IMG/VR virus record: IMGVR_UViG_3300031951_000003 | Coordinates: 1 to 64,000 of that record | Strand: one strand, 5' to 3' | Length of the DNA: 64,000 nucleotides | Part shown: piece after piece, positions 1 to 64,000 of the stretch | Layout: the number at the start of each line of letters is the position of its first letter | How positions within the stretch are numbered: the first letter of the stretch is position 1 | The notes under the pieces: model-generated | What the model saw: only the letters and a program-made list of their open reading frames with translations | The model's database searches: none | What the model was told of the DNA's origin: nothing | Position numbers and translations under genes: made by a program

Positions 1-347
1 GTTCCAGAAGTTCCTGACGAACCACTTGAACCAGATGAGCCAGATGTTCCACTTGTTCCAGATGAGCCAGATGTTCCACTTGTTCCAGATGAACCTGAAC
101 TTCCAGATGAACCTGATGTTCCGCTTGTTCCAGATGTTCCATTAGTTCCAGAAGTTCCTGACGAACCACTTGAACCAGATGAGCCAGATGTTCCACTTGT
201 TCCAGATGAGCCAGATGTTCCACTTGTTCCAGATGAACCTGAACTTCCAGATGAACCTGATGTTCCGCTTGTTCCAGATGTTCCATTAGTTCCAGAAGTT
301 CCTGACGAACCACTTGAACCAGATGAGCCAGATGTTCCACTTGTCCC
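1..347. repeat. 144-bp tandem repeat (about 2.4 copies) inside the collagen-like gene
   Basis: gttccagaagttcctgacgaacc starts at 1, 145 and 289. Confidence 0.85.
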
Positions 348-3300
348 TGATGAACCTGATGTTCCACTTGTTCCTGATGAACCACTTGAACCTGATGAAC
401 CTGATGTTCCAGATGTTCCATTTGTTCCAGATGTTCCGCTTGAGCCTGAACTTCCCGAAGAACCTGATGTTCCGCTTGTTCCAGAAGAGCCCGATGTTCC
501 ACTTGTTCCTGATGAACCACTCGAACCTGAAGAACCTGATGTTCCGCTTGTTCCTGATGTTCCGTCAGTTCCACTTGAACCTGAACTACCTGAAGAACCC
601 GAAGTTCCGCTTGTCCCTGAACTACCTGAAGAACCTGAAGTTCCGCTAGTTCCACTCGAACCTGAACTTCCCGAAGAACCTGAAGTTCCGCTAGTTCCAG
701 ATGTTCCGTTTGTTCCAGATGTTCCGCTTGAACCTGAACTTCCACTTGAACCAGATGTTCCACTTGTTCCCGATGAACCCGATGTTCCAGACGTTCCAGA
801 AGAACCTGAGCTTCCTGAAGAACCTGAAGTTCCGCTAGTTCCAGATGTTCCGTTTGTTCCACTTGTTCCAGAAGAGCCTGAGGAACCACTTGAGCCTGAG
901 GTTCCAGATGAACCTGATGTTCCGCTTGTTCCAGAAGAGCCAGATGAACCACTTGAACCAGATGTTCCACTTGTTCCAGATGTTCCGTTCGTTCCAGATG
1001 TTCCTGATGAACCACTTGAACCGCTTGAACCAGATGTTCCACTAGTACCAGAGGAGCCTGATGTTCCACTTGTGCCCGATGAACCTGAACTACCAGAAGA
1101 ACCTGATGTTCCGCTAGTTCCAGATGTACCATTTGTGCCAGATGTTCCGCTCGAACCTGAGCTACCCGAAGAACCTGATGTCCCTGAAGAACCTGAAGTT
1201 CCACTTGTTCCCGATGAACCAGATGAGCCACTAGAGCCAGATGTTCCGCTTGTTCCCGATGTTCCGTTTGTTCCAGAAGTCCCAGATGAACCACTTGAAC
1301 CTGAAGAACCTGAAGTTCCGCTCGTTCCCGAAGAACCTGAAGAACCTGATGTTCCGCTAGTTCCAGATGAACCACTTGAACCTGAAGAACCTGAAGTTCC
1401 GCTAGTTCCAGAAGTTCCATTTGTTCCAGATGTTCCTGAAGAACCTGAACTTCCACTCGAACCAGATGTTCCTGATGTTCCAGATGAACCAGATGTTCCA
1501 CTTGTGCCTGATGAACCTGAGCTACCCGAAGAACCTGAAGTTCCACTTGTTCCTGATGTCCCAGAAGTTCCATTTGTTCCAGAGGTTCCTGATGAACCTG
1601 AGCTACCACTTGAACCTGATGTCCCTGAAGAGCCAGATGTTCCGCTTGTTCCTGATGAACCACTTGAACCTGACGAACCTGATGTTCCACTTGTTCCCGA
1701 TGTTCCGTTTGTTCCTGAGGTCCCTGATGAACCGCTTGAACCAGATGAGCCTGATGTTCCACTTGTTCCAGAAGAACCTGATGTTCCACTTGTTCCAGAA
1801 GAACCTGAAGAACCGCTTGAACCTGATGTCCCTGAAGAGCCAGATGTTCCACTTGTTCCGGAAGAACCTGAAGAACCACTCGAGCCTGAAGTTCCGGAAG
1901 AACCTGATGTTCCAGAAGAACCTGAAGTTCCAGATGAACCTGAAGTTCCAGATGAACCGTTTCCACCTGTTGCACCATCCAAATTGGTTGTCCAACTATT
2001 GAATGTTCCTGTTCCGTTTATTTCCAACACATATAATGTCAATGCTCCTGTCGAAGAATCATAACTTACAACATCTCCATGGAAGTGATTTGCTAATGAA
2101 TTAGAAACAATAAGATGTTGTGCAATTGTATATGATAAACCAGTGCTTGTTGTTAAAGAAGTATTAGCACTTAACGTTAGTGTTGATAAATCAATTGATG
2201 TTGTTGAAGTTCCACTGTATTGTGCACTAATTCCTGATGTTCCAGATGTTCCGTTCGTTCCAGATGTTCCTGATGAGCCACTCGAACCAGATGAACCCGA
2301 TGTTCCGCTAGTTCCTGATGAACCAGATGTTCCGCTAGTTCCAGATGAACCTGAACTTCCTGATGAACCTGAAGTTCCACTCGTCCCAGATGTTCCATCT
2401 GTTCCAGATGTTCCTGAAGAACCACTCGAACCTGATGAACCTGAAGTTCCACTTGTTCCTGAACTACCTGAAGAACCTGAAGTTCCACTTGTCCCTGAAG
2501 AACCAGATGAACCACTTGAACCTGAAGTCCCACTAGTTCCTGATGTTCCATTTGTTCCAGATGTCCCACTCGAGCCTGAACTTCCGCTTGAACCCGATGT
2601 TCCTGAAGAGCCAGATGTTCCGCTAGTCCCAGATGAACCTGAACTTCCCGAAGAACCTGATGTTCCACTTGTTCCAGATGTCCCATCTGTTCCAGATGTT
2701 CCTGATGAACCTGAGCTACCCGAAGAACCAGATGTTCCTGATGAACCAGATGTTCCACTTGTCCCTGATGAACCAGATGAACCGCTCGAACCTGAAGTTC
2801 CGCTTGTTCCTGATGTTCCATCAGTTCCACTTATTCCTGAAGAACCACTTGTTCCCGAACTTCCTGATGAACCATCAAGGCCATTTAATAAAATCCAACC
2901 ACTAAGTGAAGATGGTTCATTTGTATTATTATTTATAGTTGATTGGTATGAAAATAAACCATCTATAACCATATCGCCATCCATATAAGTTGTTCCCGAT
3001 ACATAAGCTCCTTTGAATGGAGATGTTCCTGATGAACCTGAAGTTCCAGATGAGCCACTTGTTCCTGATGTTCCGTTTACTCCACTTAATCCACTAGAAC
3101 CACTCGAGCCTGATGTCCCATCAGTCCCTGAAGAACCACTTGAACCTGATGTTCCGTCTATTCCACTAGTTCCAGAAGAACCTGATGTTCCACTTGAGCC
3201 TGAAGAACCTGAGCTACCAGATGAACCTGATGTTCCACTTGTGCCTGAAGAACCTGAGCTACCAGATGAACCTGATGTTCCACTTGTTCCTGAACTACCA

Positions 3301-5417
3301 TCTGTTCCACTTGAGCCTGAAGAACCTGAGCTACCAGATGAACCTGATGTTCCACTAGTTCCTGATGAACCACTTGAACCTGAGGTTCCGCTAGTTCCCG
3401 AAGTGCCGTCTGTCCCACTTGAGCCAGATGAACCTGAAGTTCCACTAGTTCCCGAAGTGCCGTCTGTCCCACTTGTTCCAGAAGAACCTGATGTTCCACT
3501 TGTGCCTGAAGAACCACTTGAACCTGATGTTCCGTCTATTCCACTAGTTCCAGAAGAACCTGATGTTCCACTTGAGCCTGAAGAACCTGAGCTACCAGAT
3601 GAACCTGATGTTCCACTAGTTCCTGAAGAACCATCTGTTCCACTGGAACCAGATGAACCTGATGTTCCACTAGTTCCTGAAGAACCATCTGTTCCACTAG
3701 AACCAGATGAACCTGATGTTCCACTTGTGCCTGAAGAACCTGAGCTACCAGATGAACCCGATGTTCCACTAGTTCCTGAAGTTCCGTCCATTCCGCTAGT
3801 TCCTGAAGAACCACTTGAACCTGATGTTCCGCTAGTTCCCGAAGTGCCGTCTGTCCCACTTGAGCCAGATGAACCTGAAGTTCCACTAGTTCCCGAAGTG
3901 CCGTCTGTCCCACTTGTTCCAGAAGAACCTGATGTTCCACTTGTGCCTGAAGAACCACTTGAACCTGATGTCCCACTTGTTCCTGAAGTGCCGTCTATTC
4001 CGCTAGTTCCTGAACTACCGTCTGTTCCACTTGAGCCTGAAGAACCTGAGCTACCAGATGAACCTGATGTTCCACTAGTTCCTGAAGAACCATCTGTTCC
4101 ACTGGAACCAGATGAACCTGATGTTCCACTAGTTCCTGAAGAACCATCTGTTCCACTAGAACCAGATGAACCTGATGTTCCACTTGTGCCTGAAGAACCT
4201 GAGCTACCAGATGAACCCGATGTTCCACTAGTTCCTGAAGTTCCGTCCATTCCGCTAGTTCCTGAAGAACCACTTGAACCTGATGTTCCGCTAGTTCCTG
4301 AAGTTCCATCAATACCACTAGTTCCTGAAGTTCCATCAATACCACTAGTTCCTGAAGAACCTGATGTTCCATCGATACCACTTGTTCCAGAAGTTCCATC
4401 TAATCCGCTTGTTCCTGAAGTTCCATCAATACCACTAGTTCCTGAAGTTCCATCGATACCACTTGTTCCTGATGAACCTGATGTTCCATCGATACCACTT
4501 GTTCCTGATGAACCTGATGTTCCACTTGTTCCCGACGAACCACTTGAGCCTGAAGTTCCACTAATTCCTGAAGTTCCAGATGTTCCGTCTATTCCGCTAG
4601 TCCCAGATGTTCCGTCTATTCCGCTAGTCCCAGATGTTCCGTCTATTCCGCTAGTTCCTGATGTTCCATCTGTTCCACTGGAACCAGATGAACCTGATGT
4701 TCCACTAGTTCCTGAAGAACCATCTGTTCCACTAGAACCAGATGAACCTGAAGAACCTGATGTCCCATCAATTCCACTTGTTCCTGATGTCCCATCAATT
4801 CCACTAGTCCCTGATGTTCCGTCTAAACCGCTTGTTCCAGAAGAACCAGATGTTCCATCTAATCCACTTGTTCCTGATGTCCCATCAATTCCACTAGTTC
4901 CTGAGGTTCCATCAATTCCACTAGTTCCTGAGGTTCCATCTATGCCACTTGAACCAGACGTTCCGTCTACTCCACTTGTTCCTGAAGTGCCATCTATTCC
5001 AGATGTTCCACTCGAACCAGAAGTTCCGGATGTTCCGTCTAATCCGCTTGTTCCTGAAGTTCCATCAATTCCACTAGTTCCTGATGTTCCGTCTATTCCG
5101 CTAGTTCCAGAAGAGCCTGATGTTCCGTCTAAACCACTTGTTCCTGAAGTGCCATCTACCCCAGATGTTCCACTCGAACCAGAAGTTCCGTTGATACCAC
5201 TTGAGCCAGAAGTCCCGTCGATTCCTGATGAACCACTTGAACCAGATGTTCCACTAGTCCCTGATGTTCCTCCTGTTATACTTTCCGTCAAGGCTGAAAA
5301 CGTAATTTGCCCCGAAGTTCCTGATGTGCCTCCAGTATAGTCTGTAACTATATATAACCTATCGTCTGGGGCTGCCGATAGGACTATAGGTAAATCCGTT
5401 ATTCTTGTTGTTGCCAT
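1..5417 (-). CDS. Giant collagen-like (Gly-X-X, Ser/Thr-rich) fibre protein, >1805 aa, 3' end outside the window; absent from the ORF track
   Basis: ATG at 5417. Hand translation gives MATTRITDLPIVLSAAPDDRLYIVTDY... then GTS/GSS/GID/GLD/GTN triplets. The frame is the same at base 3-5 and stays open through the non-repeat inserts at about 2877-3020 and 1970-2230. Pro at every third residue of the + strand shadow ORFs implies Gly at every third codon on the - strand. TATTTAT lies 5 nt upstream of the ATG. Confidence 0.92.
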   Translation of the reverse strand, partial: MATTRITDLPIVLSAAPDDRLYIVTDYTGGTSGTSGQITFSALTESITGGTSGTSGTSGSSGSSGIDGTSGSSGINGTSGSSGTSGVDGTSGTSGLDGTSGSSGTSGIDGTSGTSGIDGTSGTSGLDGTSGTSGSSGTSGIDGTSGTSGVDGTSGSSGIDGTSGTSGIDGTSGTSGIDGTSGTSGLDGTSGSSGTSGLDGTSGTSGIDGTSGTSGIDGTSGSSGSSGSSGTDGSSGTSGTSGSSGSSGTDGTSGTSGIDGTSGTSGIDGTSGTSGIDGTSGTSGISGTSGSSGSSGTSGTSGSSGTSGIDGTSGSSGTSGIDGTSGTSGIDGTSGTSGLDGTSGTSGIDGTSGSSGTSGIDGTSGTSGIDGTSGTSGTSGSSGSSGTSGMDGTSGTSGTSGSSGSSGSSGTSGTSGSSGSSGTDGSSGTSGTSGSSGSSGTDGSSGTSGTSGSSGSSGSSGSSGTDGSSGTSGIDGTSGTSGTSGSSGSSGTSGTSGSSGTSGTDGTSGTSGTSGSSGSSGTDGTSGTSGTSGSSGSSGTSGMDGTSGTSGTSGSSGSSGSSGTSGTSGSSGSSGTDGSSGTSGTSGSSGSSGTDGSSGTSGTSGSSGSSGSSGSSGTSGSSGTSGIDGTSGSSGSSGTSGTSGSSGTSGTDGTSGTSGTSGSSGSSGTDGTSGTSGTSGSSGSSGTSGTSGSSGSSGSSGSSGTDGSSGTSGTSGSSGSSGSSGTSGTSGSSGSSGSSGSSGTSGSSGTSGIDGTSGSSGSSGTDGTSGSSGSSGLSGVNGTSGTSGSSGTSGSSGTSPFKGAYVSGTTYMDGDMVIDGLFSYQSTINNNTNEPSSLSGWILLNGLDGSSGSSGTSGSSGISGTDGTSGTSGTSGSSGSSGSSGTSGTSGSSGTSGSSGSSGSSGTSGTDGTSGTSGTSGSSGSSGSSGTSGTSGSSGTSGSSGSSGSSGTSGTNGTSGTSGTSGSSGSSGSSGTSGTSGSSGSSGTSGTSGSSGSSGSSGTSGTDGTSGTSGTSGSSGSSGSSGTSGTSGSSGTSGTSGSSGSSGSSGTSGTNGTSGTSGISAQYSGTSTTSIDLSTLTLSANTSLTTSTGLSYTIAQHLIVSNSLANHFHGDVVSYDSSTGALTLYVLEINGTGTFNSWTTNLDGATGGNGSSGTSGSSGTSGSSGTSGSSGTSGSSGSSGSSGTSGTSGSSGTSGSSGSSGSSGTSGTSGSSGTSGTSGSSGSSGSSGTSGTNGTSGTSGTSGSSGSSGSSGTSGTSGSSGTSGSSGSSGSSGTSGTNGTSGTSGTSGTSGSSGSSGSSGTSGTSGSSGTSGTSGSSGSSGSSGTSGTNGTSGTSGTSGSSGSSGSSGTSGTSGSSGSSGTSGTSGSSGSSGSSGTSGTNGTSGTSGTSGSSGSSGSSGTSGTSGSSGTSGSSGSSGSSGTSGTNGTSGTSGTSGSSGSSGSSGTSGTSGSSGTSGTSGSSGSSGSSGTSGTNGTSGTSGTSGSSGSSGSSGTSGTSGSSGTSGSSGSSGSSGTSGTNGTSGTSGTSGSSGSSGSSGTSGTSGSSGTSGTSGSSGSSGSSGTSGTNGTSGTSGTSGSSGSSGSSGTSGTSGSSGSSGTSGTSGSSGSSGSSGTDGTSGTSGTSGSSGSSGSSGTSGTSGSSGTSGTSGSSGSSGSSGTSGTNGTSGTSGSSGSSGSSGTSGTSGSSGTSGTSGSSGSSGSSGTSGTNGTSGTSGTSGSSGSSGSSGTSGTSGSSGTSGTSGSSGSSGSSGTSGTNGTSGTSGTSGSSGSSGSSGTSGTSGSSGTSGTSGSSGSSGSSGTSG
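3127..4298. repeat. Nested exact internal duplications in the collagen-like gene
   Basis: 3565-3839 = 4024-4298 (offset 459); 3385-3530 = 3826-3971 (offset 441); about 3127-3238 = 3505-3616 (offset 378). Confidence 0.8.
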
Positions 5418-5422
5418 AGCTT

Positions 5423-5429
5423 ATAAATA
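5423..5429 (-). promoter_or_regulatory. TATTTAT upstream element (putative phage late promoter)
   Basis: 5 nt before the collagen-like gene ATG. Confidence 0.65.
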
Positions 5430-5455
5430 TTTTCTATTAATCTTTTTTATTTGGT

Positions 5456-6943
5456 TTAACATGGTTGCCATAGTCCTCCGACAACAAATCCATCACTATC
5501 TATTTGCCAATATCCTGTGAGAGAGTCGGTGCTGTTGGTATACCAATAATTATTCCCGTTGAAAGGCGTATTGAATGAACTGTCTGCAAAGAATCTCGTT
5601 GCACTATACCAATCATTCGATGGACTGTAAATTGTTTGACCCAACGTTTGTGGGTCTATACATATTGGTTGTGTTGTTTCCCCTGATGAAACTAAGAATG
5701 ATGTAATTTCTTGTTGAGCACCAATTGGGTCACCATTTTGAGCAATTAATTCTTGACCATCTTGAGTTATAATTAAAATCTCAAATACGGATGGAGTTGC
5801 TGTTGGTGAAGGAGTAAACGAAGGGGTTGGTGTATTAGTTTCTGTTGGAGTTGGTGTGTTAGTTTCTGTTGGAGTTGGTGTGTTAGTTTCTGTTGGAGTA
5901 GGAGTCGGAGATATCAAACATCCGTTAGGGTCCGAACTTGTGATTAGACCTGCTCCGCCTGTAACTCTATACCAAGCAACACCGTTGGAATAGTATCCGT
6001 CAGGTGCTGGTGTTGTAAGAGCCGAATCAGTATATAAAGTTTCCCCAATGTTAGGTCCAGGTCCATCTCCAGGTCCACTGTAGAAGTTAGTTGGTGATGA
6101 GTAAAAATTACCACACGATGTTAATGAGCTAGATAAATCATAACCTAATGAATATTCCCAATATGCTCTTGAAGCTGTAGGTGTTGTTGTCGGTGTTGCG
6201 GTTGGAGTTTCAGTTTGCGTAGGTGTTTGTGTTGGAGTCTCAGTATTTGTTGGGGTTGGAGTCTCTGTAGGCGTCTCGCTTGGTGTTACAGATGGTGTTG
6301 GTGTGTTAGTTTCAGTTGGAGTTTGAGTTGGTGTCTCACCAGGTGTTGCGGTAGGTGATTCTGTAGGTGTTTGTGATGGGGTTTCGGTTGGAGTTCCCGT
6401 CTGTGTTGGTGTAGGAGTTTCAGAAGTAGAAGGGGTCGGTGTAGGAGTTGTTGTTGGTGTCTCCGTTTGTGTTGGGGTCGGCGATTCTGTTGCAGTTGGT
6501 GTTTGACCAGGGCTTGCAGTTATACTTGGAGTTGGTGTTTGTGTCTGAGTTTCAGTTGGAGTTTGTGTTGGAGTCTCTGAAGTTGTTGGAGTCTGTGTTG
6601 TTGTTGGTGTTTCTGTAGGTGTAGAATTAGGGGTTCCTGTATTTGTTGGTGTAGGTGTAAACGTAGGTGTTACAGTAGGAGTAGGTGTAGGTGTAGGGGT
6701 AACGCATTCAAATGTAATAACAACTCCGTTGAACATTTCGGTTCTTGTCTGTGCAGAGGCATAAAGAGTTGCGGCTGAAAGGTAGGTCGAAGTCCCATAA
6801 TAGATATCGAATGGACCTAAGGCATTAGAATTCTGAGATAATCTTACAATGTAAGTGACACATCCCGTAACCGAGACCTGTTGCGTAACTACTGTATTAC
6901 AACCTTCAGCAGTATTGACACAAAAAATATTATAAAGGGACAT
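5456..6943 (-). CDS. Pro/Thr-rich stalk virion/adhesin protein with two related small aromatic- and Cys-containing domains
   Basis: ORF track 495 aa. Long (PT)n/TETPT tracts separate a small N-terminal domain from the domains ...[28 protein letters not shown]... and ...[19 protein letters not shown]...YWQIDSDG. Confidence 0.75.
5826..5900. repeat. 24-bp tandem repeat (3 copies) encoding PTPTETNT
   Basis: Unit gttggagttggtgtgttagtttct repeated directly. Confidence 0.8.
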
Positions 6944-6957
6944 CCGCGGTTTTTTTA

Positions 6958-6964
6958 ATAAATA
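6958..6964 (-). promoter_or_regulatory. TATTTAT upstream element
   Basis: 14 nt before ATG 6943. Confidence 0.65.
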
Positions 6965-7015
6965 CCACGATTATCTATTTGAATATCTCGAAACGAAAAA
7001 TTATTAAATACTTTA

Positions 7016-7342
7016 TCATGTACAAATAATATTGAATCCACATACAGCATTTTGAATGTCTATATTTACAACACAACTCTCGAGCTCAACTGTAATATTG
7101 AAAGTACAACCAAATGTACAATCTAGTATTTTTACTGACTCACATCCATTTGCATCAACCAAACGTAACATGATTTCAGGTGCGGTCTGAAATATTGTAG
7201 GAATAGTTGTATTGTAATAAACAGTTGGTGGAACTCCACTAATTGTACCAAGTAAAAACTGATTATTTCCGTATATGTCGGATATAAAAGCTTGTATTGG
7301 AAAAGTGCCCCCTGTGATTTCTGTTATTCTTACCTGAACCAT
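7016..7342 (-). CDS. Small hypothetical structural protein (single beta-sandwich, SprB-like C-terminal motif)
   Basis: The ATG at 7342 overlaps the upstream stop (TAATG) and is preferred over the track's TTG at 7354. Motif LRLVDANGCE. Confidence 0.7.
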   Translation of the reverse strand: MVQVRITEITGGTFPIQAFISDIYGNNQFLLGTISGVPPTVYYNTTIPTIFQTAPEIMLRLVDANGCESVKILDCTFGCTFNITVELESCVVNIDIQNAVCGFNIICT

Positions 7343-9480
7343 TATGTTAAACAAATTATATCATAAACAATCGACAACTCCACAACAATTTCTTGACCAT
7401 TCAATGAATTGTTTGCCGGGTTAGTTGCAATTGTTATTTGGTTGTTTATTTGGTCTATTGTTACAGTCAAAATTCCTGGTATGGAAAGTAGTAGACTCTT
7501 TATAGTATCATACCATAAATTATCACCCGGCGGATTGTTCAGAGTCGTTGCTGTGAAGAAAGTGCTTGATGCACTCAACCCCGCTGGGTTGACATTGACT
7601 TTAGCTGTGAATATTGCAGAAATCAAATCACAGTTTGTATTGTCTTGCGTCAAATCAGCGTAACCCTCGTTTAACATTTGTAGTAAACCGAGTTTAGTTG
7701 GGGAATCTATGTTAAAGATTTCTTCTCCCATAACATAACACTGATAAGATGTATAGTTGGTGTCACAGGTAATTGTTGTTGAGCGTGAAAGTGAACATCC
7801 ATTTGCATCAACAATAGAAAGACTGTATGTTCCTCCTGTCAAATTGTAAACTTCAATTTGTTGAGGGTTAGATGGGACGTTATTTGACCAATTGAATTGG
7901 AATGGTGGTGTGCCCGAAGTGATGAATGCGGTAATTTGACCATCGTTTCCTGAGCCACAATTAATACTATATAAACTAAAATCTAAGTTGTCTCCTTTTG
8001 GGATGAAAATTGTTTGAGTTTGTTGACATCCCGTTGAGTCAGTAACAGTAACAACATGGTTTCCAAAAGTTAAGTTATTAAATGTTACCGCTGTTAAATT
8101 TGTATCAACAACATTCAATATTCCATCAACTGAATAATCCAATGGTAGAGTATATCCTGGTGATGTAGTAATTCTTACACTTCCGTTGTTTTGATTACAC
8201 GTTGTTCCTGTGATTTCTGTTGAAAGTGTGAATTTATTAATTGCCAATATTATCACTTCTTGACTAAATTGGCATCCTGTAGAATCCTCAACAAATACTG
8301 AGTAAGTGTCCGCAGATAAATTCTCAAAGGTTTGAATTTGTTGTTGTCCTACAATAATTTTTTGGTTTCCTCCGTCGCCAACCAAGGTGTAGGTAAAGGG
8401 ACCTTGTCCTCCTATAACTGTGACAGTTATCAATCCATCATTACTTGAACAATAAGAATTAGTTCCAACAACACTTACAGAACTCATCCCGTTTGGTGTT
8501 AGTAAAGTAGTCCCCGTGAATATTTGACACAGTCCAGCATCTGTGACTGAGAAATTGTAATCACCAGCAGATAATCCTGATATCGTAAAATCTTGAGCAT
8601 ATGATATGAGAACTTGGCCTGTTGACGCGGAGTAATAATATGGTTGACTTCCACCTGTTATTGTGAGAGTAATTGAGCCATCGCTTTGGAAACAACTTGG
8701 ATTGGTTTCTGTTGTGAAAAACGCACCCATTTGGTCGACGTTGACGACAGCAGCATCTTTTATGTTTACACAACCAAAACCATCTTTAACTTCAACCGAA
8801 TATAATCCTTCAGTCAATCCTGTTGCAGTTGCACCTGTCTGACCATTAGACCACAAATAAGTAAAAGGTCCTTGTCCCGTTAGTCCCGTGACCATTATCT
8901 TACCAATCGGGGTTCCTCCACAACTCGAATTAGGTATGGAATATAAACCGTAGTTGGTGAGAAGAGATTGTTCAACGATAAAACTTTGGCTAAAACCTGA
9001 GCATCCACCTAAATCACTAACGGCCAAGTAATATGTTCCGGCCGAAAGATTTTCAAAAATTACGGTTGGGTTGCTTGAAAGGAAAGTTTGAACAAGTGTT
9101 CCGTCACCTGAGAAGACAGAATAATTTGCAGAAGAATAAATCGTATTAGAGGAACCAGTAACAGAACCATTGTTTTCAGCACAAGTGGTGTTCTGAACAC
9201 CGAGAACACTACAACACACTCCACTCGAAATAGGTATGTTAACATTAATTTCTTGATTTGTTGGTAAAGTGCTATCATTCACAGTCATTAGGACGACTGA
9301 ACTAAATAATCCTGATTTGGTTACTGGCGCATTTTCAGCTAATGTAACCGTCGGATAATAAGGGTCAACAAATTGGACGGTATATGGTTCTATACCACCT
9401 GAGAAAGAGATTTGGAATGCACCGCTTCCGTTATTTTGACAATCCCCTGTTACTAATAATGTATAATCAAATAATGCCAT
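7342..9480 (-). CDS. SprB-repeat-containing virion/adhesin protein
   Basis: About 7 repeats of the type DG.IT.T.TGG..PY.Y.WS......NL.AG.Y.V.V.D..GC, e.g. DGQITAFITSGTPPFQFNWSNN...NLTGGTYSLSIVDANGCS. Confidence 0.8.
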   Translation of the reverse strand: MALFDYTLLVTGDCQNNGSGAFQISFSGGIEPYTVQFVDPYYPTVTLAENAPVTKSGLFSSVVLMTVNDSTLPTNQEINVNIPISSGVCCSVLGVQNTTCAENNGSVTGSSNTIYSSANYSVFSGDGTLVQTFLSSNPTVIFENLSAGTYYLAVSDLGGCSGFSQSFIVEQSLLTNYGLYSIPNSSCGGTPIGKIMVTGLTGQGPFTYLWSNGQTGATATGLTEGLYSVEVKDGFGCVNIKDAAVVNVDQMGAFFTTETNPSCFQSDGSITLTITGGSQPYYYSASTGQVLISYAQDFTISGLSAGDYNFSVTDAGLCQIFTGTTLLTPNGMSSVSVVGTNSYCSSNDGLITVTVIGGQGPFTYTLVGDGGNQKIIVGQQQIQTFENLSADTYSVFVEDSTGCQFSQEVIILAINKFTLSTEITGTTCNQNNGSVRITTSPGYTLPLDYSVDGILNVVDTNLTAVTFNNLTFGNHVVTVTDSTGCQQTQTIFIPKGDNLDFSLYSINCGSGNDGQITAFITSGTPPFQFNWSNNVPSNPQQIEVYNLTGGTYSLSIVDANGCSLSRSTTITCDTNYTSYQCYVMGEEIFNIDSPTKLGLLQMLNEGYADLTQDNTNCDLISAIFTAKVNVNPAGLSASSTFFTATTLNNPPGDNLWYDTIKSLLLSIPGILTVTIDQINNQITIATNPANNSLNGQEIVVELSIVYDIICLT

Positions 9481-9485
9481 TCAAT

Positions 9486-12464
9486 TTAACAATTTATGCT
9501 TATGTTAATACATACGTTTAGTTTGACTGTTTCATTCATGTTTCTTGGTGTGCATGTCGAATTAGTTATTGATAAATTATTTCCATTTAGGAAATATGTA
9601 AACCCATAATCGTAGACTGCTGGTAGATATTGAATCAAAGCATTTCTCCAATTTGAATTTGTTGGAACATCCGTGAATCCATACCCTGTGTAGAAAGGTT
9701 GTTGTATAATTTTTTGTCCCGCAATTTCCAAATCAACATACCAATTTGTTTCAACTGAACTTTGAACACAATCGTTTAAGGTTAATACTTGTGCTTCGAG
9801 CATTATGTTTAGTCTATTTGCTAAAATCGATTGGAAGTTTGATACATTTGTATCACCATTTAACCAAGGATATATGTTGAAGTCAACATATTCTGTTTGA
9901 CATGTGTAATCAAAAATGTTTGTTATTATAAAACAAGGCTCAACTGGCACAGGAATTATTTCACAACCTCTTTGTCTTCTATAAACGTATTTTTGTCTGT
10001 GTAGTATTGAGTTTTCGAGTCTTGAACCTGTATTCCATATTGTGGTTGCAGGTATCATTTGCTCTACTAACTTCATCCACCACGGACCCAATCCGTTGAT
10101 GTAGTCGATTAGTTTTTGATACGTATATTTGTTGTTTGGTATACCCACTGTTTGTTCTGATTGGATATACTTCCACCAAACCGATTGAAGAGTTGGATAT
10201 CCTCCTGTTTTACCATCAGTGATATATTGTCTGTTTCTAGTATTAATCATATTCTCCCAAAAAGTTTGGTAGAATTCGAAGAATGTTTTCTTTTTTGGTT
10301 CGGGTTTGATAAAAGTTGAGTCGACTCCACCTGGAACTGGATATCCAATTGTCAGACCTGATTCAGGAATCGGGTAGTCGTATTTTCTTGAAGAAACCCA
10401 AACGTCGTAAACAAGTCCTTGTGAAGCATTCAAAAACAAATCTATGTTTTTAACATTCAATACGAGTTTTTCATTGTCCGCATAATAATAAGCGTTGAAA
10501 TTAGCATCCCTTGAAACTCTTATCTTGTCATCCTCTTCAAGCCACGACTTATTATTGTCAACAACTTTTTTAAGTTTGAATCCCTCGGTCATATAAGGAA
10601 AATCTCTGAACCTATCGAGATATTTTTGACCATATGTAAATGGTTGTAGTTGAGTTTGAATATCGTAGTTCTGACCTGTATAGATTTGTCCTGTAATTTG
10701 AACCTCATCTGGACTTCTATGTTGTGGTGTGCTTTCATACCAACCAGCACCCAATTGGAAGAAATAAGATTCCGTATTTACGGGAGCCTTAGGAAATCCT
10801 TGAGCGTCTATTGGATAATCATCTAGATTTATCTGAACATCTTGATAGGTGTCAACAGTTGTGAAGGCTGTAAAGGTTTTTCCTTTTATTTTATATGTAG
10901 AACCTGGTAGATAAGCCGGTGTGTTTTGAACATAAGTTCCACCTGTTATGGCCGCATATTGTGTGTCGAACTGTTCCATGTTGATTTTTTGGTCAGCCAA
11001 ATAGATGTGCTCGTTGAATTCTATTAACGACTCGGGTGCACCAATCAATCTCATCATAAACTCAACACTTCGTCTCGTTCCTTTTGATTTGAAAAGGTAT
11101 GCTGAGTTGAGAATCAAATTCCTATAAAATGCGTAGTTGATTTCAGTTGGTGTAAGGGCTCTCGCATAACCTGGATATGAAGGTGTTTGTGTATTTCCAA
11201 AAATCGAATCTAAAAAGTCCGTATCAGTAATAGGTGAAAAATTTGAACTCCATCCCAAGGTTTGAGATAGGTTAACTAACAATTGAGATGGGATGTCATT
11301 ACCAACATTATAATTTACAGAGTTCATAAACGCTAAAGCGTCGATGAAGTTTTTGACTTGGTCAAAACTTCTTCCGTAAATTTGAAAAATCTTTTCGGCT
11401 TTCCTTCCTAATGTATCAAATTCTTTCAATGAATCTGAAACAAAAAATCTTGAAATTAAATTTGTTTTATATGAATCAAGATTTACCGCAATTGTTTCCA
11501 ATTGTGTCAAATACTCTTCGAATAAGAAAGAACGAATATCTAAATTCCATGGACCGTCCTTAGGCCATGTTACAGATTGGTTGTTTGTATAAAACTGACC
11601 CCCTTCCGTTTGCTGTGGTATTTGGAACACAGCTGTGTATTCAGGTCTAACCAATCTATTCATCAGAAACTTTTCAACCTCATCCAAACTCTCAGCAAAA
11701 ATTCTGTCAACTATGAAATCATTCGGTCTTATTTGATACTCTTGAATACTTGTTGTTGCGGTTTGTCCAAAAGGTGCACCGGAAACAGTGAATTTGATTA
11801 TACCACTTGATAATGTTTGAGAGGGTGTAAATGAAATAACTTTGAAAATATCATCATTGATTGATACGCAGTAATCTAAGTAAGTATTGTAGAGATTCCT
11901 ATAAGGTGACACACCAATTTCTCTCATGTTTAGGTTTGTGGCCGCACTTACAGAATAATCAACGTCAAATGGGTTTTTGATTCTATTAACACTTACTTCA
12001 AAACTTGTTTCATCATAAATCGGGTCATACGCGACATTCTGTGCTGTAAATCCAGTTAGGAAATCATCGTTCAAAAATTGAATATCTAAAGAAGCAGGAA
12101 ATACACTTATAATATGAGTAATTGATACTTGAAATCTTTTTGATAGTGAACCATATAATGTGAAATTTGTAACCTGAGACAAATCATAGTTCGGGTAAAC
12201 CCTGAATTGAGTCGCTTGAATTCTTCTACTCTCAGCAAGTGTATCAACATCAAGATAATCCAAATCTATAGGCTCCGAAAAAGCACCAACATTAAATCTA
12301 CGATTCACTTTCTCCACAATAGAAGTTGTGAATTCGAAGTTACCTTGCGTGAGACCGCCCCCTTCAACTGTCTGCAATCCTACAATATTGTCAGAGAAGG
12401 TAGCCGCCCCACTTCCTGGTCTTGGCGGATAGAAAAATTTAGTTGTTCTTCTTGATGTCGCCAT
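9486..12464 (-). CDS. Baseplate wedge protein (P2 gpI / T4 gp7-like domain)
   Basis: 992 aa. Motif AYLFKSKGTRRSVEFMMRLIG resembles the Y..KGT..SI..L...G signature. Lies in the baseplate cluster. Confidence 0.6.
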   Translation of the reverse strand: MATSRRTTKFFYPPRPGSGAATFSDNIVGLQTVEGGGLTQGNFEFTTSIVEKVNRRFNVGAFSEPIDLDYLDVDTLAESRRIQATQFRVYPNYDLSQVTNFTLYGSLSKRFQVSITHIISVFPASLDIQFLNDDFLTGFTAQNVAYDPIYDETSFEVSVNRIKNPFDVDYSVSAATNLNMREIGVSPYRNLYNTYLDYCVSINDDIFKVISFTPSQTLSSGIIKFTVSGAPFGQTATTSIQEYQIRPNDFIVDRIFAESLDEVEKFLMNRLVRPEYTAVFQIPQQTEGGQFYTNNQSVTWPKDGPWNLDIRSFLFEEYLTQLETIAVNLDSYKTNLISRFFVSDSLKEFDTLGRKAEKIFQIYGRSFDQVKNFIDALAFMNSVNYNVGNDIPSQLLVNLSQTLGWSSNFSPITDTDFLDSIFGNTQTPSYPGYARALTPTEINYAFYRNLILNSAYLFKSKGTRRSVEFMMRLIGAPESLIEFNEHIYLADQKINMEQFDTQYAAITGGTYVQNTPAYLPGSTYKIKGKTFTAFTTVDTYQDVQINLDDYPIDAQGFPKAPVNTESYFFQLGAGWYESTPQHRSPDEVQITGQIYTGQNYDIQTQLQPFTYGQKYLDRFRDFPYMTEGFKLKKVVDNNKSWLEEDDKIRVSRDANFNAYYYADNEKLVLNVKNIDLFLNASQGLVYDVWVSSRKYDYPIPESGLTIGYPVPGGVDSTFIKPEPKKKTFFEFYQTFWENMINTRNRQYITDGKTGGYPTLQSVWWKYIQSEQTVGIPNNKYTYQKLIDYINGLGPWWMKLVEQMIPATTIWNTGSRLENSILHRQKYVYRRQRGCEIIPVPVEPCFIITNIFDYTCQTEYVDFNIYPWLNGDTNVSNFQSILANRLNIMLEAQVLTLNDCVQSSVETNWYVDLEIAGQKIIQQPFYTGYGFTDVPTNSNWRNALIQYLPAVYDYGFTYFLNGNNLSITNSTCTPRNMNETVKLNVCINISINC

Positions 12465-13372
12465 TAACTAGTAATTGATGTAAAATTCTTACTGAAATCA
12501 ATATTATCACCTCTGTTCTGTCTAACCTCATATAATAATGCATTGAATTGGTCTCTAATTTCATACAAGTTATACTGTCTGTAAATGTTATTTTGACTAT
12601 CATAGATGGTGTAGATTCCATCGTCGATAGATTTGGTTTGATTACCATAAAGTGCAATTGCAAGAGATGATATATCGTATTCGACCATTTCAATTTCAAC
12701 AGTTACAGGATTGAAAAAGGTGTTTGTTATTATTATTCCTTGGTCAGGTTGTCCAATATACGGTGTTGCATTTGGTCTGTTTGTTGGTGATGAAGATGGT
12801 GATACCGTCAGGAATAACAAGTTAGAATTGTTATCAACGTATCTATATCTGATTGACTTTTGAGATGTATTAACCTCATTTGCAACCACCGCCTCACAGT
12901 AGAAACAAGAAGTTACAACTCTGAAGAAGTTTGGAATCTTCGAACCATCAGGATTAAGATATTCGATTCTGAATCCCACCAACCCTTGTGGAACAAATTT
13001 GTTAAGGAATTGTGGGTCAACGTTGTTTAAGTCAATCACAAGTCCTTTGACATTAGGTAATGCACTTAAAACACCACAATCTGTGATTATTGTTCTTATC
13101 TGAGCTGGTCTCAAATATAGAGTATAGATTCCCAAAGCATTGAACTGATTTGCAGGAAGAGTTAGATTATATAATCCTCCTATTACTTCAACCCCTGAGT
13201 TTCCTCCTGTTTCAGTGTTTTCGAAATATGGTCTCAATATTGTTTGAGCATCGAGTTTACTTAAAACGAAGTTATCTGTGGCGTCTCTTGTCGGGGTATA
13301 ATTCATTATGATTTCAACATCTTCTGGTGAAACATCTGAAGGTCTTATCGTGCCATATGAGCCAATTGCCAT
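12464..13372 (-). CDS. Hypothetical virion structural protein
   Basis: 302-aa ORF in the baseplate cluster. TATTTAT 16 nt upstream. Confidence 0.7.
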   Translation of the reverse strand: MAIGSYGTIRPSDVSPEDVEIIMNYTPTRDATDNFVLSKLDAQTILRPYFENTETGGNSGVEVIGGLYNLTLPANQFNALGIYTLYLRPAQIRTIITDCGVLSALPNVKGLVIDLNNVDPQFLNKFVPQGLVGFRIEYLNPDGSKIPNFFRVVTSCFYCEAVVANEVNTSQKSIRYRYVDNNSNLLFLTVSPSSSPTNRPNATPYIGQPDQGIIITNTFFNPVTVEIEMVEYDISSLAIALYGNQTKSIDDGIYTIYDSQNNIYRQYNLYEIRDQFNALLYEVRQNRGDNIDFSKNFTSITS

Positions 13373-13388
13373 ATAAAATTATTTTTCT

Positions 13389-13395
13389 ATAAATA
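13389..13395 (-). promoter_or_regulatory. TATTTAT upstream element
   Basis: 16 nt before ATG 13372. Confidence 0.65.
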
Positions 13396-13397
13396 GT

Positions 13398-14504
13398 TTA
13401 TGTATCTTTTTTAATGACATTAAAAAAACCATAACCATAGTTTATCATGTCACCCAAGTTGTCCACCTCACCAAGTCTTTGGACCCTTTCGTAAGCACTG
13501 TTCTTCCCTCTCTCAACAAATACGTTTGTTTGAATCTGAGGTTGGTCCATTACTTTAAGCAAAGTTTCATTTTTTGTTATCGGCACCGCGGTTATGTTAT
13601 ATTCGGTTAAACCAGATGATGGTTGATAGAAAATTGTAGTTCCATCTCCATAGTCAATATAGTTGGTGTCTTGGATAGTGTAAGCAGTAAAACCATTTCC
13701 AACATTAGTAATTGAACCCCACAGCACCCCATTATTTATGATTGGTAAATTGATTCTTTGATTAATTGTTAAATTACCGTAAGGTTTCAATTCTGTGATT
13801 CTAGACCTACTTACCCCTGACACCGTAAACGGAATTGTTATATATTTCGAACTCACTTGGTCTTGAACATTGTTTTCTGCATCACCTGAAAATATATAAT
13901 CATATGAAACAGGGGTTCCAATCCAATTACCAAATGATGGTGCAAAGAAACATTCACCTTGTGGATTGAATATTGTTACTTTACTGTAAGGAACTGAAAT
14001 TGTTTTAGTGACAGTTGTTACACCCCAAGGGTTGATTTGTTCCAACGTGATTTTGTAATCTTTTGTAGTTCCAACTGGCGGAGTGGGATATGTATGGTTT
14101 ATTGAATTGGGTGCATAATTTGTAATTGATTGTTTTGGTGAATTATCACCCCAATCGACTCTGTAGGCAGAGAGCTGCAAGAAATTTTGGAATTGGTCCG
14201 AAGTATTATAAACATAATATGTCATTGGACTTCCAGTAGTTGCTGAGAACAAAAAATTCGCCACAACATCTTTCTGTAATACCGCTCCGTCAAAAGGACT
14301 ATAATAGCCACAATCAACCGCACTTTGTCTAAGTAATATCGGAACCGACACCTCCTTCAATAACGAGGACCCACCAGGTCCTGAACTCACAACCTTGGTC
14401 ATTGCAGAATATACACCGACTGAAGTATTATTGTAATTTACAACAGCAATATCCCCTTTTACGGTCTCAGGTGAAATAATAACCTTATAGTAATCTTGAC
14501 TCAT
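13398..14504 (-). CDS. Hypothetical structural protein with a PKD-like Ig domain
   Basis: 368 aa. YRVDWGDNSP...INHTY resembles the PKD W.FGDG...HTY motif. ATGA overlap with the upstream gene. Confidence 0.6.
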   Translation of the reverse strand: MSQDYYKVIISPETVKGDIAVVNYNNTSVGVYSAMTKVVSSGPGGSSLLKEVSVPILLRQSAVDCGYYSPFDGAVLQKDVVANFLFSATTGSPMTYYVYNTSDQFQNFLQLSAYRVDWGDNSPKQSITNYAPNSINHTYPTPPVGTTKDYKITLEQINPWGVTTVTKTISVPYSKVTIFNPQGECFFAPSFGNWIGTPVSYDYIFSGDAENNVQDQVSSKYITIPFTVSGVSRSRITELKPYGNLTINQRINLPIINNGVLWGSITNVGNGFTAYTIQDTNYIDYGDGTTIFYQPSSGLTEYNITAVPITKNETLLKVMDQPQIQTNVFVERGKNSAYERVQRLGEVDNLGDMINYGYGFFNVIKKDT

Positions 14505-15433
14505 GGATTTATATATTCAAACCATTTTATGGGTATACTTGTTCCCAATCTTTGTCCAGCAGTATTATACACCTGATATGTTTGTGTTGGATAATCTATT
14601 TGAACTGTGTAATAAAAATATTGTGTGTTGTCGAATGTATTTCTTTCTCCTACCGACATACATGACTGTGGTCCCAAGGTTCTATCAACATTAAATGGAG
14701 TTGGCCATTGTTGTTGACAAGGAGGAGTCGAACTTTGAGGGTCCCATCCTCTACCTGTCATCATTTTGGTAAATTGACCAGTTCCTGCGTTATAAAACTT
14801 GGCTGACATATAGAATGTTGATATGTTCAAAAATTCTCTTTTCTTTAACCAGTAGATAAAGAAACCCTCTTTGTCTCCGATGAAATCCAAAATAAACTTT
14901 GGTTTCTTTACTGAGACTGTGGCTCTTTGCATTCGAGTGTCCATCTTCAGACCTTGTTGGGTTGGTATGATGATTGTTAGGTAGTTTGTTTGTCTTTTTT
15001 CATCAGGAGTGTCATAAAGGTCCAACTTAAAAAACGAGTTCGTAAATGAGTTATTATAGTAGTATAAGTCTTGAGGTGTAAATCCTTCTCCTAAGTAGTT
15101 AATCTGCCAATTATTCAAATCATTAATCGAACCACCTGAATAAAAATAAAATTCATAATTACATACAGTAGAGTCTGAACCTCCAACTATATTTGATTGA
15201 GTTACTTGGCCCGTCGTTGGATTGATAAAGATTGAGGGGCTGTTATGTGGGGCGTGACTAAATCTTGTTACCTCAAAGTCTCTACCATCACCAATAACCT
15301 CTTTAACTATTTGAGTTTCATATTCATCAATAGAGTCATCCAAACCCAAATAATCCCAAGTCATCTGAATCGGAATATTAATTTGTTTGGATATTCCCCC
15401 CTCTCTTAAAATTTGAAATTTATTCACATCCAT
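14501..15433 (-). CDS. Hypothetical structural protein
   Basis: 310-aa ORF overlapping both neighbours in the operon. Confidence 0.7.
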   Translation of the reverse strand: MDVNKFQILREGGISKQINIPIQMTWDYLGLDDSIDEYETQIVKEVIGDGRDFEVTRFSHAPHNSPSIFINPTTGQVTQSNIVGGSDSTVCNYEFYFYSGGSINDLNNWQINYLGEGFTPQDLYYYNNSFTNSFFKLDLYDTPDEKRQTNYLTIIIPTQQGLKMDTRMQRATVSVKKPKFILDFIGDKEGFFIYWLKKREFLNISTFYMSAKFYNAGTGQFTKMMTGRGWDPQSSTPPCQQQWPTPFNVDRTLGPQSCMSVGERNTFDNTQYFYYTVQIDYPTQTYQVYNTAGQRLGTSIPIKWFEYINP

Positions 15434-17114
15434 CTATCAAAGGTTTAATTGGTTCATCTACACCTAAAATAGATTCATTGTAATCTATTCCCTCAGGTAT
15501 TAATCTAAATACGGCAGATACAAAAGGGTAATGCGCCGTGTTAAAGAAAGGATAATCCACACCCCTGTTTGAACTATCTTTGAATCCATATGTGTATAGG
15601 TCTCTCCATCTGAATTCTCTGTCTTGGGTAGAATAAAAAGCCCAGCTTGGTATATTCTCAATCGCGTCGACATTTCCTGTTTCGATGTAATCTGAAAATA
15701 TTCTTATGGTCATAGGGATATGTGGCTCATAGTAAAAACCAGGTGAGTTCGTATTACTGTTATTTGTTGTTTGAAACACACTTTGATTGTATTTTATTTT
15801 TTGATAGTATTTTGATATGACCCTTTCGATTTGTTCATAATCATTCCACTCACAAAAATCACCATCAATAACATCTGCTCTTTTCAAGTCTAAATTATAA
15901 GTGAATGTCTTTGTTACACCACTTGTCAAAGTATATGCTGATGTTTGAATAGATGAGTTTGACTGTGTGTTATTCAAATCCCACCACGGATTAATATTTT
16001 TTGAAAGATTGAATTCCCATCCCTGTTTTATTCCGACACCATTATTAGGCTGATTGAAATAACCTGAATAACCTTTATTTATCACAGTTAGATTAATCTC
16101 GTTTAACGGTCTACCGTTGTTATCTTTTAGGGAAGCGAAATCCAAATCGTATGCGGACGTGAACGAATAAGCGTTACTACTTGTCTTCTGAGAAACCCTC
16201 GTGACTTTATTGGGAGTAATCGAACTGTATTCAAATTTTCTTTCTTCACCAAAAACATTTTTTTCAAAACCAGCTTTTGTTACAATGATATCGTCCAAAT
16301 TTGTCACAACCTTTAGTTTTTTGATGTAGTATTTCGATTTAGTCTCATTAAGATTATCTGGATTGATAACTCTTTTAAAAGTTCCTCTAGTTCCGTTGTT
16401 GAAAGTAGAGCCAGTGTATCCAACATTTAAAACATTGAAGATATAAGGGTCAGATTCAACTAATCCGTTACCTAAAGAATATACTTGGAAAATCTTTTCA
16501 TTCCTATATGTGAGTGATAGTTCGACATATTCATTAGGTAAAACTCCATGAGGAGCAATACATCTAAAACTTATTATGTTGTCACCATTTTGTTGTGAGT
16601 TAAATATTTCAAATGGAATTCCGTCTCCTGCAACCCAATTGATTGGTGTGTTATTAGAATAATATGTTAATTGTTTATTATATTGGTTTTCGTAAGGATA
16701 TGTTAGATAATATGTCCAATTGTAGGTATAAGCACTTTTAGATTTATATGGAAAATGTTGGTCTTTAACATCGGGTCTGTAGAAATCAAACTCATAAAAC
16801 TGAGGGAATCCTTTCCAAATTGTGCTGACCGTTGAAACCTCAGGGTTTACATAAAACAGATTATTTCTAAATGGAATGTATTCAGTTGTTCCTGTATAAG
16901 TGTTGGAATACAAATAACTAAGTTTGAATGTCGGTCTGAAGACTGTAGATTCCTGTCTCTCATCGTCATAAACCTGAGCTAAACTTATTGTTTGACTTCT
17001 ATCATATTCAGTAATTTCTTGTTGTTTTTCTTGTAAGGTCAAGGTGATTTCCTGGTCAACAAAAGGAGCACTTTGGAAAGTCAGACTACTCGGTATAATT
17101 TTATAGTTATTCAT
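15420..17114 (-). CDS. Hypothetical structural protein
   Basis: The ATG at 17114 (MNNYKII) overlaps the upstream stop and is preferred over the track start at 17162. Confidence 0.7.
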   Translation of the reverse strand: MNNYKIIPSSLTFQSAPFVDQEITLTLQEKQQEITEYDRSQTISLAQVYDDERQESTVFRPTFKLSYLYSNTYTGTTEYIPFRNNLFYVNPEVSTVSTIWKGFPQFYEFDFYRPDVKDQHFPYKSKSAYTYNWTYYLTYPYENQYNKQLTYYSNNTPINWVAGDGIPFEIFNSQQNGDNIISFRCIAPHGVLPNEYVELSLTYRNEKIFQVYSLGNGLVESDPYIFNVLNVGYTGSTFNNGTRGTFKRVINPDNLNETKSKYYIKKLKVVTNLDDIIVTKAGFEKNVFGEERKFEYSSITPNKVTRVSQKTSSNAYSFTSAYDLDFASLKDNNGRPLNEINLTVINKGYSGYFNQPNNGVGIKQGWEFNLSKNINPWWDLNNTQSNSSIQTSAYTLTSGVTKTFTYNLDLKRADVIDGDFCEWNDYEQIERVISKYYQKIKYNQSVFQTTNNSNTNSPGFYYEPHIPMTIRIFSDYIETGNVDAIENIPSWAFYSTQDREFRWRDLYTYGFKDSSNRGVDYPFFNTAHYPFVSAVFRLIPEGIDYNESILGVDEPIKPLIDGCE

Positions 17115-20100
17115 CTGCACTATATTTTGTCTTAAATTTATCCAAAGCAGACGCACCTGCAACTAATCCAAAGTAAAACTGGTTTGGAGCACCAATCATA
17201 AAATTGTTTGTCCAAGTTCCAGCCGTTGCAGAATATTGTTGGTTTTGGTTAACAGCAAAAATATAACCTCTTTGATATATGTCACTTACGTTGTTGTATG
17301 AACCACTGAAATAAGATGGTGCATTCGTAAATCTTCTACTCAAAGATTGATATTCGTAAGAGATAATACCATCTGATATGTTCGTTTTCCAATTATTTTT
17401 TTCAGTTCCAAAAATTGAATTACCGCCTTCTAAACCCCACTGATAAAAAGGAACTCTTTGTGATTTAATACCGAAAGGATATGTCAGTGCATTTGCGTTA
17501 GATGCTGGTCTGAAGTTAATAACCCCTGGTGAAATATAGTCTTTTATCTGTAAATCTGCAGTTGAGGATGAGAAGAATATTCCCATAACATTATTACCTG
17601 CGGTTTGTAAAACTACAACAGCATTGTTCGGGTCATTTGCATCAAAAGGATAAAATTCTGTGCTGAAAGGAACTATTCCAATTTCACTATTAATTGACAT
17701 CATTTGAACCAAGTCGGCATCCACCCTATTCTTAGGTTGAATAATTCCAACTGTCGATGACCTCGTGAATAAACTATTGATTGAGTTATCTCTCAATCCC
17801 AACATTTGTTGTAAGAAAGTCGCACTCGTGATTCTAGAAAGAACAAATAGGTTTACAATATCTGATGTGTCGGAGTAACTTGTAGGATTCAGATTTGACA
17901 TCACATAAGCCTTTGCGGATGCCTCCATTATAATTTCTTGGTAAAACGAATCCTTCATACCCAAATTTATGATTGTTGTTGGAAATAAAAGATTTCTCGA
18001 ATTAATTGAATATTGTGGCCCTAATGTATTTGCGGGGGAACCTATAAATCTCGAAGATGTTGAACCACTTAAAAATGGACTACTTCTAAAATAAAAATTG
18101 TTTGTATCACTATCAAAATAAGTTAACCTTGAAGGATACTTTGGTGCCAAAGGTTTATTGTTCAAATCAAAAAATACATCTATTTGGATTGGGAACATAA
18201 ATAAAGAACCGTTTATCCAATTATTCGTAAATGATTGAGACAAAACCCCTCTACACAAACCATAGTTAAATCGGAATCTATATGCCCACTCATTAAAATT
18301 TCTAATATCTTTTCCAATATCCAAAAGTGGTCTTCGTAAGAACTGGTAACATCCGCTTACTACTGCATCAGTTTCAGTGCATCCTGTATTCACTTTAAAT
18401 GTCGTTCCATTTCCCTCGTAACATTTGAGTGAAACTATTTGTGAACAAAGATTTAATGTATCTATAACGTTGGTGTAACTGTATTGTCCTACAATATCTG
18501 CGGTTGTTATGTCCGCACCTGTGCTGTAAGCATCCACTGAAATTGCACCTTCACCATACGCAGAGATTTGATAAATTGCAAAACCAATGTTTTGTTGTAA
18601 CAAAGCGGGATTCAATGTCCAAGTTCCACCATCCAAGTTATCTGAAGAGGGTAATCTGTCGGTTCTCATCACATTTAGAGTGTTAGTGGAAATATTCATT
18701 GGATTACCTGTAAATGATGGTAAGAACACATTTGTGTAATAGGTTATTTCTACATCTTTGGGTCTCCTTCCAGATTCTTGAACATAAAAGAAAGCTGCAC
18801 CAGAAATATCTTCAGCTGTATTATATTTTCCAACACGTTGTGAAGGTGTTGTTACAATAGATGAGTATGCACCATTATATGGGCTAGAAACGACTCCGTT
18901 TGAAAAATCTAATGAACCAGATGGATTAGTTGTTCTATCCAAACTACTATAATATCCCACGTTGAAAGTTGTGAATGCTGACCACTGTTTTCCTATTTCA
19001 GTCGTGTTATTTATACCACCCCTGAAGAAATGAGATGGGTAAAATATTTCAGATTGACCATTTTGTGTGAATGGTTGAACGCTCATTATATTGGAATTAA
19101 GTTTCTGGATTGGAATATTAAGTCTTGTTTCTGCGGTCAAGGTTAATGCATCAGGGTCATTGAAACCAAAAAGAACTCCTAAACCGTATTTGTTCACGTA
19201 GGTTGGTGAATACGGGTCAACACCTCTTTGTAAGATTGTGATATACTGATTTCCATAATCTTGGAAAATTTGTGAATAAGGAATTTCGTTGGTGTAATAT
19301 CCGTTGAGCCAACCAGTGTTGATACAAATACCAAGAATTTTAATGTGTTTCTGATTATTTCCAATAATAACCGTCCCTGAATTTACAATTTGCGGTAAAG
19401 ATTCATCTGGAGCTCCACCAAATAAGTTTATCGCTTGATTTATTGTTAGTGCAGTAATTACTTGATAATATTCGATATCCGCCGGATATGTATACCCCGT
19501 TATCTCGGAACCTCTATTTAATTGGTAGGTTGTTGTGAGGTTACTATAAGGGTTGTTAGGGTCACAATATCCCACATTATATGTTGATGGACCAGGATTA
19601 AGAGCCTGTCCATAAATACCACTTGTTTGTGGTGTATTTCCTGTGAAATTAAAGTTAACGTCGGTTGTATCTAAGGGGTTAACAAAACTTAACAATGTGC
19701 CAGTTTCAAGTTTGTCTGACAAAAAGATTGTAAGTGTATTATCCAAGTGATTAACCAAATTATTTGGTGAATTAAATGTAACTTTGATACGATTAACACC
19801 ATCAAAATATTTTTTTCTCGTGTTAAAAATATTAACTCTTTCACCTAAGGGGAGATAATTTGAGTAAGCGAAAAAATCAACAGGACAACCATCTATAAAA
19901 ATACTACCATCATCCCCTGAATCCATAACCTTGTATGAGTTTCTACTGAATGGGTCACCGTCATTTCCACCCGCAGCACTTGCGAATGCAAGTGCCACCG
20001 CATCTCTACTATCCTCATCGAACGACTGAACATAAGGGCTTGCTAATAATTTTTCATAATATTGAATTGAATCTGAGAATCTTGAGAGTAATCCACTTTG

Positions 20101-22161
20101 ACTTGATGTTAATGATTGGTCTTGAGATATATCTTTTGGTTTACACTCGCAACCTTGGCAGTCTGGATATGTTAATACCGGTAGGGATATAACTTTTATT
20201 TTCTGACCTCGGAAAATTTGGTATATTTTATTTATAGCAAAAATAGATAATCCATATTTTATTGAAATTGCTAAGTTTTTCCCTGCAATTGCTAAAGTAT
20301 CTTTTGCTTCTGTAGTTTTTTGACCTGCCAAAAATTTTAAAGCAGCACCAGCAATAGATGCAACTCCAGTTCCAACCAAGTTTGCACCAGCCGCAGTTAA
20401 CTTACCAGCTTCAATATAAAGTTTAATACCTTTAATAACACCTTTTCCGAAAAGGTATAAATGATATCCAACTAAAGCCGCAAATAAACCAATAAGGATA
20501 TTTTTCAAACCCAACAAAAGATTTAAAAAGAAGACTATAAAATGGAGTGCAATTAAAAGTGGGATTGAAACAATCTGAAGGAGTTGAAGTAAAAGTGAGA
20601 CAATAAAAAATAAAAAGTCAAAGTTTTTGAACCCTTCGTTTACCGGAAATTTATTCACTGTGTCAGAACATGAATCATCATCAATTTCTTTGATTCCTAT
20701 AAACCTTCCTCTACCCCCATCTTTATATTGGTCTATCAAACCTGAAACTGTATAAACTCTATTATATTCGAATTGATAAAATGTGTCTTCACAGTTTATC
20801 ATCTCATTAAGTTTTGTTGTTGCGTCCTGAACAGAAAACCCGTTAGTATAACCTGACCAATCTAGCCCAAAATAATAAGAACTTTTTAGTTGATTTCTTT
20901 GTTGTAAAGGAGGGTTAACATTAGGATTGTTTGGGTCAACCGCAGTGCTACTCCAACCATACTCTCTAACGTTTGGAACTAAAAAATACGGTCTTTTGAC
21001 AGATTCACTTAGACTATTTGATTGTTGCCATTTAATTTTAAATCTATATTTTCCCTTAGTGGGAATTCCAATCGTTGGGTCGTTTGATAGAATTTTTTCA
21101 CCAAACTCGTTTGTGACTAAATAATCCAAATTCATTGGGAGTTCTACCAACCATACCCCATTTTCGTCTATTAAATTTCCACTTTGTTCCAATCTGTATT
21201 CTTCAAGAATTGGATTGCCGCTCAAGTCAGTATTAATTGTTTGTCTTACTGCAAGTATTTGACCAGGTCCTGCAACAAGTGAACATAGGTTACCGAAATT
21301 ATCTCTCGGTTTACCACCCCTTATTGTTATAGAACCTAATTTCAAATCGGGTCTTAACCTAAACTTGTCAGGTGTGGAATAAACCGAACCCATGAAAACA
21401 GAAGTAGGCTGTATGTCAATGTTTGCATCATCCCTCAAATCAAAATCAAGTCGGTTGATTGCTATTTGACAAACATCAGGGTCACCCCATAAAGGACTAA
21501 CTTCAATTGTTCTATTCAAATTTACAATTTGAGGAAGAGAATTCAAATCAGTTGAGCTTCTAAATCTATTTCCCGCCACTTGTGATTCCGTTGCCCTTCC
21601 AATTCTAATTAAATCTTGTGGTGTCAATGAGAATTCACCCATGTCCGACAAATCAACGTCCATCACAAATTGTTGATTACCAACCGGAACTCCCATTATC
21701 ATGTAGTCCCCACTTTCGTTTGTTTTTGCGGTAAATTTGTAATACCTATCGTATAACTCAACAACCGTAGACGCGGTCAATGCATCAAGCCTACTTGGTA
21801 AAGTTCCTGTAGGATTGTGTCCGCTATGTGACCTTTCGTAAGGTAGGAGATTGTATCGATATCCATCTTCATTTTTGTCTTCAGGAGACTTATAAGGATA
21901 TATACTTGAAATGATAGGGTTCGATTGGTCTACCTCAGTGATAGGAACAAAAACCGAGACCCTTGCGTTGGGTAATCCAAATCCGTTATTAGCAGTAACT
22001 CTTCCTACAACCACACCGTAATCAGCACAAGCTCTTATATAAACATCCGTTTGTTGTATTGTCAAAGACAGAATTTCTAAAAATTCAAAGTCTTGGTCGA
22101 GTTGAACATTAATTGTTTTGTTTACACCTAATTCGGTTCTTATTCTATAGGATTGACCCAT
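17107..22161 (-). CDS. Large baseplate-cluster protein with an N-terminal carboxypeptidase-regulatory-like beta-sandwich and an internal hydrophobic helical segment
   Basis: 1684 aa from ATG 22161. Motif GVVVGRVTANNGFGLPNARVSV...TNESGDYMIMGVPVG. Hydrophobic run FDFLFFIVSLLLQLLQIVSIPLLIALHFIVFFLNLLLGL. Confidence 0.7.
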   Translation of the reverse strand: MGQSYRIRTELGVNKTINVQLDQDFEFLEILSLTIQQTDVYIRACADYGVVVGRVTANNGFGLPNARVSVFVPITEVDQSNPIISSIYPYKSPEDKNEDGYRYNLLPYERSHSGHNPTGTLPSRLDALTASTVVELYDRYYKFTAKTNESGDYMIMGVPVGNQQFVMDVDLSDMGEFSLTPQDLIRIGRATESQVAGNRFRSSTDLNSLPQIVNLNRTIEVSPLWGDPDVCQIAINRLDFDLRDDANIDIQPTSVFMGSVYSTPDKFRLRPDLKLGSITIRGGKPRDNFGNLCSLVAGPGQILAVRQTINTDLSGNPILEEYRLEQSGNLIDENGVWLVELPMNLDYLVTNEFGEKILSNDPTIGIPTKGKYRFKIKWQQSNSLSESVKRPYFLVPNVREYGWSSTAVDPNNPNVNPPLQQRNQLKSSYYFGLDWSGYTNGFSVQDATTKLNEMINCEDTFYQFEYNRVYTVSGLIDQYKDGGRGRFIGIKEIDDDSCSDTVNKFPVNEGFKNFDFLFFIVSLLLQLLQIVSIPLLIALHFIVFFLNLLLGLKNILIGLFAALVGYHLYLFGKGVIKGIKLYIEAGKLTAAGANLVGTGVASIAGAALKFLAGQKTTEAKDTLAIAGKNLAISIKYGLSIFAINKIYQIFRGQKIKVISLPVLTYPDCQGCECKPKDISQDQSLTSSQSGLLSRFSDSIQYYEKLLASPYVQSFDEDSRDAVALAFASAAGGNDGDPFSRNSYKVMDSGDDGSIFIDGCPVDFFAYSNYLPLGERVNIFNTRKKYFDGVNRIKVTFNSPNNLVNHLDNTLTIFLSDKLETGTLLSFVNPLDTTDVNFNFTGNTPQTSGIYGQALNPGPSTYNVGYCDPNNPYSNLTTTYQLNRGSEITGYTYPADIEYYQVITALTINQAINLFGGAPDESLPQIVNSGTVIIGNNQKHIKILGICINTGWLNGYYTNEIPYSQIFQDYGNQYITILQRGVDPYSPTYVNKYGLGVLFGFNDPDALTLTAETRLNIPIQKLNSNIMSVQPFTQNGQSEIFYPSHFFRGGINNTTEIGKQWSAFTTFNVGYYSSLDRTTNPSGSLDFSNGVVSSPYNGAYSSIVTTPSQRVGKYNTAEDISGAAFFYVQESGRRPKDVEITYYTNVFLPSFTGNPMNISTNTLNVMRTDRLPSSDNLDGGTWTLNPALLQQNIGFAIYQISAYGEGAISVDAYSTGADITTADIVGQYSYTNVIDTLNLCSQIVSLKCYEGNGTTFKVNTGCTETDAVVSGCYQFLRRPLLDIGKDIRNFNEWAYRFRFNYGLCRGVLSQSFTNNWINGSLFMFPIQIDVFFDLNNKPLAPKYPSRLTYFDSDTNNFYFRSSPFLSGSTSSRFIGSPANTLGPQYSINSRNLLFPTTIINLGMKDSFYQEIIMEASAKAYVMSNLNPTSYSDTSDIVNLFVLSRITSATFLQQMLGLRDNSINSLFTRSSTVGIIQPKNRVDADLVQMMSINSEIGIVPFSTEFYPFDANDPNNAVVVLQTAGNNVMGIFFSSSTADLQIKDYISPGVINFRPASNANALTYPFGIKSQRVPFYQWGLEGGNSIFGTEKNNWKTNISDGIISYEYQSLSRRFTNAPSYFSGSYNNVSDIYQRGYIFAVNQNQQYSATAGTWTNNFMIGAPNQFYFGLVAGASALDKFKTKYSADE

Positions 22162-22175
22162 CAACTAGTTTTTCA

Positions 22176-22182
22176 ATAAATA
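22176..22182 (-). promoter_or_regulatory. TATTTAT upstream element
   Basis: 14 nt before ATG 22161. Confidence 0.65.
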
Positions 22183-22255
22183 GTTTAACTGTAATTTTCA
22201 AAGACGAAATCACACACCACTTAAAAATAAGTGAATTGATTACGAAATAAACTAA

Positions 22256-24094
22256 TTAAGAAAAGGTTACAGATTGGAAATTCTTAACTAAGATTTTGAT
22301 ATCTTTTGTTGGGTATCTAACTTGGTAAACCTGTGAGGGTTGTGCAAAGATTGTATTGTCTACAGGTTGTATCTGTTTTGTTTCTGGGTCTGAATATTCC
22401 ATTGACGTTTCGGCTGAAGAATATTGACCACCTACTTTATTAAAAACTTTTACGTCAGCAACTGTCAGAACTCCGTTTTGGTTTTGAACAATACTTTCGA
22501 GTTCAGATAAATTTACATTCTGACCCATTTCTCTTCCGAGTGGGTCCATGTATGCAGAGATTCTATCCACTACAGCGGTAATAACTTGTCCTGAATTTTG
22601 TGCGGAGTCGAGAACAATTGAAATTTCAAAAGAAAGGTCAATTACTTCTGCAGTCAAAATCGAAATATAGTCGTTCATCATTCTGTAATTAGAAAGATAA
22701 GTTGCAACATTTTGTCTCAACGTGTTTGAGACAATACTTGTTAGTTTTCCTGAGGTGTCATATGATAATAATTGGATGAGAATCTTATTATCATTTTCGG
22801 TAATTGAAACTTTGGCAGGTGCACCATATTGTGATGGCATTGTTCTTATCAATGATTCATAATCTTGAACCGTAACAGCTCTTTTTTGTGCCGAAAAGTT
22901 GAATGAAACATAGTTTCTAACCTCTTCTACTGTTGGAACTCCAGCACCTCCAACAGCTGCTGTTACGTTATTACATCTCAATGAGTTAACCACTGACGAA
23001 TTAGTCGATTCTGATGGTCCGTTAACATAAAACGAAACCGTTCCGATTTGATTGATTACATTTGTTCCCAAGTTTGTTGCCAATCCACCACCGATTCTAT
23101 ATTGAATAAACAGTGTCGAATTAGGGACTAAAGCCGCACCCAAAGACATATTATTAGAGTATCTTTGTATTTCAGCAGTCAAACCTAAAGTTGTAAATTC
23201 ATCTAATGCATCTTGTGCGGTATTTGTTCCGCCTCCGAAAGTTAATTTTTTGAATCCTTCGGCTGTGTATTCTGAAATAAACCTATTCTGAGTTTGAATA
23301 TATCTTCCTACTTTTATACCAGGCTGGTCTGAAACTTTGGTCGGGTCTTCAACAAAGATTCTGTCTTCGGCCAATGAGTCAACTTCATACCACCTATTCT
23401 GTGCCCCCAAGAATTCAGCAACTGAAGGGATGTTAGTATATTCAGTTCCATTTTTCAACAATACACTTGTGATACCTAGAACATTTTTTTCAGGTAGGAA
23501 TAACTCTAAGAATGGTCTTACATCATTCGGGGTAATAACCCTTTTGAAAACCTTTGTAATACCATTTACGACAAGTTCTCTCTTGGTAATTGTATAATTT
23601 ATCAAGACATTGTTTGCGTTGAAATTTGGTATCTTCAATCTGTTTGGAAAACCTTGAGAGTTGTATGGTGATGCAAAATCAATATCATTAATATTTTCAA
23701 AAACAATCCCACCACCGGTAAACTGTGAACCTCTCGTTAAAACTCCGAGGTATCTTTCATCTTCTTTGTCTCCAAAGGCTGGAACGGTAATTGAAAAGTC
23801 AACAAGTGCAACTGAAGGTCTTTGACCAGGAACCTTTAATCCATAAGTTCTTGCTATGTTATAAACAGATGACCTTTGTTGTGCGTATTGTAATACTGTT
23901 TCTTGAATACTTCTATCGATATTGTAATGTAAATTGTCGGCAATCGCGGCATTCATGTCTAAGAACACTGAAAAAACAGATGCATCATTAAAGTCCTGAA
24001 TTAATTCAGGGTAGAATGTTCTGACGTAATTAAGAAGCTCGGTTCTTATTGCTTGATAATCTCTTGTAGTATATGATATTTTTCTGTTCGCCAT
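22256..24094 (-). CDS. Baseplate wedge protein, J / T4 gp6-like
   Basis: Motifs SYTTRDYQAIRTELLNY, ETVLQYAQQRSSVYNIARTYG and RAVTVQDYE. Adjacent to gp25. Confidence 0.88.
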   Translation of the reverse strand: MANRKISYTTRDYQAIRTELLNYVRTFYPELIQDFNDASVFSVFLDMNAAIADNLHYNIDRSIQETVLQYAQQRSSVYNIARTYGLKVPGQRPSVALVDFSITVPAFGDKEDERYLGVLTRGSQFTGGGIVFENINDIDFASPYNSQGFPNRLKIPNFNANNVLINYTITKRELVVNGITKVFKRVITPNDVRPFLELFLPEKNVLGITSVLLKNGTEYTNIPSVAEFLGAQNRWYEVDSLAEDRIFVEDPTKVSDQPGIKVGRYIQTQNRFISEYTAEGFKKLTFGGGTNTAQDALDEFTTLGLTAEIQRYSNNMSLGAALVPNSTLFIQYRIGGGLATNLGTNVINQIGTVSFYVNGPSESTNSSVVNSLRCNNVTAAVGGAGVPTVEEVRNYVSFNFSAQKRAVTVQDYESLIRTMPSQYGAPAKVSITENDNKILIQLLSYDTSGKLTSIVSNTLRQNVATYLSNYRMMNDYISILTAEVIDLSFEISIVLDSAQNSGQVITAVVDRISAYMDPLGREMGQNVNLSELESIVQNQNGVLTVADVKVFNKVGGQYSSAETSMEYSDPETKQIQPVDNTIFAQPSQVYQVRYPTKDIKILVKNFQSVTFS

Positions 24095-24099
24095 CTATT

Positions 24100-24570
24100 T
24101 TAAATATTGACAATTATAAAATCACTTTGACCAAACGCATTCCTTTCGGTTGAATAGTCAATTCTTAATTTTGCGGTATATTCAGAAGTCCCTTTACCCG
24201 GGAAACGATATATTGATATATCACCAGGACCTGCGATGTTTGGAGTATTGGCTGAATCGATTTCCTCTTGGATATCAGCAGGTTCTATTGTTATATTATT
24301 CAAAAGTAACTCTGGCATAAATTGGGAAACCGCATCTCTGATATCTGATTCGATTGCTGCAAATGTCAACCCATCGAAAGGTTCAAATATAAATTCATAA
24401 AGTCTCGTTCCGAATTCTGGTAGAAAATATCTCGAACCCTTTCTTGTAAGAATTAAATGTAGAAGGTCAGCTTTGATTTCCTGAGCCTCAAATTCAGTAA
24501 GTGCTAAGTAGTCTCCTTTCCTCGAATCCCTAAAGGGGAAATTTATACCATATGTAATTCCATCTGCCAT
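24100..24570 (-). CDS. gp25: Baseplate wedge subunit, gp25/GPW family
   Basis: YGINFPF...IKADLLHLILTRKGSRYFLPEFGTRLYEFIFEP. Confidence 0.9.
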   Translation of the reverse strand: MADGITYGINFPFRDSRKGDYLALTEFEAQEIKADLLHLILTRKGSRYFLPEFGTRLYEFIFEPFDGLTFAAIESDIRDAVSQFMPELLLNNITIEPADIQEEIDSANTPNIAGPGDISIYRFPGKGTSEYTAKLRIDYSTERNAFGQSDFIIVNI

Positions 24571-24575
24571 ATTGT

Positions 24576-24582
24576 ATAAATA
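24576..24582 (-). promoter_or_regulatory. TATTTAT upstream element
   Basis: 5 nt before the gp25 ATG. Confidence 0.65.
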
Positions 24583-24590
24583 TAGTTGGA

Positions 24591-24779
24591 TTATTTTTTT
24601 AATATAGTATTTCCTCTTTCAGCTCTCGGTTCGAATGGACAATGTCTACAATTATTTCCACAACAATATCCTCTGTTAGTGTGATAATTCTCTGTGAACA
24701 CTATTCTACCGTTCTCTTCGTAGAAATAAGAAGGGTCAAGTTTTTTAGGCTCGACCCTTTTATCTTCATTATTTTTCAT
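24591..24779 (-). CDS. Small Cys-rich protein, DUF5522-like
   Basis: YFYEENGRIVFTENYHTNRGYCCGNNCRHCPF. Starts 3 nt after the RNR stop. Confidence 0.75.
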   Translation of the reverse strand: MKNNEDKRVEPKKLDPSYFYEENGRIVFTENYHTNRGYCCGNNCRHCPFEPRAERGNTILKK

Positions 24780-24782
24780 AGG

Positions 24783-26645
24783 TTATACCAATGTAATCTC
24801 ACAAGCTCCTCCAGCACATGCTAGTTCTCCACTTAAATCAGTATCATCATCATTTTCAACAATTTTTGACAAATCAACATCTTTTAGCGTTTGTAATAGC
24901 TCTTCGTATTTTTCTTTTGTGCAATCTTCAAAAGGTGCTTGAATATATGTTCCACCATTGTAAGGTAAAACTGAAAGTCCATTATAATGTTCCTTATTTT
25001 CCCACATCCATTCACCAACTGCCGGCCATTCATGTTCACGAATAGAAACTGTTGCAGATACGTTATGTGCATTTGAACCATTTCTATGACCTGGTTTAAT
25101 CCATTCTTGTTGAACCTTTTTAACTCTTTCTAAGAGTTGAATGGGTGATTCATTTCTTAAGATAGACCCTTCAGGTGCCTTTTGTGGTATACTAATAACT
25201 GCAGTGTCATGTGGTCTGAAATATTCATCTTCAACAAGTTCAGGATGATTATTCTTTAGGTGTGTGTATATTGCTTCGTTTTTACCAACTCTAACTCTTC
25301 TGATATAGTAATCGTTATGCCATGCGTGAATACCTGATGAAGTTCCAAGTGTTAGTGAGGTAGTTCCTGCCGGTTTTACTGTTGTGGTTCTAGCCGACTT
25401 ATTAATACCAATTAGGGATGTTACTCTTTCATTTTCTTCTTTTACCACTTTAGCCGCTGATTTCATGTTGAGACCCATAACCGCTCCTGAGCCAATTCCT
25501 GTCATTGAGATACCAATAAGGGCATCTTTTTCTGTAGTTCTTTGCCAAATTGGTCTTAGATAATGGAAATCAGTATATCCTGCCTGAAGAGTGCCAATGA
25601 AAGAAGCAGCCTTAACTCTATCTTCGTAATCTTCTTGAGATACGACATTTGAAACGTTCACTTCAGTCAAGTTACAGAATTGGAAAGGACGAAGTGCAAT
25701 TTCACAACATGGGTTAGTTCCCCAATCTTTGTCATTACTTAAGTAGATACCAGGTTCGCCAGCACCACTTGCTTCGATTCTTTTCCAAAGGTCCATAAAA
25801 TAGTCCTTTGTAATTTTGTGTCTCATCAATACTGCTGAGTTATTAGCTCTTCCTCTTTGTGGATTTTGTTCCCACCAAGCACCACTTTTACAACCAATCA
25901 TATCTTCATCAGTTGCTGAGAATAAACAAATCAAAGCCGCTCTTCTGATACCACCAGCTAACACTGCGTCCGCAATGTGACATACCATGTCATGAACTTC
26001 GATTGGAGTTAATTTTTCTCCATCTTCTTTCGCTTCTAAAATACCTTCTAATTTGATTAGACATTCTTTCAGTGGTTGAGGACCAGGAGCCTTACCACCC
26101 GATGTTACAAGTCTAGCACCTTTTGGTCTGATATCACTATAATCAAACTCGATATGAGAACCACCAAAGAAGTATGACTTGACTAATACTTTAACAGCAT
26201 CAGCCCATCCCTCGATAGAGTCTGCAACTAACCATCTTCTACCTCTCTCTTTATTTGGTTTTCTAACCTCAGGTAACAACTCAACATGGTGTTTTTGAAC
26301 TGAGTATCCAACACCTGTTCCACCTAAGAGTAAGAACATGATTTCAGAAAATACTCTCCAATCATCAATCGGTGCAAATGCACAGTTGTAAATTCTGTTT
26401 GGAGAAATTTCAATGGGTTTACCTGCAAATTGCATTGACCTCATTGAAGGAAGAACTTGTTTTCTATAAACGTATTTATAGTTCTCTCTGATTTCTTCTT
26501 CTAGTTTGGGATACTTTTTGATATGCATCTCCATGTTTCTTGTGACTAATTCTTGCCACGTTTCTCTTCTCTTAAGTTCGGGAATATACTTAGCATACTT
26601 CATGTATACTGTAATCTCCGATAAAATCCTGTTCGAAATGTCCAT
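24783..26645 (-). CDS. nrdJ: Class II (adenosylcobalamin-dependent) ribonucleoside-triphosphate reductase, monomeric type
   Basis: Motifs NCAF, GGIRRAALI, TNPCCEI, CNLTEVN and TTVKPAGT. C-terminal LACAGGACEI redox Cys pair. No ATP cone. Confidence 0.93.
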   Translation of the reverse strand: MDISNRILSEITVYMKYAKYIPELKRRETWQELVTRNMEMHIKKYPKLEEEIRENYKYVYRKQVLPSMRSMQFAGKPIEISPNRIYNCAFAPIDDWRVFSEIMFLLLGGTGVGYSVQKHHVELLPEVRKPNKERGRRWLVADSIEGWADAVKVLVKSYFFGGSHIEFDYSDIRPKGARLVTSGGKAPGPQPLKECLIKLEGILEAKEDGEKLTPIEVHDMVCHIADAVLAGGIRRAALICLFSATDEDMIGCKSGAWWEQNPQRGRANNSAVLMRHKITKDYFMDLWKRIEASGAGEPGIYLSNDKDWGTNPCCEIALRPFQFCNLTEVNVSNVVSQEDYEDRVKAASFIGTLQAGYTDFHYLRPIWQRTTEKDALIGISMTGIGSGAVMGLNMKSAAKVVKEENERVTSLIGINKSARTTTVKPAGTTSLTLGTSSGIHAWHNDYYIRRVRVGKNEAIYTHLKNNHPELVEDEYFRPHDTAVISIPQKAPEGSILRNESPIQLLERVKKVQQEWIKPGHRNGSNAHNVSATVSIREHEWPAVGEWMWENKEHYNGLSVLPYNGGTYIQAPFEDCTKEKYEELLQTLKDVDLSKIVENDDDTDLSGELACAGGACEITLV

Positions 26646-26672
26646 TTTTTGTAGTTTTTGTTGTGTAAGTTT

Positions 26673-26702
26673 TTATCAAAAAATCGTCGATTTTTATGAT
26701 AA
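26673..26702. promoter_or_regulatory. Imperfect palindrome upstream of nrdJ overlapping the TATTTAT element
   Basis: ttatca-aaaaatcg-t-cgattttt-a-tgataa. Confidence 0.5.
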
Positions 26703-26705
26703 ATA
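26699..26705 (-). promoter_or_regulatory. TATTTAT upstream element
   Basis: 53 nt before the nrdJ ATG. Confidence 0.5.
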
Positions 26706-26706
26706 T

Positions 26707-26729
26707 GCGGTCGAACACTTTCCGACCAC
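26707..26729 (-). terminator. GC-rich hairpin between the helicase and nrdJ
   Basis: - strand gtggtcgg-aaagtgt-tcgaccgc (8-bp stem with two G-U pairs), followed by atatttat. Confidence 0.4.
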
Positions 26730-26779
26730 AAAATTAATTAAAAAAAAATAAGTTTTTTTGTTATAAAGTAGATATTTAA

Positions 26780-28159
26780 TTATGGATTTTTTTGTTGCTC
26801 TCTTTCTTTTCTTTTCTCGAGAAGCTCCTTAACTCTATCTCTTTTTCTTTCTTCTTGTTGTTCTTCAAAACCTAAGAAGGTTACAGATGATTCCGTATCT
26901 ATTTCAAGTAATTCGTTGTTGAATTTACAGTTTTCGAATACAACACCATCTTTACCTAAACGAGACTTAGTAATTGCAATAGTTGCTAAGTTCATTTCTT
27001 TTTGTTGTAGTGTTTTTGCCACGGTTATGATGACGTGACCGACTTGGGCTTTCTTAATTGAACCTCCCATTTGGTCAGTAGTAACAACCTCAGATGAGAT
27101 TGAACTTCTATTACCTTGGGTTGCTGTCCAACCAGCTATGTCAAGTTCATGACACATGGCTTCGAATGCTCTCATAATTGAACCTTCGGCTTTCCATTCG
27201 TCTTTAGCACTTGATTCTGGTAGAACACAATCAATATAGTCCATTACTATCATATCAATCCTTGTTCCATCCGCTATCATTTTTCTGACCTGATTCTTTA
27301 TTTGATTCATGGTCATTGTATCTGAAGCTAATTTCTTAAGAACTAATTTGTTTTGCATCGTTTCCTTAATCTCAGTAATTTTTTCCATAACTTTTTCTTT
27401 ATGGAAAACCAAGTTATCGGGTTCTATGCCAGTCCAAATGGTAAAATGTTTTCTTTGGATAATTTTTGGGTTGTCCTCAAAAAATATTTGAAGAACGTTA
27501 TATCCCATATTGAAAGCTGTATTAGAAATTTTTGTGAGGACGGTTGTCTTACCAACACCTGTTGGTGCCAAGATAACACCAATCTCACCTTTCGCTAAAC
27601 CACCTTTGAGTAGTTTGTCAATTCCTGCAATACCCATTGGAATTGGGTGTCTATAATCTTCAACAAGAACATTTTCCAAATCGTTGAATACGTCTGATTG
27701 TCCTTTCTCGATTTCACCAACTTGAAGAGCCTCTCTAACAAGACCTTCGACTTTATCGTAGGATTCGAAATCACCCTCAGTGATTATCTTTTGTGCCTTG
27801 TCCATTGCTTTCTGTAACTCTTGTTGTTTACAGAATTTCAATGCCTTCTCTTGAACGAACTGAGTTCCTTCTAATGGTGCATCTTTTACTTGATTGAGAG
27901 TATCTAAAACAATTTTAGCTACAAGTTCTTGACTAACCTCGGACTTTATAATTTGTTCTAAAGTTTCGAAGTTTGGTGTTGATTCATATTTTACATAATA
28001 CTCTTTAATCATTTGAATAATGATTTTAAAGTATTTGTTATCGAAATATGAACTCTCAATAACATCCAAGATTGAACTTGAAAAGTCCTTATCAAGGATT
28101 ATTTGATTTATTAATTGTATCTGAAATGTATTACCTAAGTAGTCAAAATTCTTATTCAT
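26780..28159 (-). CDS. dnaB: Replicative helicase, DnaB / T4 gp41-like
   Basis: Walker A APTGVGKT, Walker B MIVMDYID, ATQGNRS, ITKSRLG. Confidence 0.92.
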   Translation of the reverse strand: MNKNFDYLGNTFQIQLINQIILDKDFSSSILDVIESSYFDNKYFKIIIQMIKEYYVKYESTPNFETLEQIIKSEVSQELVAKIVLDTLNQVKDAPLEGTQFVQEKALKFCKQQELQKAMDKAQKIITEGDFESYDKVEGLVREALQVGEIEKGQSDVFNDLENVLVEDYRHPIPMGIAGIDKLLKGGLAKGEIGVILAPTGVGKTTVLTKISNTAFNMGYNVLQIFFEDNPKIIQRKHFTIWTGIEPDNLVFHKEKVMEKITEIKETMQNKLVLKKLASDTMTMNQIKNQVRKMIADGTRIDMIVMDYIDCVLPESSAKDEWKAEGSIMRAFEAMCHELDIAGWTATQGNRSSISSEVVTTDQMGGSIKKAQVGHVIITVAKTLQQKEMNLATIAITKSRLGKDGVVFENCKFNNELLEIDTESSVTFLGFEEQQEERKRDRVKELLEKRKEREQQKNP

Positions 28160-28198
28160 AAACTCTCTGTGATTCCCCCCTTATAATTTAAATAGTCC

Positions 28199-28648
28199 TT
28201 AGATAAGGTCAAATTCCAAATACTCGTGAGTTAATTTTTTTGCTGAAAAAATGTCAGTTAATTCTCTAAGTAATTCTTTCAAGAATGGTCTTACGTCAAC
28301 TGTATAACGAACTTTTGGTGGATAAAGTTTTCCATCAATTCTTCTATGACAAATTGTCGTGTCGCCCAACTTGACATAAAGGTTGAAAAATTCAGGACCT
28401 TCTGTGAACGATGTTTCCATAATTGCTGGATTATCATTGATGGCGTCCTTGTTATCCATCATGTAAATCACAGTCTTCATTTTTAGATAATAATGGAGTT
28501 CCTCACTGAATGCCTTCATGAATCCATAAAGTTCCATAGAGTTCTTAGCTTTCGGGTTGTAACCACGAACATTAAAAAACCTCTGAACAACAATGTTTTC
28601 ATTGAGGGTCAATAGAAATTCCATTTTTGTGCTGTCTTGCTCTTTCAT
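28199..28648 (-). CDS. Hypothetical protein in the replication block
   Basis: 149-aa ORF filling the gap between the oxygenase and the helicase. Confidence 0.75.
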   Translation of the reverse strand: MKEQDSTKMEFLLTLNENIVVQRFFNVRGYNPKAKNSMELYGFMKAFSEELHYYLKMKTVIYMMDNKDAINDNPAIMETSFTEGPEFFNLYVKLGDTTICHRRIDGKLYPPKVRYTVDVRPFLKELLRELTDIFSAKKLTHEYLEFDLI

Positions 28649-28675
28649 GTTTGTTTAATTTTTGTTTGTATTTGC

Positions 28676-29416
28676 TTAAAATTTAAATAAGTTATCTGTT
28701 TCATTTATACCCAATTCTTCTTCTTTGTAGAAGATAACTGTGTGTTTGTTTTTTACTTCTTCATCGGTGAAGTAATAAAGTGCTAATGAATATCTTGACA
28801 CATCATCAGGTGTTTTTAATGGTAGTGGATGCCCATGAGGTGCATCTTCAATAGAAAAAATAACCGCTCTATTGAATATTGGTTCTATCTCTATTTCTTT
28901 TTTCCAAGGGTCTCCACCCCATAACTCTAAATTACCTCCCCATTCTTTCAACCAAGTTTCATTTAAATAAAGTAATAGATTTAAGTTACGTTTCCATTTT
29001 TTACCAGGGTGTTGGTTATAATCAATGTGAATAGATAACTTACCCCCTTTATTTATTTTATGTATTCCCCCTCCCAACATTATAGGGTCTCTATATAATT
29101 TCTCAAACCCTGTTAAATTTTCTAAAAATTTAATAAATGGTTCTGAATTCATATACTCTGTAATCATATTGGTAATAGGAAGGTAGTTTTTAAACTCTTC
29201 CATATCGGTAGAATGTGTTGGGTAATATAATTTGTTTTTCTCAAACTCTTCAACCCATTCTTCTTCATTAGAAAACCATTTCTTGTGTTTTTTAATTTCT
29301 TCTAAACAACTTTTTAGTAAGAAGTCTGGTAAAAAATTATCAATCACAATGTATGGAAAAGGTTTCGCAGTTTGATACTGAATTTTCAGTTTATCTGATA
29401 AAGTGTAGTCTATCAT
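28676..29416 (-). CDS. 2OG-Fe(II) oxygenase (prolyl-4-hydroxylase-like)
   Basis: HxD in HIDYN, distal His in HGHP, 2OG-binding Arg in RYSL, and LNLLLYLN..W...GGNLELW. Confidence 0.88.
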   Translation of the reverse strand: MIDYTLSDKLKIQYQTAKPFPYIVIDNFLPDFLLKSCLEEIKKHKKWFSNEEEWVEEFEKNKLYYPTHSTDMEEFKNYLPITNMITEYMNSEPFIKFLENLTGFEKLYRDPIMLGGGIHKINKGGKLSIHIDYNQHPGKKWKRNLNLLLYLNETWLKEWGGNLELWGGDPWKKEIEIEPIFNRAVIFSIEDAPHGHPLPLKTPDDVSRYSLALYYFTDEEVKNKHTVIFYKEEELGINETDNLFKF

Positions 29417-30405
29417 TTCTTTCGTTTTTCTTTTCTTATTAATTTTAAAAAAGGTTTGAGGAAATTAACCCATGCCTCATCATTTGTGGGGAGATATTTG
29501 AAGAGTCCGTCCTCCATCATCAATCTCATTAAGTTTTTATATCCCCTATCTGTTGGGTCTATGGTGTCTGTGTAGATTTGTTCTACTAAGGTTTTACCTT
29601 CGTCGGTTATTAGGGGTGTATTCAAATCAACAATTTGTTTATTTATTCTGTAGAACTGTTCTCCAAGTATACCGCTTTTTGTCTTTCCTGTCAAAATATT
29701 AGATAAACTTTTAATAGGTTTTTTTTGCGGGATATTTCGTGCATAATCCAATATTTCTTCGATAGTGCATTGTTTTTCAAGCATAATCGGAAAAAGTTTT
29801 ACTAAAGTTTTTTCACCCAGGCCTTCGATACCATCTATATTATCTGACTTATCACCTGTCATGATTTTTGTCAAAGTAACGTTGTAATGTGGAATATCCA
29901 CTTTATTGATTGTTACCTTATCCCCGTTCTTTAGATAACCTTTACCTACGGGTGAATAGATGGTCACCCTTGGGTTAATTAACTGTGTTAAGTCTTTGTC
30001 TGCCGAGAATATGATAATCTCTTCATCGGTCGCTATTTGAGTATAATAGGATATTAGGTCGTCAGCTTCATTGTTAATCATTTCGACTTGTCGCACATAG
30101 ACCTCCTCCAAATACATCTTTACTCTTGCCTTTTGTTGCAAGTAAGATTCGTATTTGTATTCATTCATGTCTTGACGACGATTACCCTTGTATTGTGGGT
30201 ATAAAGATTTTCTGATTGATGAGTTAGAATCACCGTCCCAAAATACAATCACTTTATCGTGATTATGCATCTCTAAAAATCTCCTGATTGTGTTGATGAA
30301 GTGATATACTCCACCTATATGAGAACCGTCACTATAAAGGTCTCTGACCCCGTGAAATCCAATTTTGAATAGGTTGTCCCCATCCACCAACAATGTCTTC
30401 GTCAC
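29413..30405 (-). CDS. 5'-3' exonuclease / flap endonuclease (T4 RNase H / Pol I N-terminal type)
   Basis: LLVDGDN, VFWDG, EADD, SADKDLTQL, GDKSDNIDGIEGLGEKT. GTG start. Confidence 0.92.
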   Translation of the reverse strand: MTKTLLVDGDNLFKIGFHGVRDLYSDGSHIGGVYHFINTIRRFLEMHNHDKVIVFWDGDSNSSIRKSLYPQYKGNRRQDMNEYKYESYLQQKARVKMYLEEVYVRQVEMINNEADDLISYYTQIATDEEIIIFSADKDLTQLINPRVTIYSPVGKGYLKNGDKVTINKVDIPHYNVTLTKIMTGDKSDNIDGIEGLGEKTLVKLFPIMLEKQCTIEEILDYARNIPQKKPIKSLSNILTGKTKSGILGEQFYRINKQIVDLNTPLITDEGKTLVEQIYTDTIDPTDRGYKNLMRLMMEDGLFKYLPTNDEAWVNFLKPFLKLIRKEKRKK

Positions 30406-30428
30406 ATATTCAATTTAATGGTGAACAA

Positions 30429-31430
30429 TCAATCTTCTTTTTCTTCTGTGAGTGTAAAATCCCCTTCAGCACCGATAATATCTTTCCAATAGTCGGCGTA
30501 TTCTTTTTTGTAGGCCTCGATAGACGCTTTTTCTTCGGTTGAATCTTTACCAGCCAAGAACCCGTGAGGAGTAACAATAATCTTTCCGTCATCAAAACCC
30601 AATCCGTTGATGTGATTTTTCATAACTGAGATTTTACTTCTTACTGCAAATTTCACTGAGCGTTTGTCTTTGGTAGCAGTAATCTTGGTAGTTCCAGCAC
30701 CTTTTTGATTTCCGAAAAGGAAAACTAATGATGAGTTTAACCAAACTGATTCTCCACCTTTAGCCTTAATCTTTGGTTGACCAAAAGGATTGTCGGGTAG
30801 TTCTACCCATGGTTGGTTGATAATAATAAGTGTATTTTCGTATTCGGTGTCTGCCTTTCTAGAGCCTGAGATTCTTTGGTTGATACCCATACCAATTTTA
30901 TCTGATAACACAGATGCGTTGTGTTGTTTACCACCTTTACCTTCGTATGTCATTTTACAAGGAACAGAACCAACTGAATCCCATATAAAACATAAACTGT
31001 AATTCAATTCCCCTTTTTCTTGTGCATCAAGGAGTTGATTGATGTAGTCTGTGATTTGTTCAATGTAACTGAAATTGTTATTGAATAAGAAAAATCCATC
31101 CCAATCAAGTTCGCCTGTTTCTTTATCAACAACTTCTTCGCATTGGAAACCCATAAGTTTGGCGTGGTCAAAACTCCATTTCTGTTCTGTGATTATGAAT
31201 ACAGGAAGTATTTCTTTCTTCTGAGCATCTACCGCAGCTTTGATGGCTGCAGTTGTTTTACCTGTATCTGAGTGCCCGAGGAACATGTTGATATGTCCAA
31301 CTGCGGGACCTGGAAGTCCAACTGCATCCAAAAAGTCAGAACCTAAGTCCAAAAATCTTTGTGGTTTATATCTTGCTGAAGTTGAGAACTTCTTTTTTAA
31401 ATTACCGAAATCGTTTTTCTTAATAGCCAT
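30429..31430 (-). CDS. uvsX: RecA/UvsX-like recombinase
   Basis: Walker A GHSDTGKT, Walker B FIWDSVG, IIINQ. Confidence 0.85.
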   Translation of the reverse strand: MAIKKNDFGNLKKKFSTSARYKPQRFLDLGSDFLDAVGLPGPAVGHINMFLGHSDTGKTTAAIKAAVDAQKKEILPVFIITEQKWSFDHAKLMGFQCEEVVDKETGELDWDGFFLFNNNFSYIEQITDYINQLLDAQEKGELNYSLCFIWDSVGSVPCKMTYEGKGGKQHNASVLSDKIGMGINQRISGSRKADTEYENTLIIINQPWVELPDNPFGQPKIKAKGGESVWLNSSLVFLFGNQKGAGTTKITATKDKRSVKFAVRSKISVMKNHINGLGFDDGKIIVTPHGFLAGKDSTEEKASIEAYKKEYADYWKDIIGAEGDFTLTEEKED

Positions 31431-31448
31431 ATTGTGTTACATAAAAAT

Positions 31449-31471
31449 AAGGGCGGCTCAACACCGCCCTT
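31449..31471 (-). terminator. Intrinsic terminator-like hairpin after SSB
   Basis: aagggcgg-tgttgag-ccgccctt followed by atttt on the - strand. Confidence 0.7.
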
Positions 31472-31480
31472 GTTATAAAA

Positions 31481-32338
31481 TTAGAATGGTAAATCTTCGT
31501 CTACTTCAGAATCTGCTTGTGGGTCTTGAACCTTTTTGGTAGTTGGTTTTGATGAACCACCGAGTGTTTCCTCAGAAACTGTGCTGTCACCATAAACATA
31601 TCCACCTTTTTCAGTATCCCACTTTGGAGTTTCACCTCTTGCGATTGCCTCAAGGTACTCAACAGGTTTCTTACTGTATACATCAGTCCAACTTAACTCA
31701 TCGTTAATCCACTCTTTAGCTTGGTCCTTGTCTGTATGAACAGGAGCCGGGTCATCATACATAATCGCAGATACGGTTGTGTATTCTTTACCCTTAGGTG
31801 TTTTGGATTTAGCAAGTTCGATGATAAGGTCACGACCATTCTCAGGGTCAGTAACATCACCTTTGTTTCTCCAAATTGGAATGATTTTATCTAAGATACC
31901 TTCGTTCTTGTAGTTGTGTTTGAATCTCCAAAACTTTGGTCCATCAGCTTCGTTATCTCTGTCGATAACTTTTACGATGTAAAACTTACGAGATTTGTAT
32001 TGCTTAGCAAGTTCCTTGTCAGATTCCTTACCTGTGCTCATCAATTCTTCATAAACTTCGTTAAGTGGAGAACGCTCATTGTCGTTTTTTCCTGGGTCAT
32101 AGAACTTTTGCCATTGACCTCCTACTTGGATTTCGTGATACCAAGCCTCTTTGAATGGTGAGGAACCATCTTGTGTAGGGAGAATTCTAATTCTTCTCTG
32201 ACCTGATTTCTCTTTATCACCAAGGATTAAAGCGAAATACTTTTTCATTCTTTCGTCTTGCGACATTTTGGATTGGGCCCCGCCCCCGATTTGATTTTTT
32301 TCATACTGCGCCAATACGGCATCTAATACATTTGTCAT
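31481..32338 (-). CDS. Single-stranded DNA-binding protein, T4 gp32-like
   Basis: RRIRILP...PFKEAWYH, FYIVKVIDRD, GRDLII, acidic C-terminus SEVDEDLPF. Confidence 0.85.
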   Translation of the reverse strand: MTNVLDAVLAQYEKNQIGGGAQSKMSQDERMKKYFALILGDKEKSGQRRIRILPTQDGSSPFKEAWYHEIQVGGQWQKFYDPGKNDNERSPLNEVYEELMSTGKESDKELAKQYKSRKFYIVKVIDRDNEADGPKFWRFKHNYKNEGILDKIIPIWRNKGDVTDPENGRDLIIELAKSKTPKGKEYTTVSAIMYDDPAPVHTDKDQAKEWINDELSWTDVYSKKPVEYLEAIARGETPKWDTEKGGYVYGDSTVSEETLGGSSKPTTKKVQDPQADSEVDEDLPF

Positions 32339-32363
32339 TTTGAATTGTTTTTATTGTTTATTA

Positions 32364-32392
32364 ATTATAATTGGGAAATCCCTATATGTCAA
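32364..32392 (-). promoter_or_regulatory. Perfect sigma70-consensus promoter for the SSB/recombination operon
   Basis: TTGACA (32392-32387), 17-nt spacer, TATAAT (32369-32364). Confidence 0.85.
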
Positions 32393-32395
32393 ATT

Positions 32396-32419
32396 AAAAA
32401 GGGACCTTTCAGTCCCTTT
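32396..32419 (-). terminator. Intrinsic terminator immediately upstream of the sigma70 promoter
   Basis: aaagggac-tgaaag-gtccc-ttttt on the - strand. Confidence 0.75.
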
Positions 32420-32422
32420 ATT

Positions 32423-33106
32423 TTATCTGTTAAATTCGTTTTCGTAACTATCTACATCACCAGGTTGGAATGAGTTTTTGATATCATTCACGTTGATGTT
32501 TTTAACATCATCCGTTGTTAACACATAATCATGTTTACCTGTTTTTTCCATCTCTTCTTTTTTATCCTCAAAAAAGTCTGTAAGTTTTTGATTGAATGGA
32601 TATGAATCATATGTTCTTAGTTCTAACTTTTCTTGTGGAGTTTTCTCTCTATACTTTTCAATCTTCATCTCCAAAGAGTTAAGTTTAGACATAAGTCCAT
32701 CCATTTCCTTGAGCTTGGATTCGAGGTTATTTAATTGACCAAATAAATTATTAAAATACTCATCTTGTTTCTTTTCGATGTTTTTTTGACTATCCACTAA
32801 ATCAGTAACTTCTACCTCTTCAGTTCCATCACCTTCACCCTCTTCTGATTTTCCCTCATCGTCAATTTTCTCTACGTCAGGGTCATTCTCTACATCAATA
32901 GGTTGAGGTGCTGTGTCTGTAGCTGGTTCCTCACCAGCTGGTGGTGGGGGAACCGCTCCGGCTTCGGGTGCTGCTGGCGGAGGAGGAATTGCACCTGGGT
33001 CTTCAGGTAATGGTAGTTCTGCTTGTTCTACAATGTATTTGTTAATTTGTCTGTAGCGTTCAATCTCGCTAATAATTTTTCTATCTAAACTCATAGTTTT
33101 AACCAT
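32423..33106 (-). CDS. Acidic Pro-rich / coiled-coil protein (possible prohead core or internal protein)
   Basis: PPPPAAPEAG tract, D/E-rich middle, heptad C-terminal half. The start may be the ATG at 33094. Confidence 0.65.
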   Translation of the reverse strand: MVKTMSLDRKIISEIERYRQINKYIVEQAELPLPEDPGAIPPPPAAPEAGAVPPPPAGEEPATDTAPQPIDVENDPDVEKIDDEGKSEEGEGDGTEEVEVTDLVDSQKNIEKKQDEYFNNLFGQLNNLESKLKEMDGLMSKLNSLEMKIEKYREKTPQEKLELRTYDSYPFNQKLTDFFEDKKEEMEKTGKHDYVLTTDDVKNINVNDIKNSFQPGDVDSYENEFNR

Positions 33107-33323
33107 TTAGTAATTGCTTTATACCTCTTGAAGTTTCAACCCTTACTTTTCTGTTTGCAGTTTGCATGTGTCCGGCTCTTTCGATTAGACCATCTCTTTC
33201 TCTAACTACGTAACAGTCTCCTGTTTCTAAGTCGCAAACTTGTTTAGTTCCATCACCCAAATCTTCTTCAGAAAATTTAACCGATTTTCCTAAATAATTG
33301 TCCAATGTTGATTTTAAACTCAT
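33099..33323 (-). CDS. Small hypothetical protein
   Basis: 74-aa ORF with TATTTAT 13 nt upstream. Overlaps the next gene. Confidence 0.7.
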   Translation of the reverse strand: MSLKSTLDNYLGKSVKFSEEDLGDGTKQVCDLETGDCYVVRERDGLIERAGHMQTANRKVRVETSRGIKQLLNG

Positions 33324-33336
33324 AAAATTCTTTATT

Positions 33337-33343
33337 ATAAATA
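33337..33343 (-). promoter_or_regulatory. TATTTAT upstream element
   Basis: 13 nt before ATG 33323. Confidence 0.65.
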
Positions 33344-33353
33344 TATTGTTATG

Positions 33354-36300
33354 TTATAAAGTGAAAGGAGGACTTGTTGCTCCGGCATTTATAGGAACAG
33401 GGTCTGATGTGTTCGGGAAGATGTGTGTATAACTGCTCGATTTATATCTTACGGAAGCTTGGAATCTACCTTTTGCACTTGTCTCAACCAAATTAGTATA
33501 TTTTGTGCCAGGATTATTTGTTATTACAATGGACTGAATTTCTATCTCAGGTATTAAAACTAACTCAAATTCACCTTTCTGAATCAAGTTCGGACAACTG
33601 AATTGTAAAGTAACATAACCTCCCGTAGGTTTTTTAATATTGTAGATGTCGGGTCCCGAAAAATTAGGTAGTTCACCACTGTTAGTATTACTCACTATAA
33701 CTAATGAGCCTGGCGGTGTTTGGGTCGATGGGGTTGCAGGTGGAACATAAATTAAAAAATTGTAATTTTGTCGGACTGTTTCCTGTGTTGACGTATTATT
33801 AGCTAATATCTTAATTTGTGTTGTTATTTCTATTTCGTCGCCCTCATAGTCCTCAAGTTCACCCTGAAACTCAGCACTTATTAATGCCGCTCTCGAACAG
33901 GTGAATGTTTGTTTATCTTGAGAAACGAAACCAACAAGTCTAGTGTTTTGTCTACTTTCAACAGTTCTTGTGATTGAATTATTTGGACCCTTCTTTATTG
34001 TATATAATGTGTAGGACATTACGGGTTGGTCATCCATCTCCCACGTTCCACTATTAGGAGATATTTTAACAACTAACAACTCATCACCACCAATTGTGTT
34101 TTTGGTTTGAGTTATAATCTCAAGAGGATTTGGTCCAGTCTGTTGTGGATTAGTAATAACACCTGATGCAGCCGCAGTAACATTACTTGCGTTGTTTACA
34201 TATGAACCTGGAGATGAAGCCGCTGATGGTGAAATTGATGGGTCAAAATTGAAAGTAGAAACTGTTGTAAATGTTCCATAGAAAGTATCGACTTTAATGT
34301 TTCCTGTTGATACTGTAGTTCCCACTTCGGGGACAACTACTCTAATAGTTTGAGGATTGACTATGGTTATATTTCTCGGTTCAACTTGAACACCGTTTAT
34401 GAATACGGCTATTGTTGAATCCAAGCAGTTACCTTTGATTTGAACTATTGTTCCTGAGTTACCAATCGTTGGCGCAAATGTTGTTATGATTGGAGGTGGG
34501 CATGTTTGTCCAGGATTAGGTGGTGGAGGTGTAGGGACTGTTGTATCTTTTTGAATCTCTTTTGCTTCCTTATCATTCTTTTCTGCTAATTCTTTTGGTA
34601 TTATTCCAAGTTGAACCGCAGAAACATAGGCTTCTTGCATTGTTCCAATCACCGTTGAAAATTCTGACTCGGCATTCAACTCGTAGTAGTTCTCAGCAAC
34701 ACTCTCTTTCGGCCAATAACACACGTAATATTTTGTTAATTTCAATTGTCTAATTCTTTCCAAATTGTTTTCCAATCTAGACCTCATAAAACCAATATAT
34801 TCCTTGAGACTATTGAATGCAGCAATTGGTAATGAATTTGACGAACCTGAGGATGTCACGTTAACACAACAATATTTTTTATTGAAATATAAATTTGTTG
34901 TTTGAATTGGTTGGAAATTTTTATCGAGTGATAATAATGAAAAGTTGTGATTATATCCAACAAACTTTCCCGCATCTGTGTTCGAGCTTTTGACAAAACT
35001 ATTCACATATGAAATCGCATATATGTAGAATCTCAATAATGTGTTGTCTGAACCAGGAATTTCTCTTTCCAATGCCTCCTTGAACTTCTGAGGTGTGAGT
35101 TCTGTTACGGTTCCAGATTGAACCTCATATCCTTGATATGTTATCACGTCAACTTTTGATGTGCAACTATTTTGAGCATCCAATGTATTATTTGAAACCT
35201 GAACTACTTCGTCTGTTTTCTGTTGTTGTGTATTAGCAATAGGTTTAGGAACGTCTTTCTTAATTTTCAAAATTGCCTCCAATCTTGTTAATAAGTTTTG
35301 ATTAATACTTTGTAGGAAAGAATCAATTGCAGGTAAATCATAAATTCCTTGTCTGATACCAGTAAAGGTTGTTTGGAAATTTCCAGGCTGTATAGAGTGG
35401 TTGATACTATCAATCAGATAAGGTCCGTTAAACATTGGGACATGTCTCAAATTGAAATACATTGTTGGTTGAATAATAGCATTTCCTAAACAAACCACAG
35501 AACATTTATAACTTCTTTGTTTATAAAGATTATAGAGTGACACGTTTTGTGTTGCGACATTTCTACCTGTGGATTGGTTTACAATATTCAATTGAGTGTT
35601 AATTGATTCCGAGGTTGCCACTCCTGACGCTTGCTCGACTTGGAATGAATAGAATATGTTTTGATTTCTATTTCCGATATCGACATTAAAACCAACGCAC
35701 TTATTTGATGTCGCCCAGTCTTTTTTTCCCTCCTGATTCTCAATCAAAGGATTTTCAGACGCCCTTCTCATTTCAAATCCATCATCACGAAATCTGAAAT
35801 TTCCTTTTGGTAAATCCAAATATTGTGATGGTTTTCCAACATATGTGCAAACCATTTTAGGTGATGAATTTCTATAATCAACATTCAAGAAAGTTCCCCA
35901 CATGTTATTTGCAAATTCCAAAGAACCCTCAGGTTGAGGTATTGTTGTTCCGTCCACATCTTGAATATTATAGAAGTTTACATAAGCCGGAAGGTTCATT
36001 ACTGTAAAGTTATTCTTAATTAGAATACCACTTATCAAAGTGAAGATACTCATGGCATTATTCAGAGAGTTTCTTCCAATCATATTTTTCAACTCGAAGA
36101 TATCTAAGAGAACGGTCTGTCCAATGTTTCTTGAAGCCCTATCCAAGAATAAAATGTCTTCGAATAGAGTTTTTGTTTTGTAATCACCACCAGCAATCCA
36201 TTTATCATTTAAGGCTTTGAACACTTCCCAGTTCTCGACTTTACTTTGTTGTCCCGTAAAAACACTATTTATCGTTCCTTGAGGTATTTGACTTTGATTT

Positions 36301-39300
36301 GGTAATGCCTTGTTAAGCTTAGCCAATAGGTCATTCAAGAAATTACTTTGTAATAATTCCTCAGAATTTAGTAAATCCTGTAGAGCGTTCTTGAACTGAG
36401 CGACGGTAGAATTTGGATTACTCAACTTATAAGTTGCATACATCTTTATTATAGGACTCAGTATTGTAACGTTGGGTAAGGTAAATTCGATGTTGTTATC
36501 TATGAAGAAATCAGTTATGTAAGAACCATTCGAAGAATACTCAACACTCGGTATGGATGAGAATCCAACTTCAAGTTCCAAAGCTAACCAAGCATCAACA
36601 TTTTGTGTCTTTGAAAGAGTCAATGTTGTTGACCCGCCTATACTCGGTAAAGAACCTTGAACATATGGTTGAAATTGTATAGGGTCAGTAACCTCAGGTT
36701 GTCCACCATGTGAAAGGTAGGAATCCAAAGTTCTTCTCTTGTAATTTGAAGGATTTCCATATTTAAAAAGAACATCATATTCCATGAAGGCTCTGAGTGT
36801 GTTCTGAGAATTTGAATATTGTAAATTTATAACTTCGTTGAAATACTCTGTTTCATTTGTTGCCGGAAGTTGTGGAATCACGGTAATCAAACTTTTGAAT
36901 AAGGATTGGAAGTTTCTAAAATTAATATCACCTGATACTGAGGTTTCACCAATACCAAGATTTGTTGGTGCTGTATCTGCATCAGTAATTGGCTTACAGA
37001 AGTTTAAAAACTCTTGTTCAAAACTATCTAATATTTTTTTATCGAAAACCGAAAAAATCTCTTCAATGTTCGAATACTCATTAGAATCTAATAATATGAA
37101 TGGTGATTGTTCGTCAGTGTTAGGTAAAATTCTATTAACGTATTGTTCTGGAGTTGGTTTGACAACCGCTGAACCGTCAAAATACCCATAGTTAGGAGCC
37201 GACCACATTGTTCTTACAGAACCGTTGTAAACCGCACTATTATTATTTAAATTAACAACTGTACTTGATTGATTATTTGTATTTACAATACACTCGTCTG
37301 ATGTTTGGTTAACGGAAGAACCGAAGGATGGAACAACAAAATAAATTGTTTGTTTCGTCACACTATCAGTTCCACAATTTTCCTCAGTAGATGAAATCCC
37401 ACCAGGGATTAGAACGGACCAAGTTGTAAGTCTCAGAACTTTATCTTCCTGTTGGGTTTGTATATTCGATTGAACGTAGTTGTAGACTTTCATACCACCT
37501 TTAATGGTGTTCTGAATTTCGGCATTTGTATAGTCTTTATATACATCATAACCTATACAAAACTTATAAAAATCATTTATCACTTTAGGGTAAAATCCAA
37601 CCTGTAGATTCACATTAGTTGTATCTGTTTTTTCCAAAGCAATTTCTCTATCAGCAGTTCCATATTTGAATGAATAAGTTTGACTTGGAGAGTTCTGTAT
37701 TGGCGAAAAGTTTTGAACTTGATTAAAATTTGTCCACGCTGTTTGTAATATATCTGTATTCGATTGCTTGTAGACTTTGTATCTATGCCATATCGAACCA
37801 AATTTCAAAATCCAAGCATAGGGTAGTTTGTGAATTGCACCAAATTTTTTGAAACATGATGCAATATAATCTAAATCAGTTTGGGCACCATTGGCTTGTG
37901 TTTTATATTTTTCTCTCAAGGAAGCTAAAGGTAAAGAATTTATAAAAAGATAACCTGCTTGAACGTATGGATACGCTAAGCTCGCTCTTTGGTTCTGAAC
38001 CCCATTCTGTATTGCATTAACAAAATATGGTGTGTTCAACATTGACGTAGTTGTCAATCTCGGAAACTCGTTTTCTAACGGGACATCTTCAGAAAAAGTT
38101 GGTGGGGTGTGAATATAGTAACCCTCGGTCGCCATGAAGTCAATCGGGGTTCTCGTTTGATAAAAAGAACTCAAACTAACATCATTGTCAGCCAAATCAG
38201 TAACTGTTGAATTAGGGTTGTCATTTTTTAGATATGAAAAATTTGTAACTGGTCTTTTTTCATTGACGTTATAAATGTTGTTGAAATTTGATATTATTTT
38301 TCTAGCGTCAAAAATTGTAAGAACTCGGTTGGTGTTATATACTTCATCCAAAGTTGACCCATCTCCGTTCGATAAATTTTTTATATTCCACTGAGGGTCC
38401 GTGAAAGGGATAGTATCTGTCACATTTGGTATGTTCGTTGAATTTGTTACCAAACTTTCCAATGCTAAAGACTGTGCTGTGGATTGAGGTAGCTTACCCT
38501 GTTCATCTAAATTCAGAATTGCAAATGAATTTTCAGTCAAATTTCTCAAGTATGGTGTTACATAAAAATCCCTAATAAAATCTTGCCATGCTCTTCCAGT
38601 CCCTTGGTTTGATATGTTCTCCAAAAATGACAAATAATTACTTGAGTTAATTGCGTAATTCTTCAACTTCATTGTTATGTATGGAGAATTTAATCCTAAA
38701 CTTTTAACAATATTGTTAACTTCTGTTTCTGTATTTAACTTAATTAACTCATCTATTTGATTTTGATTAGCCCTAATGTAATTAGAGTATCTCGATGTTA
38801 CCAATTGTCTTTCATAGATTTCATAGAAGAACTTAATCTCTTCTTTATTAGTGTATGCAACCCCAACTGTTGGAAATTCAATTGCGTTAATGTTAATAAG
38901 ATTTGTTTCTATTTGGTTGTCTAAAGGTGGCGGCGCTAATGGGGGATTAAATTTCATGGTGAGACCTCTCATATATTCTTCCACAAATTGCACCTCTGGC
39001 CATTTAGAATAGTCCCAACCTCCCGTTAACTCAACAACAGTCGGGTCTGCAATATATTTGAGTTGGAATCTACCTTTTTTATCCTCCGGTGTTTCAACAA
39101 AAAACTGTGGCCATGGGTAAACAGGTATTTCAGCGTATTTTAAACCTGTTGAACTTTCAATCGCTTGTCTTGTTATTTTAATTTCATCAACGGTATCTGA
39201 ACCAGGTGCTGACGATGGATTTTCTAGAATCGCCTTTTTTCTGACATCATCATATTTTAAAGCCCAAGCCGAAGTGTGAACATCGTCTAAAAGTCTTATG

Positions 39301-41042
39301 AATGCCTCTGCTGATGCCATAAGAACTGCGATAATATTTCTAACTGTTGGTTTGAAGCCAATACCGTTTGTTCCACTCTCAATTTTTTCTAAGAGTTTCT
39401 TCGTAATTGAGTCTTCAAACTCTGAAAGTTTTTTATTTGCTTGGGTTTCAAGAAGTGCAATTATTTTGTCAAATCTGTTTTTACCCTCAAAAACAAAAAA
39501 AGGAGGTCTTACATCTTCTAATGTTGTTTGACCGTTTACATTTTTTGTTTCATATATTGGTGTTGTTAAGTTTTTTAGCTGGTCTTTCAATTGATTAATC
39601 TGCGTAGGATTCGGTTTCAAAATACCCGTTTGGATTTTTGTTGTTTCCTCCCAATTAATCTGACTTTCTGTAGGTGCTGGTTTGATACTAATTGTAGAAT
39701 ATACAATCGGGTTAGTAATTTTAGATGGTCCGTCATCCCCTAAAGTTGGATTTTTTGAAAGTTGTAAATTATATTCTGTAATAATTTTCTGTAACTGTGA
39801 TTCGGCCTCTAACTTAGCTTTCAAATCAATTTCTTTGAAGAAATACGCTCTCTCACCTGTTTTTAGAATAACTGGGTTAGGGTTCAAGTATCTATTGAAC
39901 CATGACGTTTGACCTCCCCTTACACCTTCAAAATAGTTTCTGAGTGAAGTTTTATAGTTTCGAATGTTAGTCAAAGGCGCAACTTCAACAGGGTTAAACT
40001 GACTAGCAACGTTTTGTTCAAATAACTCAAGAGCGTTTACAAATTGTGGGAATGAATACTCAGGGAAGTCAGGAGGTATCAAACCCTTGGATTTATATTC
40101 ACTATAAACTTCTCGTATTTTTTGATACCCTCTCTCTGCAGTTATTTGGACAGTATTCTCATTTTGTCTTCCGTCTGTGGCGGTAAGAAGTTTAGTTTGG
40201 GTTGCAGCATTTGTTTCCTGTGATTTCAGATTAGATTGTGGACCAACAGGGTTTGTTGTTACATTGAATTGTTGAGAATACATGTGCGGTGTCGCAATAA
40301 GATGTCCTACCGCAATCTCATTTAATATATTAAACTTATATCCTTTGAAATCTAAATCAATTTGATAATTCCCACTAAACGTGTTGAACCTGGCATTAAA
40401 GGTTTCCAAATTCAATTGATATCTTATTGCTTGACCATAAAAACCTTTGAGTGTTAGATAAAATGGTGGATATGGTAAGTTAAAGAAAGCCGCATAGGGT
40501 GAGTTATTACCCAACTGAAATAAGGCTCTTCCTTGAATATCCTCCAAAGAAATTCTCACACTTGGTATGAAGGACATGTTTGTGTCGATAGTGATTTGTG
40601 TAATCCCCAACAAACCGTTATCCAACACATCAGATAAATCATTTGGTCTATCGACTATATAAGCCTTAGTCCCATCTTTAGGAACAACAGTTCCCGTATA
40701 CATTTGATTGACCCCTTTAAACTTTGTTGTGTTGTCTCCAGTAATCTCATCATAATAACCTGTTCCTAAGAATGAATCTTTTGTCGGTTTTAAAAAATTC
40801 ATTTTCGCTATTGAAACAATTCTTACTCTATCTTCGGGTGATGCCCCCACAGCAAGTTTTGTTCTTGGTAACACTTCGGCTTCCAAGTTAGCATACATAA
40901 CTAAATTTTCGTGGTCGACTAATCTTTCTCTTATCTTTCCGAAAGCATCAATTGTTTTGTTTGGGTCGACTACGATAATGTTGTTATAATCAAACTCGAC
41001 AAGGATATTCCCACTGTTGTCCGCTTGTACATTACCTGCCAT
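33354..41042 (-). CDS. Giant baseplate hub protein (gp27/gpD-like barrel elements, lysozyme-like domain, IPT/TIG domain)
   Basis: 2562 aa. YKCSVVCLGNAIIQP...YLIDSINHSIQPGNFQTTFTGIR (hub C-terminal strands). PIITTFAPTIGNSGTIVQIKG...IRVVVP (IPT/TIG). Lies directly after the gpX-like gene. Confidence 0.65.
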   Translation of the reverse strand: MAGNVQADNSGNILVEFDYNNIIVVDPNKTIDAFGKIRERLVDHENLVMYANLEAEVLPRTKLAVGASPEDRVRIVSIAKMNFLKPTKDSFLGTGYYDEITGDNTTKFKGVNQMYTGTVVPKDGTKAYIVDRPNDLSDVLDNGLLGITQITIDTNMSFIPSVRISLEDIQGRALFQLGNNSPYAAFFNLPYPPFYLTLKGFYGQAIRYQLNLETFNARFNTFSGNYQIDLDFKGYKFNILNEIAVGHLIATPHMYSQQFNVTTNPVGPQSNLKSQETNAATQTKLLTATDGRQNENTVQITAERGYQKIREVYSEYKSKGLIPPDFPEYSFPQFVNALELFEQNVASQFNPVEVAPLTNIRNYKTSLRNYFEGVRGGQTSWFNRYLNPNPVILKTGERAYFFKEIDLKAKLEAESQLQKIITEYNLQLSKNPTLGDDGPSKITNPIVYSTISIKPAPTESQINWEETTKIQTGILKPNPTQINQLKDQLKNLTTPIYETKNVNGQTTLEDVRPPFFVFEGKNRFDKIIALLETQANKKLSEFEDSITKKLLEKIESGTNGIGFKPTVRNIIAVLMASAEAFIRLLDDVHTSAWALKYDDVRKKAILENPSSAPGSDTVDEIKITRQAIESSTGLKYAEIPVYPWPQFFVETPEDKKGRFQLKYIADPTVVELTGGWDYSKWPEVQFVEEYMRGLTMKFNPPLAPPPLDNQIETNLININAIEFPTVGVAYTNKEEIKFFYEIYERQLVTSRYSNYIRANQNQIDELIKLNTETEVNNIVKSLGLNSPYITMKLKNYAINSSNYLSFLENISNQGTGRAWQDFIRDFYVTPYLRNLTENSFAILNLDEQGKLPQSTAQSLALESLVTNSTNIPNVTDTIPFTDPQWNIKNLSNGDGSTLDEVYNTNRVLTIFDARKIISNFNNIYNVNEKRPVTNFSYLKNDNPNSTVTDLADNDVSLSSFYQTRTPIDFMATEGYYIHTPPTFSEDVPLENEFPRLTTTSMLNTPYFVNAIQNGVQNQRASLAYPYVQAGYLFINSLPLASLREKYKTQANGAQTDLDYIASCFKKFGAIHKLPYAWILKFGSIWHRYKVYKQSNTDILQTAWTNFNQVQNFSPIQNSPSQTYSFKYGTADREIALEKTDTTNVNLQVGFYPKVINDFYKFCIGYDVYKDYTNAEIQNTIKGGMKVYNYVQSNIQTQQEDKVLRLTTWSVLIPGGISSTEENCGTDSVTKQTIYFVVPSFGSSVNQTSDECIVNTNNQSSTVVNLNNNSAVYNGSVRTMWSAPNYGYFDGSAVVKPTPEQYVNRILPNTDEQSPFILLDSNEYSNIEEIFSVFDKKILDSFEQEFLNFCKPITDADTAPTNLGIGETSVSGDINFRNFQSLFKSLITVIPQLPATNETEYFNEVINLQYSNSQNTLRAFMEYDVLFKYGNPSNYKRRTLDSYLSHGGQPEVTDPIQFQPYVQGSLPSIGGSTTLTLSKTQNVDAWLALELEVGFSSIPSVEYSSNGSYITDFFIDNNIEFTLPNVTILSPIIKMYATYKLSNPNSTVAQFKNALQDLLNSEELLQSNFLNDLLAKLNKALPNQSQIPQGTINSVFTGQQSKVENWEVFKALNDKWIAGGDYKTKTLFEDILFLDRASRNIGQTVLLDIFELKNMIGRNSLNNAMSIFTLISGILIKNNFTVMNLPAYVNFYNIQDVDGTTIPQPEGSLEFANNMWGTFLNVDYRNSSPKMVCTYVGKPSQYLDLPKGNFRFRDDGFEMRRASENPLIENQEGKKDWATSNKCVGFNVDIGNRNQNIFYSFQVEQASGVATSESINTQLNIVNQSTGRNVATQNVSLYNLYKQRSYKCSVVCLGNAIIQPTMYFNLRHVPMFNGPYLIDSINHSIQPGNFQTTFTGIRQGIYDLPAIDSFLQSINQNLLTRLEAILKIKKDVPKPIANTQQQKTDEVVQVSNNTLDAQNSCTSKVDVITYQGYEVQSGTVTELTPQKFKEALEREIPGSDNTLLRFYIYAISYVNSFVKSSNTDAGKFVGYNHNFSLLSLDKNFQPIQTTNLYFNKKYCCVNVTSSGSSNSLPIAAFNSLKEYIGFMRSRLENNLERIRQLKLTKYYVCYWPKESVAENYYELNAESEFSTVIGTMQEAYVSAVQLGIIPKELAEKNDKEAKEIQKDTTVPTPPPPNPGQTCPPPIITTFAPTIGNSGTIVQIKGNCLDSTIAVFINGVQVEPRNITIVNPQTIRVVVPEVGTTVSTGNIKVDTFYGTFTTVSTFNFDPSISPSAASSPGSYVNNASNVTAAASGVITNPQQTGPNPLEIITQTKNTIGGDELLVVKISPNSGTWEMDDQPVMSYTLYTIKKGPNNSITRTVESRQNTRLVGFVSQDKQTFTCSRAALISAEFQGELEDYEGDEIEITTQIKILANNTSTQETVRQNYNFLIYVPPATPSTQTPPGSLVIVSNTNSGELPNFSGPDIYNIKKPTGGYVTLQFSCPNLIQKGEFELVLIPEIEIQSIVITNNPGTKYTNLVETSAKGRFQASVRYKSSSYTHIFPNTSDPVPINAGATSPPFTL

Positions 41043-41355
41043 AATAAAAGAATTGGTTGTCTATTGCCGCTTTATAATCTTGTAATGATGGTATCAATGG
41101 AAATGGAATACTCAAAATTGCACCATCGAAAATATTATTTTCTAAACCCCCAAACTGAGGGTTGGCTTGTAATATCAACCAACCAAAAAATGGTGAGTTG
41201 TAATATTCTTGTGAGACTCTATCTAACCTACTTCTACCAACTTTATAAATGTAAGCCTTATCGGTTGGTTTTGAAGGCAATTGAACATAAGGGACAACTG
41301 TTTGTTCTCCATTAATGATAAATTGACTATATCTATTCCAATATGGATACGCCAT
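41032..41355 (-). CDS. P2 gpX / LysM-like baseplate protein
   Basis: RLDRVSQEYYNSPFFGWLILQANP...GAILSIP. Confidence 0.75.
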   Translation of the reverse strand: MAYPYWNRYSQFIINGEQTVVPYVQLPSKPTDKAYIYKVGRSRLDRVSQEYYNSPFFGWLILQANPQFGGLENNIFDGAILSIPFPLIPSLQDYKAAIDNQFFYYGR

Positions 41356-44300
41356 TAGTTAAGTTTTGCTTTAGATATTAATGCCCCTGAAATGTCATCA
41401 TTCCAAGTGGCTTGGTCGTTCGAGCTGTTTGTTTGTGCAGCCAAACTTTTAATCCAAGATTTTTCAAGGTCGAACAAACTTGGGTCAGGAAACACGTTTT
41501 CCGTTGAAAATCCAAGGATTCTATTCTTTTTGGGGAATGGTGTATAGATTAAGAAATCTTTCAACTCATTCTTAGCCACACTATCCAAGAATCCTTTAGT
41601 TATGTTATTTTCCTCAATATATAAAGGTTTGGATTTTACAATCCAAAAGTCGTCAAAAATCTTACTAACGTCGGCTGTTGAATCTCCTATGAGTGCAGTG
41701 TTATTAATAACGTCTCCGATAATTGATTGTTTGAATGTTTGATATTTCTTGTCATCCAAAATGTCATCAGAGAATATCATATATTGTCTTTTGAAATTAC
41801 CGTTTGTGAACTCATCCTTTTTTGAAAAAGGTTCAAACACTACGTCGGTTGAAGGTGCTCCGTCTGCAATTCCATTCTCAGTTTTATAAACCATAACACC
41901 ATCATAAGTTAAATTGTCTTGAGAATAAACAAAAGAATTTGTCGCCCAAATAATATCATTAAATTCTGAAATATTATCTCTCACTTTTTGTAAATCAATC
42001 ACCAACTCATCCAAGGTATCAGTTGCAGAAGTGGATGAAACATCTACTTCAGATAATCCTGATATTTCATAAACCGTCACATCACCTTTCGCTGATTGGA
42101 ATCCATCGAAAGCAAAACCAGTCGTATAATCATAAGTAATTATGTTGGCTCTTGACCAACTTTGAATATATTGTGTCTCCAGTGTAACCAACTCTTGTGT
42201 TATTTGGGTTACGGCATTTTGGAAAACACCCCTCTTGTTTTTAATAACATTTGAATAGTTTGTCTTAATTGCATTTATTACTCTTGGAGTCAGATTTTTT
42301 GTGGTATCTGAAATGAAGTTGATAAATTGGTCATCATCATTTGTAATGTCTTCCTCCAAATTAGCAAATATCTGATTGAATCTGTTCTCAACATTATTTG
42401 GTTTTCCAAAAATGTATATTGATACTGGTGCGGTATCCACAGATGTTCCTCCGTATGTATAATTTCTCTCAGCCATCCATTGTTGCCTTACCGCGTTATT
42501 ATACTGAGATGTGATTGTAATTTGTTTGTTAACAACATTTTGAAAATAAGTTTGAGTTTGATTGACAAAATTTACCATGAAATCAGAATATGAAATAGTT
42601 CCGTTTTCACCAAAAGGTTGATTCGTTCTGTTTAGAATACTACCGATTGTTTGGTTATTATTTTGTCCATTATTTGGTGCCGCTTGATTAGCTGCAGGTG
42701 GTTTTGGTGGAACCGCCATTGCCAGAAACTCGTCATCTAAGACTTTCAAGAAATCCTCTTGTGCTGTAACATCGGCTCTGTCATCATATATCTCAGTATT
42801 CGCATAATAATTGAATGTCAAAGCGTTTTGTAATCTATCAACAGATTCTTTTAGACCGCTACCCCCAACGAACTTGAAATTCAAACTAACATTTGCAATC
42901 ATTGGTTGAACCCCTATACCCTCAGGATTTATGTCCAACTCCTCATATTGTAATGATAAACTCTCAGGTATGATTTTGGTATTATAAAAATCACCAATTC
43001 TCAAAACTAAAACTGGAGGTGCTCCAAATGTTGTGTTTACAGCATTGTTGTATTGTAACACAGGTGAACCATTGACTTCTTTGATTGTAGGAATTGTGTC
43101 ACCAGGTCTCATACACTGTTGTAAGAATGTTAACCTCGAGTTTAATCCCTCTGGTGTCATTGAGTGGAATGCCGGTGTGAAGAACTTTAGTTTGTCTTTT
43201 AGGTTGTCAAAAACCATAGGTGTTTCTGCCTTTATTGTCTCAAAGTAATCACACTCAGATAGAAGGGACCTAATAACCCTTTTAGTAATGTTATCTCTTC
43301 TTCTCCATTCTCTTGAAATCTCCTCTGTCTCAGTTGTTGTTACAACTGTATTAGACACTAATACATCGGTATATTGAGGTGTGGGAACTGGTTCAGGGGT
43401 GTTGTCGGTGGTATTATCTATGATATTATAGATATAAGCCCTCCTACAGGCCATTGCTCCTGGTGTGAAAACATCTTTAGCTTGAACTTGTATATCTCCA
43501 CCCACAACGCTACTATCGGTGTCAGTGCAATTATATGAGTTTCCCAAATTTTTAACAGATAAATCATATGGTTCAGGTCCTTCAAACTTTCTTGGTTGAG
43601 AAATGAAAGATTCTCCAAACCCTTTACCAGCTTGAACTAATAATCTCCCTTCACTAACGTATTGGGACAATTTAGGGTTTTTATTGAAAAATAATTGAGC
43701 AGACTCAATTCTTCTTTTTGATAACTCTACGTTATAACTTTGTGTTTGTGGTGCGGAACAACTTGAGTCAATTACGATTGTAATAGACCCTTTAGTTTGT
43801 TTTAATTTTGCAACTAAATCATCAATTAGTTTTTGAGCAACTTTAAAGTTAGTATCTACAACAACATCGAAAAAACTTTTTGTATCTGCACTTGTGTCAT
43901 ACTTTGCACGTTGACCATCATATATCAGTTTCTGCTGGTCATATCCTGTAACGTCCCCTTTTTTTGGATAATCATTTGCGAAATACAAACCAACATCTTT
44001 ATATTTTAATAGTTCACTTTCAGTGGGTCCAGGTTGACTGATGTCTTGACCTTGTCCACCATCAACCCCTGTTTGAATCTCAAGTTTAGACCATTCAATT
44101 TGTTCTCTTGTCAACTTCTTTGAGGTAATAGCTTCTTGTAATTGATACAAGTCATTCGGATTGATTGTGTAATACTTCTTAGCTAATTCATATAAATCGT
44201 ATTTCCTACATCCCGCAAAGAATGAATCTATAATACTATTAACTCTTGTTCTATTGGTTTCATTTGCAAGAACCTTGTTGACTATAACATTCAAAACTGA

Positions 44301-46376
44301 AGGATGGTCAACAACTATCTTCCAAGCCAAAGTCCCACCTCTACTTGTTGACTTATATGTATATATTGGCTCTGGTCTACCAAGGAACTCACTAGTGTTC
44401 CATGACGCAGATACGTTTTCATTAAAGGTAAGTCCATAAGGTGGGAACCACATAACCCTTCCTCCATTAGGTCCTCTCTCACAAACAGGTAAATCAGAGA
44501 CTGATGCTCCTGGTGTAGAAGAGGTTCTCCAAGCAAGATTTTCCAATGAGAACATGTATTTTTTTGCAAATGCGGTATTTGTAGTTCCTATTAAATTTGT
44601 AGAACTTTGACCACCTTCTTGTTTGTTTGGAGCAATGTTCAAATTATATGTGTTATCTAAAACTGAATCTACAAATCTTCTTCCATTAATTGTTATACCA
44701 TCTACCTTTTGTAAATCATTATATTGAAGATATGGAGTATCCTTAGCAAAAACTCTACAATATTCTGTTCCAACTTCCTGTCCTACAGCCCCTTCGTATC
44801 TATAAACTCTAGAACCCTTTGTCATTTCTTTATATCCGTCGTTGAAAACTTTGGATACTTGGTCTATGGCATTACCTACGTGTTGTAATCTTTTTCCTCC
44901 TTGTGGTTGACTGTCTATTAATCTTTGAGTGTCATCAAGAATTGAACCCTCTCTAAATCTTCTTTCAGTTGATTCTGTTGAGTTATAGGATGATGGTCTG
45001 AAATCTTCATCTTCTCTTGTCACCTCCCCACCAAGACCCACTCTCTTACCAGCATTTCCCTTGTATTTCGGTGAAACCCAAGTAAACCCACCTTCGATAC
45101 CACCACCGTCACTATACGTTGGTCCATTAGCACCTAATTTTACATCTTGACTAGGTCCTTCATAAAGTTGAGCTAACTCAGTTGGTCCAAAAACAGGAGA
45201 TTGTTGGACTACCCCAAACTCATTTACGGGTAATGCACCCGCAGGAGAAAAGACTTGTGATGGTTCTGATGTTCTTGAACCAACATAATAGTTACTATTG
45301 TCTGATAAACCACCAACAATTGCACCAGCGGCTCTGTCCAAGAAAGTTCTTTCGTAGTTCGGTTTGAATTTGTTAAAATCGATGTTGGCGAAAAGTCTAG
45401 ACTTTTGTCCTCCACCTGTGTTATTAAGGAAGAGTTGAGAACCTGATTGAGGGGCACCTAAAAGTCTATTGAAAAAGTTTCCAACAGCACTTCTTCTAAA
45501 TGCATTCTGTAGTTGTTGTATTGTTGTTGGCTGTCCTGAATTTATTGATGGGTCCCAATAAGAACCTGGGATTGGGGATACAGGTAATATACTTCCAGCA
45601 AGTCTGAGCGCAAAATCTGTTGCGGCTAATATTGGGTTACTTGGGGTTGTAATAGTCCAGTTTGGTTCCAACAATGGAACTCTTCCTGTTATTAAATTCA
45701 AAACATCGTTCCCGCTGTCAACATTGAATAGATTTACTCTACCTAATGTATTTTGTCTTATTTGTGCAGCAATTCTTTCCTCAAAAGATTTCCTCAAGGT
45801 TTGAGCTCCCAACTTGGCAATGAAGGAATCTTGACTCAATAACCCATTACTACCCAGTGGGTCTTTGGTTAATAGAATAGTAACAGGTCCATATAATGAA
45901 GGGACGAATGTTGTCGGGTAGGGTTGATTATTATATAATCTTGTTCCACCTATAACAAAATTAGGTTCAGTAATATATTCCCCACTGTCTAACAGAGCTT
46001 CAGAACCATTTGAATATGCGTTAACCGTTTTCCATCTCAACGATTCAGGTTCGGCCTGACCAAGTAATCTTGCATCTTGTTGACCTGGTCCATATTCTCC
46101 TTGATTTGACTTCGTATTAAGTAATCCTGTCGGGTCTGGTGCTTGTTTATATCCACCGTCTGACCCCCATTGGTTGAGAGGGTAGAGTCTGTTAGCAAAA
46201 CTAGGTTCATCAATAAGTTGGTCTGGACTGTCTTGAACAGAAGAATCGCTTTGGATATATTCCGTGTCTATCGGTTGTGACGGTCTATTAGGAGCCTTAG
46301 CATATGGTGTAAGGTTCCTTGTGAGTAACTTTTTTCTGAATCCTGAGGAAGATGAAAATTCTAATAAACTCGCCAT
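41355..46376 (-). CDS. Large tail-tube initiator-like protein (two gp48/CIS-tube-like domains flanking an OmpA-like domain)
   Basis: WFPPYGLTFNENVSASWN...FLGRPEPIYTY; FGAPPVLVLRIGDFYNTKII; IDSSCSAP..QSYNVELSKRRIES...GKGFGE. Follows the tape measure gene. Confidence 0.65.
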   Translation of the reverse strand: MASLLEFSSSSGFRKKLLTRNLTPYAKAPNRPSQPIDTEYIQSDSSVQDSPDQLIDEPSFANRLYPLNQWGSDGGYKQAPDPTGLLNTKSNQGEYGPGQQDARLLGQAEPESLRWKTVNAYSNGSEALLDSGEYITEPNFVIGGTRLYNNQPYPTTFVPSLYGPVTILLTKDPLGSNGLLSQDSFIAKLGAQTLRKSFEERIAAQIRQNTLGRVNLFNVDSGNDVLNLITGRVPLLEPNWTITTPSNPILAATDFALRLAGSILPVSPIPGSYWDPSINSGQPTTIQQLQNAFRRSAVGNFFNRLLGAPQSGSQLFLNNTGGGQKSRLFANIDFNKFKPNYERTFLDRAAGAIVGGLSDNSNYYVGSRTSEPSQVFSPAGALPVNEFGVVQQSPVFGPTELAQLYEGPSQDVKLGANGPTYSDGGGIEGGFTWVSPKYKGNAGKRVGLGGEVTREDEDFRPSSYNSTESTERRFREGSILDDTQRLIDSQPQGGKRLQHVGNAIDQVSKVFNDGYKEMTKGSRVYRYEGAVGQEVGTEYCRVFAKDTPYLQYNDLQKVDGITINGRRFVDSVLDNTYNLNIAPNKQEGGQSSTNLIGTTNTAFAKKYMFSLENLAWRTSSTPGASVSDLPVCERGPNGGRVMWFPPYGLTFNENVSASWNTSEFLGRPEPIYTYKSTSRGGTLAWKIVVDHPSVLNVIVNKVLANETNRTRVNSIIDSFFAGCRKYDLYELAKKYYTINPNDLYQLQEAITSKKLTREQIEWSKLEIQTGVDGGQGQDISQPGPTESELLKYKDVGLYFANDYPKKGDVTGYDQQKLIYDGQRAKYDTSADTKSFFDVVVDTNFKVAQKLIDDLVAKLKQTKGSITIVIDSSCSAPQTQSYNVELSKRRIESAQLFFNKNPKLSQYVSEGRLLVQAGKGFGESFISQPRKFEGPEPYDLSVKNLGNSYNCTDTDSSVVGGDIQVQAKDVFTPGAMACRRAYIYNIIDNTTDNTPEPVPTPQYTDVLVSNTVVTTTETEEISREWRRRDNITKRVIRSLLSECDYFETIKAETPMVFDNLKDKLKFFTPAFHSMTPEGLNSRLTFLQQCMRPGDTIPTIKEVNGSPVLQYNNAVNTTFGAPPVLVLRIGDFYNTKIIPESLSLQYEELDINPEGIGVQPMIANVSLNFKFVGGSGLKESVDRLQNALTFNYYANTEIYDDRADVTAQEDFLKVLDDEFLAMAVPPKPPAANQAAPNNGQNNNQTIGSILNRTNQPFGENGTISYSDFMVNFVNQTQTYFQNVVNKQITITSQYNNAVRQQWMAERNYTYGGTSVDTAPVSIYIFGKPNNVENRFNQIFANLEEDITNDDDQFINFISDTTKNLTPRVINAIKTNYSNVIKNKRGVFQNAVTQITQELVTLETQYIQSWSRANIITYDYTTGFAFDGFQSAKGDVTVYEISGLSEVDVSSTSATDTLDELVIDLQKVRDNISEFNDIIWATNSFVYSQDNLTYDGVMVYKTENGIADGAPSTDVVFEPFSKKDEFTNGNFKRQYMIFSDDILDDKKYQTFKQSIIGDVINNTALIGDSTADVSKIFDDFWIVKSKPLYIEENNITKGFLDSVAKNELKDFLIYTPFPKKNRILGFSTENVFPDPSLFDLEKSWIKSLAAQTNSSNDQATWNDDISGALISKAKLN

Positions 46377-46389
46377 CAATTATTTTTCT

Positions 46390-46396
46390 ATAAATA
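46390..46396 (-). promoter_or_regulatory. TATTTAT upstream element
   Basis: 13 nt before ATG 46376. Confidence 0.65.
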
Positions 46397-46412
46397 GGTT
46401 ATATAGTATTTT

Positions 46413-48263
46413 TTATTTGGCTTTGGCTATACCAGATGCTGTTGAAGGATTCTTTTGGCTAACCTGAACCATATAATTTTGGACCCCAATTTCTCTAAAT
46501 TTATCACTTAAAATTTTAACTATCTCTTGTTTTTGCGTTTCGTTTAAGGTTTGGTTTCCTTGGATGTTCAAATCAACTTTCAATACACCAAACTCCACTT
46601 TTGAATTTACCTGTGTCCCATAAGGAATCTTACCTTCTTTGGCTAAAGATTCTGCTTTTTTCGAAGCGTCATTCAAAATTTCAGCTTGTTTACTTGCCTT
46701 TGTGTTAGTTGTTTCTTGACCAAGAACTTTACCGAGCACCCACGAACCAGCAGCTTCAACTTTATTATCTGTATTGAGTTTGTTTTTTGATTTTTCTAAA
46801 GCACTTTTTATTGCTTTATTCAAATCATTTTTTATATCATCAAGTTCAGTTCCAAAACTTGCCATGTATTTTTGGATAACCGACAACTTATTTGTGTTTG
46901 GGTCTGCTAATTCATCAACAATACTTCCCATACCCGACATGAATTTTTGAACCTTTTCTCTAACTTCTTTTGTTCCACCTATATCCGAAAGTTCACCACC
47001 AATTGTAGAGATAACATTTCTTGCACCCTCAAATCCTCTTAAGACAGGAGAAGCAGAGGCAAGTCCACCAACCAACTTATTTCTTATTGCAGATACGTCA
47101 GCCTCAATTGACTCCGTATAATTCATTTGACTTCTAACCAAATCCTCTAAAGTTTTTGGTCCTTTTTTTTGTTCCTGTATCAATTTGTCAAATTCTGTTT
47201 GAGTAACTTGTGAAAGTTCTTTTGTAATATACTCACCAGACTTTTCATCTTTGATTTTTACTTCATAGGTCCCCTCACTCGTCATTGTGGCTATGTTAGC
47301 TAAGTATTGTTTGTCCTCTTCACTTGCAATAGAAAGACCTGCAGCACTTACCGCAGATAATCTCCTGTCCAATTCTAAAGCAGCTAAAGACATTTCTCTA
47401 AGTTCTTTAGCACTCATTTGAGTTTGATTTGCAATCTCATTAATTGTCAGAACTCCCTGTGGATTGATTTTGAATGTTTTAGTTTCCTCATCGAAATAAG
47501 AAAACTGTTTTGTCATTTGGGCTAAACTATCTTGTAAACCTGATGGGTCGTTGATGGATTGATTCATCAGTTGAAAAGGGTCAACTAAGTTTCCTACGGA
47601 AACACCTAATCTTTGGAATGCTGATGCTACTTGAATTGCACCCTCAGGGCTCAGAACCTTTTCCGCCAATTGAAAAGTTTGGTTCATGTCAAACCTTAAC
47701 ATTGAGGCTTGTGCTGCCATTTTTGTTAAACCTTTCACACCACCCTCAAACTGATAACGGTTGAGTTGGTCCATGTTTGCAGTCATGTCTTTGACAACCT
47801 CAGCAGCGTTTCCTCCTATACTTTGAACATACTGTATTGATGACTCTAAATTCTTTCCAATGTCTTTCACAGACATACCAACATTCATGAAACTGTTGGT
47901 AAGACTCTCTGCACTCAGGTCTAGAATTTTATTTGCAGCATATAACTTTTCGATTTGTTCTTGTGTTGCCAACACATTCCTGTTTGCCGCTTTGGCAACT
48001 CCTTCGATTGCACTACTAACATCTTGAACTGAACCTCCAAGTCTAAGAACGTCAGGAACTGAATCCGCAACTGCCTGCTGAAGTTCAACTACTCTTTGTC
48101 TTCCTTGGGTGAATACCTTATTGATATCGGTTGAGGCCTGACTCAATCTTGTGACCGCTGAAGCAAAGTCTTCTACACCAATATCTAAAAGCGATTTTAT
48201 CCTTGCGGCAAATCCTTCTGGTGTTGTTTCCCCGCCTATTTGTCCTCCGTAATCTGCTTGCAT
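46413..48263 (-). CDS. Tape measure protein
   Basis: 616 aa, Ala/Gln/Leu-rich helical composition, canonical position after the tube and chaperone. Confidence 0.72.
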   Translation of the reverse strand: MQADYGGQIGGETTPEGFAARIKSLLDIGVEDFASAVTRLSQASTDINKVFTQGRQRVVELQQAVADSVPDVLRLGGSVQDVSSAIEGVAKAANRNVLATQEQIEKLYAANKILDLSAESLTNSFMNVGMSVKDIGKNLESSIQYVQSIGGNAAEVVKDMTANMDQLNRYQFEGGVKGLTKMAAQASMLRFDMNQTFQLAEKVLSPEGAIQVASAFQRLGVSVGNLVDPFQLMNQSINDPSGLQDSLAQMTKQFSYFDEETKTFKINPQGVLTINEIANQTQMSAKELREMSLAALELDRRLSAVSAAGLSIASEEDKQYLANIATMTSEGTYEVKIKDEKSGEYITKELSQVTQTEFDKLIQEQKKGPKTLEDLVRSQMNYTESIEADVSAIRNKLVGGLASASPVLRGFEGARNVISTIGGELSDIGGTKEVREKVQKFMSGMGSIVDELADPNTNKLSVIQKYMASFGTELDDIKNDLNKAIKSALEKSKNKLNTDNKVEAAGSWVLGKVLGQETTNTKASKQAEILNDASKKAESLAKEGKIPYGTQVNSKVEFGVLKVDLNIQGNQTLNETQKQEIVKILSDKFREIGVQNYMVQVSQKNPSTASGIAKAK

Positions 48264-48279
48264 AATTTAGTAATATTAT

Positions 48280-48286
48280 ATAAATA
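48280..48286 (-). promoter_or_regulatory. TATTTAT upstream element
   Basis: Directly after the terminator, 16 nt before the tape measure ATG. Confidence 0.65.
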
Positions 48287-48314
48287 CAAAAGGACTGATT
48301 TTTCAGTCCTTTTG
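48287..48314. terminator. Bidirectional-type terminator between the chaperone extension and the tape measure
   Basis: caaaaggactga-tttt-tcagtccttttg perfect 12-bp inverted repeat. Confidence 0.8.
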
Positions 48315-48467
48315 ATTTTCTTCAACCCATTTATCCAAAATATATCTTCTCACAAAAAGAGGCATTTTTTCAAAATCGGTCCAACTTATATTCAACAATC
48401 TATTCAAATAATAGAATTCATCAATTTGACCTTTCCTATAATCCGAAGAAAGGGCGAAAAAATTCAA
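48303..48467 (-). CDS. C-terminal extension of the tail assembly chaperone (GT/gp51-like), probably reached by frameshift
   Basis: Hand translation (L)NFFALSSDYRKGQIDEFYYLNRLLNISWTDFEKMPLFVRRYILDKWVEENQKD*. No ATG before residue 35. Overlaps the chaperone 3' end in the +1 frame. Confidence 0.75.
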   Translation of the reverse strand: MNFFALSSDYRKGQIDEFYYLNRLLNISWTDFEKMPLFVRRYILDKWVEENQKD

Positions 48468-49185
48468 CCCCAAAACCAACGTTGACTGTTAGTCTTTCTC
48501 CTGATGGGGCTATTACTTCTCTTCTCAAATCCAATTTAGGTTCATTTTCATCCATGAACTTACGAATATACTTGGAGTCCATAATTGGCATTTGTTCTAC
48601 AAACTTGGCAATTTCCGCTCTGTCACTAGTTCCATTTACCTCAACAATTTCTTTATTAAGCCTGAGAGTAACTTTTGGTGCAACTCTCCCTTGGGGATAT
48701 GTATCTATGATTTTTTGTATTTCGTTTATCTCACCATATGTAATAGGTTTGAGTTTGACTGTTGAATTTGATTTTGGTAAAGTAGTGATAAAAGTTCCGT
48801 CTTCATTTGGTTTTTGTCCTTTATTTACATTCAATTCGTCCAATACAATTGTCGCAGGAAAAGTCTTTTTGGTTTGTGGGTCGGTAAGGTTTAAGTTCAT
48901 CTCTGGTCCAAAACCTGTGTTTCTTAAAAATACTAAAATAGCTTCCACATCTCCTTCCAATAAATCATCAATCCTCATGTCAGGTTCGTATAATTTATTT
49001 CTCAAAAGATTAGTGGTAATATCCAATCCACCAGCCATAAGAATGTTTTCATCAGCTGCGGTCAGATAACCAACCTTCACAGATTTCTTTTTATTCTTGT
49101 AAAATACCCCTTCAGATGGTAAGGGCACGATATCGTGAGGTAATGTTAAATTACTCTGTGCATAATTTCTTGTTTGTTCATCCAT
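48436..49185 (-). CDS. Tail/hub assembly chaperone (T4 gp26-like)
   Basis: VPLPSEG..Y...VKVGYLTAADENIL, LLEGDVEAILVFLR.TGFG, KLKPITYGE, MPIMDSKYIRKF. Lies between the tube and the tape measure. Confidence 0.8.
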   Translation of the reverse strand: MDEQTRNYAQSNLTLPHDIVPLPSEGVFYKNKKKSVKVGYLTAADENILMAGGLDITTNLLRNKLYEPDMRIDDLLEGDVEAILVFLRNTGFGPEMNLNLTDPQTKKTFPATIVLDELNVNKGQKPNEDGTFITTLPKSNSTVKLKPITYGEINEIQKIIDTYPQGRVAPKVTLRLNKEIVEVNGTSDRAEIAKFVEQMPIMDSKYIRKFMDENEPKLDLRREVIAPSGERLTVNVGFGVEFFRPFFGL

Positions 49186-49195
49186 AAAAAAAAAA

Positions 49196-49222
49196 TAACC
49201 GTAGAGTTTATGTCTACGGTTA
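49196..49222 (-). terminator. Terminator after the tube gene, ending at the chaperone start codon
   Basis: taaccgtaga-cataaac-tctacggtta followed by T10 and then ATG. Confidence 0.75.
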
Positions 49223-49255
49223 AATATAATTAGAAACGATTTTTTATAAAGAGTA

Positions 49256-49744
49256 TTAGTAAACTAACACACATCTATCCATTCTCAATCCACAAGTAAT
49301 ATCTGCAAGAGCGTCCTGACTGTAAGACAGACTTCCGAAGTTTGCACTTGTTAGGAAGGTTCCATAGAGAATCCATTTTTCTACCACCACCCCTGTTGGG
49401 TCCAACATCTCAAGGTCAATATCTTTTTTATAACCCGCTGCGTAACCCATACGACCTGTTACCGACTCAGCGTGTAGACGAACCCATTCCATAAGTGCTT
49501 GTGCAGCTGAAGGACCAATTGGGTCTCTAAATTTTACCTGAATTTCATCCCAGTTAAATCTACCTGCAACAAATGTTGAAGTGTTTAAGAATTGAATTTC
49601 AGTTGAGTTTATCTTGATAGATGGTCTTGAAGCAGACTCCACGAACCACTCATTAATACCTAAACTTGACGGAAACCTTAGAATGAATCGATTCTGACGT
49701 TTCGGTTCGTAAGGTATGGGCATTTTCATCAGTAAATCAGCCAT
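49256..49744 (-). CDS. gp19: Tail tube protein, T4 gp19-like
   Basis: EPKRQNRFIL, VAGRFNWDEIQVKFRDP, YKKDIDLEMLDPTG.VVEKWIL.G.F. Confidence 0.92.
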   Translation of the reverse strand: MADLLMKMPIPYEPKRQNRFILRFPSSLGINEWFVESASRPSIKINSTEIQFLNTSTFVAGRFNWDEIQVKFRDPIGPSAAQALMEWVRLHAESVTGRMGYAAGYKKDIDLEMLDPTGVVVEKWILYGTFLTSANFGSLSYSQDALADITCGLRMDRCVLVY

Positions 49745-49778
49745 ATAATTAATTTTTTGTTTTCAGTGTTTATATGTT

Positions 49779-49785
49779 ATAAATA
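49779..49785 (-). promoter_or_regulatory. TATTTAT upstream element
   Basis: 34 nt before the tube ATG. Confidence 0.65.
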
Positions 49786-49836
49786 TAGTCTGTTAGAAAA
49801 TATTTCTCTTTACTTTAATTTTTAAAAAAAGTATTC

Positions 49837-50667
49837 TTATTGCACTTCCTTCTTAGTTCCTCCAGCAGTAGAATATGTTTTAACTAAATTATCTGGTTTA
49901 TCTTTAAAGGCTTTTCTCATTACTTCTACATTTCTTGGGTCATCGTCTGAAAAACCAATTGATGGTTTAGATGGTGTAAATTTGTTTCCTATGTCGTTTT
50001 TTAACCATGCTCTTTTATTAAGTAATGCTGCCATATTCTTAATGTAGTCCACAAAATCATTCATCGCTCTAACCTTCGCCTCCTCGGGATTTGTGGCACC
50101 CGACTCATCTCCAAAAGAAACGGGATGGTATTTGTTTAAATCCAAATAAAGGTCGATAAGTTCTTTATCAGATAAATCTTCTTCACCTGTAAAGTTCCTA
50201 TATTTTTTTAAATTTTTGATTAGTTCATCTTTGGATATCCCGCCGAAATCATTTACAATATAATTGTAGACGGATTGTTTCAGGGTTTCGGGATTATGAC
50301 CCCTTGCAGTGATTATTGCAAATATTGAACCATTATTTATTGCTTCTCTAAAGTCATCAAAAGCTGGTCCCTTCTTTGCTTGCATAGAATCAATCAAAAA
50401 GTCTTTGTCTCCTTCAGTTCGAAAGTTTCTAAACGGATTGTCACCGAACCCAACAATCTTATGTCCGTTATATTCAAAATCTTCTTTTCCTACAATGTGT
50501 CGGTATTCTGCAAAATCTTCGGTTGACATACCTACCTCTTCTCCGTCTGAATCTTTCAGAATTATCTTTGTCGGCATGTGCACAATATTGTCATCCCAGT
50601 CGAAAGCGTAATATTTTAAATCCGGGGTTTTCTCGTCTTTGAAACCTTCTGTAATCTCTTTTCTCAT
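49837..50667 (-). CDS. HAD-superfamily phosphatase-like protein
   Basis: Motif I AFDWDDNI, motif II IITARG, motif IV GFSDDD. Confidence 0.7.
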   Translation of the reverse strand: MRKEITEGFKDEKTPDLKYYAFDWDDNIVHMPTKIILKDSDGEEVGMSTEDFAEYRHIVGKEDFEYNGHKIVGFGDNPFRNFRTEGDKDFLIDSMQAKKGPAFDDFREAINNGSIFAIITARGHNPETLKQSVYNYIVNDFGGISKDELIKNLKKYRNFTGEEDLSDKELIDLYLDLNKYHPVSFGDESGATNPEEAKVRAMNDFVDYIKNMAALLNKRAWLKNDIGNKFTPSKPSIGFSDDDPRNVEVMRKAFKDKPDNLVKTYSTAGGTKKEVQ

Positions 50668-50678
50668 TTAGTATGGCT

Positions 50679-50710
50679 AAAAAATGGGGGGATTTTGTCC
50701 CCCCGTTTTT
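50679..50710 (-). terminator. Terminator after the sheath gene
   Basis: gggggga-caaaa-tcccccc followed by attttt on the - strand. Confidence 0.75.
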
Positions 50711-50711
50711 A

Positions 50712-53700
50712 TTAGATATTTTCGAACGAAGCTCCTGTTGGTGTAATAAAGAATTCAATATCTATGAATTCGAGAGCCTTCGTTGGTTTTAAGTAAATCT
50801 TTCCTGTTAATGTGTTTCTGTCTAAATCTTCAGGTGAAGAAGATACTGTCACACGGAAATCATATAGACCTCTATCTCTTCTAATTGAATCAAGGATTGG
50901 GTTCACACTATCCAAGAATTGTTGTCTTACTACTTGGTCGTTCTGTTCGAACAGTAATCTTACAGCCACCGCTGAAATTAACTTACGAGCCTGAAGTAAC
51001 AATCTTCTTACGTTAAGTCTGTTTAGAGCGGTATCCGCAACCTGTAGGGTTTTGTTACCCCAAATTACAGTTCCAACGTCCGCAAAAGTTGCAATAGGGT
51101 TGATTCTTCCTTGATAAAGAGTATCTCTATCCTCTTGAGTCAACTTCAATCTTGCCTTTATTGAATTTACAAGACCTCTTGTGTAACCCGCTGACGCGAA
51201 CCATGGGAAGGATATGTTATCTGTAAGAGCTAAATTTCTACAAACTTCACCTGTTGGTGGTAAGTAAATCTGTGTATTGTTTACTGTATCTCTCACCAAA
51301 ATCCAAGGATAGTAAGTAGATGTATAGTTAGAATCAATTCCTGTGTTATCTAAGTTATCAACCGCTTCCTGAGGATAAATAATATCCAAAGAGTTTGTTC
51401 CATCAGGAGTATACATGTTATAATCTGGTGTCGTTGCTATATAAACAGAATCAGCCCTTTGGAACTGAATCATGTCGATAGCTTCTTCAACAAGGTTTGA
51501 GTTATTGTAATAATCGATACTTGAAGTTGCAAATACATTGATATTAGTAGCTTCAGGATTTCTGAACGTAAGAATACCTAATAGATAAGCATAATAGTCA
51601 GTGTTAGCAAAATCTTGTGTATTGTTTTCAACCACAATTCTCTTAAATAAACCTTGACCAGTTGCTGAAGGATATCTTGATGATGCAGATGCACCCGCCA
51701 AGTAACCTGATGCTCCCAATTGGAATCTATCTTGGTTTGTTCTATATTCTCTATAAATGTCCCAACCATCAAACCCACCAGCGAAACATACTGTGTATTT
51801 TCTTGAGTAGATAAAGTAGTAAGGATTTTCTTGTGTTTCTGGGTCAAATCTGAAATCAGCAACCCCACACTCAAATGCCGGTGTTCCACTTGTTTGATAA
51901 ACATTACCAATAGTAACTACAGTTGCACCTGAGTCCATATGGAAACCTTTACTTAAGTAGTTCCAAGTAGCACCCTCGACAGGGATTGGAGCAATGACCC
52001 AAGAAGGTGGATTTTGTTTACCTTTATAAGAAAGGAATGATTCGTCAATTCCGAACTGAGTTGAAAAACCTAAGTAACTTCTTCTCACTATATCACCAGG
52101 TGACTCGACTAAATTATCACCTCCAGTTGCTGCACCGAAAGGTGGGTTATAGATAACTTCACCAGGGAAGTAGTATTTTGTTTTGAACTTTGGAACAGGA
52201 GATGGATTACTAACAGATGCATATTCTCTTTGAGTGTATCCGTAGAATCCACAAGGAAGTGCATCTATTGGTGCCTCTTCAGACATTTCAACCATCACAT
52301 ATTTTGATATTAAAGCAAACTCACCATTAGAAGAACCAATCTTTTTAGCCACAAAGTTATTTGAAGCTGGGTCCATAGTGCAATTTGTGAATTTCTCAAT
52401 CACAACAGGGTTCGCATCGGTGTCAAAGAAATTTCTAACTAAAACATCAAATGTCATGTTGTTAAAAGACAAGTTCGCGATTGAAACTTTTACTTCAACG
52501 TTAGCTGCATCTCCATCAGAGATTGATATGAATCTGAATAATTTATAAACTTTATTACCTCTCAACTCTGAAACCAAGAATGGTGTCATAGGTGATTGAT
52601 ATTTTTCTACGTTATAAGCAATTGAACTTGGGTCTTCTGTTCTTGCTCCAGGTAAACCAATCAACTGACAATCTAATCCACGGATATAACTTTGATTATA
52701 AGCATAAGCCAAAGAAGCTGGATAAACTTCCTCAACGAATACAGGAACCTCCTGTCTAGATTTTCCGAAATTGTCCGTCCCTAATACTTTAGTTATAAAC
52801 TTAGAAGAAAGTGCCGACAATGAAACTTCAAAACTGAAATTATCATTATCTTTCGTTATACCTGATAACAAGAAGGTTTCGTAAGGATTAATTGTAACCC
52901 CTGAGTATTGTCCCGAACAAACCATAGTTAATGCACTCAATCCTGAAACAGTTCCACCCGAGTTTACCTCGTAAATTGGACCGTGAGCATTACTTGCTGC
53001 ACTATTTTCAAAAAGTGATATACCTCTTGAACGGATTGTCGCTACAACCATGTTATTATATTCACTGAAAGCAGTTCCTGACCATGTATATACATTACCA
53101 GAAATACTACCCGAGAAACTATTAGAAGCTCCTGTTGCTATTGATGAAACAATATAGTCCATAGAATAACCTGAATAGTTATCATTGGAATAGTTGTTAA
53201 AGTTTGCATAGAACCAAGAATCATTCAAACCACTTGTTAAATCATTAAGAGGATAATTTATATTATCACAATTATATACGTTGACTAAGTTACGTCCTGT
53301 AGACAAACTATAATAGTCACTTTCTGGAATTGCACCATATACATTTGCAGTTGTTGAAGACAATGAATTTGTTGTTAGAACATCTTTCACAAACCCTAAA
53401 ATATCGGATTGGATATTAGATGTGCTTCCGTCACTCATTCTATAAAGTGAAGTCAACGAATTGTTAATTTGTGAAGGGAATGAATTAAGAAAAGAAATTG
53501 TATTCCCTGTCGAACTTCCTGTAAAGTTTACCACCCAAGGGGTAGCTGTTGCAGGATTGAAACCAACCGTAGTTGGGTCAACATTAGCAACAACTTTGAT
53601 ACTCCAAGACGGACCTGCGTCGTATCCTGAAAGACCAAGGATTCTTGTTACGAACAATTGATTAGATTGTTGTAAGTAAGATTTGGCAATGTAAGCCGCT

Positions 53701-53936
53701 TCATATTTAGGGATTTGTGTATTAACAAATTTTACAGGCTCGGACCCCCCGAAATATGCCTGAAATTCATCGTAGTTCGTTATAAAAATCGGTTCAAATG
53801 CGGGACCCTTAATTGTTTCCCCAACTAAACCTAACGTAGTAACACCCACACTCTGAGCCACGAATGATAAATCCGTTTCAGAGGTATAAACACCAGGTGA
53901 AACATAAACTTTTTGATTTGCTTGTGCTGTTGCCAT
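50712..53936 (-). CDS. gp18: Contractile tail sheath protein (enlarged)
   Basis: YVSPGVYTSETDLS, VGETIKGPAFEP, YYPW, PWFASAGYTRG, LYQGRINPI, IWGNKTL, NRLNVRRLL, PTKALEFI. Confidence 0.95.
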   Translation of the reverse strand: MATAQANQKVYVSPGVYTSETDLSFVAQSVGVTTLGLVGETIKGPAFEPIFITNYDEFQAYFGGSEPVKFVNTQIPKYEAAYIAKSYLQQSNQLFVTRILGLSGYDAGPSWSIKVVANVDPTTVGFNPATATPWVVNFTGSSTGNTISFLNSFPSQINNSLTSLYRMSDGSTSNIQSDILGFVKDVLTTNSLSSTTANVYGAIPESDYYSLSTGRNLVNVYNCDNINYPLNDLTSGLNDSWFYANFNNYSNDNYSGYSMDYIVSSIATGASNSFSGSISGNVYTWSGTAFSEYNNMVVATIRSRGISLFENSAASNAHGPIYEVNSGGTVSGLSALTMVCSGQYSGVTINPYETFLLSGITKDNDNFSFEVSLSALSSKFITKVLGTDNFGKSRQEVPVFVEEVYPASLAYAYNQSYIRGLDCQLIGLPGARTEDPSSIAYNVEKYQSPMTPFLVSELRGNKVYKLFRFISISDGDAANVEVKVSIANLSFNNMTFDVLVRNFFDTDANPVVIEKFTNCTMDPASNNFVAKKIGSSNGEFALISKYVMVEMSEEAPIDALPCGFYGYTQREYASVSNPSPVPKFKTKYYFPGEVIYNPPFGAATGGDNLVESPGDIVRRSYLGFSTQFGIDESFLSYKGKQNPPSWVIAPIPVEGATWNYLSKGFHMDSGATVVTIGNVYQTSGTPAFECGVADFRFDPETQENPYYFIYSRKYTVCFAGGFDGWDIYREYRTNQDRFQLGASGYLAGASASSRYPSATGQGLFKRIVVENNTQDFANTDYYAYLLGILTFRNPEATNINVFATSSIDYYNNSNLVEEAIDMIQFQRADSVYIATTPDYNMYTPDGTNSLDIIYPQEAVDNLDNTGIDSNYTSTYYPWILVRDTVNNTQIYLPPTGEVCRNLALTDNISFPWFASAGYTRGLVNSIKARLKLTQEDRDTLYQGRINPIATFADVGTVIWGNKTLQVADTALNRLNVRRLLLQARKLISAVAVRLLFEQNDQVVRQQFLDSVNPILDSIRRDRGLYDFRVTVSSSPEDLDRNTLTGKIYLKPTKALEFIDIEFFITPTGASFENI

Positions 53937-53969
53937 TATTAAATTATTCTATGCAGATTTATTTTAATG

Positions 53970-53976
53970 ATAAATA
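53970..53976 (-). promoter_or_regulatory. TATTTAT upstream element
   Basis: 33 nt before the sheath ATG. Confidence 0.65.
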
Positions 53977-54055
53977 TTCTAATCTGAATGAAAAAACTTG
54001 ACTTTTGAATATCTATTTGTAAATGGTGAGAATAAATTCTACCTTTTTTCTACCT

Positions 54056-54217
54056 ATGAATAAAAAGAAAGAAATAAAGAATATAAAGATAGCACCTGAG
54101 GTTCACGAGGTATTGAAAAAATACTGTGATAAAAGGGGGATAAAGATTTATAAATTCTTAGAAAATTTAATATTAGAGAAGTGTAAAGAAAAGAAAGATT
54201 TGTATGGGGAGGACTAA
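54056..54217 (+). CDS. Small ribbon-helix-helix DNA-binding protein
   Basis: KNIKIAPEVHEVLKKYCDKRGIKIYKFLENLILE follows the RHH pattern. The ATG at 54056 is preferred over 54023. Confidence 0.65.
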   Translation: MNKKKEIKNIKIAPEVHEVLKKYCDKRGIKIYKFLENLILEKCKEKKDLYGED

Positions 54218-55254
54218 ACCAACTTACTATCAAACTTTATAGAACCTTCTTTCAGGTTGTCTTGTTTCATTACGGATATTGTAAGAATGTCGTTGGTTGT
54301 TATTTGTATTTTATTAACATTCGAACCGAAATAATCTCCATTAATAAAGACATCAAAATTAGAGATGTTCTCAGAACCAACCCAAGTCATATCTGCAGTG
54401 AAATCAATGAACTCAGACAAAGAGTCATTACCAACCACGTATTGAAAATTTGACAAAAACTCGTCAGGATTTTCAGGAAACTTCCTTCTTCTTTTACTAA
54501 TCGTAGATGTGTCAAGTTCCACAACTTGAGCGACGCGAGCAATGGCTGGTTTCACCTGAAACTCCTCCTCATCAATCAAGTAACCCAACATTGTAAAATC
54601 ATATGATTGAACATAATACTTCCTTGACTCCAATGTCATTTGTGATTCATCTGAAATATTGTTCATAATTATCGGAACATACTGCCCTTTTATGAAGGTA
54701 TAGGCTTGACGCGAAGAAAACTTCTGAAGTGTAATTTTATTTAACTGATTCAATTCTCTCATTCTGTTACACACAATCTTCACACTATAATTAATATCAA
54801 CAGGAACTGGTTGTGGAATTGTATATATGTCCATACCTTGTTCGTTACCATTCCAAGTCGGAACAGATGCATAATAAAATTGTTTTCTGTTTGGTATTGT
54901 GTATTGTAAAGATGGATTGGTTCCGTATTTCACCTCAGGATTTCTCACAACAGTAACGAATGGAGGTTCGACATTATAATCTAAGTTAACAAATGTTGCA
55001 GTTTCAACATACTGACTCCAATTTTGTGTTGTCAATAGTATGTCAATCATCGGAACAGTTTTACCTCCAGTAACAACCTTCAAATCGTTTTTTACAAAGT
55101 CCAACATACCTCTGTCCAAATCCGCATGTAATACTGATTTAGGAAGATAAGTCCCATCCTTATTAATATATTCTAAGAGTTGCTCCCTCCTTGCAGAAAG
55201 AGTCTTCTTGGGAACTAATGGTAAAGTTGGTATGACTTGTTTTGGTAATGGCAT
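54214..55254 (-). CDS. Tail completion / terminator protein (gp15-like)
   Basis: Position between the neck gene and the sheath. PQPVPVDINYSVKIVC...LNQL resembles the terminator fold. Confidence 0.6.
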   Translation of the reverse strand: MPLPKQVIPTLPLVPKKTLSARREQLLEYINKDGTYLPKSVLHADLDRGMLDFVKNDLKVVTGGKTVPMIDILLTTQNWSQYVETATFVNLDYNVEPPFVTVVRNPEVKYGTNPSLQYTIPNRKQFYYASVPTWNGNEQGMDIYTIPQPVPVDINYSVKIVCNRMRELNQLNKITLQKFSSRQAYTFIKGQYVPIIMNNISDESQMTLESRKYYVQSYDFTMLGYLIDEEEFQVKPAIARVAQVVELDTSTISKRRRKFPENPDEFLSNFQYVVGNDSLSEFIDFTADMTWVGSENISNFDVFINGDYFGSNVNKIQITTNDILTISVMKQDNLKEGSIKFDSKLV

Positions 55255-55255
55255 A

Positions 55256-55948
55256 TTAATTATTTTTAGTCATTGAACCCACAGTTTTAAGTGCATTCCA
55301 ATGAGAGTCTGACTTGGATGAACTCGCCCCAATCACAATCCCTTGTCCTCTCCCGACTGAGTTTCCAACAAAAACATTTGAAGCAGGAACTCCGTTGTTC
55401 ACAGCATTTCTTACATTATTTTTCGTTTCACTTCCAGCAGCATATGGCTCAATGATGAACAAGTTATTTTTATTTTGACCCAAGACATTTGAAATCTCAT
55501 TAGATTTCCTGCATCCCGCACTGAAAAGATAAATCGGGATTCCTGGGTTTTTATTGATAAAATCTATAATTGTAGAGGATGGTGTGTTAAACCTAAAACC
55601 TTTAACATTCTTTTCAGTTCCAATCCCCTGTTTCAATAAACTTACTTGTGAATCTATATTTAAGTCACCAGACCTATTATCTAACCCCCCAACTAAAATT
55701 GCATCATACTCACCAGATGTTTTTTGTGATGAGGAACCTTTTCTCACAATTTTCAAACCAAACTCTTGTTCCATCGCACCTCTTGTCAAAGGTCCTAACT
55801 TACCATCCACTCCATCTTTGTTTGGACCATACTTACCCAAATCATACCCCTTTTTTATCAGATACTTTTGTATGATTTCAACATTTGGGTCATAGGATAT
55901 TTGTTCTAATAAAAAACCCAATTGTGATTCTTTTAAAATAAATCTCAT
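55256..55948 (-). CDS. Peptidoglycan-binding domain protein with an alpha/beta-hydrolase-like C-terminal domain
   Basis: VEIIQKYLIKKGYDLG...GVDGKLGPLTRGAM (PG_binding_1). IYLFSAG candidate nucleophile elbow. Confidence 0.6.
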   Translation of the reverse strand: MRFILKESQLGFLLEQISYDPNVEIIQKYLIKKGYDLGKYGPNKDGVDGKLGPLTRGAMEQEFGLKIVRKGSSSQKTSGEYDAILVGGLDNRSGDLNIDSQVSLLKQGIGTEKNVKGFRFNTPSSTIIDFINKNPGIPIYLFSAGCRKSNEISNVLGQNKNNLFIIEPYAAGSETKNNVRNAVNNGVPASNVFVGNSVGRGQGIVIGASSSKSDSHWNALKTVGSMTKNN

Positions 55949-55950
55949 AA

Positions 55951-56466
55951 TTAGATTCCGTTAAATTCGTTTTCACTAACCCATGTGGCAACAACAGTTC
56001 TATAGAAAGGTTTGTAACCACCATAGGTGTGTTTATTGTCTGACTTTACATATCCATCATCACTAACAACATAATATCTTACTCTATCTTCACTTTCATA
56101 ATATCCAAAATAATCACCCATGAATATATCAACACCCATGTCATCCAAAGTTTTTTGGTAAATACTAAATCTCATATTACCTGGTTCTTGTAACTCAACT
56201 CTAGAGTTACCAACAGTTTTATTTGTAGGAGCCATAACCTGAACGTAACCCTTCAATTCAACGGGAGCTAAGAACTGAATACCATCTTCCAAAACTTCAC
56301 CATATACATCATCAGTTTTGGTTTTGTATCTATCTATTCTATATAAAATTACGGTGAAATTCATATCACCAATTAACCACTCCTCACCCATACCAATGTC
56401 GAGAGCGTAATCCTCACCGCCAAAAAATTTACCGAGTCTTGTAATTGGAACTAATTTCTCTGCCAT
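55951..56466 (-). CDS. Neck / head-closure protein, T4 gp14-like
   Basis: VILYRID..KTKTDDVYGE...PVELKGY...GDYF. Upstream of the tail completion gene. Confidence 0.65.
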   Translation of the reverse strand: MAEKLVPITRLGKFFGGEDYALDIGMGEEWLIGDMNFTVILYRIDRYKTKTDDVYGEVLEDGIQFLAPVELKGYVQVMAPTNKTVGNSRVELQEPGNMRFSIYQKTLDDMGVDIFMGDYFGYYESEDRVRYYVVSDDGYVKSDNKHTYGGYKPFYRTVVATWVSENEFNGI

Positions 56467-56487
56467 AGTCAGCTGAACTTGTTTATA

Positions 56488-56516
56488 TTGATAAATACTT
56501 TTAAGTTTATTATATT
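56488..56516 (+). promoter_or_regulatory. sigma70-like promoter for the SET-SNF2 operon
   Basis: TTGATA, 17-nt spacer, TATATT, ending 8 nt before the ATG at 56525. Confidence 0.55.
56491..56497 (-). promoter_or_regulatory. TATTTAT upstream element
   Basis: 24 nt before the gp14-like ATG. Confidence 0.65.
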
Positions 56517-56524
56517 TAATCCAA

Positions 56525-56920
56525 ATGGAAATTCAAAGAAATACAAAACTACAAGTAAGAAAAAGTTCAATTCACGGTTGGGGGGTTTTCGCATGTGAAG
56601 ACATAAACGAGGGTGAGGTTATTGAAGAGTGTCCGATTCTTAGATTACCTGTTCAAAGAGGAGAAACAAACTACACCTTAATTGACTATACATTTGTATT
56701 TCCAAAAGGAGAGAATTGGCAAAACCACGTTATTGCTCTTGGATATGGTTCACTATATAACCATTCCGAAAACTATAACGCAACATGGGAAGACGATTTG
56801 GACAAAGACATTTTAAGATTTAAAGCAACAAAACCAATTTCGAAAGATGAGGAAGTCACAACTTATTATGGTGATGAAAGTTATTGGTCTGACGGTAGAA
56901 GTCACATTGAAGTAAAATGA
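56525..56920 (+). CDS. SET-domain protein (putative protein lysine methyltransferase)
   Basis: SSIHGWGVFA...I.EGEVIEE, GSLYNHS..YN, ATKPISKDEEVTTYYG. Confidence 0.9.
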   Translation: MEIQRNTKLQVRKSSIHGWGVFACEDINEGEVIEECPILRLPVQRGETNYTLIDYTFVFPKGENWQNHVIALGYGSLYNHSENYNATWEDDLDKDILRFKATKPISKDEEVTTYYGDESYWSDGRSHIEVK

Positions 56921-58677
56921 GCTTATCAGAAATATCACTCGAGTCAAAAGCACTAACACTTCTTGAACAATATGAGGGGTATAACAATTATATCTTGGAA
57001 CTACAAAGGAAATCCCAAGTAAATAAAAAATTCTACCCAACAAGAAGTCAATCAGAATACATAATCAATAACCACGACAAACAACCCAAAGTTGCCAAAA
57101 AGTGGGTAATTTTAGACGCATATTTTGCACAGAAATTAGCTGACGACAAGATGTATACTGAAATCCCACAAAAAGTCTGGGTTGAAAAACTTCTAGCGGA
57201 GAAGGACAAAGCTTATCATATTTGGGGAAAGATTTGGGACTCTGAACAACTACATGATTTTTGGTTACCCAAGGCTTCTATAATAAAAGACAACACCGTT
57301 AAAGACGTTGTCATCGATTTTGAAAAATATTCAAACAGACCCCCGTTAAACCATCAAAAAGAATCCATTCAGAAACTGGTTGAAAATAAAAAATATATTT
57401 TGGCCGATGATATGGGTTTGGGTAAAACAACCTCAACTATAATTGCAGCCTTAGAAACAGGGGCTAAAAAGGTTTTAATCATATGTCCCGCAACTTTGAA
57501 GATAAACTGGAAGCGTGAAATTGAAAATTACTCTGACAGGACAATATACATAGCGGAGGGTAAAAACTTTAGCACAGAACACGACTTTGTAATCATAAAC
57601 TACGACATTCTAAAAAACTTCCATGACCCTAAAAAGAAAGATGATTCGCAAATTCTTAGAGCCAATTTTGATTTGGTTGTTATTGATGAAGCACACTATA
57701 TCAAAAATGCTCAAGCACAAAGAACCAAACTTATAAACGACTTCATAAAAAAAATTGACAGACTTTGGTTATTAACAGGAACACCGATGACATCAAGACC
57801 AATTGATTATTATAATTTATTGAGTCTCGTAGATTCCCCTGTTGCCAAGAACTGGATGGCCTACGTCATAAGATATTGCAGTGGATATCAATTCAAGGTC
57901 GGAGCAAGGAAAGTATGGAACGTAATGGGTGCGTCTAATTTAGATGAACTAAGGGATAGAACCTCGAATACAATCCTAAGGAGATTGAAAGAAGACGTTT
58001 TGGATTTACCTGAAAAAATTATCACACCTGTTTATCTCAGACTCAAATCAAAGGACTATGAAGAACTCATGGGGGAATATTATAATTGGTATGATAAAAA
58101 CCCCGACGAGTCAAAATCGTTAACAGTTCAATTTTCAAAACTTACAAAAGTTAGACAAGTTATTGCCAACGAGAAAATATCTCAAACAATAGAACTTGCC
58201 GAAAACATATTAGAGCAGGACAAAAAAGTTATCATATTTTGTAACTTCACAGATTCACTAAATCAAATTGTTCAACATTTTGGAAAAACTGCCGTCAAAG
58301 TTGATGGGTCAATGACAAAACAAGATAGACAATTTAGTGTTGACCAATTTCAAGAAAATGATAAAATAAAAGTTTTTGTCGGTAACATAAAGGCTGCGGG
58401 TGTTGGACTTACTTTGACTTCCGCAGAAGCGGTTATTATGAACGACTTATCATTCCTACCATCGGACCACTCTCAGGCTGAAGATAGGGCATACAGATTT
58501 GGACAAAAAAATAATGTGTTAGTCTATTATCCAATATTTGAAAACACAATCGAAGGCGCGATATATGACATACTTAATAATAAGAAGCAAGTCATCGCGA
58601 CCGTTATGGGTGACAATCAAAACATCGGTGACACTGCCGAAGAAATTCTGAAAAGAATAAACGAATTACGCCCTTAA
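56917..58677 (+). CDS. SNF2-family helicase/translocase (SMARCAL1/HARP-like)
   Basis: LADDMGLGKT, IDEAH, LTGTP, LRRLKEDV, GVGLTLT, QAEDRAYRFGQ. ATGA overlap with the SET gene. Confidence 0.92.
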   Translation: MSLSEISLESKALTLLEQYEGYNNYILELQRKSQVNKKFYPTRSQSEYIINNHDKQPKVAKKWVILDAYFAQKLADDKMYTEIPQKVWVEKLLAEKDKAYHIWGKIWDSEQLHDFWLPKASIIKDNTVKDVVIDFEKYSNRPPLNHQKESIQKLVENKKYILADDMGLGKTTSTIIAALETGAKKVLIICPATLKINWKREIENYSDRTIYIAEGKNFSTEHDFVIINYDILKNFHDPKKKDDSQILRANFDLVVIDEAHYIKNAQAQRTKLINDFIKKIDRLWLLTGTPMTSRPIDYYNLLSLVDSPVAKNWMAYVIRYCSGYQFKVGARKVWNVMGASNLDELRDRTSNTILRRLKEDVLDLPEKIITPVYLRLKSKDYEELMGEYYNWYDKNPDESKSLTVQFSKLTKVRQVIANEKISQTIELAENILEQDKKVIIFCNFTDSLNQIVQHFGKTAVKVDGSMTKQDRQFSVDQFQENDKIKVFVGNIKAAGVGLTLTSAEAVIMNDLSFLPSDHSQAEDRAYRFGQKNNVLVYYPIFENTIEGAIYDILNNKKQVIATVMGDNQNIGDTAEEILKRINELRP

Positions 58678-58682
58678 CATAG

Positions 58683-58895
58683 ATGGAGAAAGTAACTAAT
58701 CACCAAGGAGTTGAATTGAGAGTTGGTGATAGAATTAAAATTATATCAGACAAATTACATTCAAAATTACTAGCTAACGTTGACCTAAATGAAGAGGTTG
58801 TCATAACAAGTTTTTCAGAAAACGGAAAAATTATATATCATCATAATACATTAGCCCTACCAACCAACAGTGACATTTATGTTAAAATAAATTAA
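58683..58895 (+). CDS. Small hypothetical protein (SH3/KOW-like)
   Basis: 70-aa ORF containing LRVGDRIKI. Starts 5 nt after the SNF2 stop. Confidence 0.55.
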   Translation: MEKVTNHQGVELRVGDRIKIISDKLHSKLLANVDLNEEVVITSFSENGKIIYHHNTLALPTNSDIYVKIN

Positions 58896-58925
58896 AGTCA
58901 ATCAAACCTTAAAACAATTCTGAGT

Positions 58926-58932
58926 TATTTAT
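58926..58932 (+). promoter_or_regulatory. TATTTAT upstream element
   Basis: 22 nt before the SOD ATG, on the + strand like the gene. Confidence 0.65.
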
Positions 58933-58954
58933 ATAAAACGAATAACTCGCCAAT

Positions 58955-60493
58955 ATGAAAAAAATAGAAGAAAGAATTCAACAAATTGAAAAACAAATTA
59001 CCGAAAACCATATCGAAACAGAAAAACAATTGTTGATTACAGAAATGAAAAAAATTGGAATAGAAAAACTACCCTATTCTTATTCAGCCCTCAAAGGATT
59101 CATCGACGCAGAAACGATGAATTTCCACTACAACAAACACTATAAGGGATATGTAGATAAATTAAATGCCGCCCTGTCAAAGAAAAAACATGGAGATTTA
59201 GACTTAGAAAAAATTGTCAAAAACATTAGTCGATACGACCAAGTAGTAAGGAACAACGCTGGAGGAGCATTCAATCACGCACTTTTTTGGAATATGTTGT
59301 CTCCAACACCAAAAAAATTAACAGGGGAATTGTATAAAAAAATTACCAAAGAATACGGTAGTTTCAATCTATTCAAAAAGAAATTTGAAACTGTTGCAAA
59401 GGATAGATTTGGCTCAGGTTGGGTATGGTTAATTTTAACCTCAAAAAATACTTTGAAAATAATGTCGACACCAAATCAAGACAATCCACTTATGAATGTT
59501 ATCGAAGGTGGAGGTTTCCCTCTATTAGGTTTGGACCTTTGGGAACACGCCTACTATTTGAAATACAGAAATAAGAGAGACGAATACATTTCAAATTTTT
59601 GGAAGGTGGTCAATTGGGATTTTGTTCAGAAACTTTATGAAATGAAAGTTGAAACAAAACTACTAGAGTCGAACAAATTTCAAGGAATAATTACTGAATC
59701 AAAAGAACCACAATTCTGTAATCCAAAAGAAGTATTGTTCTATAGAGACTTGATTAATAATTACGCAATCAAAAAAAGATATCAGGAGGGAGTATCCTAC
59801 GTTCTAAAAAAAGTATTTTCACATTTTTGGGTTGAGGGTAATACTGAAGAGATGTCAGGATTTTATGGTGTAGAATCACCCGAGGGTAGGTCTATACTCA
59901 ATAACCTTAATACAAATTTCAATACATTTTGTTTATTGGTAAAAGCAGTAAACAAACAGATTGAATTAATTGGAAGGTCAGAAAAGAAGTTTGATTTTTC
60001 AAAAAAAGAAAAAAGAACTCTAAAGGAAACAACTAGATTTATTTCAGCATTGGACCACTTCAGAAACGAAATCTTTACAGAGAATAACGAAGACTTTATC
60101 AATATAATCAAAGTCCTTAAAAAACTTTGGGATAGGGGTCAAAAGTCTGAAGACAACGCAATTAAAAAAATAGAAGACTATTTTGATGGTAATGCTAAAA
60201 TTGAAAAGATTGGTTCACATGGTGGAAAACAAGACGCCTTCAAAGGTATTGATGTAAATGTGATTTTAGATGGAAAAAAGTTTTCTGCACAGGTTAAACC
60301 ATTCTCTAATGTTTCAATAATCGAGGACAGAGTTAAACTTTTGGATACAGGAAATGTTAAGCATTACGAAGTCGATTGGTATATTTTTATTAATCCTAAA
60401 ACAAATAAGATACTTATATTCAAAAACGACCCTATAAGTGATAAAAACCAATATGTCTTCAACGTTAGTTCACTACTACACGAAATAGAATAA
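58955..60493 (+). CDS. sod: Fe/Mn superoxide dismutase fused to a C-terminal PD-(D/E)xK-like domain
   Basis: SOD motifs LPYSYSAL, HYNKHYKGY, NAGGAFNH, RFGSGW, NQDNP, LDLWEHAYYLKY. C-terminal GQKSED / GIDV / AQVKP. Confidence 0.88.
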   Translation: MKKIEERIQQIEKQITENHIETEKQLLITEMKKIGIEKLPYSYSALKGFIDAETMNFHYNKHYKGYVDKLNAALSKKKHGDLDLEKIVKNISRYDQVVRNNAGGAFNHALFWNMLSPTPKKLTGELYKKITKEYGSFNLFKKKFETVAKDRFGSGWVWLILTSKNTLKIMSTPNQDNPLMNVIEGGGFPLLGLDLWEHAYYLKYRNKRDEYISNFWKVVNWDFVQKLYEMKVETKLLESNKFQGIITESKEPQFCNPKEVLFYRDLINNYAIKKRYQEGVSYVLKKVFSHFWVEGNTEEMSGFYGVESPEGRSILNNLNTNFNTFCLLVKAVNKQIELIGRSEKKFDFSKKEKRTLKETTRFISALDHFRNEIFTENNEDFINIIKVLKKLWDRGQKSEDNAIKKIEDYFDGNAKIEKIGSHGGKQDAFKGIDVNVILDGKKFSAQVKPFSNVSIIEDRVKLLDTGNVKHYEVDWYIFINPKTNKILIFKNDPISDKNQYVFNVSSLLHEIE

Positions 60494-60499
60494 TAAAGA

Positions 60500-60506
60500 T
60501 ATTTAT
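60500..60506 (+). promoter_or_regulatory. TATTTAT upstream element
   Basis: 5 nt before the gp13-like ATG, on the + strand like the gene. Confidence 0.65.
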
Positions 60507-60511
60507 TTGAT

Positions 60512-61639
60512 ATGGCAGCACTACCAGAACCAGAAAGAAGTAAAATTTATACAAGAGTCAAACACTTGTTGGGAGCACCCTTAAGAAGTGTAGAATTAGA
60601 AGACGAAATGATGGACTCGCTAATGGAATTATCTATTGGTGATTATGAAGAATATATTCTACAATGGCTAATCGATTCACAATGGGTTAACTTAGTAAAC
60701 CTCAATATGAATGAAAAGTCTGTTGCCAGAGCTTTGGTTACAAGGACAATGGACTTCGAACAACAATTTGCATATTCGTATTCTAAGATTGTTGGACTTC
60801 AGACCGTAGGACCATGGGTCTTGAAGAAAGATTATTTCATAATTGAAAAGAATGTTCAGACATACGAAATACCAGCCAACAGAGAAGTCAATGAACTTCT
60901 TTGGTTTAGTAATCAGGCTTGGACAGCATTCGGACTTGGAGGTCTTGGTGGATTTGGATTCGGTGGTATAGGTTTGGGTGCCAATGAAGCAGGATACGCT
61001 CAGATGGGATACCAAGGTTCTTATTTTATGATGTCTGGTTTTGATTACCTCATCAGAATGCAAGAAGCAAATATCTTGAATAGAATTCTCGGTGGTTCTA
61101 TGACATATAGGATTACCGCATTACCTGATGGTAAAAAGTTGATACACTTGATGAATACCCCTGGTGGTAAATTTAACTGGGCTAATTTCAACATGTATGC
61201 TGGTAAAGCGGTTTGGTATTGGTATTATGATGTAACACCAGACAGTAGAGCTGATTGTCTTAAAAACAATCCTGACATTATCAAACTACCGACTGACGTT
61301 CCTCTTGAATCCTTGAGTTGGGAAGATATCAATGTTCCTGGACAACAATGGATAAGAAGATGGTTTACAGCATATTGTAAAGAAACCTTAGCAAGAGTGA
61401 GAGGTAAATACAGTGGGAATCTTAAGACACCTGATTCTGAAATTACAATGGATTACACCAGTCTTTTAACTGAAGCCAAGGATGAAAAATCTAAACTGAT
61501 GGAAGAATTGACGGGCGCTGAAGGATGGCTTACAAGACTAAGACCTGAAAAGGTTATGGAAAGAGAAGCACAAATTGCTGAAAATTTAAATAAACAAATG
61601 AAATTCAGAGCAATGCCTCGTCAAATCTACGTAATCTAA
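60512..61639 (+). CDS. Neck protein, T4 gp13-like (head-tail adaptor)
   Basis: RVKHLLGAPLRSVELEDE, WIRRWFTAYCKETLARVRGKY, AKDEKSKL. Confidence 0.78.
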   Translation: MAALPEPERSKIYTRVKHLLGAPLRSVELEDEMMDSLMELSIGDYEEYILQWLIDSQWVNLVNLNMNEKSVARALVTRTMDFEQQFAYSYSKIVGLQTVGPWVLKKDYFIIEKNVQTYEIPANREVNELLWFSNQAWTAFGLGGLGGFGFGGIGLGANEAGYAQMGYQGSYFMMSGFDYLIRMQEANILNRILGGSMTYRITALPDGKKLIHLMNTPGGKFNWANFNMYAGKAVWYWYYDVTPDSRADCLKNNPDIIKLPTDVPLESLSWEDINVPGQQWIRRWFTAYCKETLARVRGKYSGNLKTPDSEITMDYTSLLTEAKDEKSKLMEELTGAEGWLTRLRPEKVMEREAQIAENLNKQMKFRAMPRQIYVI

Positions 61640-61640
61640 T

Positions 61641-61976
61641 ATGGCAATAGTAAAATCAATCCCATCCAAAAGAATTATTAATGGTCATGCAATCAATACA
61701 TCTGAACTTTCAGTTGTATCCGAATTGGATTATAGAACCAACGGTGAATTTTGTATAATTGTTAGAGGAATCCCACAATCATTTTTAGTCTTAGATTCAA
61801 AAACAACAGACCATGTTGTAGTCAAAGCTATGACTATGGTAACAGTAAGACCCGATGTCGGAAAAATTGACGAGGAATGGGACGAAATTGTATTAGATAA
61901 GTTTGCCTGTGTAGAATTCCAATACGTTGGAGGTAATTGGTATATTCTTTCTTCAGACGGTCTTAAGCAATCCTAA
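61641..61976 (+). CDS. Small beta-rich hypothetical (probably structural) protein
   Basis: 111-aa ORF starting 1 nt after the gp13-like stop. Confidence 0.65.
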   Translation: MAIVKSIPSKRIINGHAINTSELSVVSELDYRTNGEFCIIVRGIPQSFLVLDSKTTDHVVVKAMTMVTVRPDVGKIDEEWDEIVLDKFACVEFQYVGGNWYILSSDGLKQS

Positions 61977-64000
61977 TTTAGTTTCCCAATTTTCTTCGGC
62001 TAATTCATACATGTAATTAGGGTCAAGTCCACGTTTTTCCCAATAAGATAGTTCATCCGATGTTATATCTAAAACATCTTCTTGAAGTTTATCTTGGTCT
62101 CCATCTTCGAATGGCATACCGTTGATTAGTTCACATTGTTCTCCCGTAAAAATTCCCCTTTCTTCAGGATTCGTAACAAGTAGTTGGTCACGAACGTCTT
62201 GTTTATAAACAACAAGTAAAGGTTCAATTCTTTTGTTGAAAGTTACAATTGCTCTTGGAACATTATATTCACCTGTCAGATTGGGGTTATTTTCTAATAT
62301 GTTTGCATCCAACATGTAACAATTAATCTGAACACTGTCTCCCTTTTTTTGGACATCACCATGAGAGGCTTTGACACCATTATTAACATACATAATAACA
62401 TCTCCCAAGTTTACACCTATCCCCGTTTGAAGTGCAAGTTCCATGTGTGCCATACGGGACATTGTATTCCCTGCTTTAGTCTTTTGGGTTAATCTTTTTT
62501 TATAATCCTCGAGTGTTAACTTAACTTTCGCTCTTTGTGCAATCTTTGAAAGGGGAATTTGTTGGTTGAATATTTTTTGAAGATACTCATAATAATATTC
62601 CACGAAGTCTTTACCCTTACCCTCCAAAAGTAATTTGATACCTTTATCCAAAAACTCCTCGATATACAATGGAAGTTTTTTTGATTTGATGGAATTGCCA
62701 GTCAATTTAATCTTTCCTTTGGCGTCCATGACCGCATAATTTTTTCTGGCAAGATTAATACATGAAGGCCACACACCATCAGTATCGAGAGCCATCTCAC
62801 CCCTCATGAATATGTCATTGTATTCTGCAACGTCCGCTTCAGGACCTTTATAAACTTTTCCCGCCTTTACCTTCCAATTCAACCCACGACCAACATAGTG
62901 ATGACTTTCCACATCATCGGGACTGGAGAAGTTTACACCGTCTGTATCCATTACAAGTGGGACATAACCCTTAGACATAAAAAATTTAATCATTTGTCTC
63001 AGATATTGTCTACCTGTGCAAGTAATCTGTTCCCCCATATACATGTCACCCCAAGCAAAAACTTGTGGAGCAGACAAAGCACCAAACATGGAGTTGATGA
63101 ATATTTTGATGGGCAATTGTTTGTTTGAATATGATGCGGACTTTTGTGGGTCAGACTTTTCAAACTCTTCCGCAAGTTGTTTGTAACGAATACGTGTGTC
63201 ACGGAAATACTTCAACATTCCTTTCATCGCACCTGTCACATCACAATCAGGAAATACATCATGCACAAGCTGAATAGAGGGGTATAGAGAGGAGAAGTCG
63301 AGCTTTAATACATTCTTACTATAACCAACCTTAAGTAGTCGAGAAAGACCTCCTACGAAGTCTGTCTTCGATTGTTTGGCAGGGATTGCCAGTCCGTGTT
63401 TGTATGACCAAGCAAGCATCAGCATTTTCCAAAGAGTCGCAGTTCCCATGGTTGATACTCTTTCGTAAGTCGTAGGAATCATAGATGCAAGTAGAAATGA
63501 CGCTTGGTTAAATTCTTTATCCACAGCCAAGGTTTCTTCCAAGTCATCATCAAGATATCTCTCAACAAGATTGTCACCAGTAGTTTTGATATAAATGTCA
63601 TTTCTTTTTTCACATACCTCATCAATCTTTGGGTCCAAACCAACCTTCTTGTAATTACCGTTTTTAATATTTAACCAATATTCTTCCTTAGCGGCATAAA
63701 ATTTTCCAATGTCCGTGTGTTCGATATAAACACGGTCAGGAGCCTCTTTATTAATAAACTTTGTGATATACTTCAAACCAGCCGCCTTGATATTTGAATT
63801 GATGGCTTGAGCTCTTCGAACAGCATGAATTATATCGATTACATTATATCCCCAAATTGATGTTTGAAGAAAATCTTCGACTTCATTTGCTAATTTGAGA
63901 ATCGTATCTTTTCTTGTGTATGAGTGTTGGGGATGTAAGGATTTAATCGCCTTCCTCATATCTAAACCAAGTCTTTGACCTCTTTCGAATATCCAGTGCC
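61953..64000 (-). CDS. Family B DNA polymerase (5' end outside the window)
   Basis: LDFSSLYPSI, KIFINSMFG, MDTDG, ExoIII YLDDD. The frame stays open upstream of the track start (HWIFERGQRLGLDM). Confidence 0.93.
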   Translation of the reverse strand, partial: HWIFERGQRLGLDMRKAIKSLHPQHSYTRKDTILKLANEVEDFLQTSIWGYNVIDIIHAVRRAQAINSNIKAAGLKYITKFINKEAPDRVYIEHTDIGKFYAAKEEYWLNIKNGNYKKVGLDPKIDEVCEKRNDIYIKTTGDNLVERYLDDDLEETLAVDKEFNQASFLLASMIPTTYERVSTMGTATLWKMLMLAWSYKHGLAIPAKQSKTDFVGGLSRLLKVGYSKNVLKLDFSSLYPSIQLVHDVFPDCDVTGAMKGMLKYFRDTRIRYKQLAEEFEKSDPQKSASYSNKQLPIKIFINSMFGALSAPQVFAWGDMYMGEQITCTGRQYLRQMIKFFMSKGYVPLVMDTDGVNFSSPDDVESHHYVGRGLNWKVKAGKVYKGPEADVAEYNDIFMRGEMALDTDGVWPSCINLARKNYAVMDAKGKIKLTGNSIKSKKLPLYIEEFLDKGIKLLLEGKGKDFVEYYYEYLQKIFNQQIPLSKIAQRAKVKLTLEDYKKRLTQKTKAGNTMSRMAHMELALQTGIGVNLGDVIMYVNNGVKASHGDVQKKGDSVQINCYMLDANILENNPNLTGEYNVPRAIVTFNKRIEPLLVVYKQDVRDQLLVTNPEERGIFTGEQCELINGMPFEDGDQDKLQEDVLDITSDELSYWEKRGLDPNYMYELAEENWETKLGLLKTV

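What the first reader, a model, noticed from the sequence alone, without database searches (positions are those of the whole stretch)
1..5417. Hidden >1800-aa proline-free Gly-Ser/Thr collagen-like fibre missed by the ORF track
Seen: one open - strand frame from ATG 5417 to beyond base 1, with Gly at every third residue in three blocks (about 250, 70 and >215 triplets, estimated from coordinates). X and Y positions are almost only Ser/Thr, with some Asn/Asp/Ile/Leu. Pro and basic residues are essentially absent from the repeats. Established: the type I collagen helix has about 338 triplets (about 300 nm), and Ser/Thr-rich, imino-acid-free triplets are poor triple-helix formers in host-guest studies. 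Inference: if extended, the fibre would be about 450 nm or more, longer than the predicted tail. It may need O-glycosylation (as in B. anthracis BclA) or may fold as a polyglycine-II helix bundle (snow-flea antifreeze type) rather than a triple helix.
Basis: partly seen in the sequence, partly recalled or inferred. Interest (0 to 1): 0.72.

Follow-up and report, generated by a model that had tools for sequence, protein, structure and literature searches.

The report
Giant proline-free collagen-like phage tail fibre
The open frame is real: it is the first 1,805 codons of a roughly 1,900-2,200-residue collagen-like fibre gene, probably a tail fibre, of a 321-kb freshwater jumbo phage, and its Gly-Ser/Thr shaft has no proline or basic residues, so it belongs to a repeat class common in metagenomes whose fold has never been tested.

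Summary
**Observation: confirmed.**
- The minus-strand frame from ATG 5417 has no stop to base 1, nor to the end of the contig (at least 1,944 aa).
- Gly sits at every third residue in blocks of 250, 73 and at least 219 triplets. The repeats hold no Pro, Lys or Arg.
- The plus-strand Pro/Glu/Asp ORFs are antisense shadows of the repeat.

**Full gene.** Sibling assemblies of the same phage give 1,899-2,196 aa: a 49-aa N-terminal module, three G-X-Y blocks, two globular islands and a 158-aa C-terminal domain. That domain also ends a "putative tail fiber-like protein" of a Flavobacterium phage. Exact internal repeats of 276-473 nt make the triplet count (521-620) unresolvable from short reads.

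**Context.** The gene ends a conserved baseplate and fibre module and is followed by a strong terminator.

**Interpretation.**
- Most likely it is a trimeric, flexible fibre about 0.45-0.53 µm long. The triple helix itself is not shown.
- A polyglycine-II bundle is disfavoured.
- Glycosylation gains circumstantial support from a phage fucose/glycosyltransferase cluster of at least 10 genes.

**Novelty.** Pro-free Ser/Thr repeats are common in metagenomic fibre proteins, so this is an extreme variant of a known kind.

The parts
1..5417 (-). N-terminal 1,805 codons of the collagen-like fibre gene. The gene continues past base 1. Complete versions in sibling assemblies are 1,899-2,196 aa.
   Evidence: No stop in the window or to the contig end. 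Complete copies are L050:8001-14174 (2,058 aa) and L028 (1,899 aa). Joining the 344-bp terminal overlap of the 321-kb contigs gives 2,196 and 2,148 aa in frame.
5271..5417 (-). N-terminal module, aa 1-49, the presumed attachment end. It is lineage-specific.
   Evidence: It is conserved at 65-100% identity in 31 viral loci and is always followed by GTS/GSS repeats. Only 8 hits were found among 1.84 billion representatives, and the genuine ones are fragments of this family. No Pfam or PHROG match.
3021..5270 (-). G-X-Y block 1: 250 triplets, with many (GTS)(GTS)(G-I/L/V-D) nonapeptides. It is acidic only.
   Evidence: Sibling copies have 199-252 triplets here.
2883..3020 (-). Island 1, aa 800-845: a 46-aa non-repeat insert of unknown fold.
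   Evidence: Identical in all near-identical copies. No Pfam match, and only a weak PHROG tail-fibre match at E 0.015. The resemblance to CBM5/12 is not significant. The plus-frame stops at 2986 and 3004 lie here.
2226..2882 (-). G-X-Y block 2: 73 triplets. This count is the same in every assembly.
1977..2225 (-). Island 2, aa 1065-1147: an 83-aa non-repeat domain of unknown fold.
   Evidence: It is 62-68% identical in six more distant viral contigs. No family match. The plus-frame stops at 2062 and 2086 lie here. An exact 151-nt contig from an RNA library covers 2058-2208.
1..1976 (-). G-X-Y block 3: at least 219 triplets in the window, with a 16-triplet (144-nt) higher-order unit carrying one GTN. 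It is almost uncharged.
   Evidence: Complete copies have 249, 281 or 297 triplets.
5418..5455 (-). 38-nt A/T-rich intergenic spacer before the ATG, with no Shine-Dalgarno-like purine run.
   Evidence: Read directly. Weak Shine-Dalgarno use in Bacteroidota is from my own knowledge.
5456..6943 (-). Upstream neighbour of 495 aa. It is mosaic among relatives and is a candidate adaptor or fibre component.
   Evidence: Matches phrog_15511, function unknown. In relatives only its N-terminal 76 aa or its C-terminal 110-155 aa is conserved.
7342..9480 (-). 712-aa protein with SprB repeats, a virion-structural-like member of the same module.
   Evidence: Pfam SprB PF13573 at 85.8 bits and phrog_26672 'virion structural protein'. 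Its only cellular relatives are two Bacteroidota MAGs, one of them Saprospiraceae.
9486..15433 (-). Four conserved module genes of 992, 302, 368 and 310 aa. They have no family match and are syntenic in all relatives.
   Evidence: The 302-aa protein is 82-92% identical and the 992-aa protein 68-85% identical across 15 relatives.
22256..24094 (-). Baseplate wedge (Baseplate J-like) gene that heads the module.
   Evidence: phrog_219 at 1.6e-21 and Pfam Baseplate_J. It is 27% identical to the annotated baseplate wedge of Flavobacterium phage immuto.
3013..5340 (+). Antisense shadow ORF (775 aa, Pro/Glu/Asp/Val/Leu). It is not a gene. The ORFs at 1072-2064 and 2143-2988 are the same kind of thing.
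   Evidence: The plus frame is broken by stops only inside the non-repeat islands, and its wobble positions coincide with those of the minus frame. See the report for the Ser codon-family argument.

Best explanation
This is the gene for a very long structural fibre of a roughly 321-kb freshwater jumbo myovirus that probably infects a member of the Bacteroidota. The fibre is most probably a tail fibre.

**Proposed mechanism.**
- The 49-residue N-terminal module anchors the protein to the baseplate or fibre complex encoded just upstream. This is inferred from gene order.
- Three chains would be held in register by the 158-residue C-terminal domain and the two globular islands. This is inferred by analogy with other phage collagens.
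- The three G-X-Y stretches would wind into a thin, flexible collagen-type triple helix about 0.45-0.53 µm long in total. This is inferred from the strict Gly periodicity and the X/Y asymmetry and is not shown.
- The C-terminal domain is a module shared with fibre proteins of Flavobacterium and cyanobacterial myoviruses. It would bind the host surface.
- The long flexible shaft would widen the capture radius of a large, slowly diffusing virion in dilute lake water. It would act as a first, reversible tether rather than as the trigger for contraction.
- The shaft has neither imino acids nor charge pairs. Its stability would have to come from Ser/Thr hydration networks and low ambient temperature, possibly helped by O-glycosylation from the phage's own glycan cluster. 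This last point is speculative.
For: **Coding.**
- The frame is open for at least 1,944 codons, while the other frames hold 5-334 stops.
- Ser at Y uses both codon families, TCN 352 and AGY 168. The plus frame would read these as Asp/Glu versus Leu.
- The N-terminus, island 2 and the C-terminal domain are conserved at protein level in other phages.
- The frame closes onto the same C-terminal domain in four independent assemblies.

**Structured rather than disordered.**
- There is no Gly violation in any block.
- Positional asymmetry is near-absolute: Thr 288 at X against 1 at Y, Asp/Asn 0 against 64, hydrophobics 37 against 0.
- Unrelated metagenomic proteins follow the same rule.

**Fibre of the tail module.**
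- The gene is on the same strand as the baseplate J gene and is the last gene after it. A 13-bp-stem terminator lies 16 nt after the stop.
- Synteny is conserved in 15 relatives, with conservation falling towards the fibre.
- The C-terminal domain is 51% identical to the end of an annotated 'putative tail fiber-like protein' and occurs in 50 phage records.

**Phage and host.**
- Sibling contigs of 321 kb are rated 100% complete.
- SprB repeats and Bacteroidota-only cellular relatives of the neighbour gene point to the host.

**Precedent.**
- Phage collagen domains flanked by trimerisation modules form real triple helices (PMC3368898).
- Collagen-like shafts are flexible and poorly suited to signal transmission (bioRxiv 10.64898/2026.04.10.717836).

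**Glycan machinery in the same genome:**
Against: - There is no direct evidence that the protein is made or is in virions. The RNA-library contigs are few, about 2x deep and unstranded.
- The triple helix is untested. Pro and charge pairs, the two documented stabilisers of bacterial collagens (PMC8968730; PMC3368898), are both absent.
- As I recall the Persikov/Brodsky host-guest scale (not checked here), Thr at X and Ser, Asp and Asn at Y are each in their less favourable position.
- No trimerisation domain is recognised by Pfam, and no solved structure matches the C-terminal domain.
- Fibre length is uncertain because repeat copy number cannot be resolved.
- Two of six interior assemblies carry a +1 shift inside the gene.
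- The glycan cluster lies about 77 kb away and could equally serve host-surface modification. Co-occurrence in relatives could not be tested on contigs that are 22-26% complete.
Confidence: 0.6

Rival explanations
1. The shaft is not a triple helix. It is an extended, largely disordered, heavily O-glycosylated Ser/Thr tether, mucin-like, held together only at the globular islands and the C-terminal domain.
For: Ser+Thr make up over 90% of X/Y, with no Pro and no charge pairs. The phage encodes a large glycan cluster. No solved structure contains such a repeat; the PDB matches rest on Gly spacing alone.
Against: Disorder does not need Gly at exactly every third residue for up to 297 consecutive triplets. 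It also does not explain the near-absolute X/Y asymmetry, which unrelated fibre proteins share.
Confidence: 0.18
2. The repeats fold back into polyglycine-II helix bundles, as in snow-flea antifreeze protein or phage S16 gp38, giving a compact or sheet-like domain rather than a long fibre.
For: Gly-rich PPII bundles do occur in phage tail proteins such as S16 gp38, Bxb1 gp33/gp29 and a cyanophage tail spike fibre (PMC13243192). The composition is imino-acid-free.
Against: Known bundles are built from 6-11-residue helices separated by turns and belong to the GGX motif class, whereas GXX is the collagen class. This gene has no turn-like interruptions or register shifts in up to 250-297 triplets and almost no GG. 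The 9-residue and 48-residue higher-order periods carry no turn-former such as Pro or GG.
Confidence: 0.07
3. It is a virion appendage other than a tail fibre, such as a head fibre, neck whisker or decoration filament, with a role in aggregation, particle stabilisation or adhesion to organic matter.
For: No direct evidence places it on the baseplate. The N-terminal module has no known homologue. Several module genes have no family match.
Against: It lies at the end of the baseplate-J-led module with conserved synteny. Its C-terminal domain is shared with proteins annotated or placed as tail fibres. The falling-conservation gradient is typical of host-recognition genes.
Confidence: 0.12
4. The stretch is a non-coding tandem repeat, or the plus-strand Pro/Glu/Asp frame is the real gene.
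For: The plus frame 2 has ORFs of 330, 281 and 775 aa. Its synonymous codon usage fits the genome as well as the minus frame does.
Against: The plus frame has stops in every non-repeat island, while the minus frame has none in 1,944-2,196 codons. The wobble positions of the two frames coincide, which explains the codon-usage tie. TCN/AGY switching at one repeat position keeps Ser only in the minus frame. The non-repeat parts are conserved as minus-frame protein in other phages. All neighbouring genes are on the minus strand.
Confidence: 0.02

Closest known systems
Phage collagen-like tail fibre proteins: the E. coli O157 prophage EPclA-D proteins (Ghosh et al. 2012, PMC3368898), 'Bacteriophage collagen' (Smith et al. 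1998, cited in PMC1079782) and phi24B gp61 (bioRxiv 10.64898/2026.04.10.717836)
   Same: The architecture is an N-terminal attachment part, a long G-X-Y shaft with interruptions and a small C-terminal globular domain, and the gene lies in a tail fibre module. In EPclA the shaft is a real triple helix registered by flanking trimerisation domains. In phi24B the shaft is predicted to be long and flexible.
   Different: EPcl shafts have Pro in about half of the X positions plus Asp/Glu-Lys/Arg pairs. This gene has none of either. The shaft here is far longer, at 521-620 triplets against residues 243-567 in gp61. The N- and C-terminal domains are unrelated, with no PfN or PfC Pfam matches.
Prochlorococcus cyanomyophage P-SSM2 orf28 and similar unnamed metagenomic fibre proteins
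   Same: These are Gly-X-Y repeats with Ser and Thr frequent in X/Y, proposed as tail fibre candidates (PMC1079782). Among 120 long metagenomic collagen-like proteins, 41 have Pro under 1% and Ser+Thr over 80%, with the same X = T/S and Y = S/N/D rule. Several carry the same C-terminal domain: L071, L073 and L074.
   Different: The triplet count here is 2-3 times the largest seen in that list, about 227. Only L073, with at least 748 triplets, exceeds it. None of these proteins has been characterised, so they set the frequency of the type, not its fold.
The three other collagen-like fibre genes of the same phage (L144: 780, 809 and 874 aa)
   Same: Same genome, same strand logic, G-X-Y shafts and Pfam Collagen matches.
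   Different: Those are Gln/Ala-rich with some Pro and end in a Peptidase_S74 intramolecular chaperone domain, PF13884. The giant gene has no S74 domain, no Pro and no Gln-rich triplets.
Bacillus anthracis BclA exosporium glycoprotein
   Same: It is a hydroxy-amino-acid-rich collagen-like filament with a C-terminal globular trimerising domain. Its Thr residues are O-glycosylated (my own knowledge; the BclA 'collagen-like glycoprotein' is cited in PMC3707005).
   Different: BclA repeats are mostly GPT, with Pro at X and Thr at Y. Here Thr is at X, Ser is at Y and Pro is absent. The C-terminal domain here has no recognisable family. Glycosylation here is only a hypothesis.
Gly-rich polyproline-II / polyglycine-II bundles: snow-flea antifreeze protein and phage S16 gp38
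   Same: They are imino-acid-poor, Gly-periodic sequences that adopt PPII conformation, and they occur in phage tail proteins.
   Different: Bundles use short 6-11-residue helices joined by turns and GGX motifs. This gene has hundreds of uninterrupted GXX triplets.

Membership tests
Collagen triple helix repeat (Pfam PF01391) | Gly at every third residue over long uninterrupted runs, with a score above the Pfam gathering threshold | tested here: met
   Runs of 250, 73 and at least 219 triplets without a violation. The score is 711 bits against a cut-off of 27.2.
Collagen triple helix repeat (Pfam PF01391) | Stabilising composition: a substantial imino acid content and/or Asp/Glu-Lys/Arg pairs, as in characterised animal, bacterial and phage collagens | tested here: not met
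   The repeat blocks contain 0 Pro and 0 Lys/Arg. The reference compositions are in PMC8968730 and PMC3368898.
Collagen triple helix repeat (Pfam PF01391) | Three chains actually form a triple helix, shown by trimer state, CD signature and protease resistance | not testable with these tools
This needs recombinant protein.
Collagen triple helix repeat (Pfam PF01391) | A flanking trimerisation or registration domain | tested here: inconclusive
   Non-collagen domains do flank and interrupt the shaft. None matches a known trimerisation family or a solved structure.
Phage tail fibre | The gene lies in the baseplate/tail-fibre module, co-oriented with it | tested here: met
   It is the last gene of a minus-strand run led by the baseplate J gene. 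A terminator follows the stop. Synteny holds in 15 relatives.
Phage tail fibre | Homology to a fibre protein of a studied phage | tested here: inconclusive
   The C-terminal 122 residues are 51% identical to the end of a 'putative tail fiber-like protein' of Flavobacterium phage immuto. That annotation is itself putative, and most other carriers are 'hypothetical'. The PHROGs matches are of unknown function.
Phage tail fibre | Presence in the virion at the baseplate, and a role in adsorption | not testable with these tools
   There is no isolate, proteome or micrograph.
S74-chaperone collagen-like fibres (Peptidase_S74, PF13884) | A C-terminal intramolecular chaperone domain | tested here: not met
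   The 158-aa C-terminal domain has no Pfam match. The domain is present in the phage's three other collagen-like genes.
Gly-rich PPII / polyglycine-II helical bundle (snow-flea antifreeze protein, S16 gp38) | Short PPII helices of 6-11 residues separated by turns, with GGX-type motifs | tested here: not met
   The GXX runs are uninterrupted, with one GG in 574 triplets. The criteria come from PMC13243192.
BclA-type glycosylated collagen-like filament | GPT-type repeats with O-glycosylated Thr | tested here: not met
   There is no Pro, and Thr is at X rather than Y. Glycosylation itself cannot be tested here; the genome does carry the enzymes.

The most novel reading that the evidence does not exclude
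The shaft is a genuine collagen triple helix about half a micron long that contains no imino acids and no charge pairs. It is made stable by O-glycosylation of its roughly 1,100 Ser/Thr residues, carried out by the phage's own GDP-fucose, glycosyltransferase and methyltransferase cluster. That would be a third, glycan-based way to stabilise a collagen helix, and it would be a phage that glycosylates its own host-capture fibre.
Probability: 0.2. Interest if true: 0.75.

Novelty: new variant of a known kind. Interest (0 to 1): 0.48.

Why it matters
- **Collagen biophysics.** Every characterised collagen relies on imino acids, charge pairs or both. This gene and its many unnamed metagenomic relatives have neither, yet they keep perfect Gly periodicity and a strict X/Y code. 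They offer a natural test of whether a triple helix can form from Gly-Thr-Ser and Gly-Ser-Ser alone, with or without glycans.
- **Phage biology.** A flexible fibre of 0.45-0.53 µm on a jumbo phage would be one of the longest host-capture devices proposed. It could help explain how large, slowly diffusing virions find hosts in dilute water.
- **Genome curation.** The gene breaks short-read assemblies. The IMG/VR 'direct terminal repeats' of the 321-kb genomes lie inside it, so they should not be read as physical genome ends.

Tried and rejected
- **Codon usage to choose between the two frames: uninformative.** The wobble positions of the two frames coincide. I used the Ser codon-family test and the stop positions instead.
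- **tblastn of the whole protein against 50,697 phage records: no match**. The low-complexity filter removes the repeats, and the islands are lineage-specific.
- **PDB sequence and profile searches with the C-terminal domain: nothing**.
- **PDB search with shaft pieces: only Gly-periodicity matches to animal collagens and a Pro-containing fibril, 8zxl**.
- **Island 1 as a CBM5/12-like domain (an impression by eye): not supported**.
- **Long-read runs: none was listed for PacBio**.
- **Read laying on two RNA and two DNA runs: too little depth to show transcription, strand or copy number**.
- **Co-occurrence of glycosyltransferases with Ser/Thr-type fibres in five other contigs: 1 of 5, uninformative** because the contigs are 22-26% complete.
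- **A 90-aa ORF just downstream as a fibre chaperone: rejected.** It has no family match and overlaps the terminator.
- **Phage tRNAs for Gly, Ser or Thr: none on the 105-kb contig**.
- **A literature search for 'axial fibril / spindle fibril': led nowhere**.

Full report
**1.

- Translating window 1-5417 on the minus strand gives 1,805 codons without a stop.
- The window is bases 417-64416 of a 105,599-bp IMG/VR viral contig. On that contig the frame stays open for 1,944 codons, up to the contig's first base. The other five frames of the same stretch contain 5 to 334 stops.
- The ORF list omits it only because it does not list ORFs that run off the source.
- Gly occupies every third position in three blocks of 250, 73 and at least 219 triplets.
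- At X the residues are Thr 288, Ser 215, Ile/Leu/Val/Met 37, Ala 1 and Gly 1. At Y they are Ser 477, Asp 48, Asn 16 and Thr 1.
- All four Pro and all three Lys/Arg of the 1,805 residues lie outside the repeats. The repeat blocks of a complete copy contain no Pro and no Lys/Arg.
- Pfam Collagen scores 711 bits.

**2. Which strand codes**

Codon usage cannot decide, because the third codon positions of the two frames coincide and both frames use preferred codons. Four other lines of evidence decide for the minus strand.

- The plus frame has five stops, at window 2062, 2086, 2986, 3004 and 5338. All lie in the non-repeat parts. The plus ORFs are therefore mirror images of the repeat.
- Ser at position Y is written with both codon families, TCN 352 times and AGY 168 times. 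These families are two mutational steps apart. The minus frame reads them as one residue. The plus frame would read them as Asp/Glu in some repeats and Leu in others.
- The non-repeat parts are conserved as minus-frame protein in other phage contigs: the N-terminus at 65-100%, island 2 at 62-68% and the C-terminal domain at 41-60%.
- Every neighbouring gene is on the minus strand.

**3. The whole gene**

Searching IMG/VR with the non-repeat pieces found near-identical contigs.

| Source | Length (aa) | Block 1 | Block 2 | Block 3 |
|---|---|---|---|---|
| L050 (interior of contig) | 2,058 | 252 | 73 | 249 |
| L028 (interior of contig) | 1,899 | 199 | 73 | 249 |
| G001 (321,283 bp, overlap joined) | 2,196 | 250 | 73 | 297 |
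| G002 (321,139 bp, overlap joined) | 2,148 | 250 | 73 | 281 |

- Both interior copies end in the same 158-aa non-repeat domain.
- G001 and G002 are rated 100% complete and begin exactly like the window. Each ends inside the same gene. Joining their 344-bp terminal overlap gives the in-frame ORFs in the table, ending in the same C-terminal domain.
- The 'direct terminal repeat' that IMG/VR reports for these genomes therefore lies inside the collagen repeat.
- The gene holds exact internal direct repeats of 276-473 nt, longer than the reads. The assemblies differ by whole repeat units, for example by 144 nt between G001 and G002. The true count, somewhere in or near 521-620 triplets, cannot be fixed from short reads. 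The differences may be real copy-number variation or assembly collapse.
- Two further assemblies (L023 and L026) each carry a single extra base at a repeat junction. After it the G-X-Y reading continues open in the new frame, to the C-terminal domain in L023 (and in L026 apart from two stops just after the shift). With four intact copies, an assembly or sequencing error, or a rare variant, is more likely than gene decay. Only long reads can say.

**4. Architecture**

- A 49-aa N-terminal module.
- Block 1, rich in (GTS)(GTS)(G-Ile/Leu/Val-Asp) nonapeptides. It has 44 Asp and no base.
- A 46-aa island.
- Block 2.
- An 83-aa island.
- Block 3, with a 16-triplet unit holding one GTN. It is almost uncharged.
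- The 158-aa C-terminal domain.

At 0.286 nm per residue the shaft would measure 447-532 nm in the four complete versions. Ghosh et al. give 2.88 Å per residue for phage collagen domains.

The N-terminal module has no family match. It found only 8 hits among 1.84 billion representative proteins. The three genuine ones are fragments that run straight into GTS/GSS repeats. More distant relatives keep this N-terminus and the repeat type but swap in different globular islands.

**5. Context**

- The gene is the last of a minus-strand run that starts with a baseplate wedge (Baseplate J) gene and includes an SprB-repeat protein with a PHROG 'virion structural protein' match.
- A terminator with a 13-bp stem and a T-run lies 16 nt after the stop codon.
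- The order 368-302-992-SprB712-112-495-fibre is kept in 15 relatives. Identity falls from 82-92% for the 302-aa protein to 47-75% for the SprB protein. The 495-aa neighbour is mosaic, and the fibre has swapped islands. That is the usual gradient towards host-recognition genes.
- The C-terminal domain matches two PHROGs of unknown function at 1e-35 to 1e-40.
- By tblastn it occurs in 50 phage records. In Flavobacterium phage immuto it ends a 588-aa 'putative tail fiber-like protein' (51% identity). In T4-like cyanophages it ends small proteins that sit near tail fibre genes.
- It has no relative among solved structures, by sequence or by profile.
- The baseplate wedge is only 27% identical to that of its nearest cultured phages, so there is no close isolate.
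- The host is probably a Bacteroidota member. The evidence is the SprB repeats, the two Bacteroidota MAGs that are the only cellular relatives of that protein, the Flavobacterium phage affinities and an A/T-rich leader without a Shine-Dalgarno run (the link to Bacteroidota is my own knowledge).
- The phage is present in many freshwater metagenomes from several studies.

**6. How it most likely works**

*Shown:*
- It is a conserved protein-coding gene of the tail module, with a modular fibre-type C-terminus.

*Inferred:*
- Three chains associate through the C-terminal domain and the islands, and the G-X-Y stretches form a collagen-type helix.
- The argument for an ordered helix is the unbroken Gly periodicity plus the near-absolute non-equivalence of X and Y. 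Thr and hydrophobics occur only at X, and Asp and Asn only at Y. Unrelated metagenomic fibre proteins share this rule. A disordered linker would need neither feature.
- The argument against a polyglycine-II bundle is that known bundles are made of 6-11-residue helices joined by turns and belong to the GGX class. GXX is the collagen class (PMC13243192). Nothing in up to 297 consecutive triplets looks like a turn.

*Precedent:*
- Phage collagen domains flanked by trimerisation modules are true triple helices with a melting point of 42 °C (PMC3368898).
- Long collagen-like shafts are flexible, and their authors think them unfit to transmit a triggering signal.
- On this basis I propose a long-range, reversible capture fibre.

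*The weak point is stability:*
- Characterised bacterial and phage collagens use Pro at X and charge pairs or polar hydration networks. This shaft has only the hydroxyl groups.
- As I recall the Persikov/Brodsky host-guest scale, Thr at X and Ser, Asp and Asn at Y are each in their less favourable position. I could not check this in the library, so it is marked as memory.

**7. Glycosylation**

- The same genome, and the window's own contig at about 82.5-94.2 kb, carries a compact cluster. It holds a GT2_5/GT4 fusion, GT2, an FkbM methyltransferase, GT11, a TylF-like methyltransferase, GT10, an epimerase/reductase, GDP-mannose 4,6-dehydratase, GT1 and another GT2.
- GT10 and GT11 are fucosyltransferase families, and the dehydratase/reductase pair is the GDP-fucose route (my own knowledge).
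- A protein with roughly 1,100 Ser/Thr is an obvious candidate substrate, but nothing links the two directly.
- The cluster could instead modify the host surface. A co-occurrence test on other contigs was uninformative.

**8. How unusual it is**

- A search of 5.8 billion proteins with the complete protein found 219 long collagen-like proteins at E ≤ 1e-10. Nearly all are unnamed.
- Of the best 120, 41 have Pro under 1% and Ser+Thr over 80% at X/Y, and many more are Pro-free with about 70% Ser/Thr.
- Other phages join the same C-terminal domain to Pro-free Ser/Thr shafts behind different N-termini. L071 has 465 triplets and L073 at least 748.
- Sullivan et al. noted Ser/Thr-rich Gly-X-Y repeats in a cyanophage tail-fibre candidate in 2005.
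- The repeat type is therefore common but uncharacterised. What stands out here is the size, 2-3 times the triplet count of the listed proteins and well above the roughly 338 triplets of type I collagen. The complete absence of Pro and basic residues and the glycan cluster also stand out.
- The same phage has three further collagen-like fibre genes of the conventional kind: Gln/Ala-rich, with some Pro and with a Peptidase_S74 chaperone end. The giant gene is thus a distinct design within one virion.

**9. Limits**

- Expression is not shown. Two metatranscriptome libraries contain a few exact short contigs on the gene, including 151 nt on island 2. Depth is about 2, there is no strand information, and DNA carry-over is possible.
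- No PacBio run was listed.
I left all folding of this protein aside.
- The claim that the fibre exceeds the tail was not tested, because no tape measure protein was identified. The 1,685-aa neighbour has no family match.

**10. Verdict**

- The collagen-like fibre reading is supported by sequence logic and context, but the fold is unproven.
- The PPII-bundle and plus-strand alternatives are unlikely.
- The glycosylation idea is strengthened but open.
- I rate this a new, extreme variant of a known kind, the phage collagen-like tail fibre.

Noticed in passing
L145:2113-13770 (own contig about 82.5-94.2 kb, outside the window): A compact glycan cluster of at least 10 genes: a GT2_5/GT4 fusion, GT2, an FkbM methyltransferase, GT11, a TylF-like methyltransferase, GT10, an epimerase/reductase, GDP-mannose 4,6-dehydratase, GT1 and GT2. 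A further GT2 lies at about 234.5 kb of the 321-kb genome.
   Followed up: partly
L144:1269-8657 (321-kb genome, about 267.8-275.2 kb): Three tandem collagen-like fibre genes of 780, 809 and 874 aa. They are Gln/Ala-rich with some Pro, and each ends in a Peptidase_S74 chaperone domain. This is a different class from the giant gene.
   Followed up: yes
window 1-344 and the ends of the 321-kb sibling contigs (L029, L059): The 344-bp 'direct terminal repeat' that IMG/VR reports for the complete genomes lies inside the collagen repeat. It marks where the assembly broke, not necessarily a physical genome end.
   Followed up: yes
L023 (about nt 4,746 of the gene) and L026 (about nt 1,236): Two sibling assemblies carry a single extra base at a repeat junction. 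The G-X-Y reading continues in the +1 frame through the rest of the shaft, and in L023 stays open to the C-terminal domain. These are probably errors or rare variants.
   Followed up: partly
window 7342-9480 (-): A 712-aa module protein carries four SprB repeats, the repeat of the Flavobacterium gliding-motility adhesin. Its only cellular relatives are a Saprospiraceae MAG and a Bacteroidota MAG, at 29-31% identity.
   Followed up: partly
window 17107-22164 (-): A 1,685-aa ORF between the baseplate J gene and the fibre module has no PHROG match. The 992, 302, 368, 310 and 580-aa genes after it have neither a PHROG nor a Pfam match.
   Followed up: no
window 24783-28159 (-): A class II (B12-dependent) ribonucleotide reductase and a DnaB-like helicase sit directly next to the baseplate genes on the same strand.
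   Followed up: no
window 1-6000: GC content is 44-48% over the fibre gene against about 35% for the rest of the window, with strongly negative GC skew. This is a consequence of the GGN, TCN and ACN codons.
   Followed up: no
L073 (IMGVR_UViG_3300034418_007450): Another phage contig holds an even longer Pro-free Ser/Thr collagen-like ORF with the same C-terminal domain. It has at least 2,493 aa and at least 748 triplets and is cut at the contig end.
   Followed up: no

What the first reader, a model, noticed from the sequence alone, without database searches (positions are those of the whole stretch)
5423..60506. Oriented TATTTAT element before 13 genes: an inverted T4-late-like promoter
Seen: TATTTAT lies on the coding strand 5-53 nt upstream of the starts at 5417, 6943, 13372, 22161, 24570, 26645, 33323, 46376, 48263, 49744, 53936 and 56466 (- strand) and 58955 and 60512 (+ strand). 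This is 14 sites counting nrdJ, 13 excluding it. It flips strand with the genes. TATTTAA variants precede 28159 and 49185. It often follows a terminator. Eight copies read TATTTATA. Established: this is the exact reverse complement of the T4 gp55-dependent late promoter TATAAATA, which lies in the sense orientation in T4-like phages. Inference: this lineage uses its own late promoter, and presumably a divergent sigma factor or RNAP, with a -10-only element. I cannot confirm whether this has been described.
Basis: partly seen in the sequence, partly recalled or inferred. Interest (0 to 1): 0.75.

Follow-up and report, generated by a model that had tools for sequence, protein, structure and literature searches.

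The report
Phage-specific TATTTAT promoter and its sigma
A 317-kb freshwater jumbo phage marks about 115 of its genes, including all virion and lysis genes that could be annotated, with an invariant, oriented TATTTAT box that looks like a -10-only promoter read by an unannotated phage sigma factor resembling T4 gp55; about half the boxes sit so close to the ATG that the mRNAs should have no leader.

Summary
The window belongs to a 317,210-bp jumbo myovirus. Genome-wide, TATTTAT is the most strand-biased intergenic 7-mer: 71 sense against 6 antisense, with about 12 expected. All seven positions are invariant and there is no -35 element. Of 194 copies, 60 are followed 4-6 nt later by an ATG that opens a long ORF, against none for the reverse word. 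This predicts leaderless mRNAs.

The phage has no detectable RNA polymerase but encodes two sigma factors. One is a 248-aa divergent sigma, outside the window. Its best structural match in the PDB is T4 gp55 (Z 10.9).

The box is conserved between that sigma gene and the next gene in 6 of 9 distant lineages (P about 1e-7). One is a 52% GC contig, where it is the only copy. Another is the cultured Microcystis phage Mel-JY01, which lacks any canonical sigma.

The "inverted T4 promoter" framing does not. Read in the same orientation, TATTTATA matches TATAAATA at 6 of 8 positions. "Late" timing and the sigma-to-box link are inferred, not shown.

The parts
5423..5429 (-). TATTTAT box, 5 nt before the ATG (5417) of the collagen-repeat tail-fibre gene. 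The spacing is of the leaderless type.
6958..6964 (-). TATTTAT box, 14 nt before the start (6943) of a 495-aa gene.
13389..13395 (-). TATTTAT box, 16 nt before the start (13372) of a 302-aa gene. An A-rich leader (AGAAAAATAATTTTAT) follows the box.
22176..22182 (-). TATTTAT box, 11-14 nt before the start (22164 TTG or 22161 ATG) of a 1685-aa gene with no family match.
24576..24582 (-). TATTTAT box, 5 nt before the ATG (24570) of a 156-aa gene that heads the baseplate-wedge block. The spacing is of the leaderless type.
26699..26705 (-). TATTTAT box, 53 nt before the ribonucleotide reductase gene (start 26645). This is the most distant site in the window and the weakest one there by position.
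33337..33343 (-). TATTTAT box, 13 nt before a 74-aa ORF (start 33323).
46390..46396 (-). TATTTAT box, 10-13 nt before the start (46379 or 46376) of the 1674-aa gene. The 2562-aa gene follows in the same block.
48280..48286 (-). TATTTAT box, 16 nt before a 616-aa gene (start 48263), directly after a terminator-like hairpin.
48292..48309 (-). Hairpin GGACTG-AAAAAT-CAGTCC followed by TTTT, five bases upstream of the box at 48280-48286. Together they form a terminator-promoter junction. Coordinates were read from the printed sequence.
   Evidence: sequence read directly
49779..49785 (-). TATTTAT box, 34 nt before the tail-tube gene (start 49744).
53970..53976 (-). TATTTAT box, 33 nt before the tail-sheath gene (start 53936). 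AATATTTAT is invariant in about 75 relatives, while the 14 nt just upstream vary.
56491..56497 (-). TATTTAT box, 24 nt before a 171-aa gene (start 56466), in a divergent intergenic region.
58926..58932 (+). TATTTAT box on the + strand, 22 nt before the Fe/Mn superoxide-dismutase-domain protein gene (start 58955).
60500..60506 (+). TATTTAT box on the + strand, 5 nt before the ATG (60512) of a gene like a head-tail adaptor. The spacing is of the leaderless type.

Best explanation
TATTTAT (fuller form V-TATTTAT-W) is the -10-type core element of a phage-specific promoter class with no -35 element.

Proposed mechanism (inferred): host core RNA polymerase is redirected to these sites by a phage-encoded 248-aa divergent sigma factor. 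Its gene lies outside the window, at G1 90057-90803. Its N-terminal domain is a sigma-2 domain closest in structure to T4 gp55. It also carries a weakly sigma-4-like C-terminal domain.

Transcription should start about 5 nt downstream of the 8-bp box. This is the geometry of the -12..-5 box of flavobacterial sigma-A promoters and close to that of T4 late promoters. For about half of the roughly 115 sites the first transcribed base would then be the A of the ATG, giving leaderless mRNAs. Most of the rest would have 5-12-nt A-rich leaders.

The regulon covers all annotated virion and lysis genes plus some replication and many unknown genes. A second, smaller set of promoters of the Bacteroidota host type (TTTG-N18-21-TAnnTTTG) precedes small ORFs and tRNA arrays and is the likely early class.

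Shown: the existence, orientation, invariance, placement and conservation of the box; the absence of a -35 element; the sigma fold; the co-occurrence of box and sigma.

Inferred: that this sigma reads the box, where transcription starts, and the timing.
For: Box statistics:
- 71 sense against 6 antisense copies in tandem intergenic regions, with 12.3 +/- 3.6 expected.
- It is the top strand-biased 7-mer.
- Every one-mismatch word loses the bias, and the T4 word TATAAATA is 4 sense against 38 antisense.
- There is no information upstream of the box.

Annotation-free spacing: 22, 27 and 11 copies are followed by an ORF-opening ATG at 4, 5 and 6 nt, against 0 of 194 for the reverse word. A second hump lies at 12-16 nt.

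Promoter rather than RNA signal:
- Six divergent intergenic regions carry outward-facing pairs of boxes, one of them only 33 nt long.
- No gene junction shorter than 8 nt can hold the box (148 junctions), yet those genes must still be translated.
- In Mel-JY01 the box lies 30-45 nt upstream of the ATG, with GGAG-type ribosome sites in between.

Downstream genes that could be annotated: two tail fibres, baseplate, sheath, tube, portal, adaptor, a virion protein and an endolysin.

Conservation:
- The box is invariant before the sheath gene in about 75 relatives, with variable flanks.
- It is the top biased 7-mer in relatives whose sigma is 59-79% identical.

The sigma:
- Its only PDB sequence hit is gp55, E = 0.15; pairwise BLASTP gives 2e-4.
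- A family profile hits only sigma factors, and Foldseek hits are all sigma factors.
- An exhaustive structural search ranks T4 gp55 first: Z 10.9, rmsd 2.5 A over 96 residues.
- The nearest Atlas clusters are auto-named 'putative RNA polymerase sigma factor'.

Link between box and sigma:
- The box sits between the sigma gene and the next ORF in 6 of 9 independent lineages with 30-54% sigma identity, P about 1e-7. In a 52.5% GC contig it is the only copy in 9,953 bp.
- Mel-JY01 has the divergent sigma and the box bias (24:8; ATATTTAT 17:3) but no Sigma70_r2 or r4 match.

No RNA polymerase beta, beta' or T7-type genes were found in the complete genome.
Against: - There are no transcription start sites. 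The only RNA data (two freshwater metatranscriptomes, kept as contigs) are too thin to show 5' ends.
- Sequence similarity of the sigma to gp55 is marginal (E 0.08-0.15), and Z values near 11 can arise among helical folds (note).
- The sigma has a sigma-4-like domain although the promoters lack a -35 element.
- Three of nine distant lineages lack the box at the conserved junction. One of them (sigma 39% identical, GC 53%) has only one copy in 20 kb, antisense and upstream of no called gene.
- After ORF starts that my caller had over-extended are set aside, roughly 25-30 sense copies remain inside genes. The 7-mer alone may therefore not be sufficient.
- The box also precedes non-late genes, so 'late' is not established.
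- No gp45-type sliding clamp was detected, so T4-style coupling to replication is unsupported.
Confidence: 0.7

Rival explanations
1. The box is a promoter, but it is read by the host primary sigma factor or by the phage's second sigma, the 265-aa SigA-like protein at G1 287994-288791, not by the gp55-like protein.
For: - The SigA-like sigma has intact regions 1.2, 2 and 4 and strong similarity to primary sigma factors.
- TATTTATW shares TA at -12/-11 and T at -8 with the flavobacterial -7 box TAnnTTTG, which spans -12..-5 (PMC9723704).
- The same 4-nt spacing to the ATG is seen at host-type promoters in this genome.
Against: - The box has no -33 TTTG, and the TTTG half of the host box is replaced by an invariant TAT.
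- A separate class with the full host consensus exists in the same genome.
- None of the six sigma motifs found in Flavobacterium psychrophilum resembles TATTTAT.
- Mel-JY01 has the box bias and the gp55-like sigma but no canonical sigma-70 region 2 or 4. Its reported host is a cyanobacterium, so the same box is used across different host phyla.
Confidence: 0.12
2. The element acts at the RNA level. UAUUUAU would be a translation-initiation enhancer standing where a Shine-Dalgarno sequence would be, in a host that does not use such sequences, or an endoribonuclease processing site that frees downstream cistrons.
For: - In 60 genes the box ends 4-6 nt before the ATG, which is the usual Shine-Dalgarno position.
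- Only 18 of 399 genes have a Shine-Dalgarno-like core.
- The element is oriented with the mRNA.
Against: - Spacing is bimodal and ranges up to 53 nt.
- In Mel-JY01 the box lies 30-45 nt upstream, with GGAG ribosome sites between it and the ATG.
- It is absent from the 148 tightly packed intra-operon junctions, whose genes must still be translated.
- Outward-facing pairs in short divergent intergenic regions (33-52 nt) leave no room for another promoter upstream of the box.
- A strictly invariant 7-mer is unlike ribosome-binding signals.
Confidence: 0.07
3. The box is the binding site of a phage DNA-binding regulator (an activator or repressor) that overlaps promoters whose real core elements are degenerate.
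For: - Invariant short words are typical of regulator sites.
- A conserved small ORF (121-146 aa) and a large ORF of unknown function always follow the sigma gene and could be such factors.
Against: - No second conserved element that could serve as a core promoter is present within 45 nt on either side.
- The box is asymmetric and single, not a dyad or a repeat.
- Its fixed distance to the ATG in leaderless-type sites matches a -10 position.
Confidence: 0.08

Closest known systems
Bacteriophage T4 late promoters (TATAAATA) with sigma gp55, co-activator gp33 and sliding clamp gp45
   Same: - An 8-bp, -10-only element with no -35 element.
- It stands before virion and lysis genes.
- It is read (here by inference) by a small phage sigma whose sigma-2 domain is the best structural match to gp55.
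- In the same orientation the two words agree at 6 of 8 positions.
- The phage has T4-like sheath, tube, baseplate, portal, UvsX-like and single-strand-binding-protein genes.
   Different: - The central two bases are TT, not AA, and the T4 word itself is avoided (4 sense against 38 antisense).
- The sigma is 248 aa and has an extra C-terminal sigma-4-like domain, where T4 uses a separate protein (gp33) on the beta flap (PMC7892883).
- No gp45-type clamp was detected.
- About half of the boxes are placed for leaderless mRNAs, which is not a T4 feature (my knowledge).
Bacteroidota sigma-A promoters (-33 TTTG, -7 TAnnTTTG)
   Same: - The same position relative to the inferred start (-12..-5).
- TA at the 5' end and T at -8.
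- True host-type promoters occur in the same genome with the same 4-nt spacing to the ATG.
   Different: - No -33 element.
- TTTG is replaced by an invariant TAT plus A/T.
- The box is also used by a phage reported on a cyanobacterium.
Other phage-encoded sigma cascades (Bacillus phage SPO1 gp28 and gp33/34)
   Same: A phage sigma replaces the host sigma to switch the temporal class (established knowledge; PMC13401047 abstract).
   Different: SPO1 promoters have both -35 and -10 elements (my knowledge, not tested here). There is no sequence relationship to those sigmas in my searches.

Membership tests
T4-type late promoter (gp55-dependent) | The 8-bp word TATAAATA on the non-template strand, centred near -10 | tested here: not met
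   The word here is TATTTAT(A/T). TATAAATA is 4 sense against 38 antisense in intergenic regions. Identity in the same orientation is 6 of 8.
T4-type late promoter (gp55-dependent) | No -35 element | tested here: met
   Information content is at most 0.16 bit at every position from -45 to -2 across 88 aligned sites.
T4-type late promoter (gp55-dependent) | Precedes late (virion, lysis) genes | tested here: met
   It precedes tail fibres, baseplate, sheath, tube, portal, adaptor, a virion protein and an endolysin. It also precedes ribonucleotide reductase, DNA polymerase and many unknown ORFs. Timing was not measured.
T4-type late promoter (gp55-dependent) | Activation through a sliding clamp (gp45) and co-activator (gp33) | tested here: inconclusive
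   Pfam DNA_PPF (PF02916) finds nothing in G1 or Mel-JY01. The small ORF after the sigma gene has no PDB or Pfam match. Divergent homologues cannot be excluded.
Sigma-70 family sigma factor (the 248-aa protein) | A sigma-2 domain (regions 2.1-2.4) | tested here: met
   A profile of 51 homologues hits SigA region 2 at E = 0.002 and nothing but sigma factors. Structural matches at Z 8-11 are all sigma-2 domains. Sigma70_r2 scores 13 bits, below the cut-off.
Sigma-70 family sigma factor (the 248-aa protein) | A sigma-4 domain (helix-turn-helix that binds the beta flap and the -35 element) | tested here: inconclusive
   Residues 155-248 align to region 4 of sigma-H, sigma-E and SigA at only Z 5.2-5.9. 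There is no Pfam r4 or r4_2 match.
Sigma-70 family sigma factor (the 248-aa protein) | Binds core RNA polymerase and confers promoter specificity | not testable with these tools
   This needs biochemistry.
T4 gp55 family | Detectable sequence homology to gp55 | tested here: inconclusive
   phmmer E = 0.15, the only PDB hit. Pairwise BLASTP 2e-4. Profile E = 0.08, weaker than to SigA. No PHROG match.
T4 gp55 family | Architecture: sigma-2 homology domain plus helix-loop-helix plus C-terminal clamp-binding tail, about 185 aa, no sigma-4 | tested here: not met
   The protein has 248 aa and a folded C-terminal four-helix domain. The clamp-binding motif was not examined.
Bacteroidota sigma-A promoter | -33 TTTG and -7 TAnnTTTG | tested here: not met
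   There is no upstream element. Positions 5-8 are an invariant TAT plus A/T.
Shine-Dalgarno-like translation signal | A narrow, single spacing to the start codon, present at internal cistrons | tested here: not met
   Spacing is bimodal, from 4 to 53 nt. The box is absent from 148 tight junctions. It lies 30-45 nt away in Mel-JY01.

The most novel reading that the evidence does not exclude
The 248-aa protein founds a large, so far unnamed family of phage sigma factors: 1,146 clusters at 50% identity, with no Pfam or PHROG model. In it a gp55-type sigma-2 domain is still fused to a sigma-4-like domain. This would be the undivided relative of the T4 gp55 plus gp33 arrangement. The family has kept one cognate word, TATTTAT, across phages of different host phyla and from 28 to 52% GC. 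In the freshwater jumbo clade it is combined with a genome-wide leaderless-mRNA strategy suited to hosts that lack Shine-Dalgarno sequences.
Probability: 0.35. Interest if true: 0.75.

Novelty: new variant of a known kind. Interest (0 to 1): 0.62.

Why it matters
- It would give a promoter and sigma pair for a very abundant, mostly uncultivated group of freshwater jumbo phages. The sigma search returned thousands of near-identical proteins and 1,146 clusters at 50% identity.
- It allows operon and regulon prediction directly from sequence in these genomes.
- It offers a natural comparison with T4. A gp55-like sigma-2 domain that reads TATTTATA instead of TATAAATA bears on how sigma domain 2 selects the central bases of the -10 element.
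- A gp55-like domain still joined to a sigma-4-like domain bears on how the T4 gp55/gp33 split arose.
- The predicted leaderless design covers about 60 genes. Flavobacterium psychrophilum has only 5.5% leaderless mRNAs, so this would be an unusual translation strategy for a phage.
- Mel-JY01 is cultured, so all of this is testable.

Tried and rejected
- RNA evidence. Two freshwater metatranscriptome runs hold reads of the sheath and tube genes, but only as single-read contigs. There was no 5'-end information.
- Host identification through the SigA-like sigma. The scan of bacterial genomes returned only 24-38% identical hits from unrelated phyla. The Atlas gave viral clusters. The Bacteroidota host is therefore only inferred from promoter type, the near absence of Shine-Dalgarno cores and a BACON domain in one relative.
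- A sigma-70-type class (TTGACA-N17-TATAAT). There is one perfect copy and a weak sense bias (22 of 233 against 6 of 167 at up to 2 mismatches). This is not enough to call a class.
- TATTTAA and all other one-mismatch variants were rejected as promoter variants.
- Phage RNA polymerase. No beta, beta' or T7-like match was found. The giant ORFs of 1,674-2,562 aa have no Pfam or PHROG match. An unrecognisable polymerase cannot be formally excluded.
- gp45 clamp and gp33. Neither was found.
- Literature. No paper in the library links TATTTAT to a phage promoter, and none mentions Mel-JY01.
- Complex prediction was not used, because it gives no verdict for jobs that include DNA.

Full report
**1. 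What the window is**

The window is bases 417-64416 of a 105,599-bp IMG/VR viral contig. A 317,210-bp contig (G1), rated 100% complete by CheckV, is 100% identical to it over 101,471 bp. Its two ends break inside the collagen-repeat tail-fibre gene. I therefore analysed G1 as the complete genome; window position = G1 position + 3712.

The window carries a myovirus structural module on the - strand:
- a collagen-repeat tail fibre, baseplate wedge and hub, tail tube and a 1,074-aa sheath;
- three giant ORFs with no family match;
- an inserted block of replication genes: ribonucleotide reductase, DnaB-like helicase, UvsX-like recombinase and single-strand-binding protein.

The nearest GenBank phage is Microcystis phage Mel-JY01, with 30% sheath identity. 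Hundreds of relatives occur in freshwater metagenomes.

**2. The observation**

Eight read TATTTATA.

The window-wide count is not enriched (27 against 22.4 expected). However, 14 of the 27 copies lie in the roughly 2% of the window that is non-coding, and all 14 are in sense orientation.

Genome-wide:
- There are 194 copies, 98 of them in the 5.2% of the genome that is intergenic.
- In tandem intergenic regions there are 71 sense and 6 antisense copies, with 12.3 +/- 3.6 expected from a second-order Markov model.
- TATTTAT is the most strand-biased intergenic 7-mer.
- All seven positions are invariant. No one-mismatch word, TATTTAA included (10 against 7), keeps a sense bias that terminator T-runs do not explain.
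- The flanks prefer A/G/C before the box and A/T after it. No position from -45 to -2 carries information, so there is no -35 element.

An annotation-free test confirms this. Of the 194 copies, 22, 27 and 11 are followed at exactly 4, 5 and 6 nt by an ATG that opens an ORF of at least 50 codons. The figure is 0 of 194 for the reverse-complement word. A second hump lies at 12-16 nt. About 20 copies that my crude ORF caller had placed 'inside genes' turned out to be such sites upstream of the true ATG. The genome therefore has about 115 sites.

**3. Promoter or something else**

Several features fit a core promoter and fit an RNA-level signal poorly:
- Six divergent intergenic regions hold outward-facing pairs of boxes. 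One of these regions is only 33 nt long.
- The 148 gene junctions shorter than 8 nt lack the box, although those genes must be translated.
- Thirteen sites directly follow a hairpin plus T-run.
- Before the sheath gene, AATATTTAT is invariant in about 75 relatives, while the 14 nt upstream vary freely.
- In Mel-JY01 the box lies 30-45 nt upstream of the ATG, with GGAG-type ribosome sites in between.

Downstream genes that could be annotated are overwhelmingly virion or lysis genes: two tail fibres, baseplate, sheath, tube, portal, adaptor, a virion protein and an endolysin. The box also precedes ribonucleotide reductase (53 nt), DNA polymerase (64 nt), a superoxide-dismutase-domain protein and an array of small ORFs at G1 188-214 kb. 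'Late' is therefore plausible but not shown.

**4. Geometry and leaderless mRNAs**

In Flavobacterium psychrophilum the sigma-A box TAnnTTTG spans -12 to -5, and only 5.5% of mRNAs are leaderless (PMC9723704).

This genome also contains promoters with the full Bacteroidota consensus, TTTG-N18-21-TAnnTTTG. About 14 are strict and 34 allow one mismatch. Nine end exactly 4 nt before an ATG. They precede small ORFs and the tRNA arrays.

With the same geometry, the 8-bp box TATTTATW followed by 3-5 nt puts the first transcribed base at the A of the ATG. Only 18 of 399 genes have a Shine-Dalgarno-like core.

I infer a host from the Bacteroidota, or at least one with such expression signals, and a largely leaderless late transcriptome. 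Neither inference is proven. Relatives with 59-79% sigma identity show the same bimodal spacing. Mel-JY01 does not.

**5. Who reads the box**

The complete genome has no detectable RNA polymerase beta, beta' or T7-type gene. It encodes two sigma factors.

The first is a 265-aa SigA-like protein with regions 1.2, 2 and 4.

The second is a 248-aa protein at G1 90057-90803, outside the window:
- It has no Pfam or PHROG match.
- Its only PDB sequence hit is T4 gp55, E = 0.15; pairwise BLASTP gives 2e-4.
- A profile of 51 homologues hits only sigma factors: SigA region 2 at E = 0.002 and gp55 at E = 0.08.
- Its AlphaFold model has mean pLDDT 89.8. It matches only sigma factors in Foldseek.
- In an exhaustive search of 48,161 PDB chains, T4 gp55 ranks first (Z 10.9, 2.5 A over 96 residues), followed by other sigma-2 domains. 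Residues 155-248 are weakly sigma-4-like, at Z 5.2-5.9.
- Atlas neighbours are auto-named 'putative RNA polymerase sigma factor'.

**6. Linking sigma and box**

The sigma gene sits in a conserved cassette: glycosyltransferase, sigma, a small ORF of 121-146 aa, then a large ORF. The cassette is found from 30% to 100% sigma identity.

TATTTAT lies between the sigma gene and the small ORF in this phage and in 6 of 9 independent distant lineages. One is a 52.5% GC contig, where it is the only copy on either strand in 9,953 bp. Another is Mel-JY01. The composition-matched chance probability is about 1e-7.

Mel-JY01 is the only GenBank phage with a homologue. It shows the intergenic bias genome-wide (24:8; ATATTTAT 17:3), yet has no Sigma70_r2 or r4 match at all. 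The box therefore travels with the gp55-like sigma, not with the SigA-like one, and it does so across hosts reported from different phyla.

One lineage with 39% sigma identity and 53% GC lacks the box and shows a recurrent AAACGAC instead. This would fit co-evolution, but I did not follow it up.

**7. Relation to T4**

T4's late element TATAAATA is on the non-template strand. It is read by gp55 (a sigma-2 homology domain plus a helix-loop-helix), with gp33 on the beta flap and the gp45 clamp (PMC7892883).

But sigma reads one strand, so 'inverted' has no mechanistic content. In the same orientation the two words are identical at 6 of 8 positions (TAT-AA-ATA against TAT-TT-ATA). That fits a related sigma-2 domain with altered reading of the two central bases.

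Differences from T4:
- a fused sigma-4-like domain;
- no detectable gp45-type clamp;
- no recognisable gp33;
- the leaderless placement of about half the boxes.

**8. Verdict**

The feature is real and strongly non-random. It is best explained as the -10-only promoter of a phage sigma regulon (confidence 0.7).

It is a new variant of a known kind. Phage-encoded sigma factors with their own late promoters are classical. This word, this sigma family and the leaderless architecture appear undescribed. I found no paper, there is no family model, and GenBank annotates the protein as 'hypothetical protein'.

Transcription start sites, timing and the sigma-DNA specificity remain to be shown. RNA data available here were too thin.

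Noticed in passing
G1 (complete genome), e.g. 157594-157624(-), 213007-213038(-), 226338-226368(-), 258492-258523(-), 298724-298755(-); none in the window's intergenic regions: A second promoter class matches the Bacteroidota consensus TTTG-N18-21-TAnnTTTG. Nine copies end exactly 4 nt before an ATG, again a leaderless geometry. They precede small ORFs and the tRNA arrays, so they are the likely early, host-sigma class.
   Followed up: partly
window 32364-32392 (-): A perfect TTGACA-N17-TATAAT lies 25 nt upstream of the single-strand-binding-protein gene. It is the only perfect sigma-70 consensus in an intergenic region of the 317-kb genome. It could be a target of the phage's own SigA-like sigma.
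   Followed up: partly
G1 90057-93301 (+), i.e. L085:1315-2446 and onward; outside the window: A conserved cassette (glycosyltransferase, divergent sigma, a 121-146-aa ORF, a 470-700-aa ORF) persists from 30% to 100% sigma identity. The two downstream proteins have no Pfam, PHROG or PDB match and could be sigma partners.
   Followed up: partly
window 58955-60493 (+): A 512-aa protein whose N-terminal half is a complete Fe/Mn superoxide dismutase (both Pfam domains). Its gene has its own TATTTAT box.
   Followed up: no
window 53991-54006 (-): AAAAGT(C/A)AAGTTTTTT, 14 nt upstream of the sheath-gene box, is conserved in about 75 relatives although the spacer between the two is not. It may be an upstream element or a regulator site specific to this strong promoter.
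   Followed up: no
G1 188,600-214,300 (-), outside the window: An array of about 45 small genes. Roughly 25 have their own TATTTAT box, and many also have their own hairpin terminator. Several share an N-terminal pattern such as MKYIITESQL, so they look like a paralogous family of unknown function.
   Followed up: no
G1 121,730-137,260 (L092) and 157,683-157,771 (L093), outside the window: 24 tRNA genes and a tmRNA gene (tag AEEATVVA) were found in the two 20-kb stretches scanned, which is nearly a full decoding set.
   Followed up: no
window 3-5417 (-) and both ends of G1: The collagen-repeat tail-fibre gene (1,805+ aa, Pfam Collagen E = 1e-219) is where independent assemblies break. A second collagen-repeat fibre gene lies at G1 268820-271444.
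   Followed up: no
L208:1-20732 (relative, sigma 39% identical, GC 53%): This lineage has only one TATTTAT in 20 kb, antisense and upstream of no called gene. It shows AAACGAC-like words 8-12 nt upstream of several start codons, plus TAnnTTTG boxes 5 nt before ATGs. It also has a BACON-domain protein, which hints at a Bacteroidota host.
   Followed up: no
window 33354-41042, 41355-46379, 17107-22164 (-): Three giant ORFs (2,562, 1,674 and 1,685 aa) in the structural module have no Pfam or PHROG match at all.
   Followed up: no

What the first reader, a model, noticed from the sequence alone, without database searches (positions are those of the whole stretch)
56525..58677. Translationally coupled SET methyltransferase + SNF2 translocase operon in a phage
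Seen: an intact SET domain (NHS and E.T..YG motifs) overlaps a SNF2 ATPase by ATGA, behind a sigma70-like promoter and divergent from the neck genes. Established: SET and SNF2 are the writer and remodeller classes of eukaryotic chromatin. Bacterial SET proteins are mostly known from host-associated species, and phage SET proteins are poorly characterised. Inference: an early host-takeover module that methylates and remodels nucleoid proteins or RNAP, or modifies phage replication proteins.
Basis: partly seen in the sequence, partly recalled or inferred. Interest (0 to 1): 0.62.

Follow-up and report, generated by a model that had tools for sequence, protein, structure and literature searches.

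The report
Swappable SET methyltransferase cassette before phage SNF2
A ~320 kb uncultured freshwater jumbo phage has an intact, virus-type SET protein methyltransferase gene placed between a conserved promoter and a core SNF2 DNA motor gene; the SET gene is an optional, often exchanged add-on rather than the motor's obligate partner, and its target is unknown.

Summary
SET (56525-56920, 131 aa; Pfam E 5e-13) overlaps SNF2 (56917-58677, 586 aa) by ATGA. A TTGATA-17-TATATT element lies upstream at 56488-56516. The fuller form of that element is present in 80 of 80 related loci.

SET looks active. All catalytic motifs are present and invariant in 86 alleles. Its closest structure is chlorovirus vSET, and it is under purifying selection.

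The "writer plus remodeller module" reading is only partly supported.
- SNF2 is a core gene, at least 84% identical across the 80 best related loci kept.
- The slot in front of it is polymorphic. Among 59 distinct loci it is empty in 23, holds one of two deeply divergent SET subtypes in 34, and holds tandem SETs in 2.
- One complete 317 kb relative has no SET at all.
- A sister lineage keeps SET 12.5 kb away in a glycosyltransferase island.
- Two other near-complete phages have SET but no SNF2 orthologue.
- Near-identical backbones (SNF2 98.5%) carry SETs only 29.5% identical.

Where SET is present, the junction with SNF2 is always tight (-26 to +12 nt, mostly -4 or -1).

My reading is that SET is an accessory lysine methyltransferase that uses SNF2's promoter and acts on some other protein. 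SNF2 is probably a replication or recombination translocase. No substrate or expression timing was tested.

The parts
56488..56516 (+). Conserved promoter-like element TTGATAAATAC-N12-TATATT in the 58-nt divergent intergenic region. It reads either as sigma-70 type (-35/17/-10) or as a Bacteroidota-type TTG...TAnnTTT promoter.
   Evidence: 10 of 12 match. The motif is present upstream of the first + strand gene in 80 of 80 related loci, whether or not SET is present. The TGATAAATA core is found at 3 of the 4 divergent junctions of the 105.6 kb contig.
56525..56920 (+). SET-domain protein lysine methyltransferase, 131 aa. It is a minimal vSET-like type with a 'YW-DGR' C-terminal tail.
   Evidence: Pfam SET E 5e-13. 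Best PDB sequence hit is PBCV-1 vSET, E 2e-14. AF2 model pLDDT 85.7; Foldseek top hits are vSET (TMt 0.86), PFL0690c and S. pombe Set7. G20, N79, H80, E110 and Y115 are invariant in 86 alleles. dN/dS is 0.04-0.08 among close alleles.
56917..56920 (+). ATGA stop/start overlap between SET and SNF2.
   Evidence: Sequence. In 53 distinct SET+SNF2 loci the junction is -4 (16 loci), -1 (17), 0 (7), +2 to +12 (12) and -26 (1).
56917..58677 (+). SNF2-family ATPase/dsDNA translocase, 586 aa. Residues 1-140 form a conserved N-terminal domain of unknown fold; the SNF2 core spans residues 144-570.
   Evidence: Pfam SNF2-rel_dom plus Helicase_C. phrog_62 8e-114. Best PDB hit is Sulfolobus SSO1653 Rad54-like, 1z63, E 1e-34. 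At least 84% identical in the best 80 of 361 IMG/VR relatives. dN/dS about 0.02.
58683..58895 (+). Conserved small ORF (70 aa) of unknown function, 5 nt after SNF2.
   Evidence: ORF list. ORFs of 71-77 aa occupy the same position in relatives. No family hit.
58955..60493 (+). Fe/Mn superoxide dismutase (aa 36-226) fused to an unknown C-terminal part of about 280 aa. It lies in the same strand block.
   Evidence: Pfam Sod_Fe_C 1.4e-39 and Sod_Fe_N 1e-22. NCBIfam Mn-SOD 196 bits, below the cut-off. A stand-alone 231-aa SOD occurs in relatives.
60512..61639 (+). gp13-like neck/head-tail adaptor protein (375 aa), on the same strand, with no predicted terminator between it and SNF2.
   Evidence: phrog_211 head-tail adaptor Ad2, 1.1e-9. 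Precomputed PF26809 Phage_T4_gp13 on orthologues. Terminator scans.
55951..56466 (-). Divergently transcribed 171-aa gene heading the tail/sheath gene string (171, 230, 346 aa, then the 1074-aa sheath). It is possibly a neck or head-tail joining protein.
   Evidence: Conserved at 72-97% identity in clade members. Atlas look-alikes include T4_neck-protein and Phage_H_T_join_2 clusters, which is a lead only. Sheath identified by Pfam and PHROG.

Best explanation
The window belongs to a widespread clade of ~320 kb freshwater jumbo myoviruses. The host is probably in the Bacteroidota (inferred).

In this clade a conserved host-type promoter sits at the junction with the neck/tail genes. It drives a rightward unit whose first core gene is an SNF2-family dsDNA translocase. 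I take this to be a replication, recombination or transcription-associated motor of the UvsW/RapA-analogue kind (inferred).

The SET gene is an accessory cassette inserted exactly between that promoter and the SNF2 start codon. It therefore borrows the promoter, and its stop overlaps or abuts the SNF2 start, so it is co-transcribed and translationally coupled. The architecture is shown; expression is inferred.

SET is a minimal, vSET-like, SAM-dependent protein lysine methyltransferase. It is catalytically intact and under purifying selection. The slot is repeatedly emptied, refilled and swapped between two SET subtypes, and the same gene sits elsewhere, or occurs without SNF2, in other phages. 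Its function therefore does not depend on SNF2.

Most likely SET methylates lysines of another protein during infection. By analogy with vSET (histone H3K27) and Methanosarcina Go1-SET (chromatin protein MC1-alpha), my first guess is an abundant basic DNA-associated host protein. The target is pure inference.
For: Domains, motifs and fold.

SNF2 is a core gene and strongly constrained.

The promoter motif is conserved in 80 of 80 loci, with SET (when present) always between motif and SNF2.

Slot polymorphism, 59 distinct loci: none 23, DGR type 22, INY type 12, tandem 2. On the SNF2 tree this needs at least 5 presence/absence changes and at least 11 type changes.

Allele swap: SNF2 98.5% against SET 29.5% identity for L049 versus L050.

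A complete SET-less genome, G001.

The sister lineage G007 has the same synteny without SET at SNF2, and SET lies 12.5 kb away in a glycosyltransferase island.

SET without an SNF2 orthologue in G008 (97% complete) and G010 (100% complete).

Purifying selection on SET, dN/dS 0.04-0.08.

Host inference:
- The closest cellular SETs are in Flavobacterium.
- The complete genome encodes a protein with a T9SS sorting domain.
- There is no Shine-Dalgarno enrichment.

SNF2 as a UvsW or RapA substitute in jumbo myoviruses is proposed in PMC7824862. vSET and Go1-SET precedents are cited in PMC10117894.
Against: The slot never holds anything but SET. Two deeply divergent SET subtypes both landed there, and every junction is tight. 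This could reflect selection for co-expression with SNF2 rather than mere recombination through the conserved flanks.

No substrate evidence exists.

The phages encode no HU-family protein of their own, so a DNA-protein target would have to be the host's.

In other lineages SET sits among glycosyltransferase, neck and terminase genes, which points to a late or virion-related role rather than a nucleoid one.
Confidence: 0.6

Rival explanations
1. One reading: SET and SNF2 form one functional module. SET would either methylate SNF2 or methylate the same nucleoprotein substrate that SNF2 remodels, as an early host-takeover device.
For: Adjacency in 36 of 59 distinct close relatives and in more distant clade members. 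Stop/start overlap or a gap of at most 12 nt in all 53 distinct junctions. Two divergent SET subtypes occupy the same slot and no non-SET gene ever does. A conserved host-type promoter lies upstream.
Against: 23 of 59 relatives, and a complete 317 kb genome, lack SET although SNF2 is at least 84% identical. SET and SNF2 are unlinked in the sister lineage G007. SET occurs without an SNF2 orthologue in two (near-)complete phages. The SNF2 sequence, including the N-terminal domain, is equally conserved in SET+ and SET- phages. Tight overlaps are the genome-wide style.
Confidence: 0.13
2. SET is a late-acting modifier of phage structural or surface proteins. It would methylate lysines of virion proteins as part of the protein-decoration (glycosylation/methylation) islands of these jumbo phages, or it is packaged like chlorovirus vSET.
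For: In other lineages SET is embedded among glycosyltransferases, sugar epimerases/aminotransferases and Methyltransf_24, next to neck and terminase genes. In the window clade the slot lies between neck/tail genes and a gp13-like neck gene, with no predicted terminator. Relatives carry Methyltransf_21/24 and GLF genes in the same strand block.
Against: The conserved promoter is of host primary-sigma type rather than shared with the long structural gene strings. No virion proteomics exists. The closest characterised SETs act on DNA-bound proteins.
Confidence: 0.15
3. SET is a counter-defence or host-manipulation enzyme in an arms race. It would methylate and disable a host defence or regulatory protein, which would explain its accessory status and subtype swapping.
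For: Presence/absence polymorphism, two subtypes, tandem copies and swaps between near-identical backbones are typical of phage accessory genes that interact with the host. The position directly behind a host-type promoter fits this.
Against: Within subtypes SET evolves under strong purifying selection (dN/dS 0.04-0.08), with no sign of diversifying selection. There is no hit in PADLOC, no known lysine-methylation counter-defence, and no host is known.
Confidence: 0.1

Closest known systems
PBCV-1 (chlorovirus) vSET / A612L, PDB 1n3j and 3kma
   Same: A minimal SET domain of about 120-130 aa without pre- or post-SET modules, and virus-encoded. It is the best PDB match by sequence (E 2e-14) and by fold (TMt 0.86). 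It shares the GxG, NHS and E..YGD.YW motifs.
   Different: About 32% identity. The host is bacterial and has no histones, so the H3K27 target cannot apply. The phage family has its own conserved 'W-DGR-H' C-terminal tail. Dimerisation and virion packaging are untested.
Small prokaryotic SET proteins (e.g. Methanosarcina mazei Go1-SET; uncharacterised Flavobacterium/Saprospiraceae SETs)
   Same: Same size class and motifs, 37-46% identity to the window protein. Go1-SET methylates the archaeal chromatin protein MC1-alpha (cited in PMC10117894).
   Different: These are cellular, stand-alone genes with unrelated neighbours. No function is known for the Bacteroidota homologues.
Phage SNF2-family DNA helicases (phrog_62) and Sulfolobus SSO1653 (PDB 1z63)
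   Same: Full SNF2 ATPase core with all helicase motifs. E 8e-114 to phrog_62 and 1e-34 to 1z63. About 30% identity to helicases of Thermus, Bacteroides and Cellulophaga phages.
   Different: It carries a clade-specific, highly conserved 140-aa N-terminal domain with no significant fold match. It sits beside neck/tail genes rather than inside a classical replication module.
RapA (bacterial RNAP-recycling SNF2) and T4 UvsW (functional analogues)
   Same: Jumbo-phage Snf2 proteins have been proposed to substitute for UvsW in recombination-dependent replication or to act like RapA (PMC7824862). There is a weak small beta-barrel N-terminal to the ATPase, as in RapA (Z at most 4.9).
   Different: The RapA model scores 63 bits against a cut-off of 576, so it is not a RapA orthologue. 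UvsW belongs to a different SF2 family.
Phage morons / accessory cassettes
   Same: Presence/absence polymorphism among close relatives, insertion at a gene boundary, and exchange between genomes.
   Different: It has no promoter or terminator of its own. It is inserted downstream of the resident promoter and coupled to the next core gene.

Membership tests
SET-domain protein lysine methyltransferases (Pfam PF00856) | Profile match above the curated threshold over the whole domain | tested here: met
   49.8 bits against a cut-off of 22.4, profile positions 1-105 of 105; also found in the whole-contig scan.
SET-domain protein lysine methyltransferases (Pfam PF00856) | SAM-binding GxG, NH(S/C) motif and catalytic Tyr in the E..Y motif | tested here: met
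   G18-W-G20, N79-H80-S81 and E110...Y115 are present. G20, N79, H80, E110 and Y115 are invariant in 86 distinct alleles.
SET-domain protein lysine methyltransferases (Pfam PF00856) | SET beta-fold | tested here: met
   AF2 model pLDDT 85.7. There are 352 PDB matches at E <= 0.001, and those listed are SET domains; the top hit is vSET, TMt 0.86.
SET-domain protein lysine methyltransferases (Pfam PF00856) | SAM-dependent methyl transfer to protein lysine | not testable with these tools
   Needs a biochemical assay.
vSET-like minimal SET (no pre/post-SET, homodimer, histone H3K27) | Single domain of about 120-130 aa without Cys-rich flanking modules; closest solved relative is vSET | tested here: met
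   131 aa. The best PDB hits are vSET, S. pombe Set7 and PFL0690c.
vSET-like minimal SET (no pre/post-SET, homodimer, histone H3K27) | Homodimer and H3K27 specificity | not tested
A bacterial host offers no histone substrate.
SNF2 family ATPases | SNF2-related N-lobe plus Helicase_C lobe with motifs I, II, III and VI | tested here: met
   PF00176 4.4e-30 and PF00271 7.9e-19. GLGKT, DEAH, TGTP and QAEDRAYRFGQ are read in the translation and are invariant in 25 orthologues.
RapA (RNAP-associated SNF2) | Equivalog-level match to the RapA model | tested here: not met
   NF003426 scores 63.2 bits against a cut-off of 576.
Defence-system SNF2 helicases (ZorD, DrmD, DpdE, BrxH) | Full-length match including the system-specific domains, and a defence gene neighbourhood | tested here: not met
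   Only the generic SNF2 core aligns. The neighbours are phage structural and replication genes.
Translationally coupled operon | Same strand, overlapping or abutting stop/start, no intervening terminator, shared upstream promoter | tested here: met
   ATGA overlap. No + strand terminator is predicted. The promoter motif is conserved. All 53 distinct junctions lie between -26 and +12 nt.
Translationally coupled operon | Demonstrated co-transcription | not testable with these tools
Obligate two-gene functional module (SET+SNF2) | Co-occurrence: each gene rarely occurs without the other in related genomes | tested here: not met
   SNF2 without SET in 23 of 59 distinct loci and in a complete genome. 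SET without adjacent SNF2 in 27 of 80 SET loci, and without any SNF2 orthologue in G008 and G010.

The most novel reading that the evidence does not exclude
Jumbo phages of Bacteroidota carry a family of exchangeable, vSET-like lysine methyltransferase cassettes in two subtypes, sometimes in tandem. These would be expressed from an early host-type promoter and would methylate a host protein (a nucleoid-associated, transcription or defence protein) to take over or disarm the cell. That would be a bacterial-virus counterpart of chlorovirus vSET and the first protein-methylation takeover mechanism described in a phage. The recurrent placement in front of SNF2 would then reflect selection for co-delivery with a DNA motor.
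Probability: 0.2. Interest if true: 0.75.

Novelty: new member of a known kind. Interest (0 to 1): 0.42.

Why it matters
SET-domain lysine methyltransferases are well understood in eukaryotic chromatin and in a few secreted bacterial effectors. Their role in free-living bacteria and in phages is essentially unknown; phage papers only list them as annotations.

This locus shows that a vSET-like enzyme family is common in uncultured jumbo phages, with at least 389 IMG/VR loci. The family is intact and under purifying selection, and it behaves as a mobile accessory cassette with two subtypes.

That gives a natural experiment for finding the substrate, because near-isogenic SET+, SET- and subtype-swapped phage genomes exist. 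It also corrects the tempting 'chromatin writer plus remodeller' reading: the SNF2 gene is a core phage DNA motor that does not need SET.

Tried and rejected
- Complex prediction on SET + full-length SNF2 returned 'no answer' (score 0.00). It counts neither for nor against binding.
- blastn of the locus against cultured phage records found no match. tblastn with SET found only a 735 kb metagenomic megaphage (47% identity, SET alone among opposite-strand small ORFs) and Stenotrophomonas phage Mendera (35%, among small hypothetical genes).
- SNF2 N-terminal domain (aa 1-150): AF2 pLDDT 76. Foldseek gave no match at E <= 0.001. VIA-align gave only Z <= 4.9 to Sm/SH3-like small beta-barrels over residues 58-126. 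This is too weak to name a fold.
- The generic sigma-70 scan was not above the shuffled expectation, so the promoter claim rests on conservation, not on the scan.
- My first motif search used the wrong spacer length and missed the site; this was corrected.
- With the strict definition, the motif occurs only twice in the complete 321 kb genome, so it is not a general promoter class.
- HU-family (PF00216) search in five phage genomes found none, so there is no phage-encoded HU substrate candidate.
- PADLOC had no hit for SET. NCBIfam and PADLOC hits for SNF2 cover the generic core only.
- Neighbourhoods of cellular SET homologues (Flavobacterium, Chitinophaga, Saccharibacteria) and of other phage SETs showed no recurrent partner.
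- I first read the low SET identity as pure allele swapping. dS is saturated (>1) for both genes, so much of the SET divergence may be in situ under weaker constraint. Swapping is demonstrated only for pairs such as L049/L050 and L089/L091.
Full report
**1. What is there**

The window coincides with the first 64 kb of a complete 321,283-bp phage genome with direct terminal repeats (G006; one search places the promoter site at the same coordinates). It is itself cut from a 105.6 kb IMG/VR contig.

The region is the tail and neck end of a jumbo myovirus. A 1074-aa sheath gene on the minus strand (50712-53936) is preceded by minus-strand genes of 346, 230 and 171 aa. A 58-nt divergent intergenic region follows. 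Then comes a plus-strand block:
- SET, 56525-56920
- SNF2, 56917-58677
- a 70-aa ORF
- a 512-aa Fe/Mn superoxide dismutase fusion
- a gp13-like neck protein
- a 111-aa ORF

This block converges on a family-B DNA polymerase gene on the minus strand.

**2.

SET matches Pfam PF00856 over the whole profile (E 5e-13). SNF2 has both lobes (4e-30 and 8e-19) and matches the common phage helicase family phrog_62 at 8e-114. The ATG of SNF2 overlaps the TGA of SET (ATGA, 56917-56920).

A consensus scan alone is worthless in this 36% GC genome: 14 sites were found against 10.2 +/- 3.4 in shuffles. However, the element T[TG]GATAAATA[CT]-N10-14-TA[TC]ATT is present upstream of this unit in all 80 related loci examined, while the surrounding spacer varies.

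Its core, TGATAAATA, occurs five times in the 105.6 kb contig. Three of those fall in three of the four divergent intergenic regions. It fits a sigma-70 promoter. With TTG-N20-TAnnTTT it also fits a Bacteroidota primary-sigma promoter; that consensus is from my own knowledge. Overlaps of -4 and -1 are the general style of this genome, so the ATGA overlap is not in itself remarkable.

**3. SET is a vSET-like minimal lysine methyltransferase and looks active**

The best solved relatives are PBCV-1 vSET (E 2e-14), S. pombe Set7 and Plasmodium PFL0690c. An AF2 model (pLDDT 85.7) superposes on vSET with TM 0.86, normalised by the target.

In 86 distinct alleles from phage contigs, G20, N79, H80, E110 and Y115 are invariant. 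Among close alleles dN/dS is 0.04-0.08.

The family is large:
- 181 clusters in the protein collection
- at least 389 loci in IMG/VR
- at least 584 loci in representative prokaryote genomes

The closest cellular copies are in Flavobacterium (43-46%), followed by other Bacteroidota, Methanosarcina, Saccharibacteria and others. In cultured phages SET has only been noted as an annotation (Mendera gp270; Ps15 ORF62).

**4. SNF2 is a core gene**

The search for related loci returned 361 IMG/VR relatives, and the best 80 are 84-100% identical. dN/dS is about 0.02 although dS is saturated. The 140-aa N-terminal domain is as conserved as the ATPase.

Its closest solved relative is the Sulfolobus Rad54-like SSO1653. 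It reaches no equivalog threshold: RapA scores 63 against 576 bits. Hits to the defence helicases ZorD, DrmD and DpdE cover only the generic core.

A comparative study of jumbo phages proposed that such Snf2 proteins replace UvsW in recombination-dependent replication or act like RapA (PMC7824862). I adopt that as the likely role. The gene lies about 3.3 kb from the DNA polymerase gene.

**5. Test of the proposed linkage**

Within the clade the synteny sheath-346-(variable)-171 | SET-SNF2-small ORF-SOD-gp13 holds even where SET is only 40-58% identical. Every one of 53 distinct SET/SNF2 junctions lies between -26 and +12 nt, mostly -4 or -1.

The slot is nevertheless polymorphic. The 80 loci retrieved through SNF2 reduce to 59 distinct loci:

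| Slot content | Distinct loci |
|---|---|
| No SET; SNF2 follows the promoter after about 20-25 nt | 23 |
| 'DGR-tail' subtype (the window's type) | 22 |
| Short, deeply divergent 'INY' subtype | 12 |
| Both subtypes in tandem (L049) | 1 |
| Two DGR copies (L067) | 1 |

Further points:
- A complete 317 kb relative (G001, CheckV 100%) has no SET anywhere.
- On the SNF2 tree the slot state needs at least 11 changes, of which at least 5 are presence/absence changes.
- On the SET tree the SNF2-linked alleles are not one clade: 7 label changes, of which at least 2 are forced.
- Backbones with 98.5% identical SNF2 carry SETs of 29.5% identity.

Outside the slot:
- 27 of 80 IMG/VR SET loci have no SNF2 within 4 kb.
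- In the sister lineage G007 (SNF2 70%, sheath 58%, PolB 68%) the whole synteny is kept, but SNF2 follows the junction directly. SET lies 12.5 kb away, beyond PolB, in a glycosyltransferase island. The window phage also has this island, without SET.
- G008 (97% complete) and G010 (100% complete) have SET, in tandem in G010's locus L183, but no SNF2 orthologue.
- The 735 kb megaphage has SET alone.

**6. Interpretation**

The data fit promoter capture by an accessory cassette. SET sits between a conserved promoter and the first core gene. It is kept tightly coupled, and it is exchanged among related phages, probably by recombination through the conserved flanks (the promoter and the 5' end of SNF2).

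Only SET genes are ever found in the slot, and two subtypes have occupied it. This is the best remaining argument for a functional tie to SNF2, and I give that model 0.13.

The contexts in other lineages are sugar- and methyl-transferase islands next to neck and terminase genes. In the window, the same-strand block contains a neck gene with no predicted terminator in between. These keep a late, virion-modifying role alive (0.15). An arms-race or counter-defence role is possible (0.10), but purifying selection and the lack of any precedent do not favour it.

My preferred reading (0.6) is an independent, active lysine methyltransferase acting on a non-SNF2 protein. The phages encode no HU of their own. 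The target and the timing are inference only.

**7. Host**

The host is inferred to be in the Bacteroidota, on three grounds:
- The closest cellular SETs are in Flavobacterium.
- The complete genome encodes a protein with a type IX secretion sorting domain, and related SET-bearing contigs do too.
- There is no Shine-Dalgarno enrichment: 6% of genes against 9% background.

**8. Limits**

The complex prediction gave no verdict. The fold of the SNF2 N-terminal domain remains unassigned. dS saturation prevents dating of the swaps. Counts come from capped searches (80 loci per call), so the proportions are estimates.

Noticed in passing
window 58955-60493 (+): A 512-aa protein has a complete Fe/Mn superoxide dismutase (aa 36-226) fused to an unknown C-terminal part of about 280 aa. 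Relatives have a stand-alone 231-aa SOD followed by Methyltransf_21/24 or GLF genes (L031, L032). The sister lineage G007 has a 737-aa protein that matches only the C-terminal part. SOD is unusual in phages.
   Followed up: partly
window 1-5417 (ORF 3..5417, - strand, 1805 aa, runs off the window): A huge array of degenerate 9-nt-period repeats (higher-order periods 27-459 nt) leaves several frames open on both strands. On the minus strand it would encode a Gly/Ser/Thr-rich, triplet-periodic (collagen-like) fibre protein.
   Followed up: partly
window 53968, 56489; contig position = window 76725: The core TGATAAATA of the promoter-like element occurs at three of the four divergent (-/+) intergenic regions of the 105.6 kb contig. 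This suggests a shared promoter or regulator site for the rightward units.
   Followed up: partly
window 54023-54217 (+): A small plus-strand ORF (64 aa here, called as 53 aa in relatives, with a weak RepB-RCR_reg hit) is wedged between the minus-strand sheath and 346-aa genes. It is conserved in relatives and is preceded by an AATGATAAATA motif. It may be a small regulator.
   Followed up: no
window 55256-55948 (-): The slot between the 346-aa and 171-aa genes is variable. The window has a 230-aa protein with a weak PG_binding_1 match. Relatives have one or two unrelated genes of 120-215 aa, or none.
   Followed up: partly
L049:3208-3989, L067:3202-3989, L183:3594-4390: Tandem SET genes: INY+DGR subtypes in L049, two DGR-type copies in L067, and two SETs in a complete 245 kb phage (L183). 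This suggests heterodimers or distinct substrates.
   Followed up: partly
G006:C1:168901-169137 (complete genome of the window's phage): A 640-aa open frame ends in a Por_Secre_tail (type IX secretion sorting) domain. This is a Bacteroidota hallmark and was used as a host hint.
   Followed up: no
G000 contig, window-equivalent 64782-71822 (- strand, just outside the window): A glycosyltransferase island (GlcNAc PF11397, HtrL_YibB) lies beyond the DNA polymerase gene. The homologous island of the sister lineage G007 is where that phage keeps its SET gene.
   Followed up: partly
window 58896-58954: The 59-nt gap before the SOD gene contains an AT-rich inverted repeat (GAGTTATT...AATAACTC) that the terminator scan did not call. 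It may be a regulatory hairpin or an internal transcription boundary.
   Followed up: no
P0002 residues 58-126 (window 57088-57294): The conserved N-terminal domain of SNF2 models as three helices plus a small beta-barrel, with only weak (Z <= 4.9) resemblance to Sm/SH3/WYL-like barrels. Its fold and role are unassigned.
   Followed up: yes
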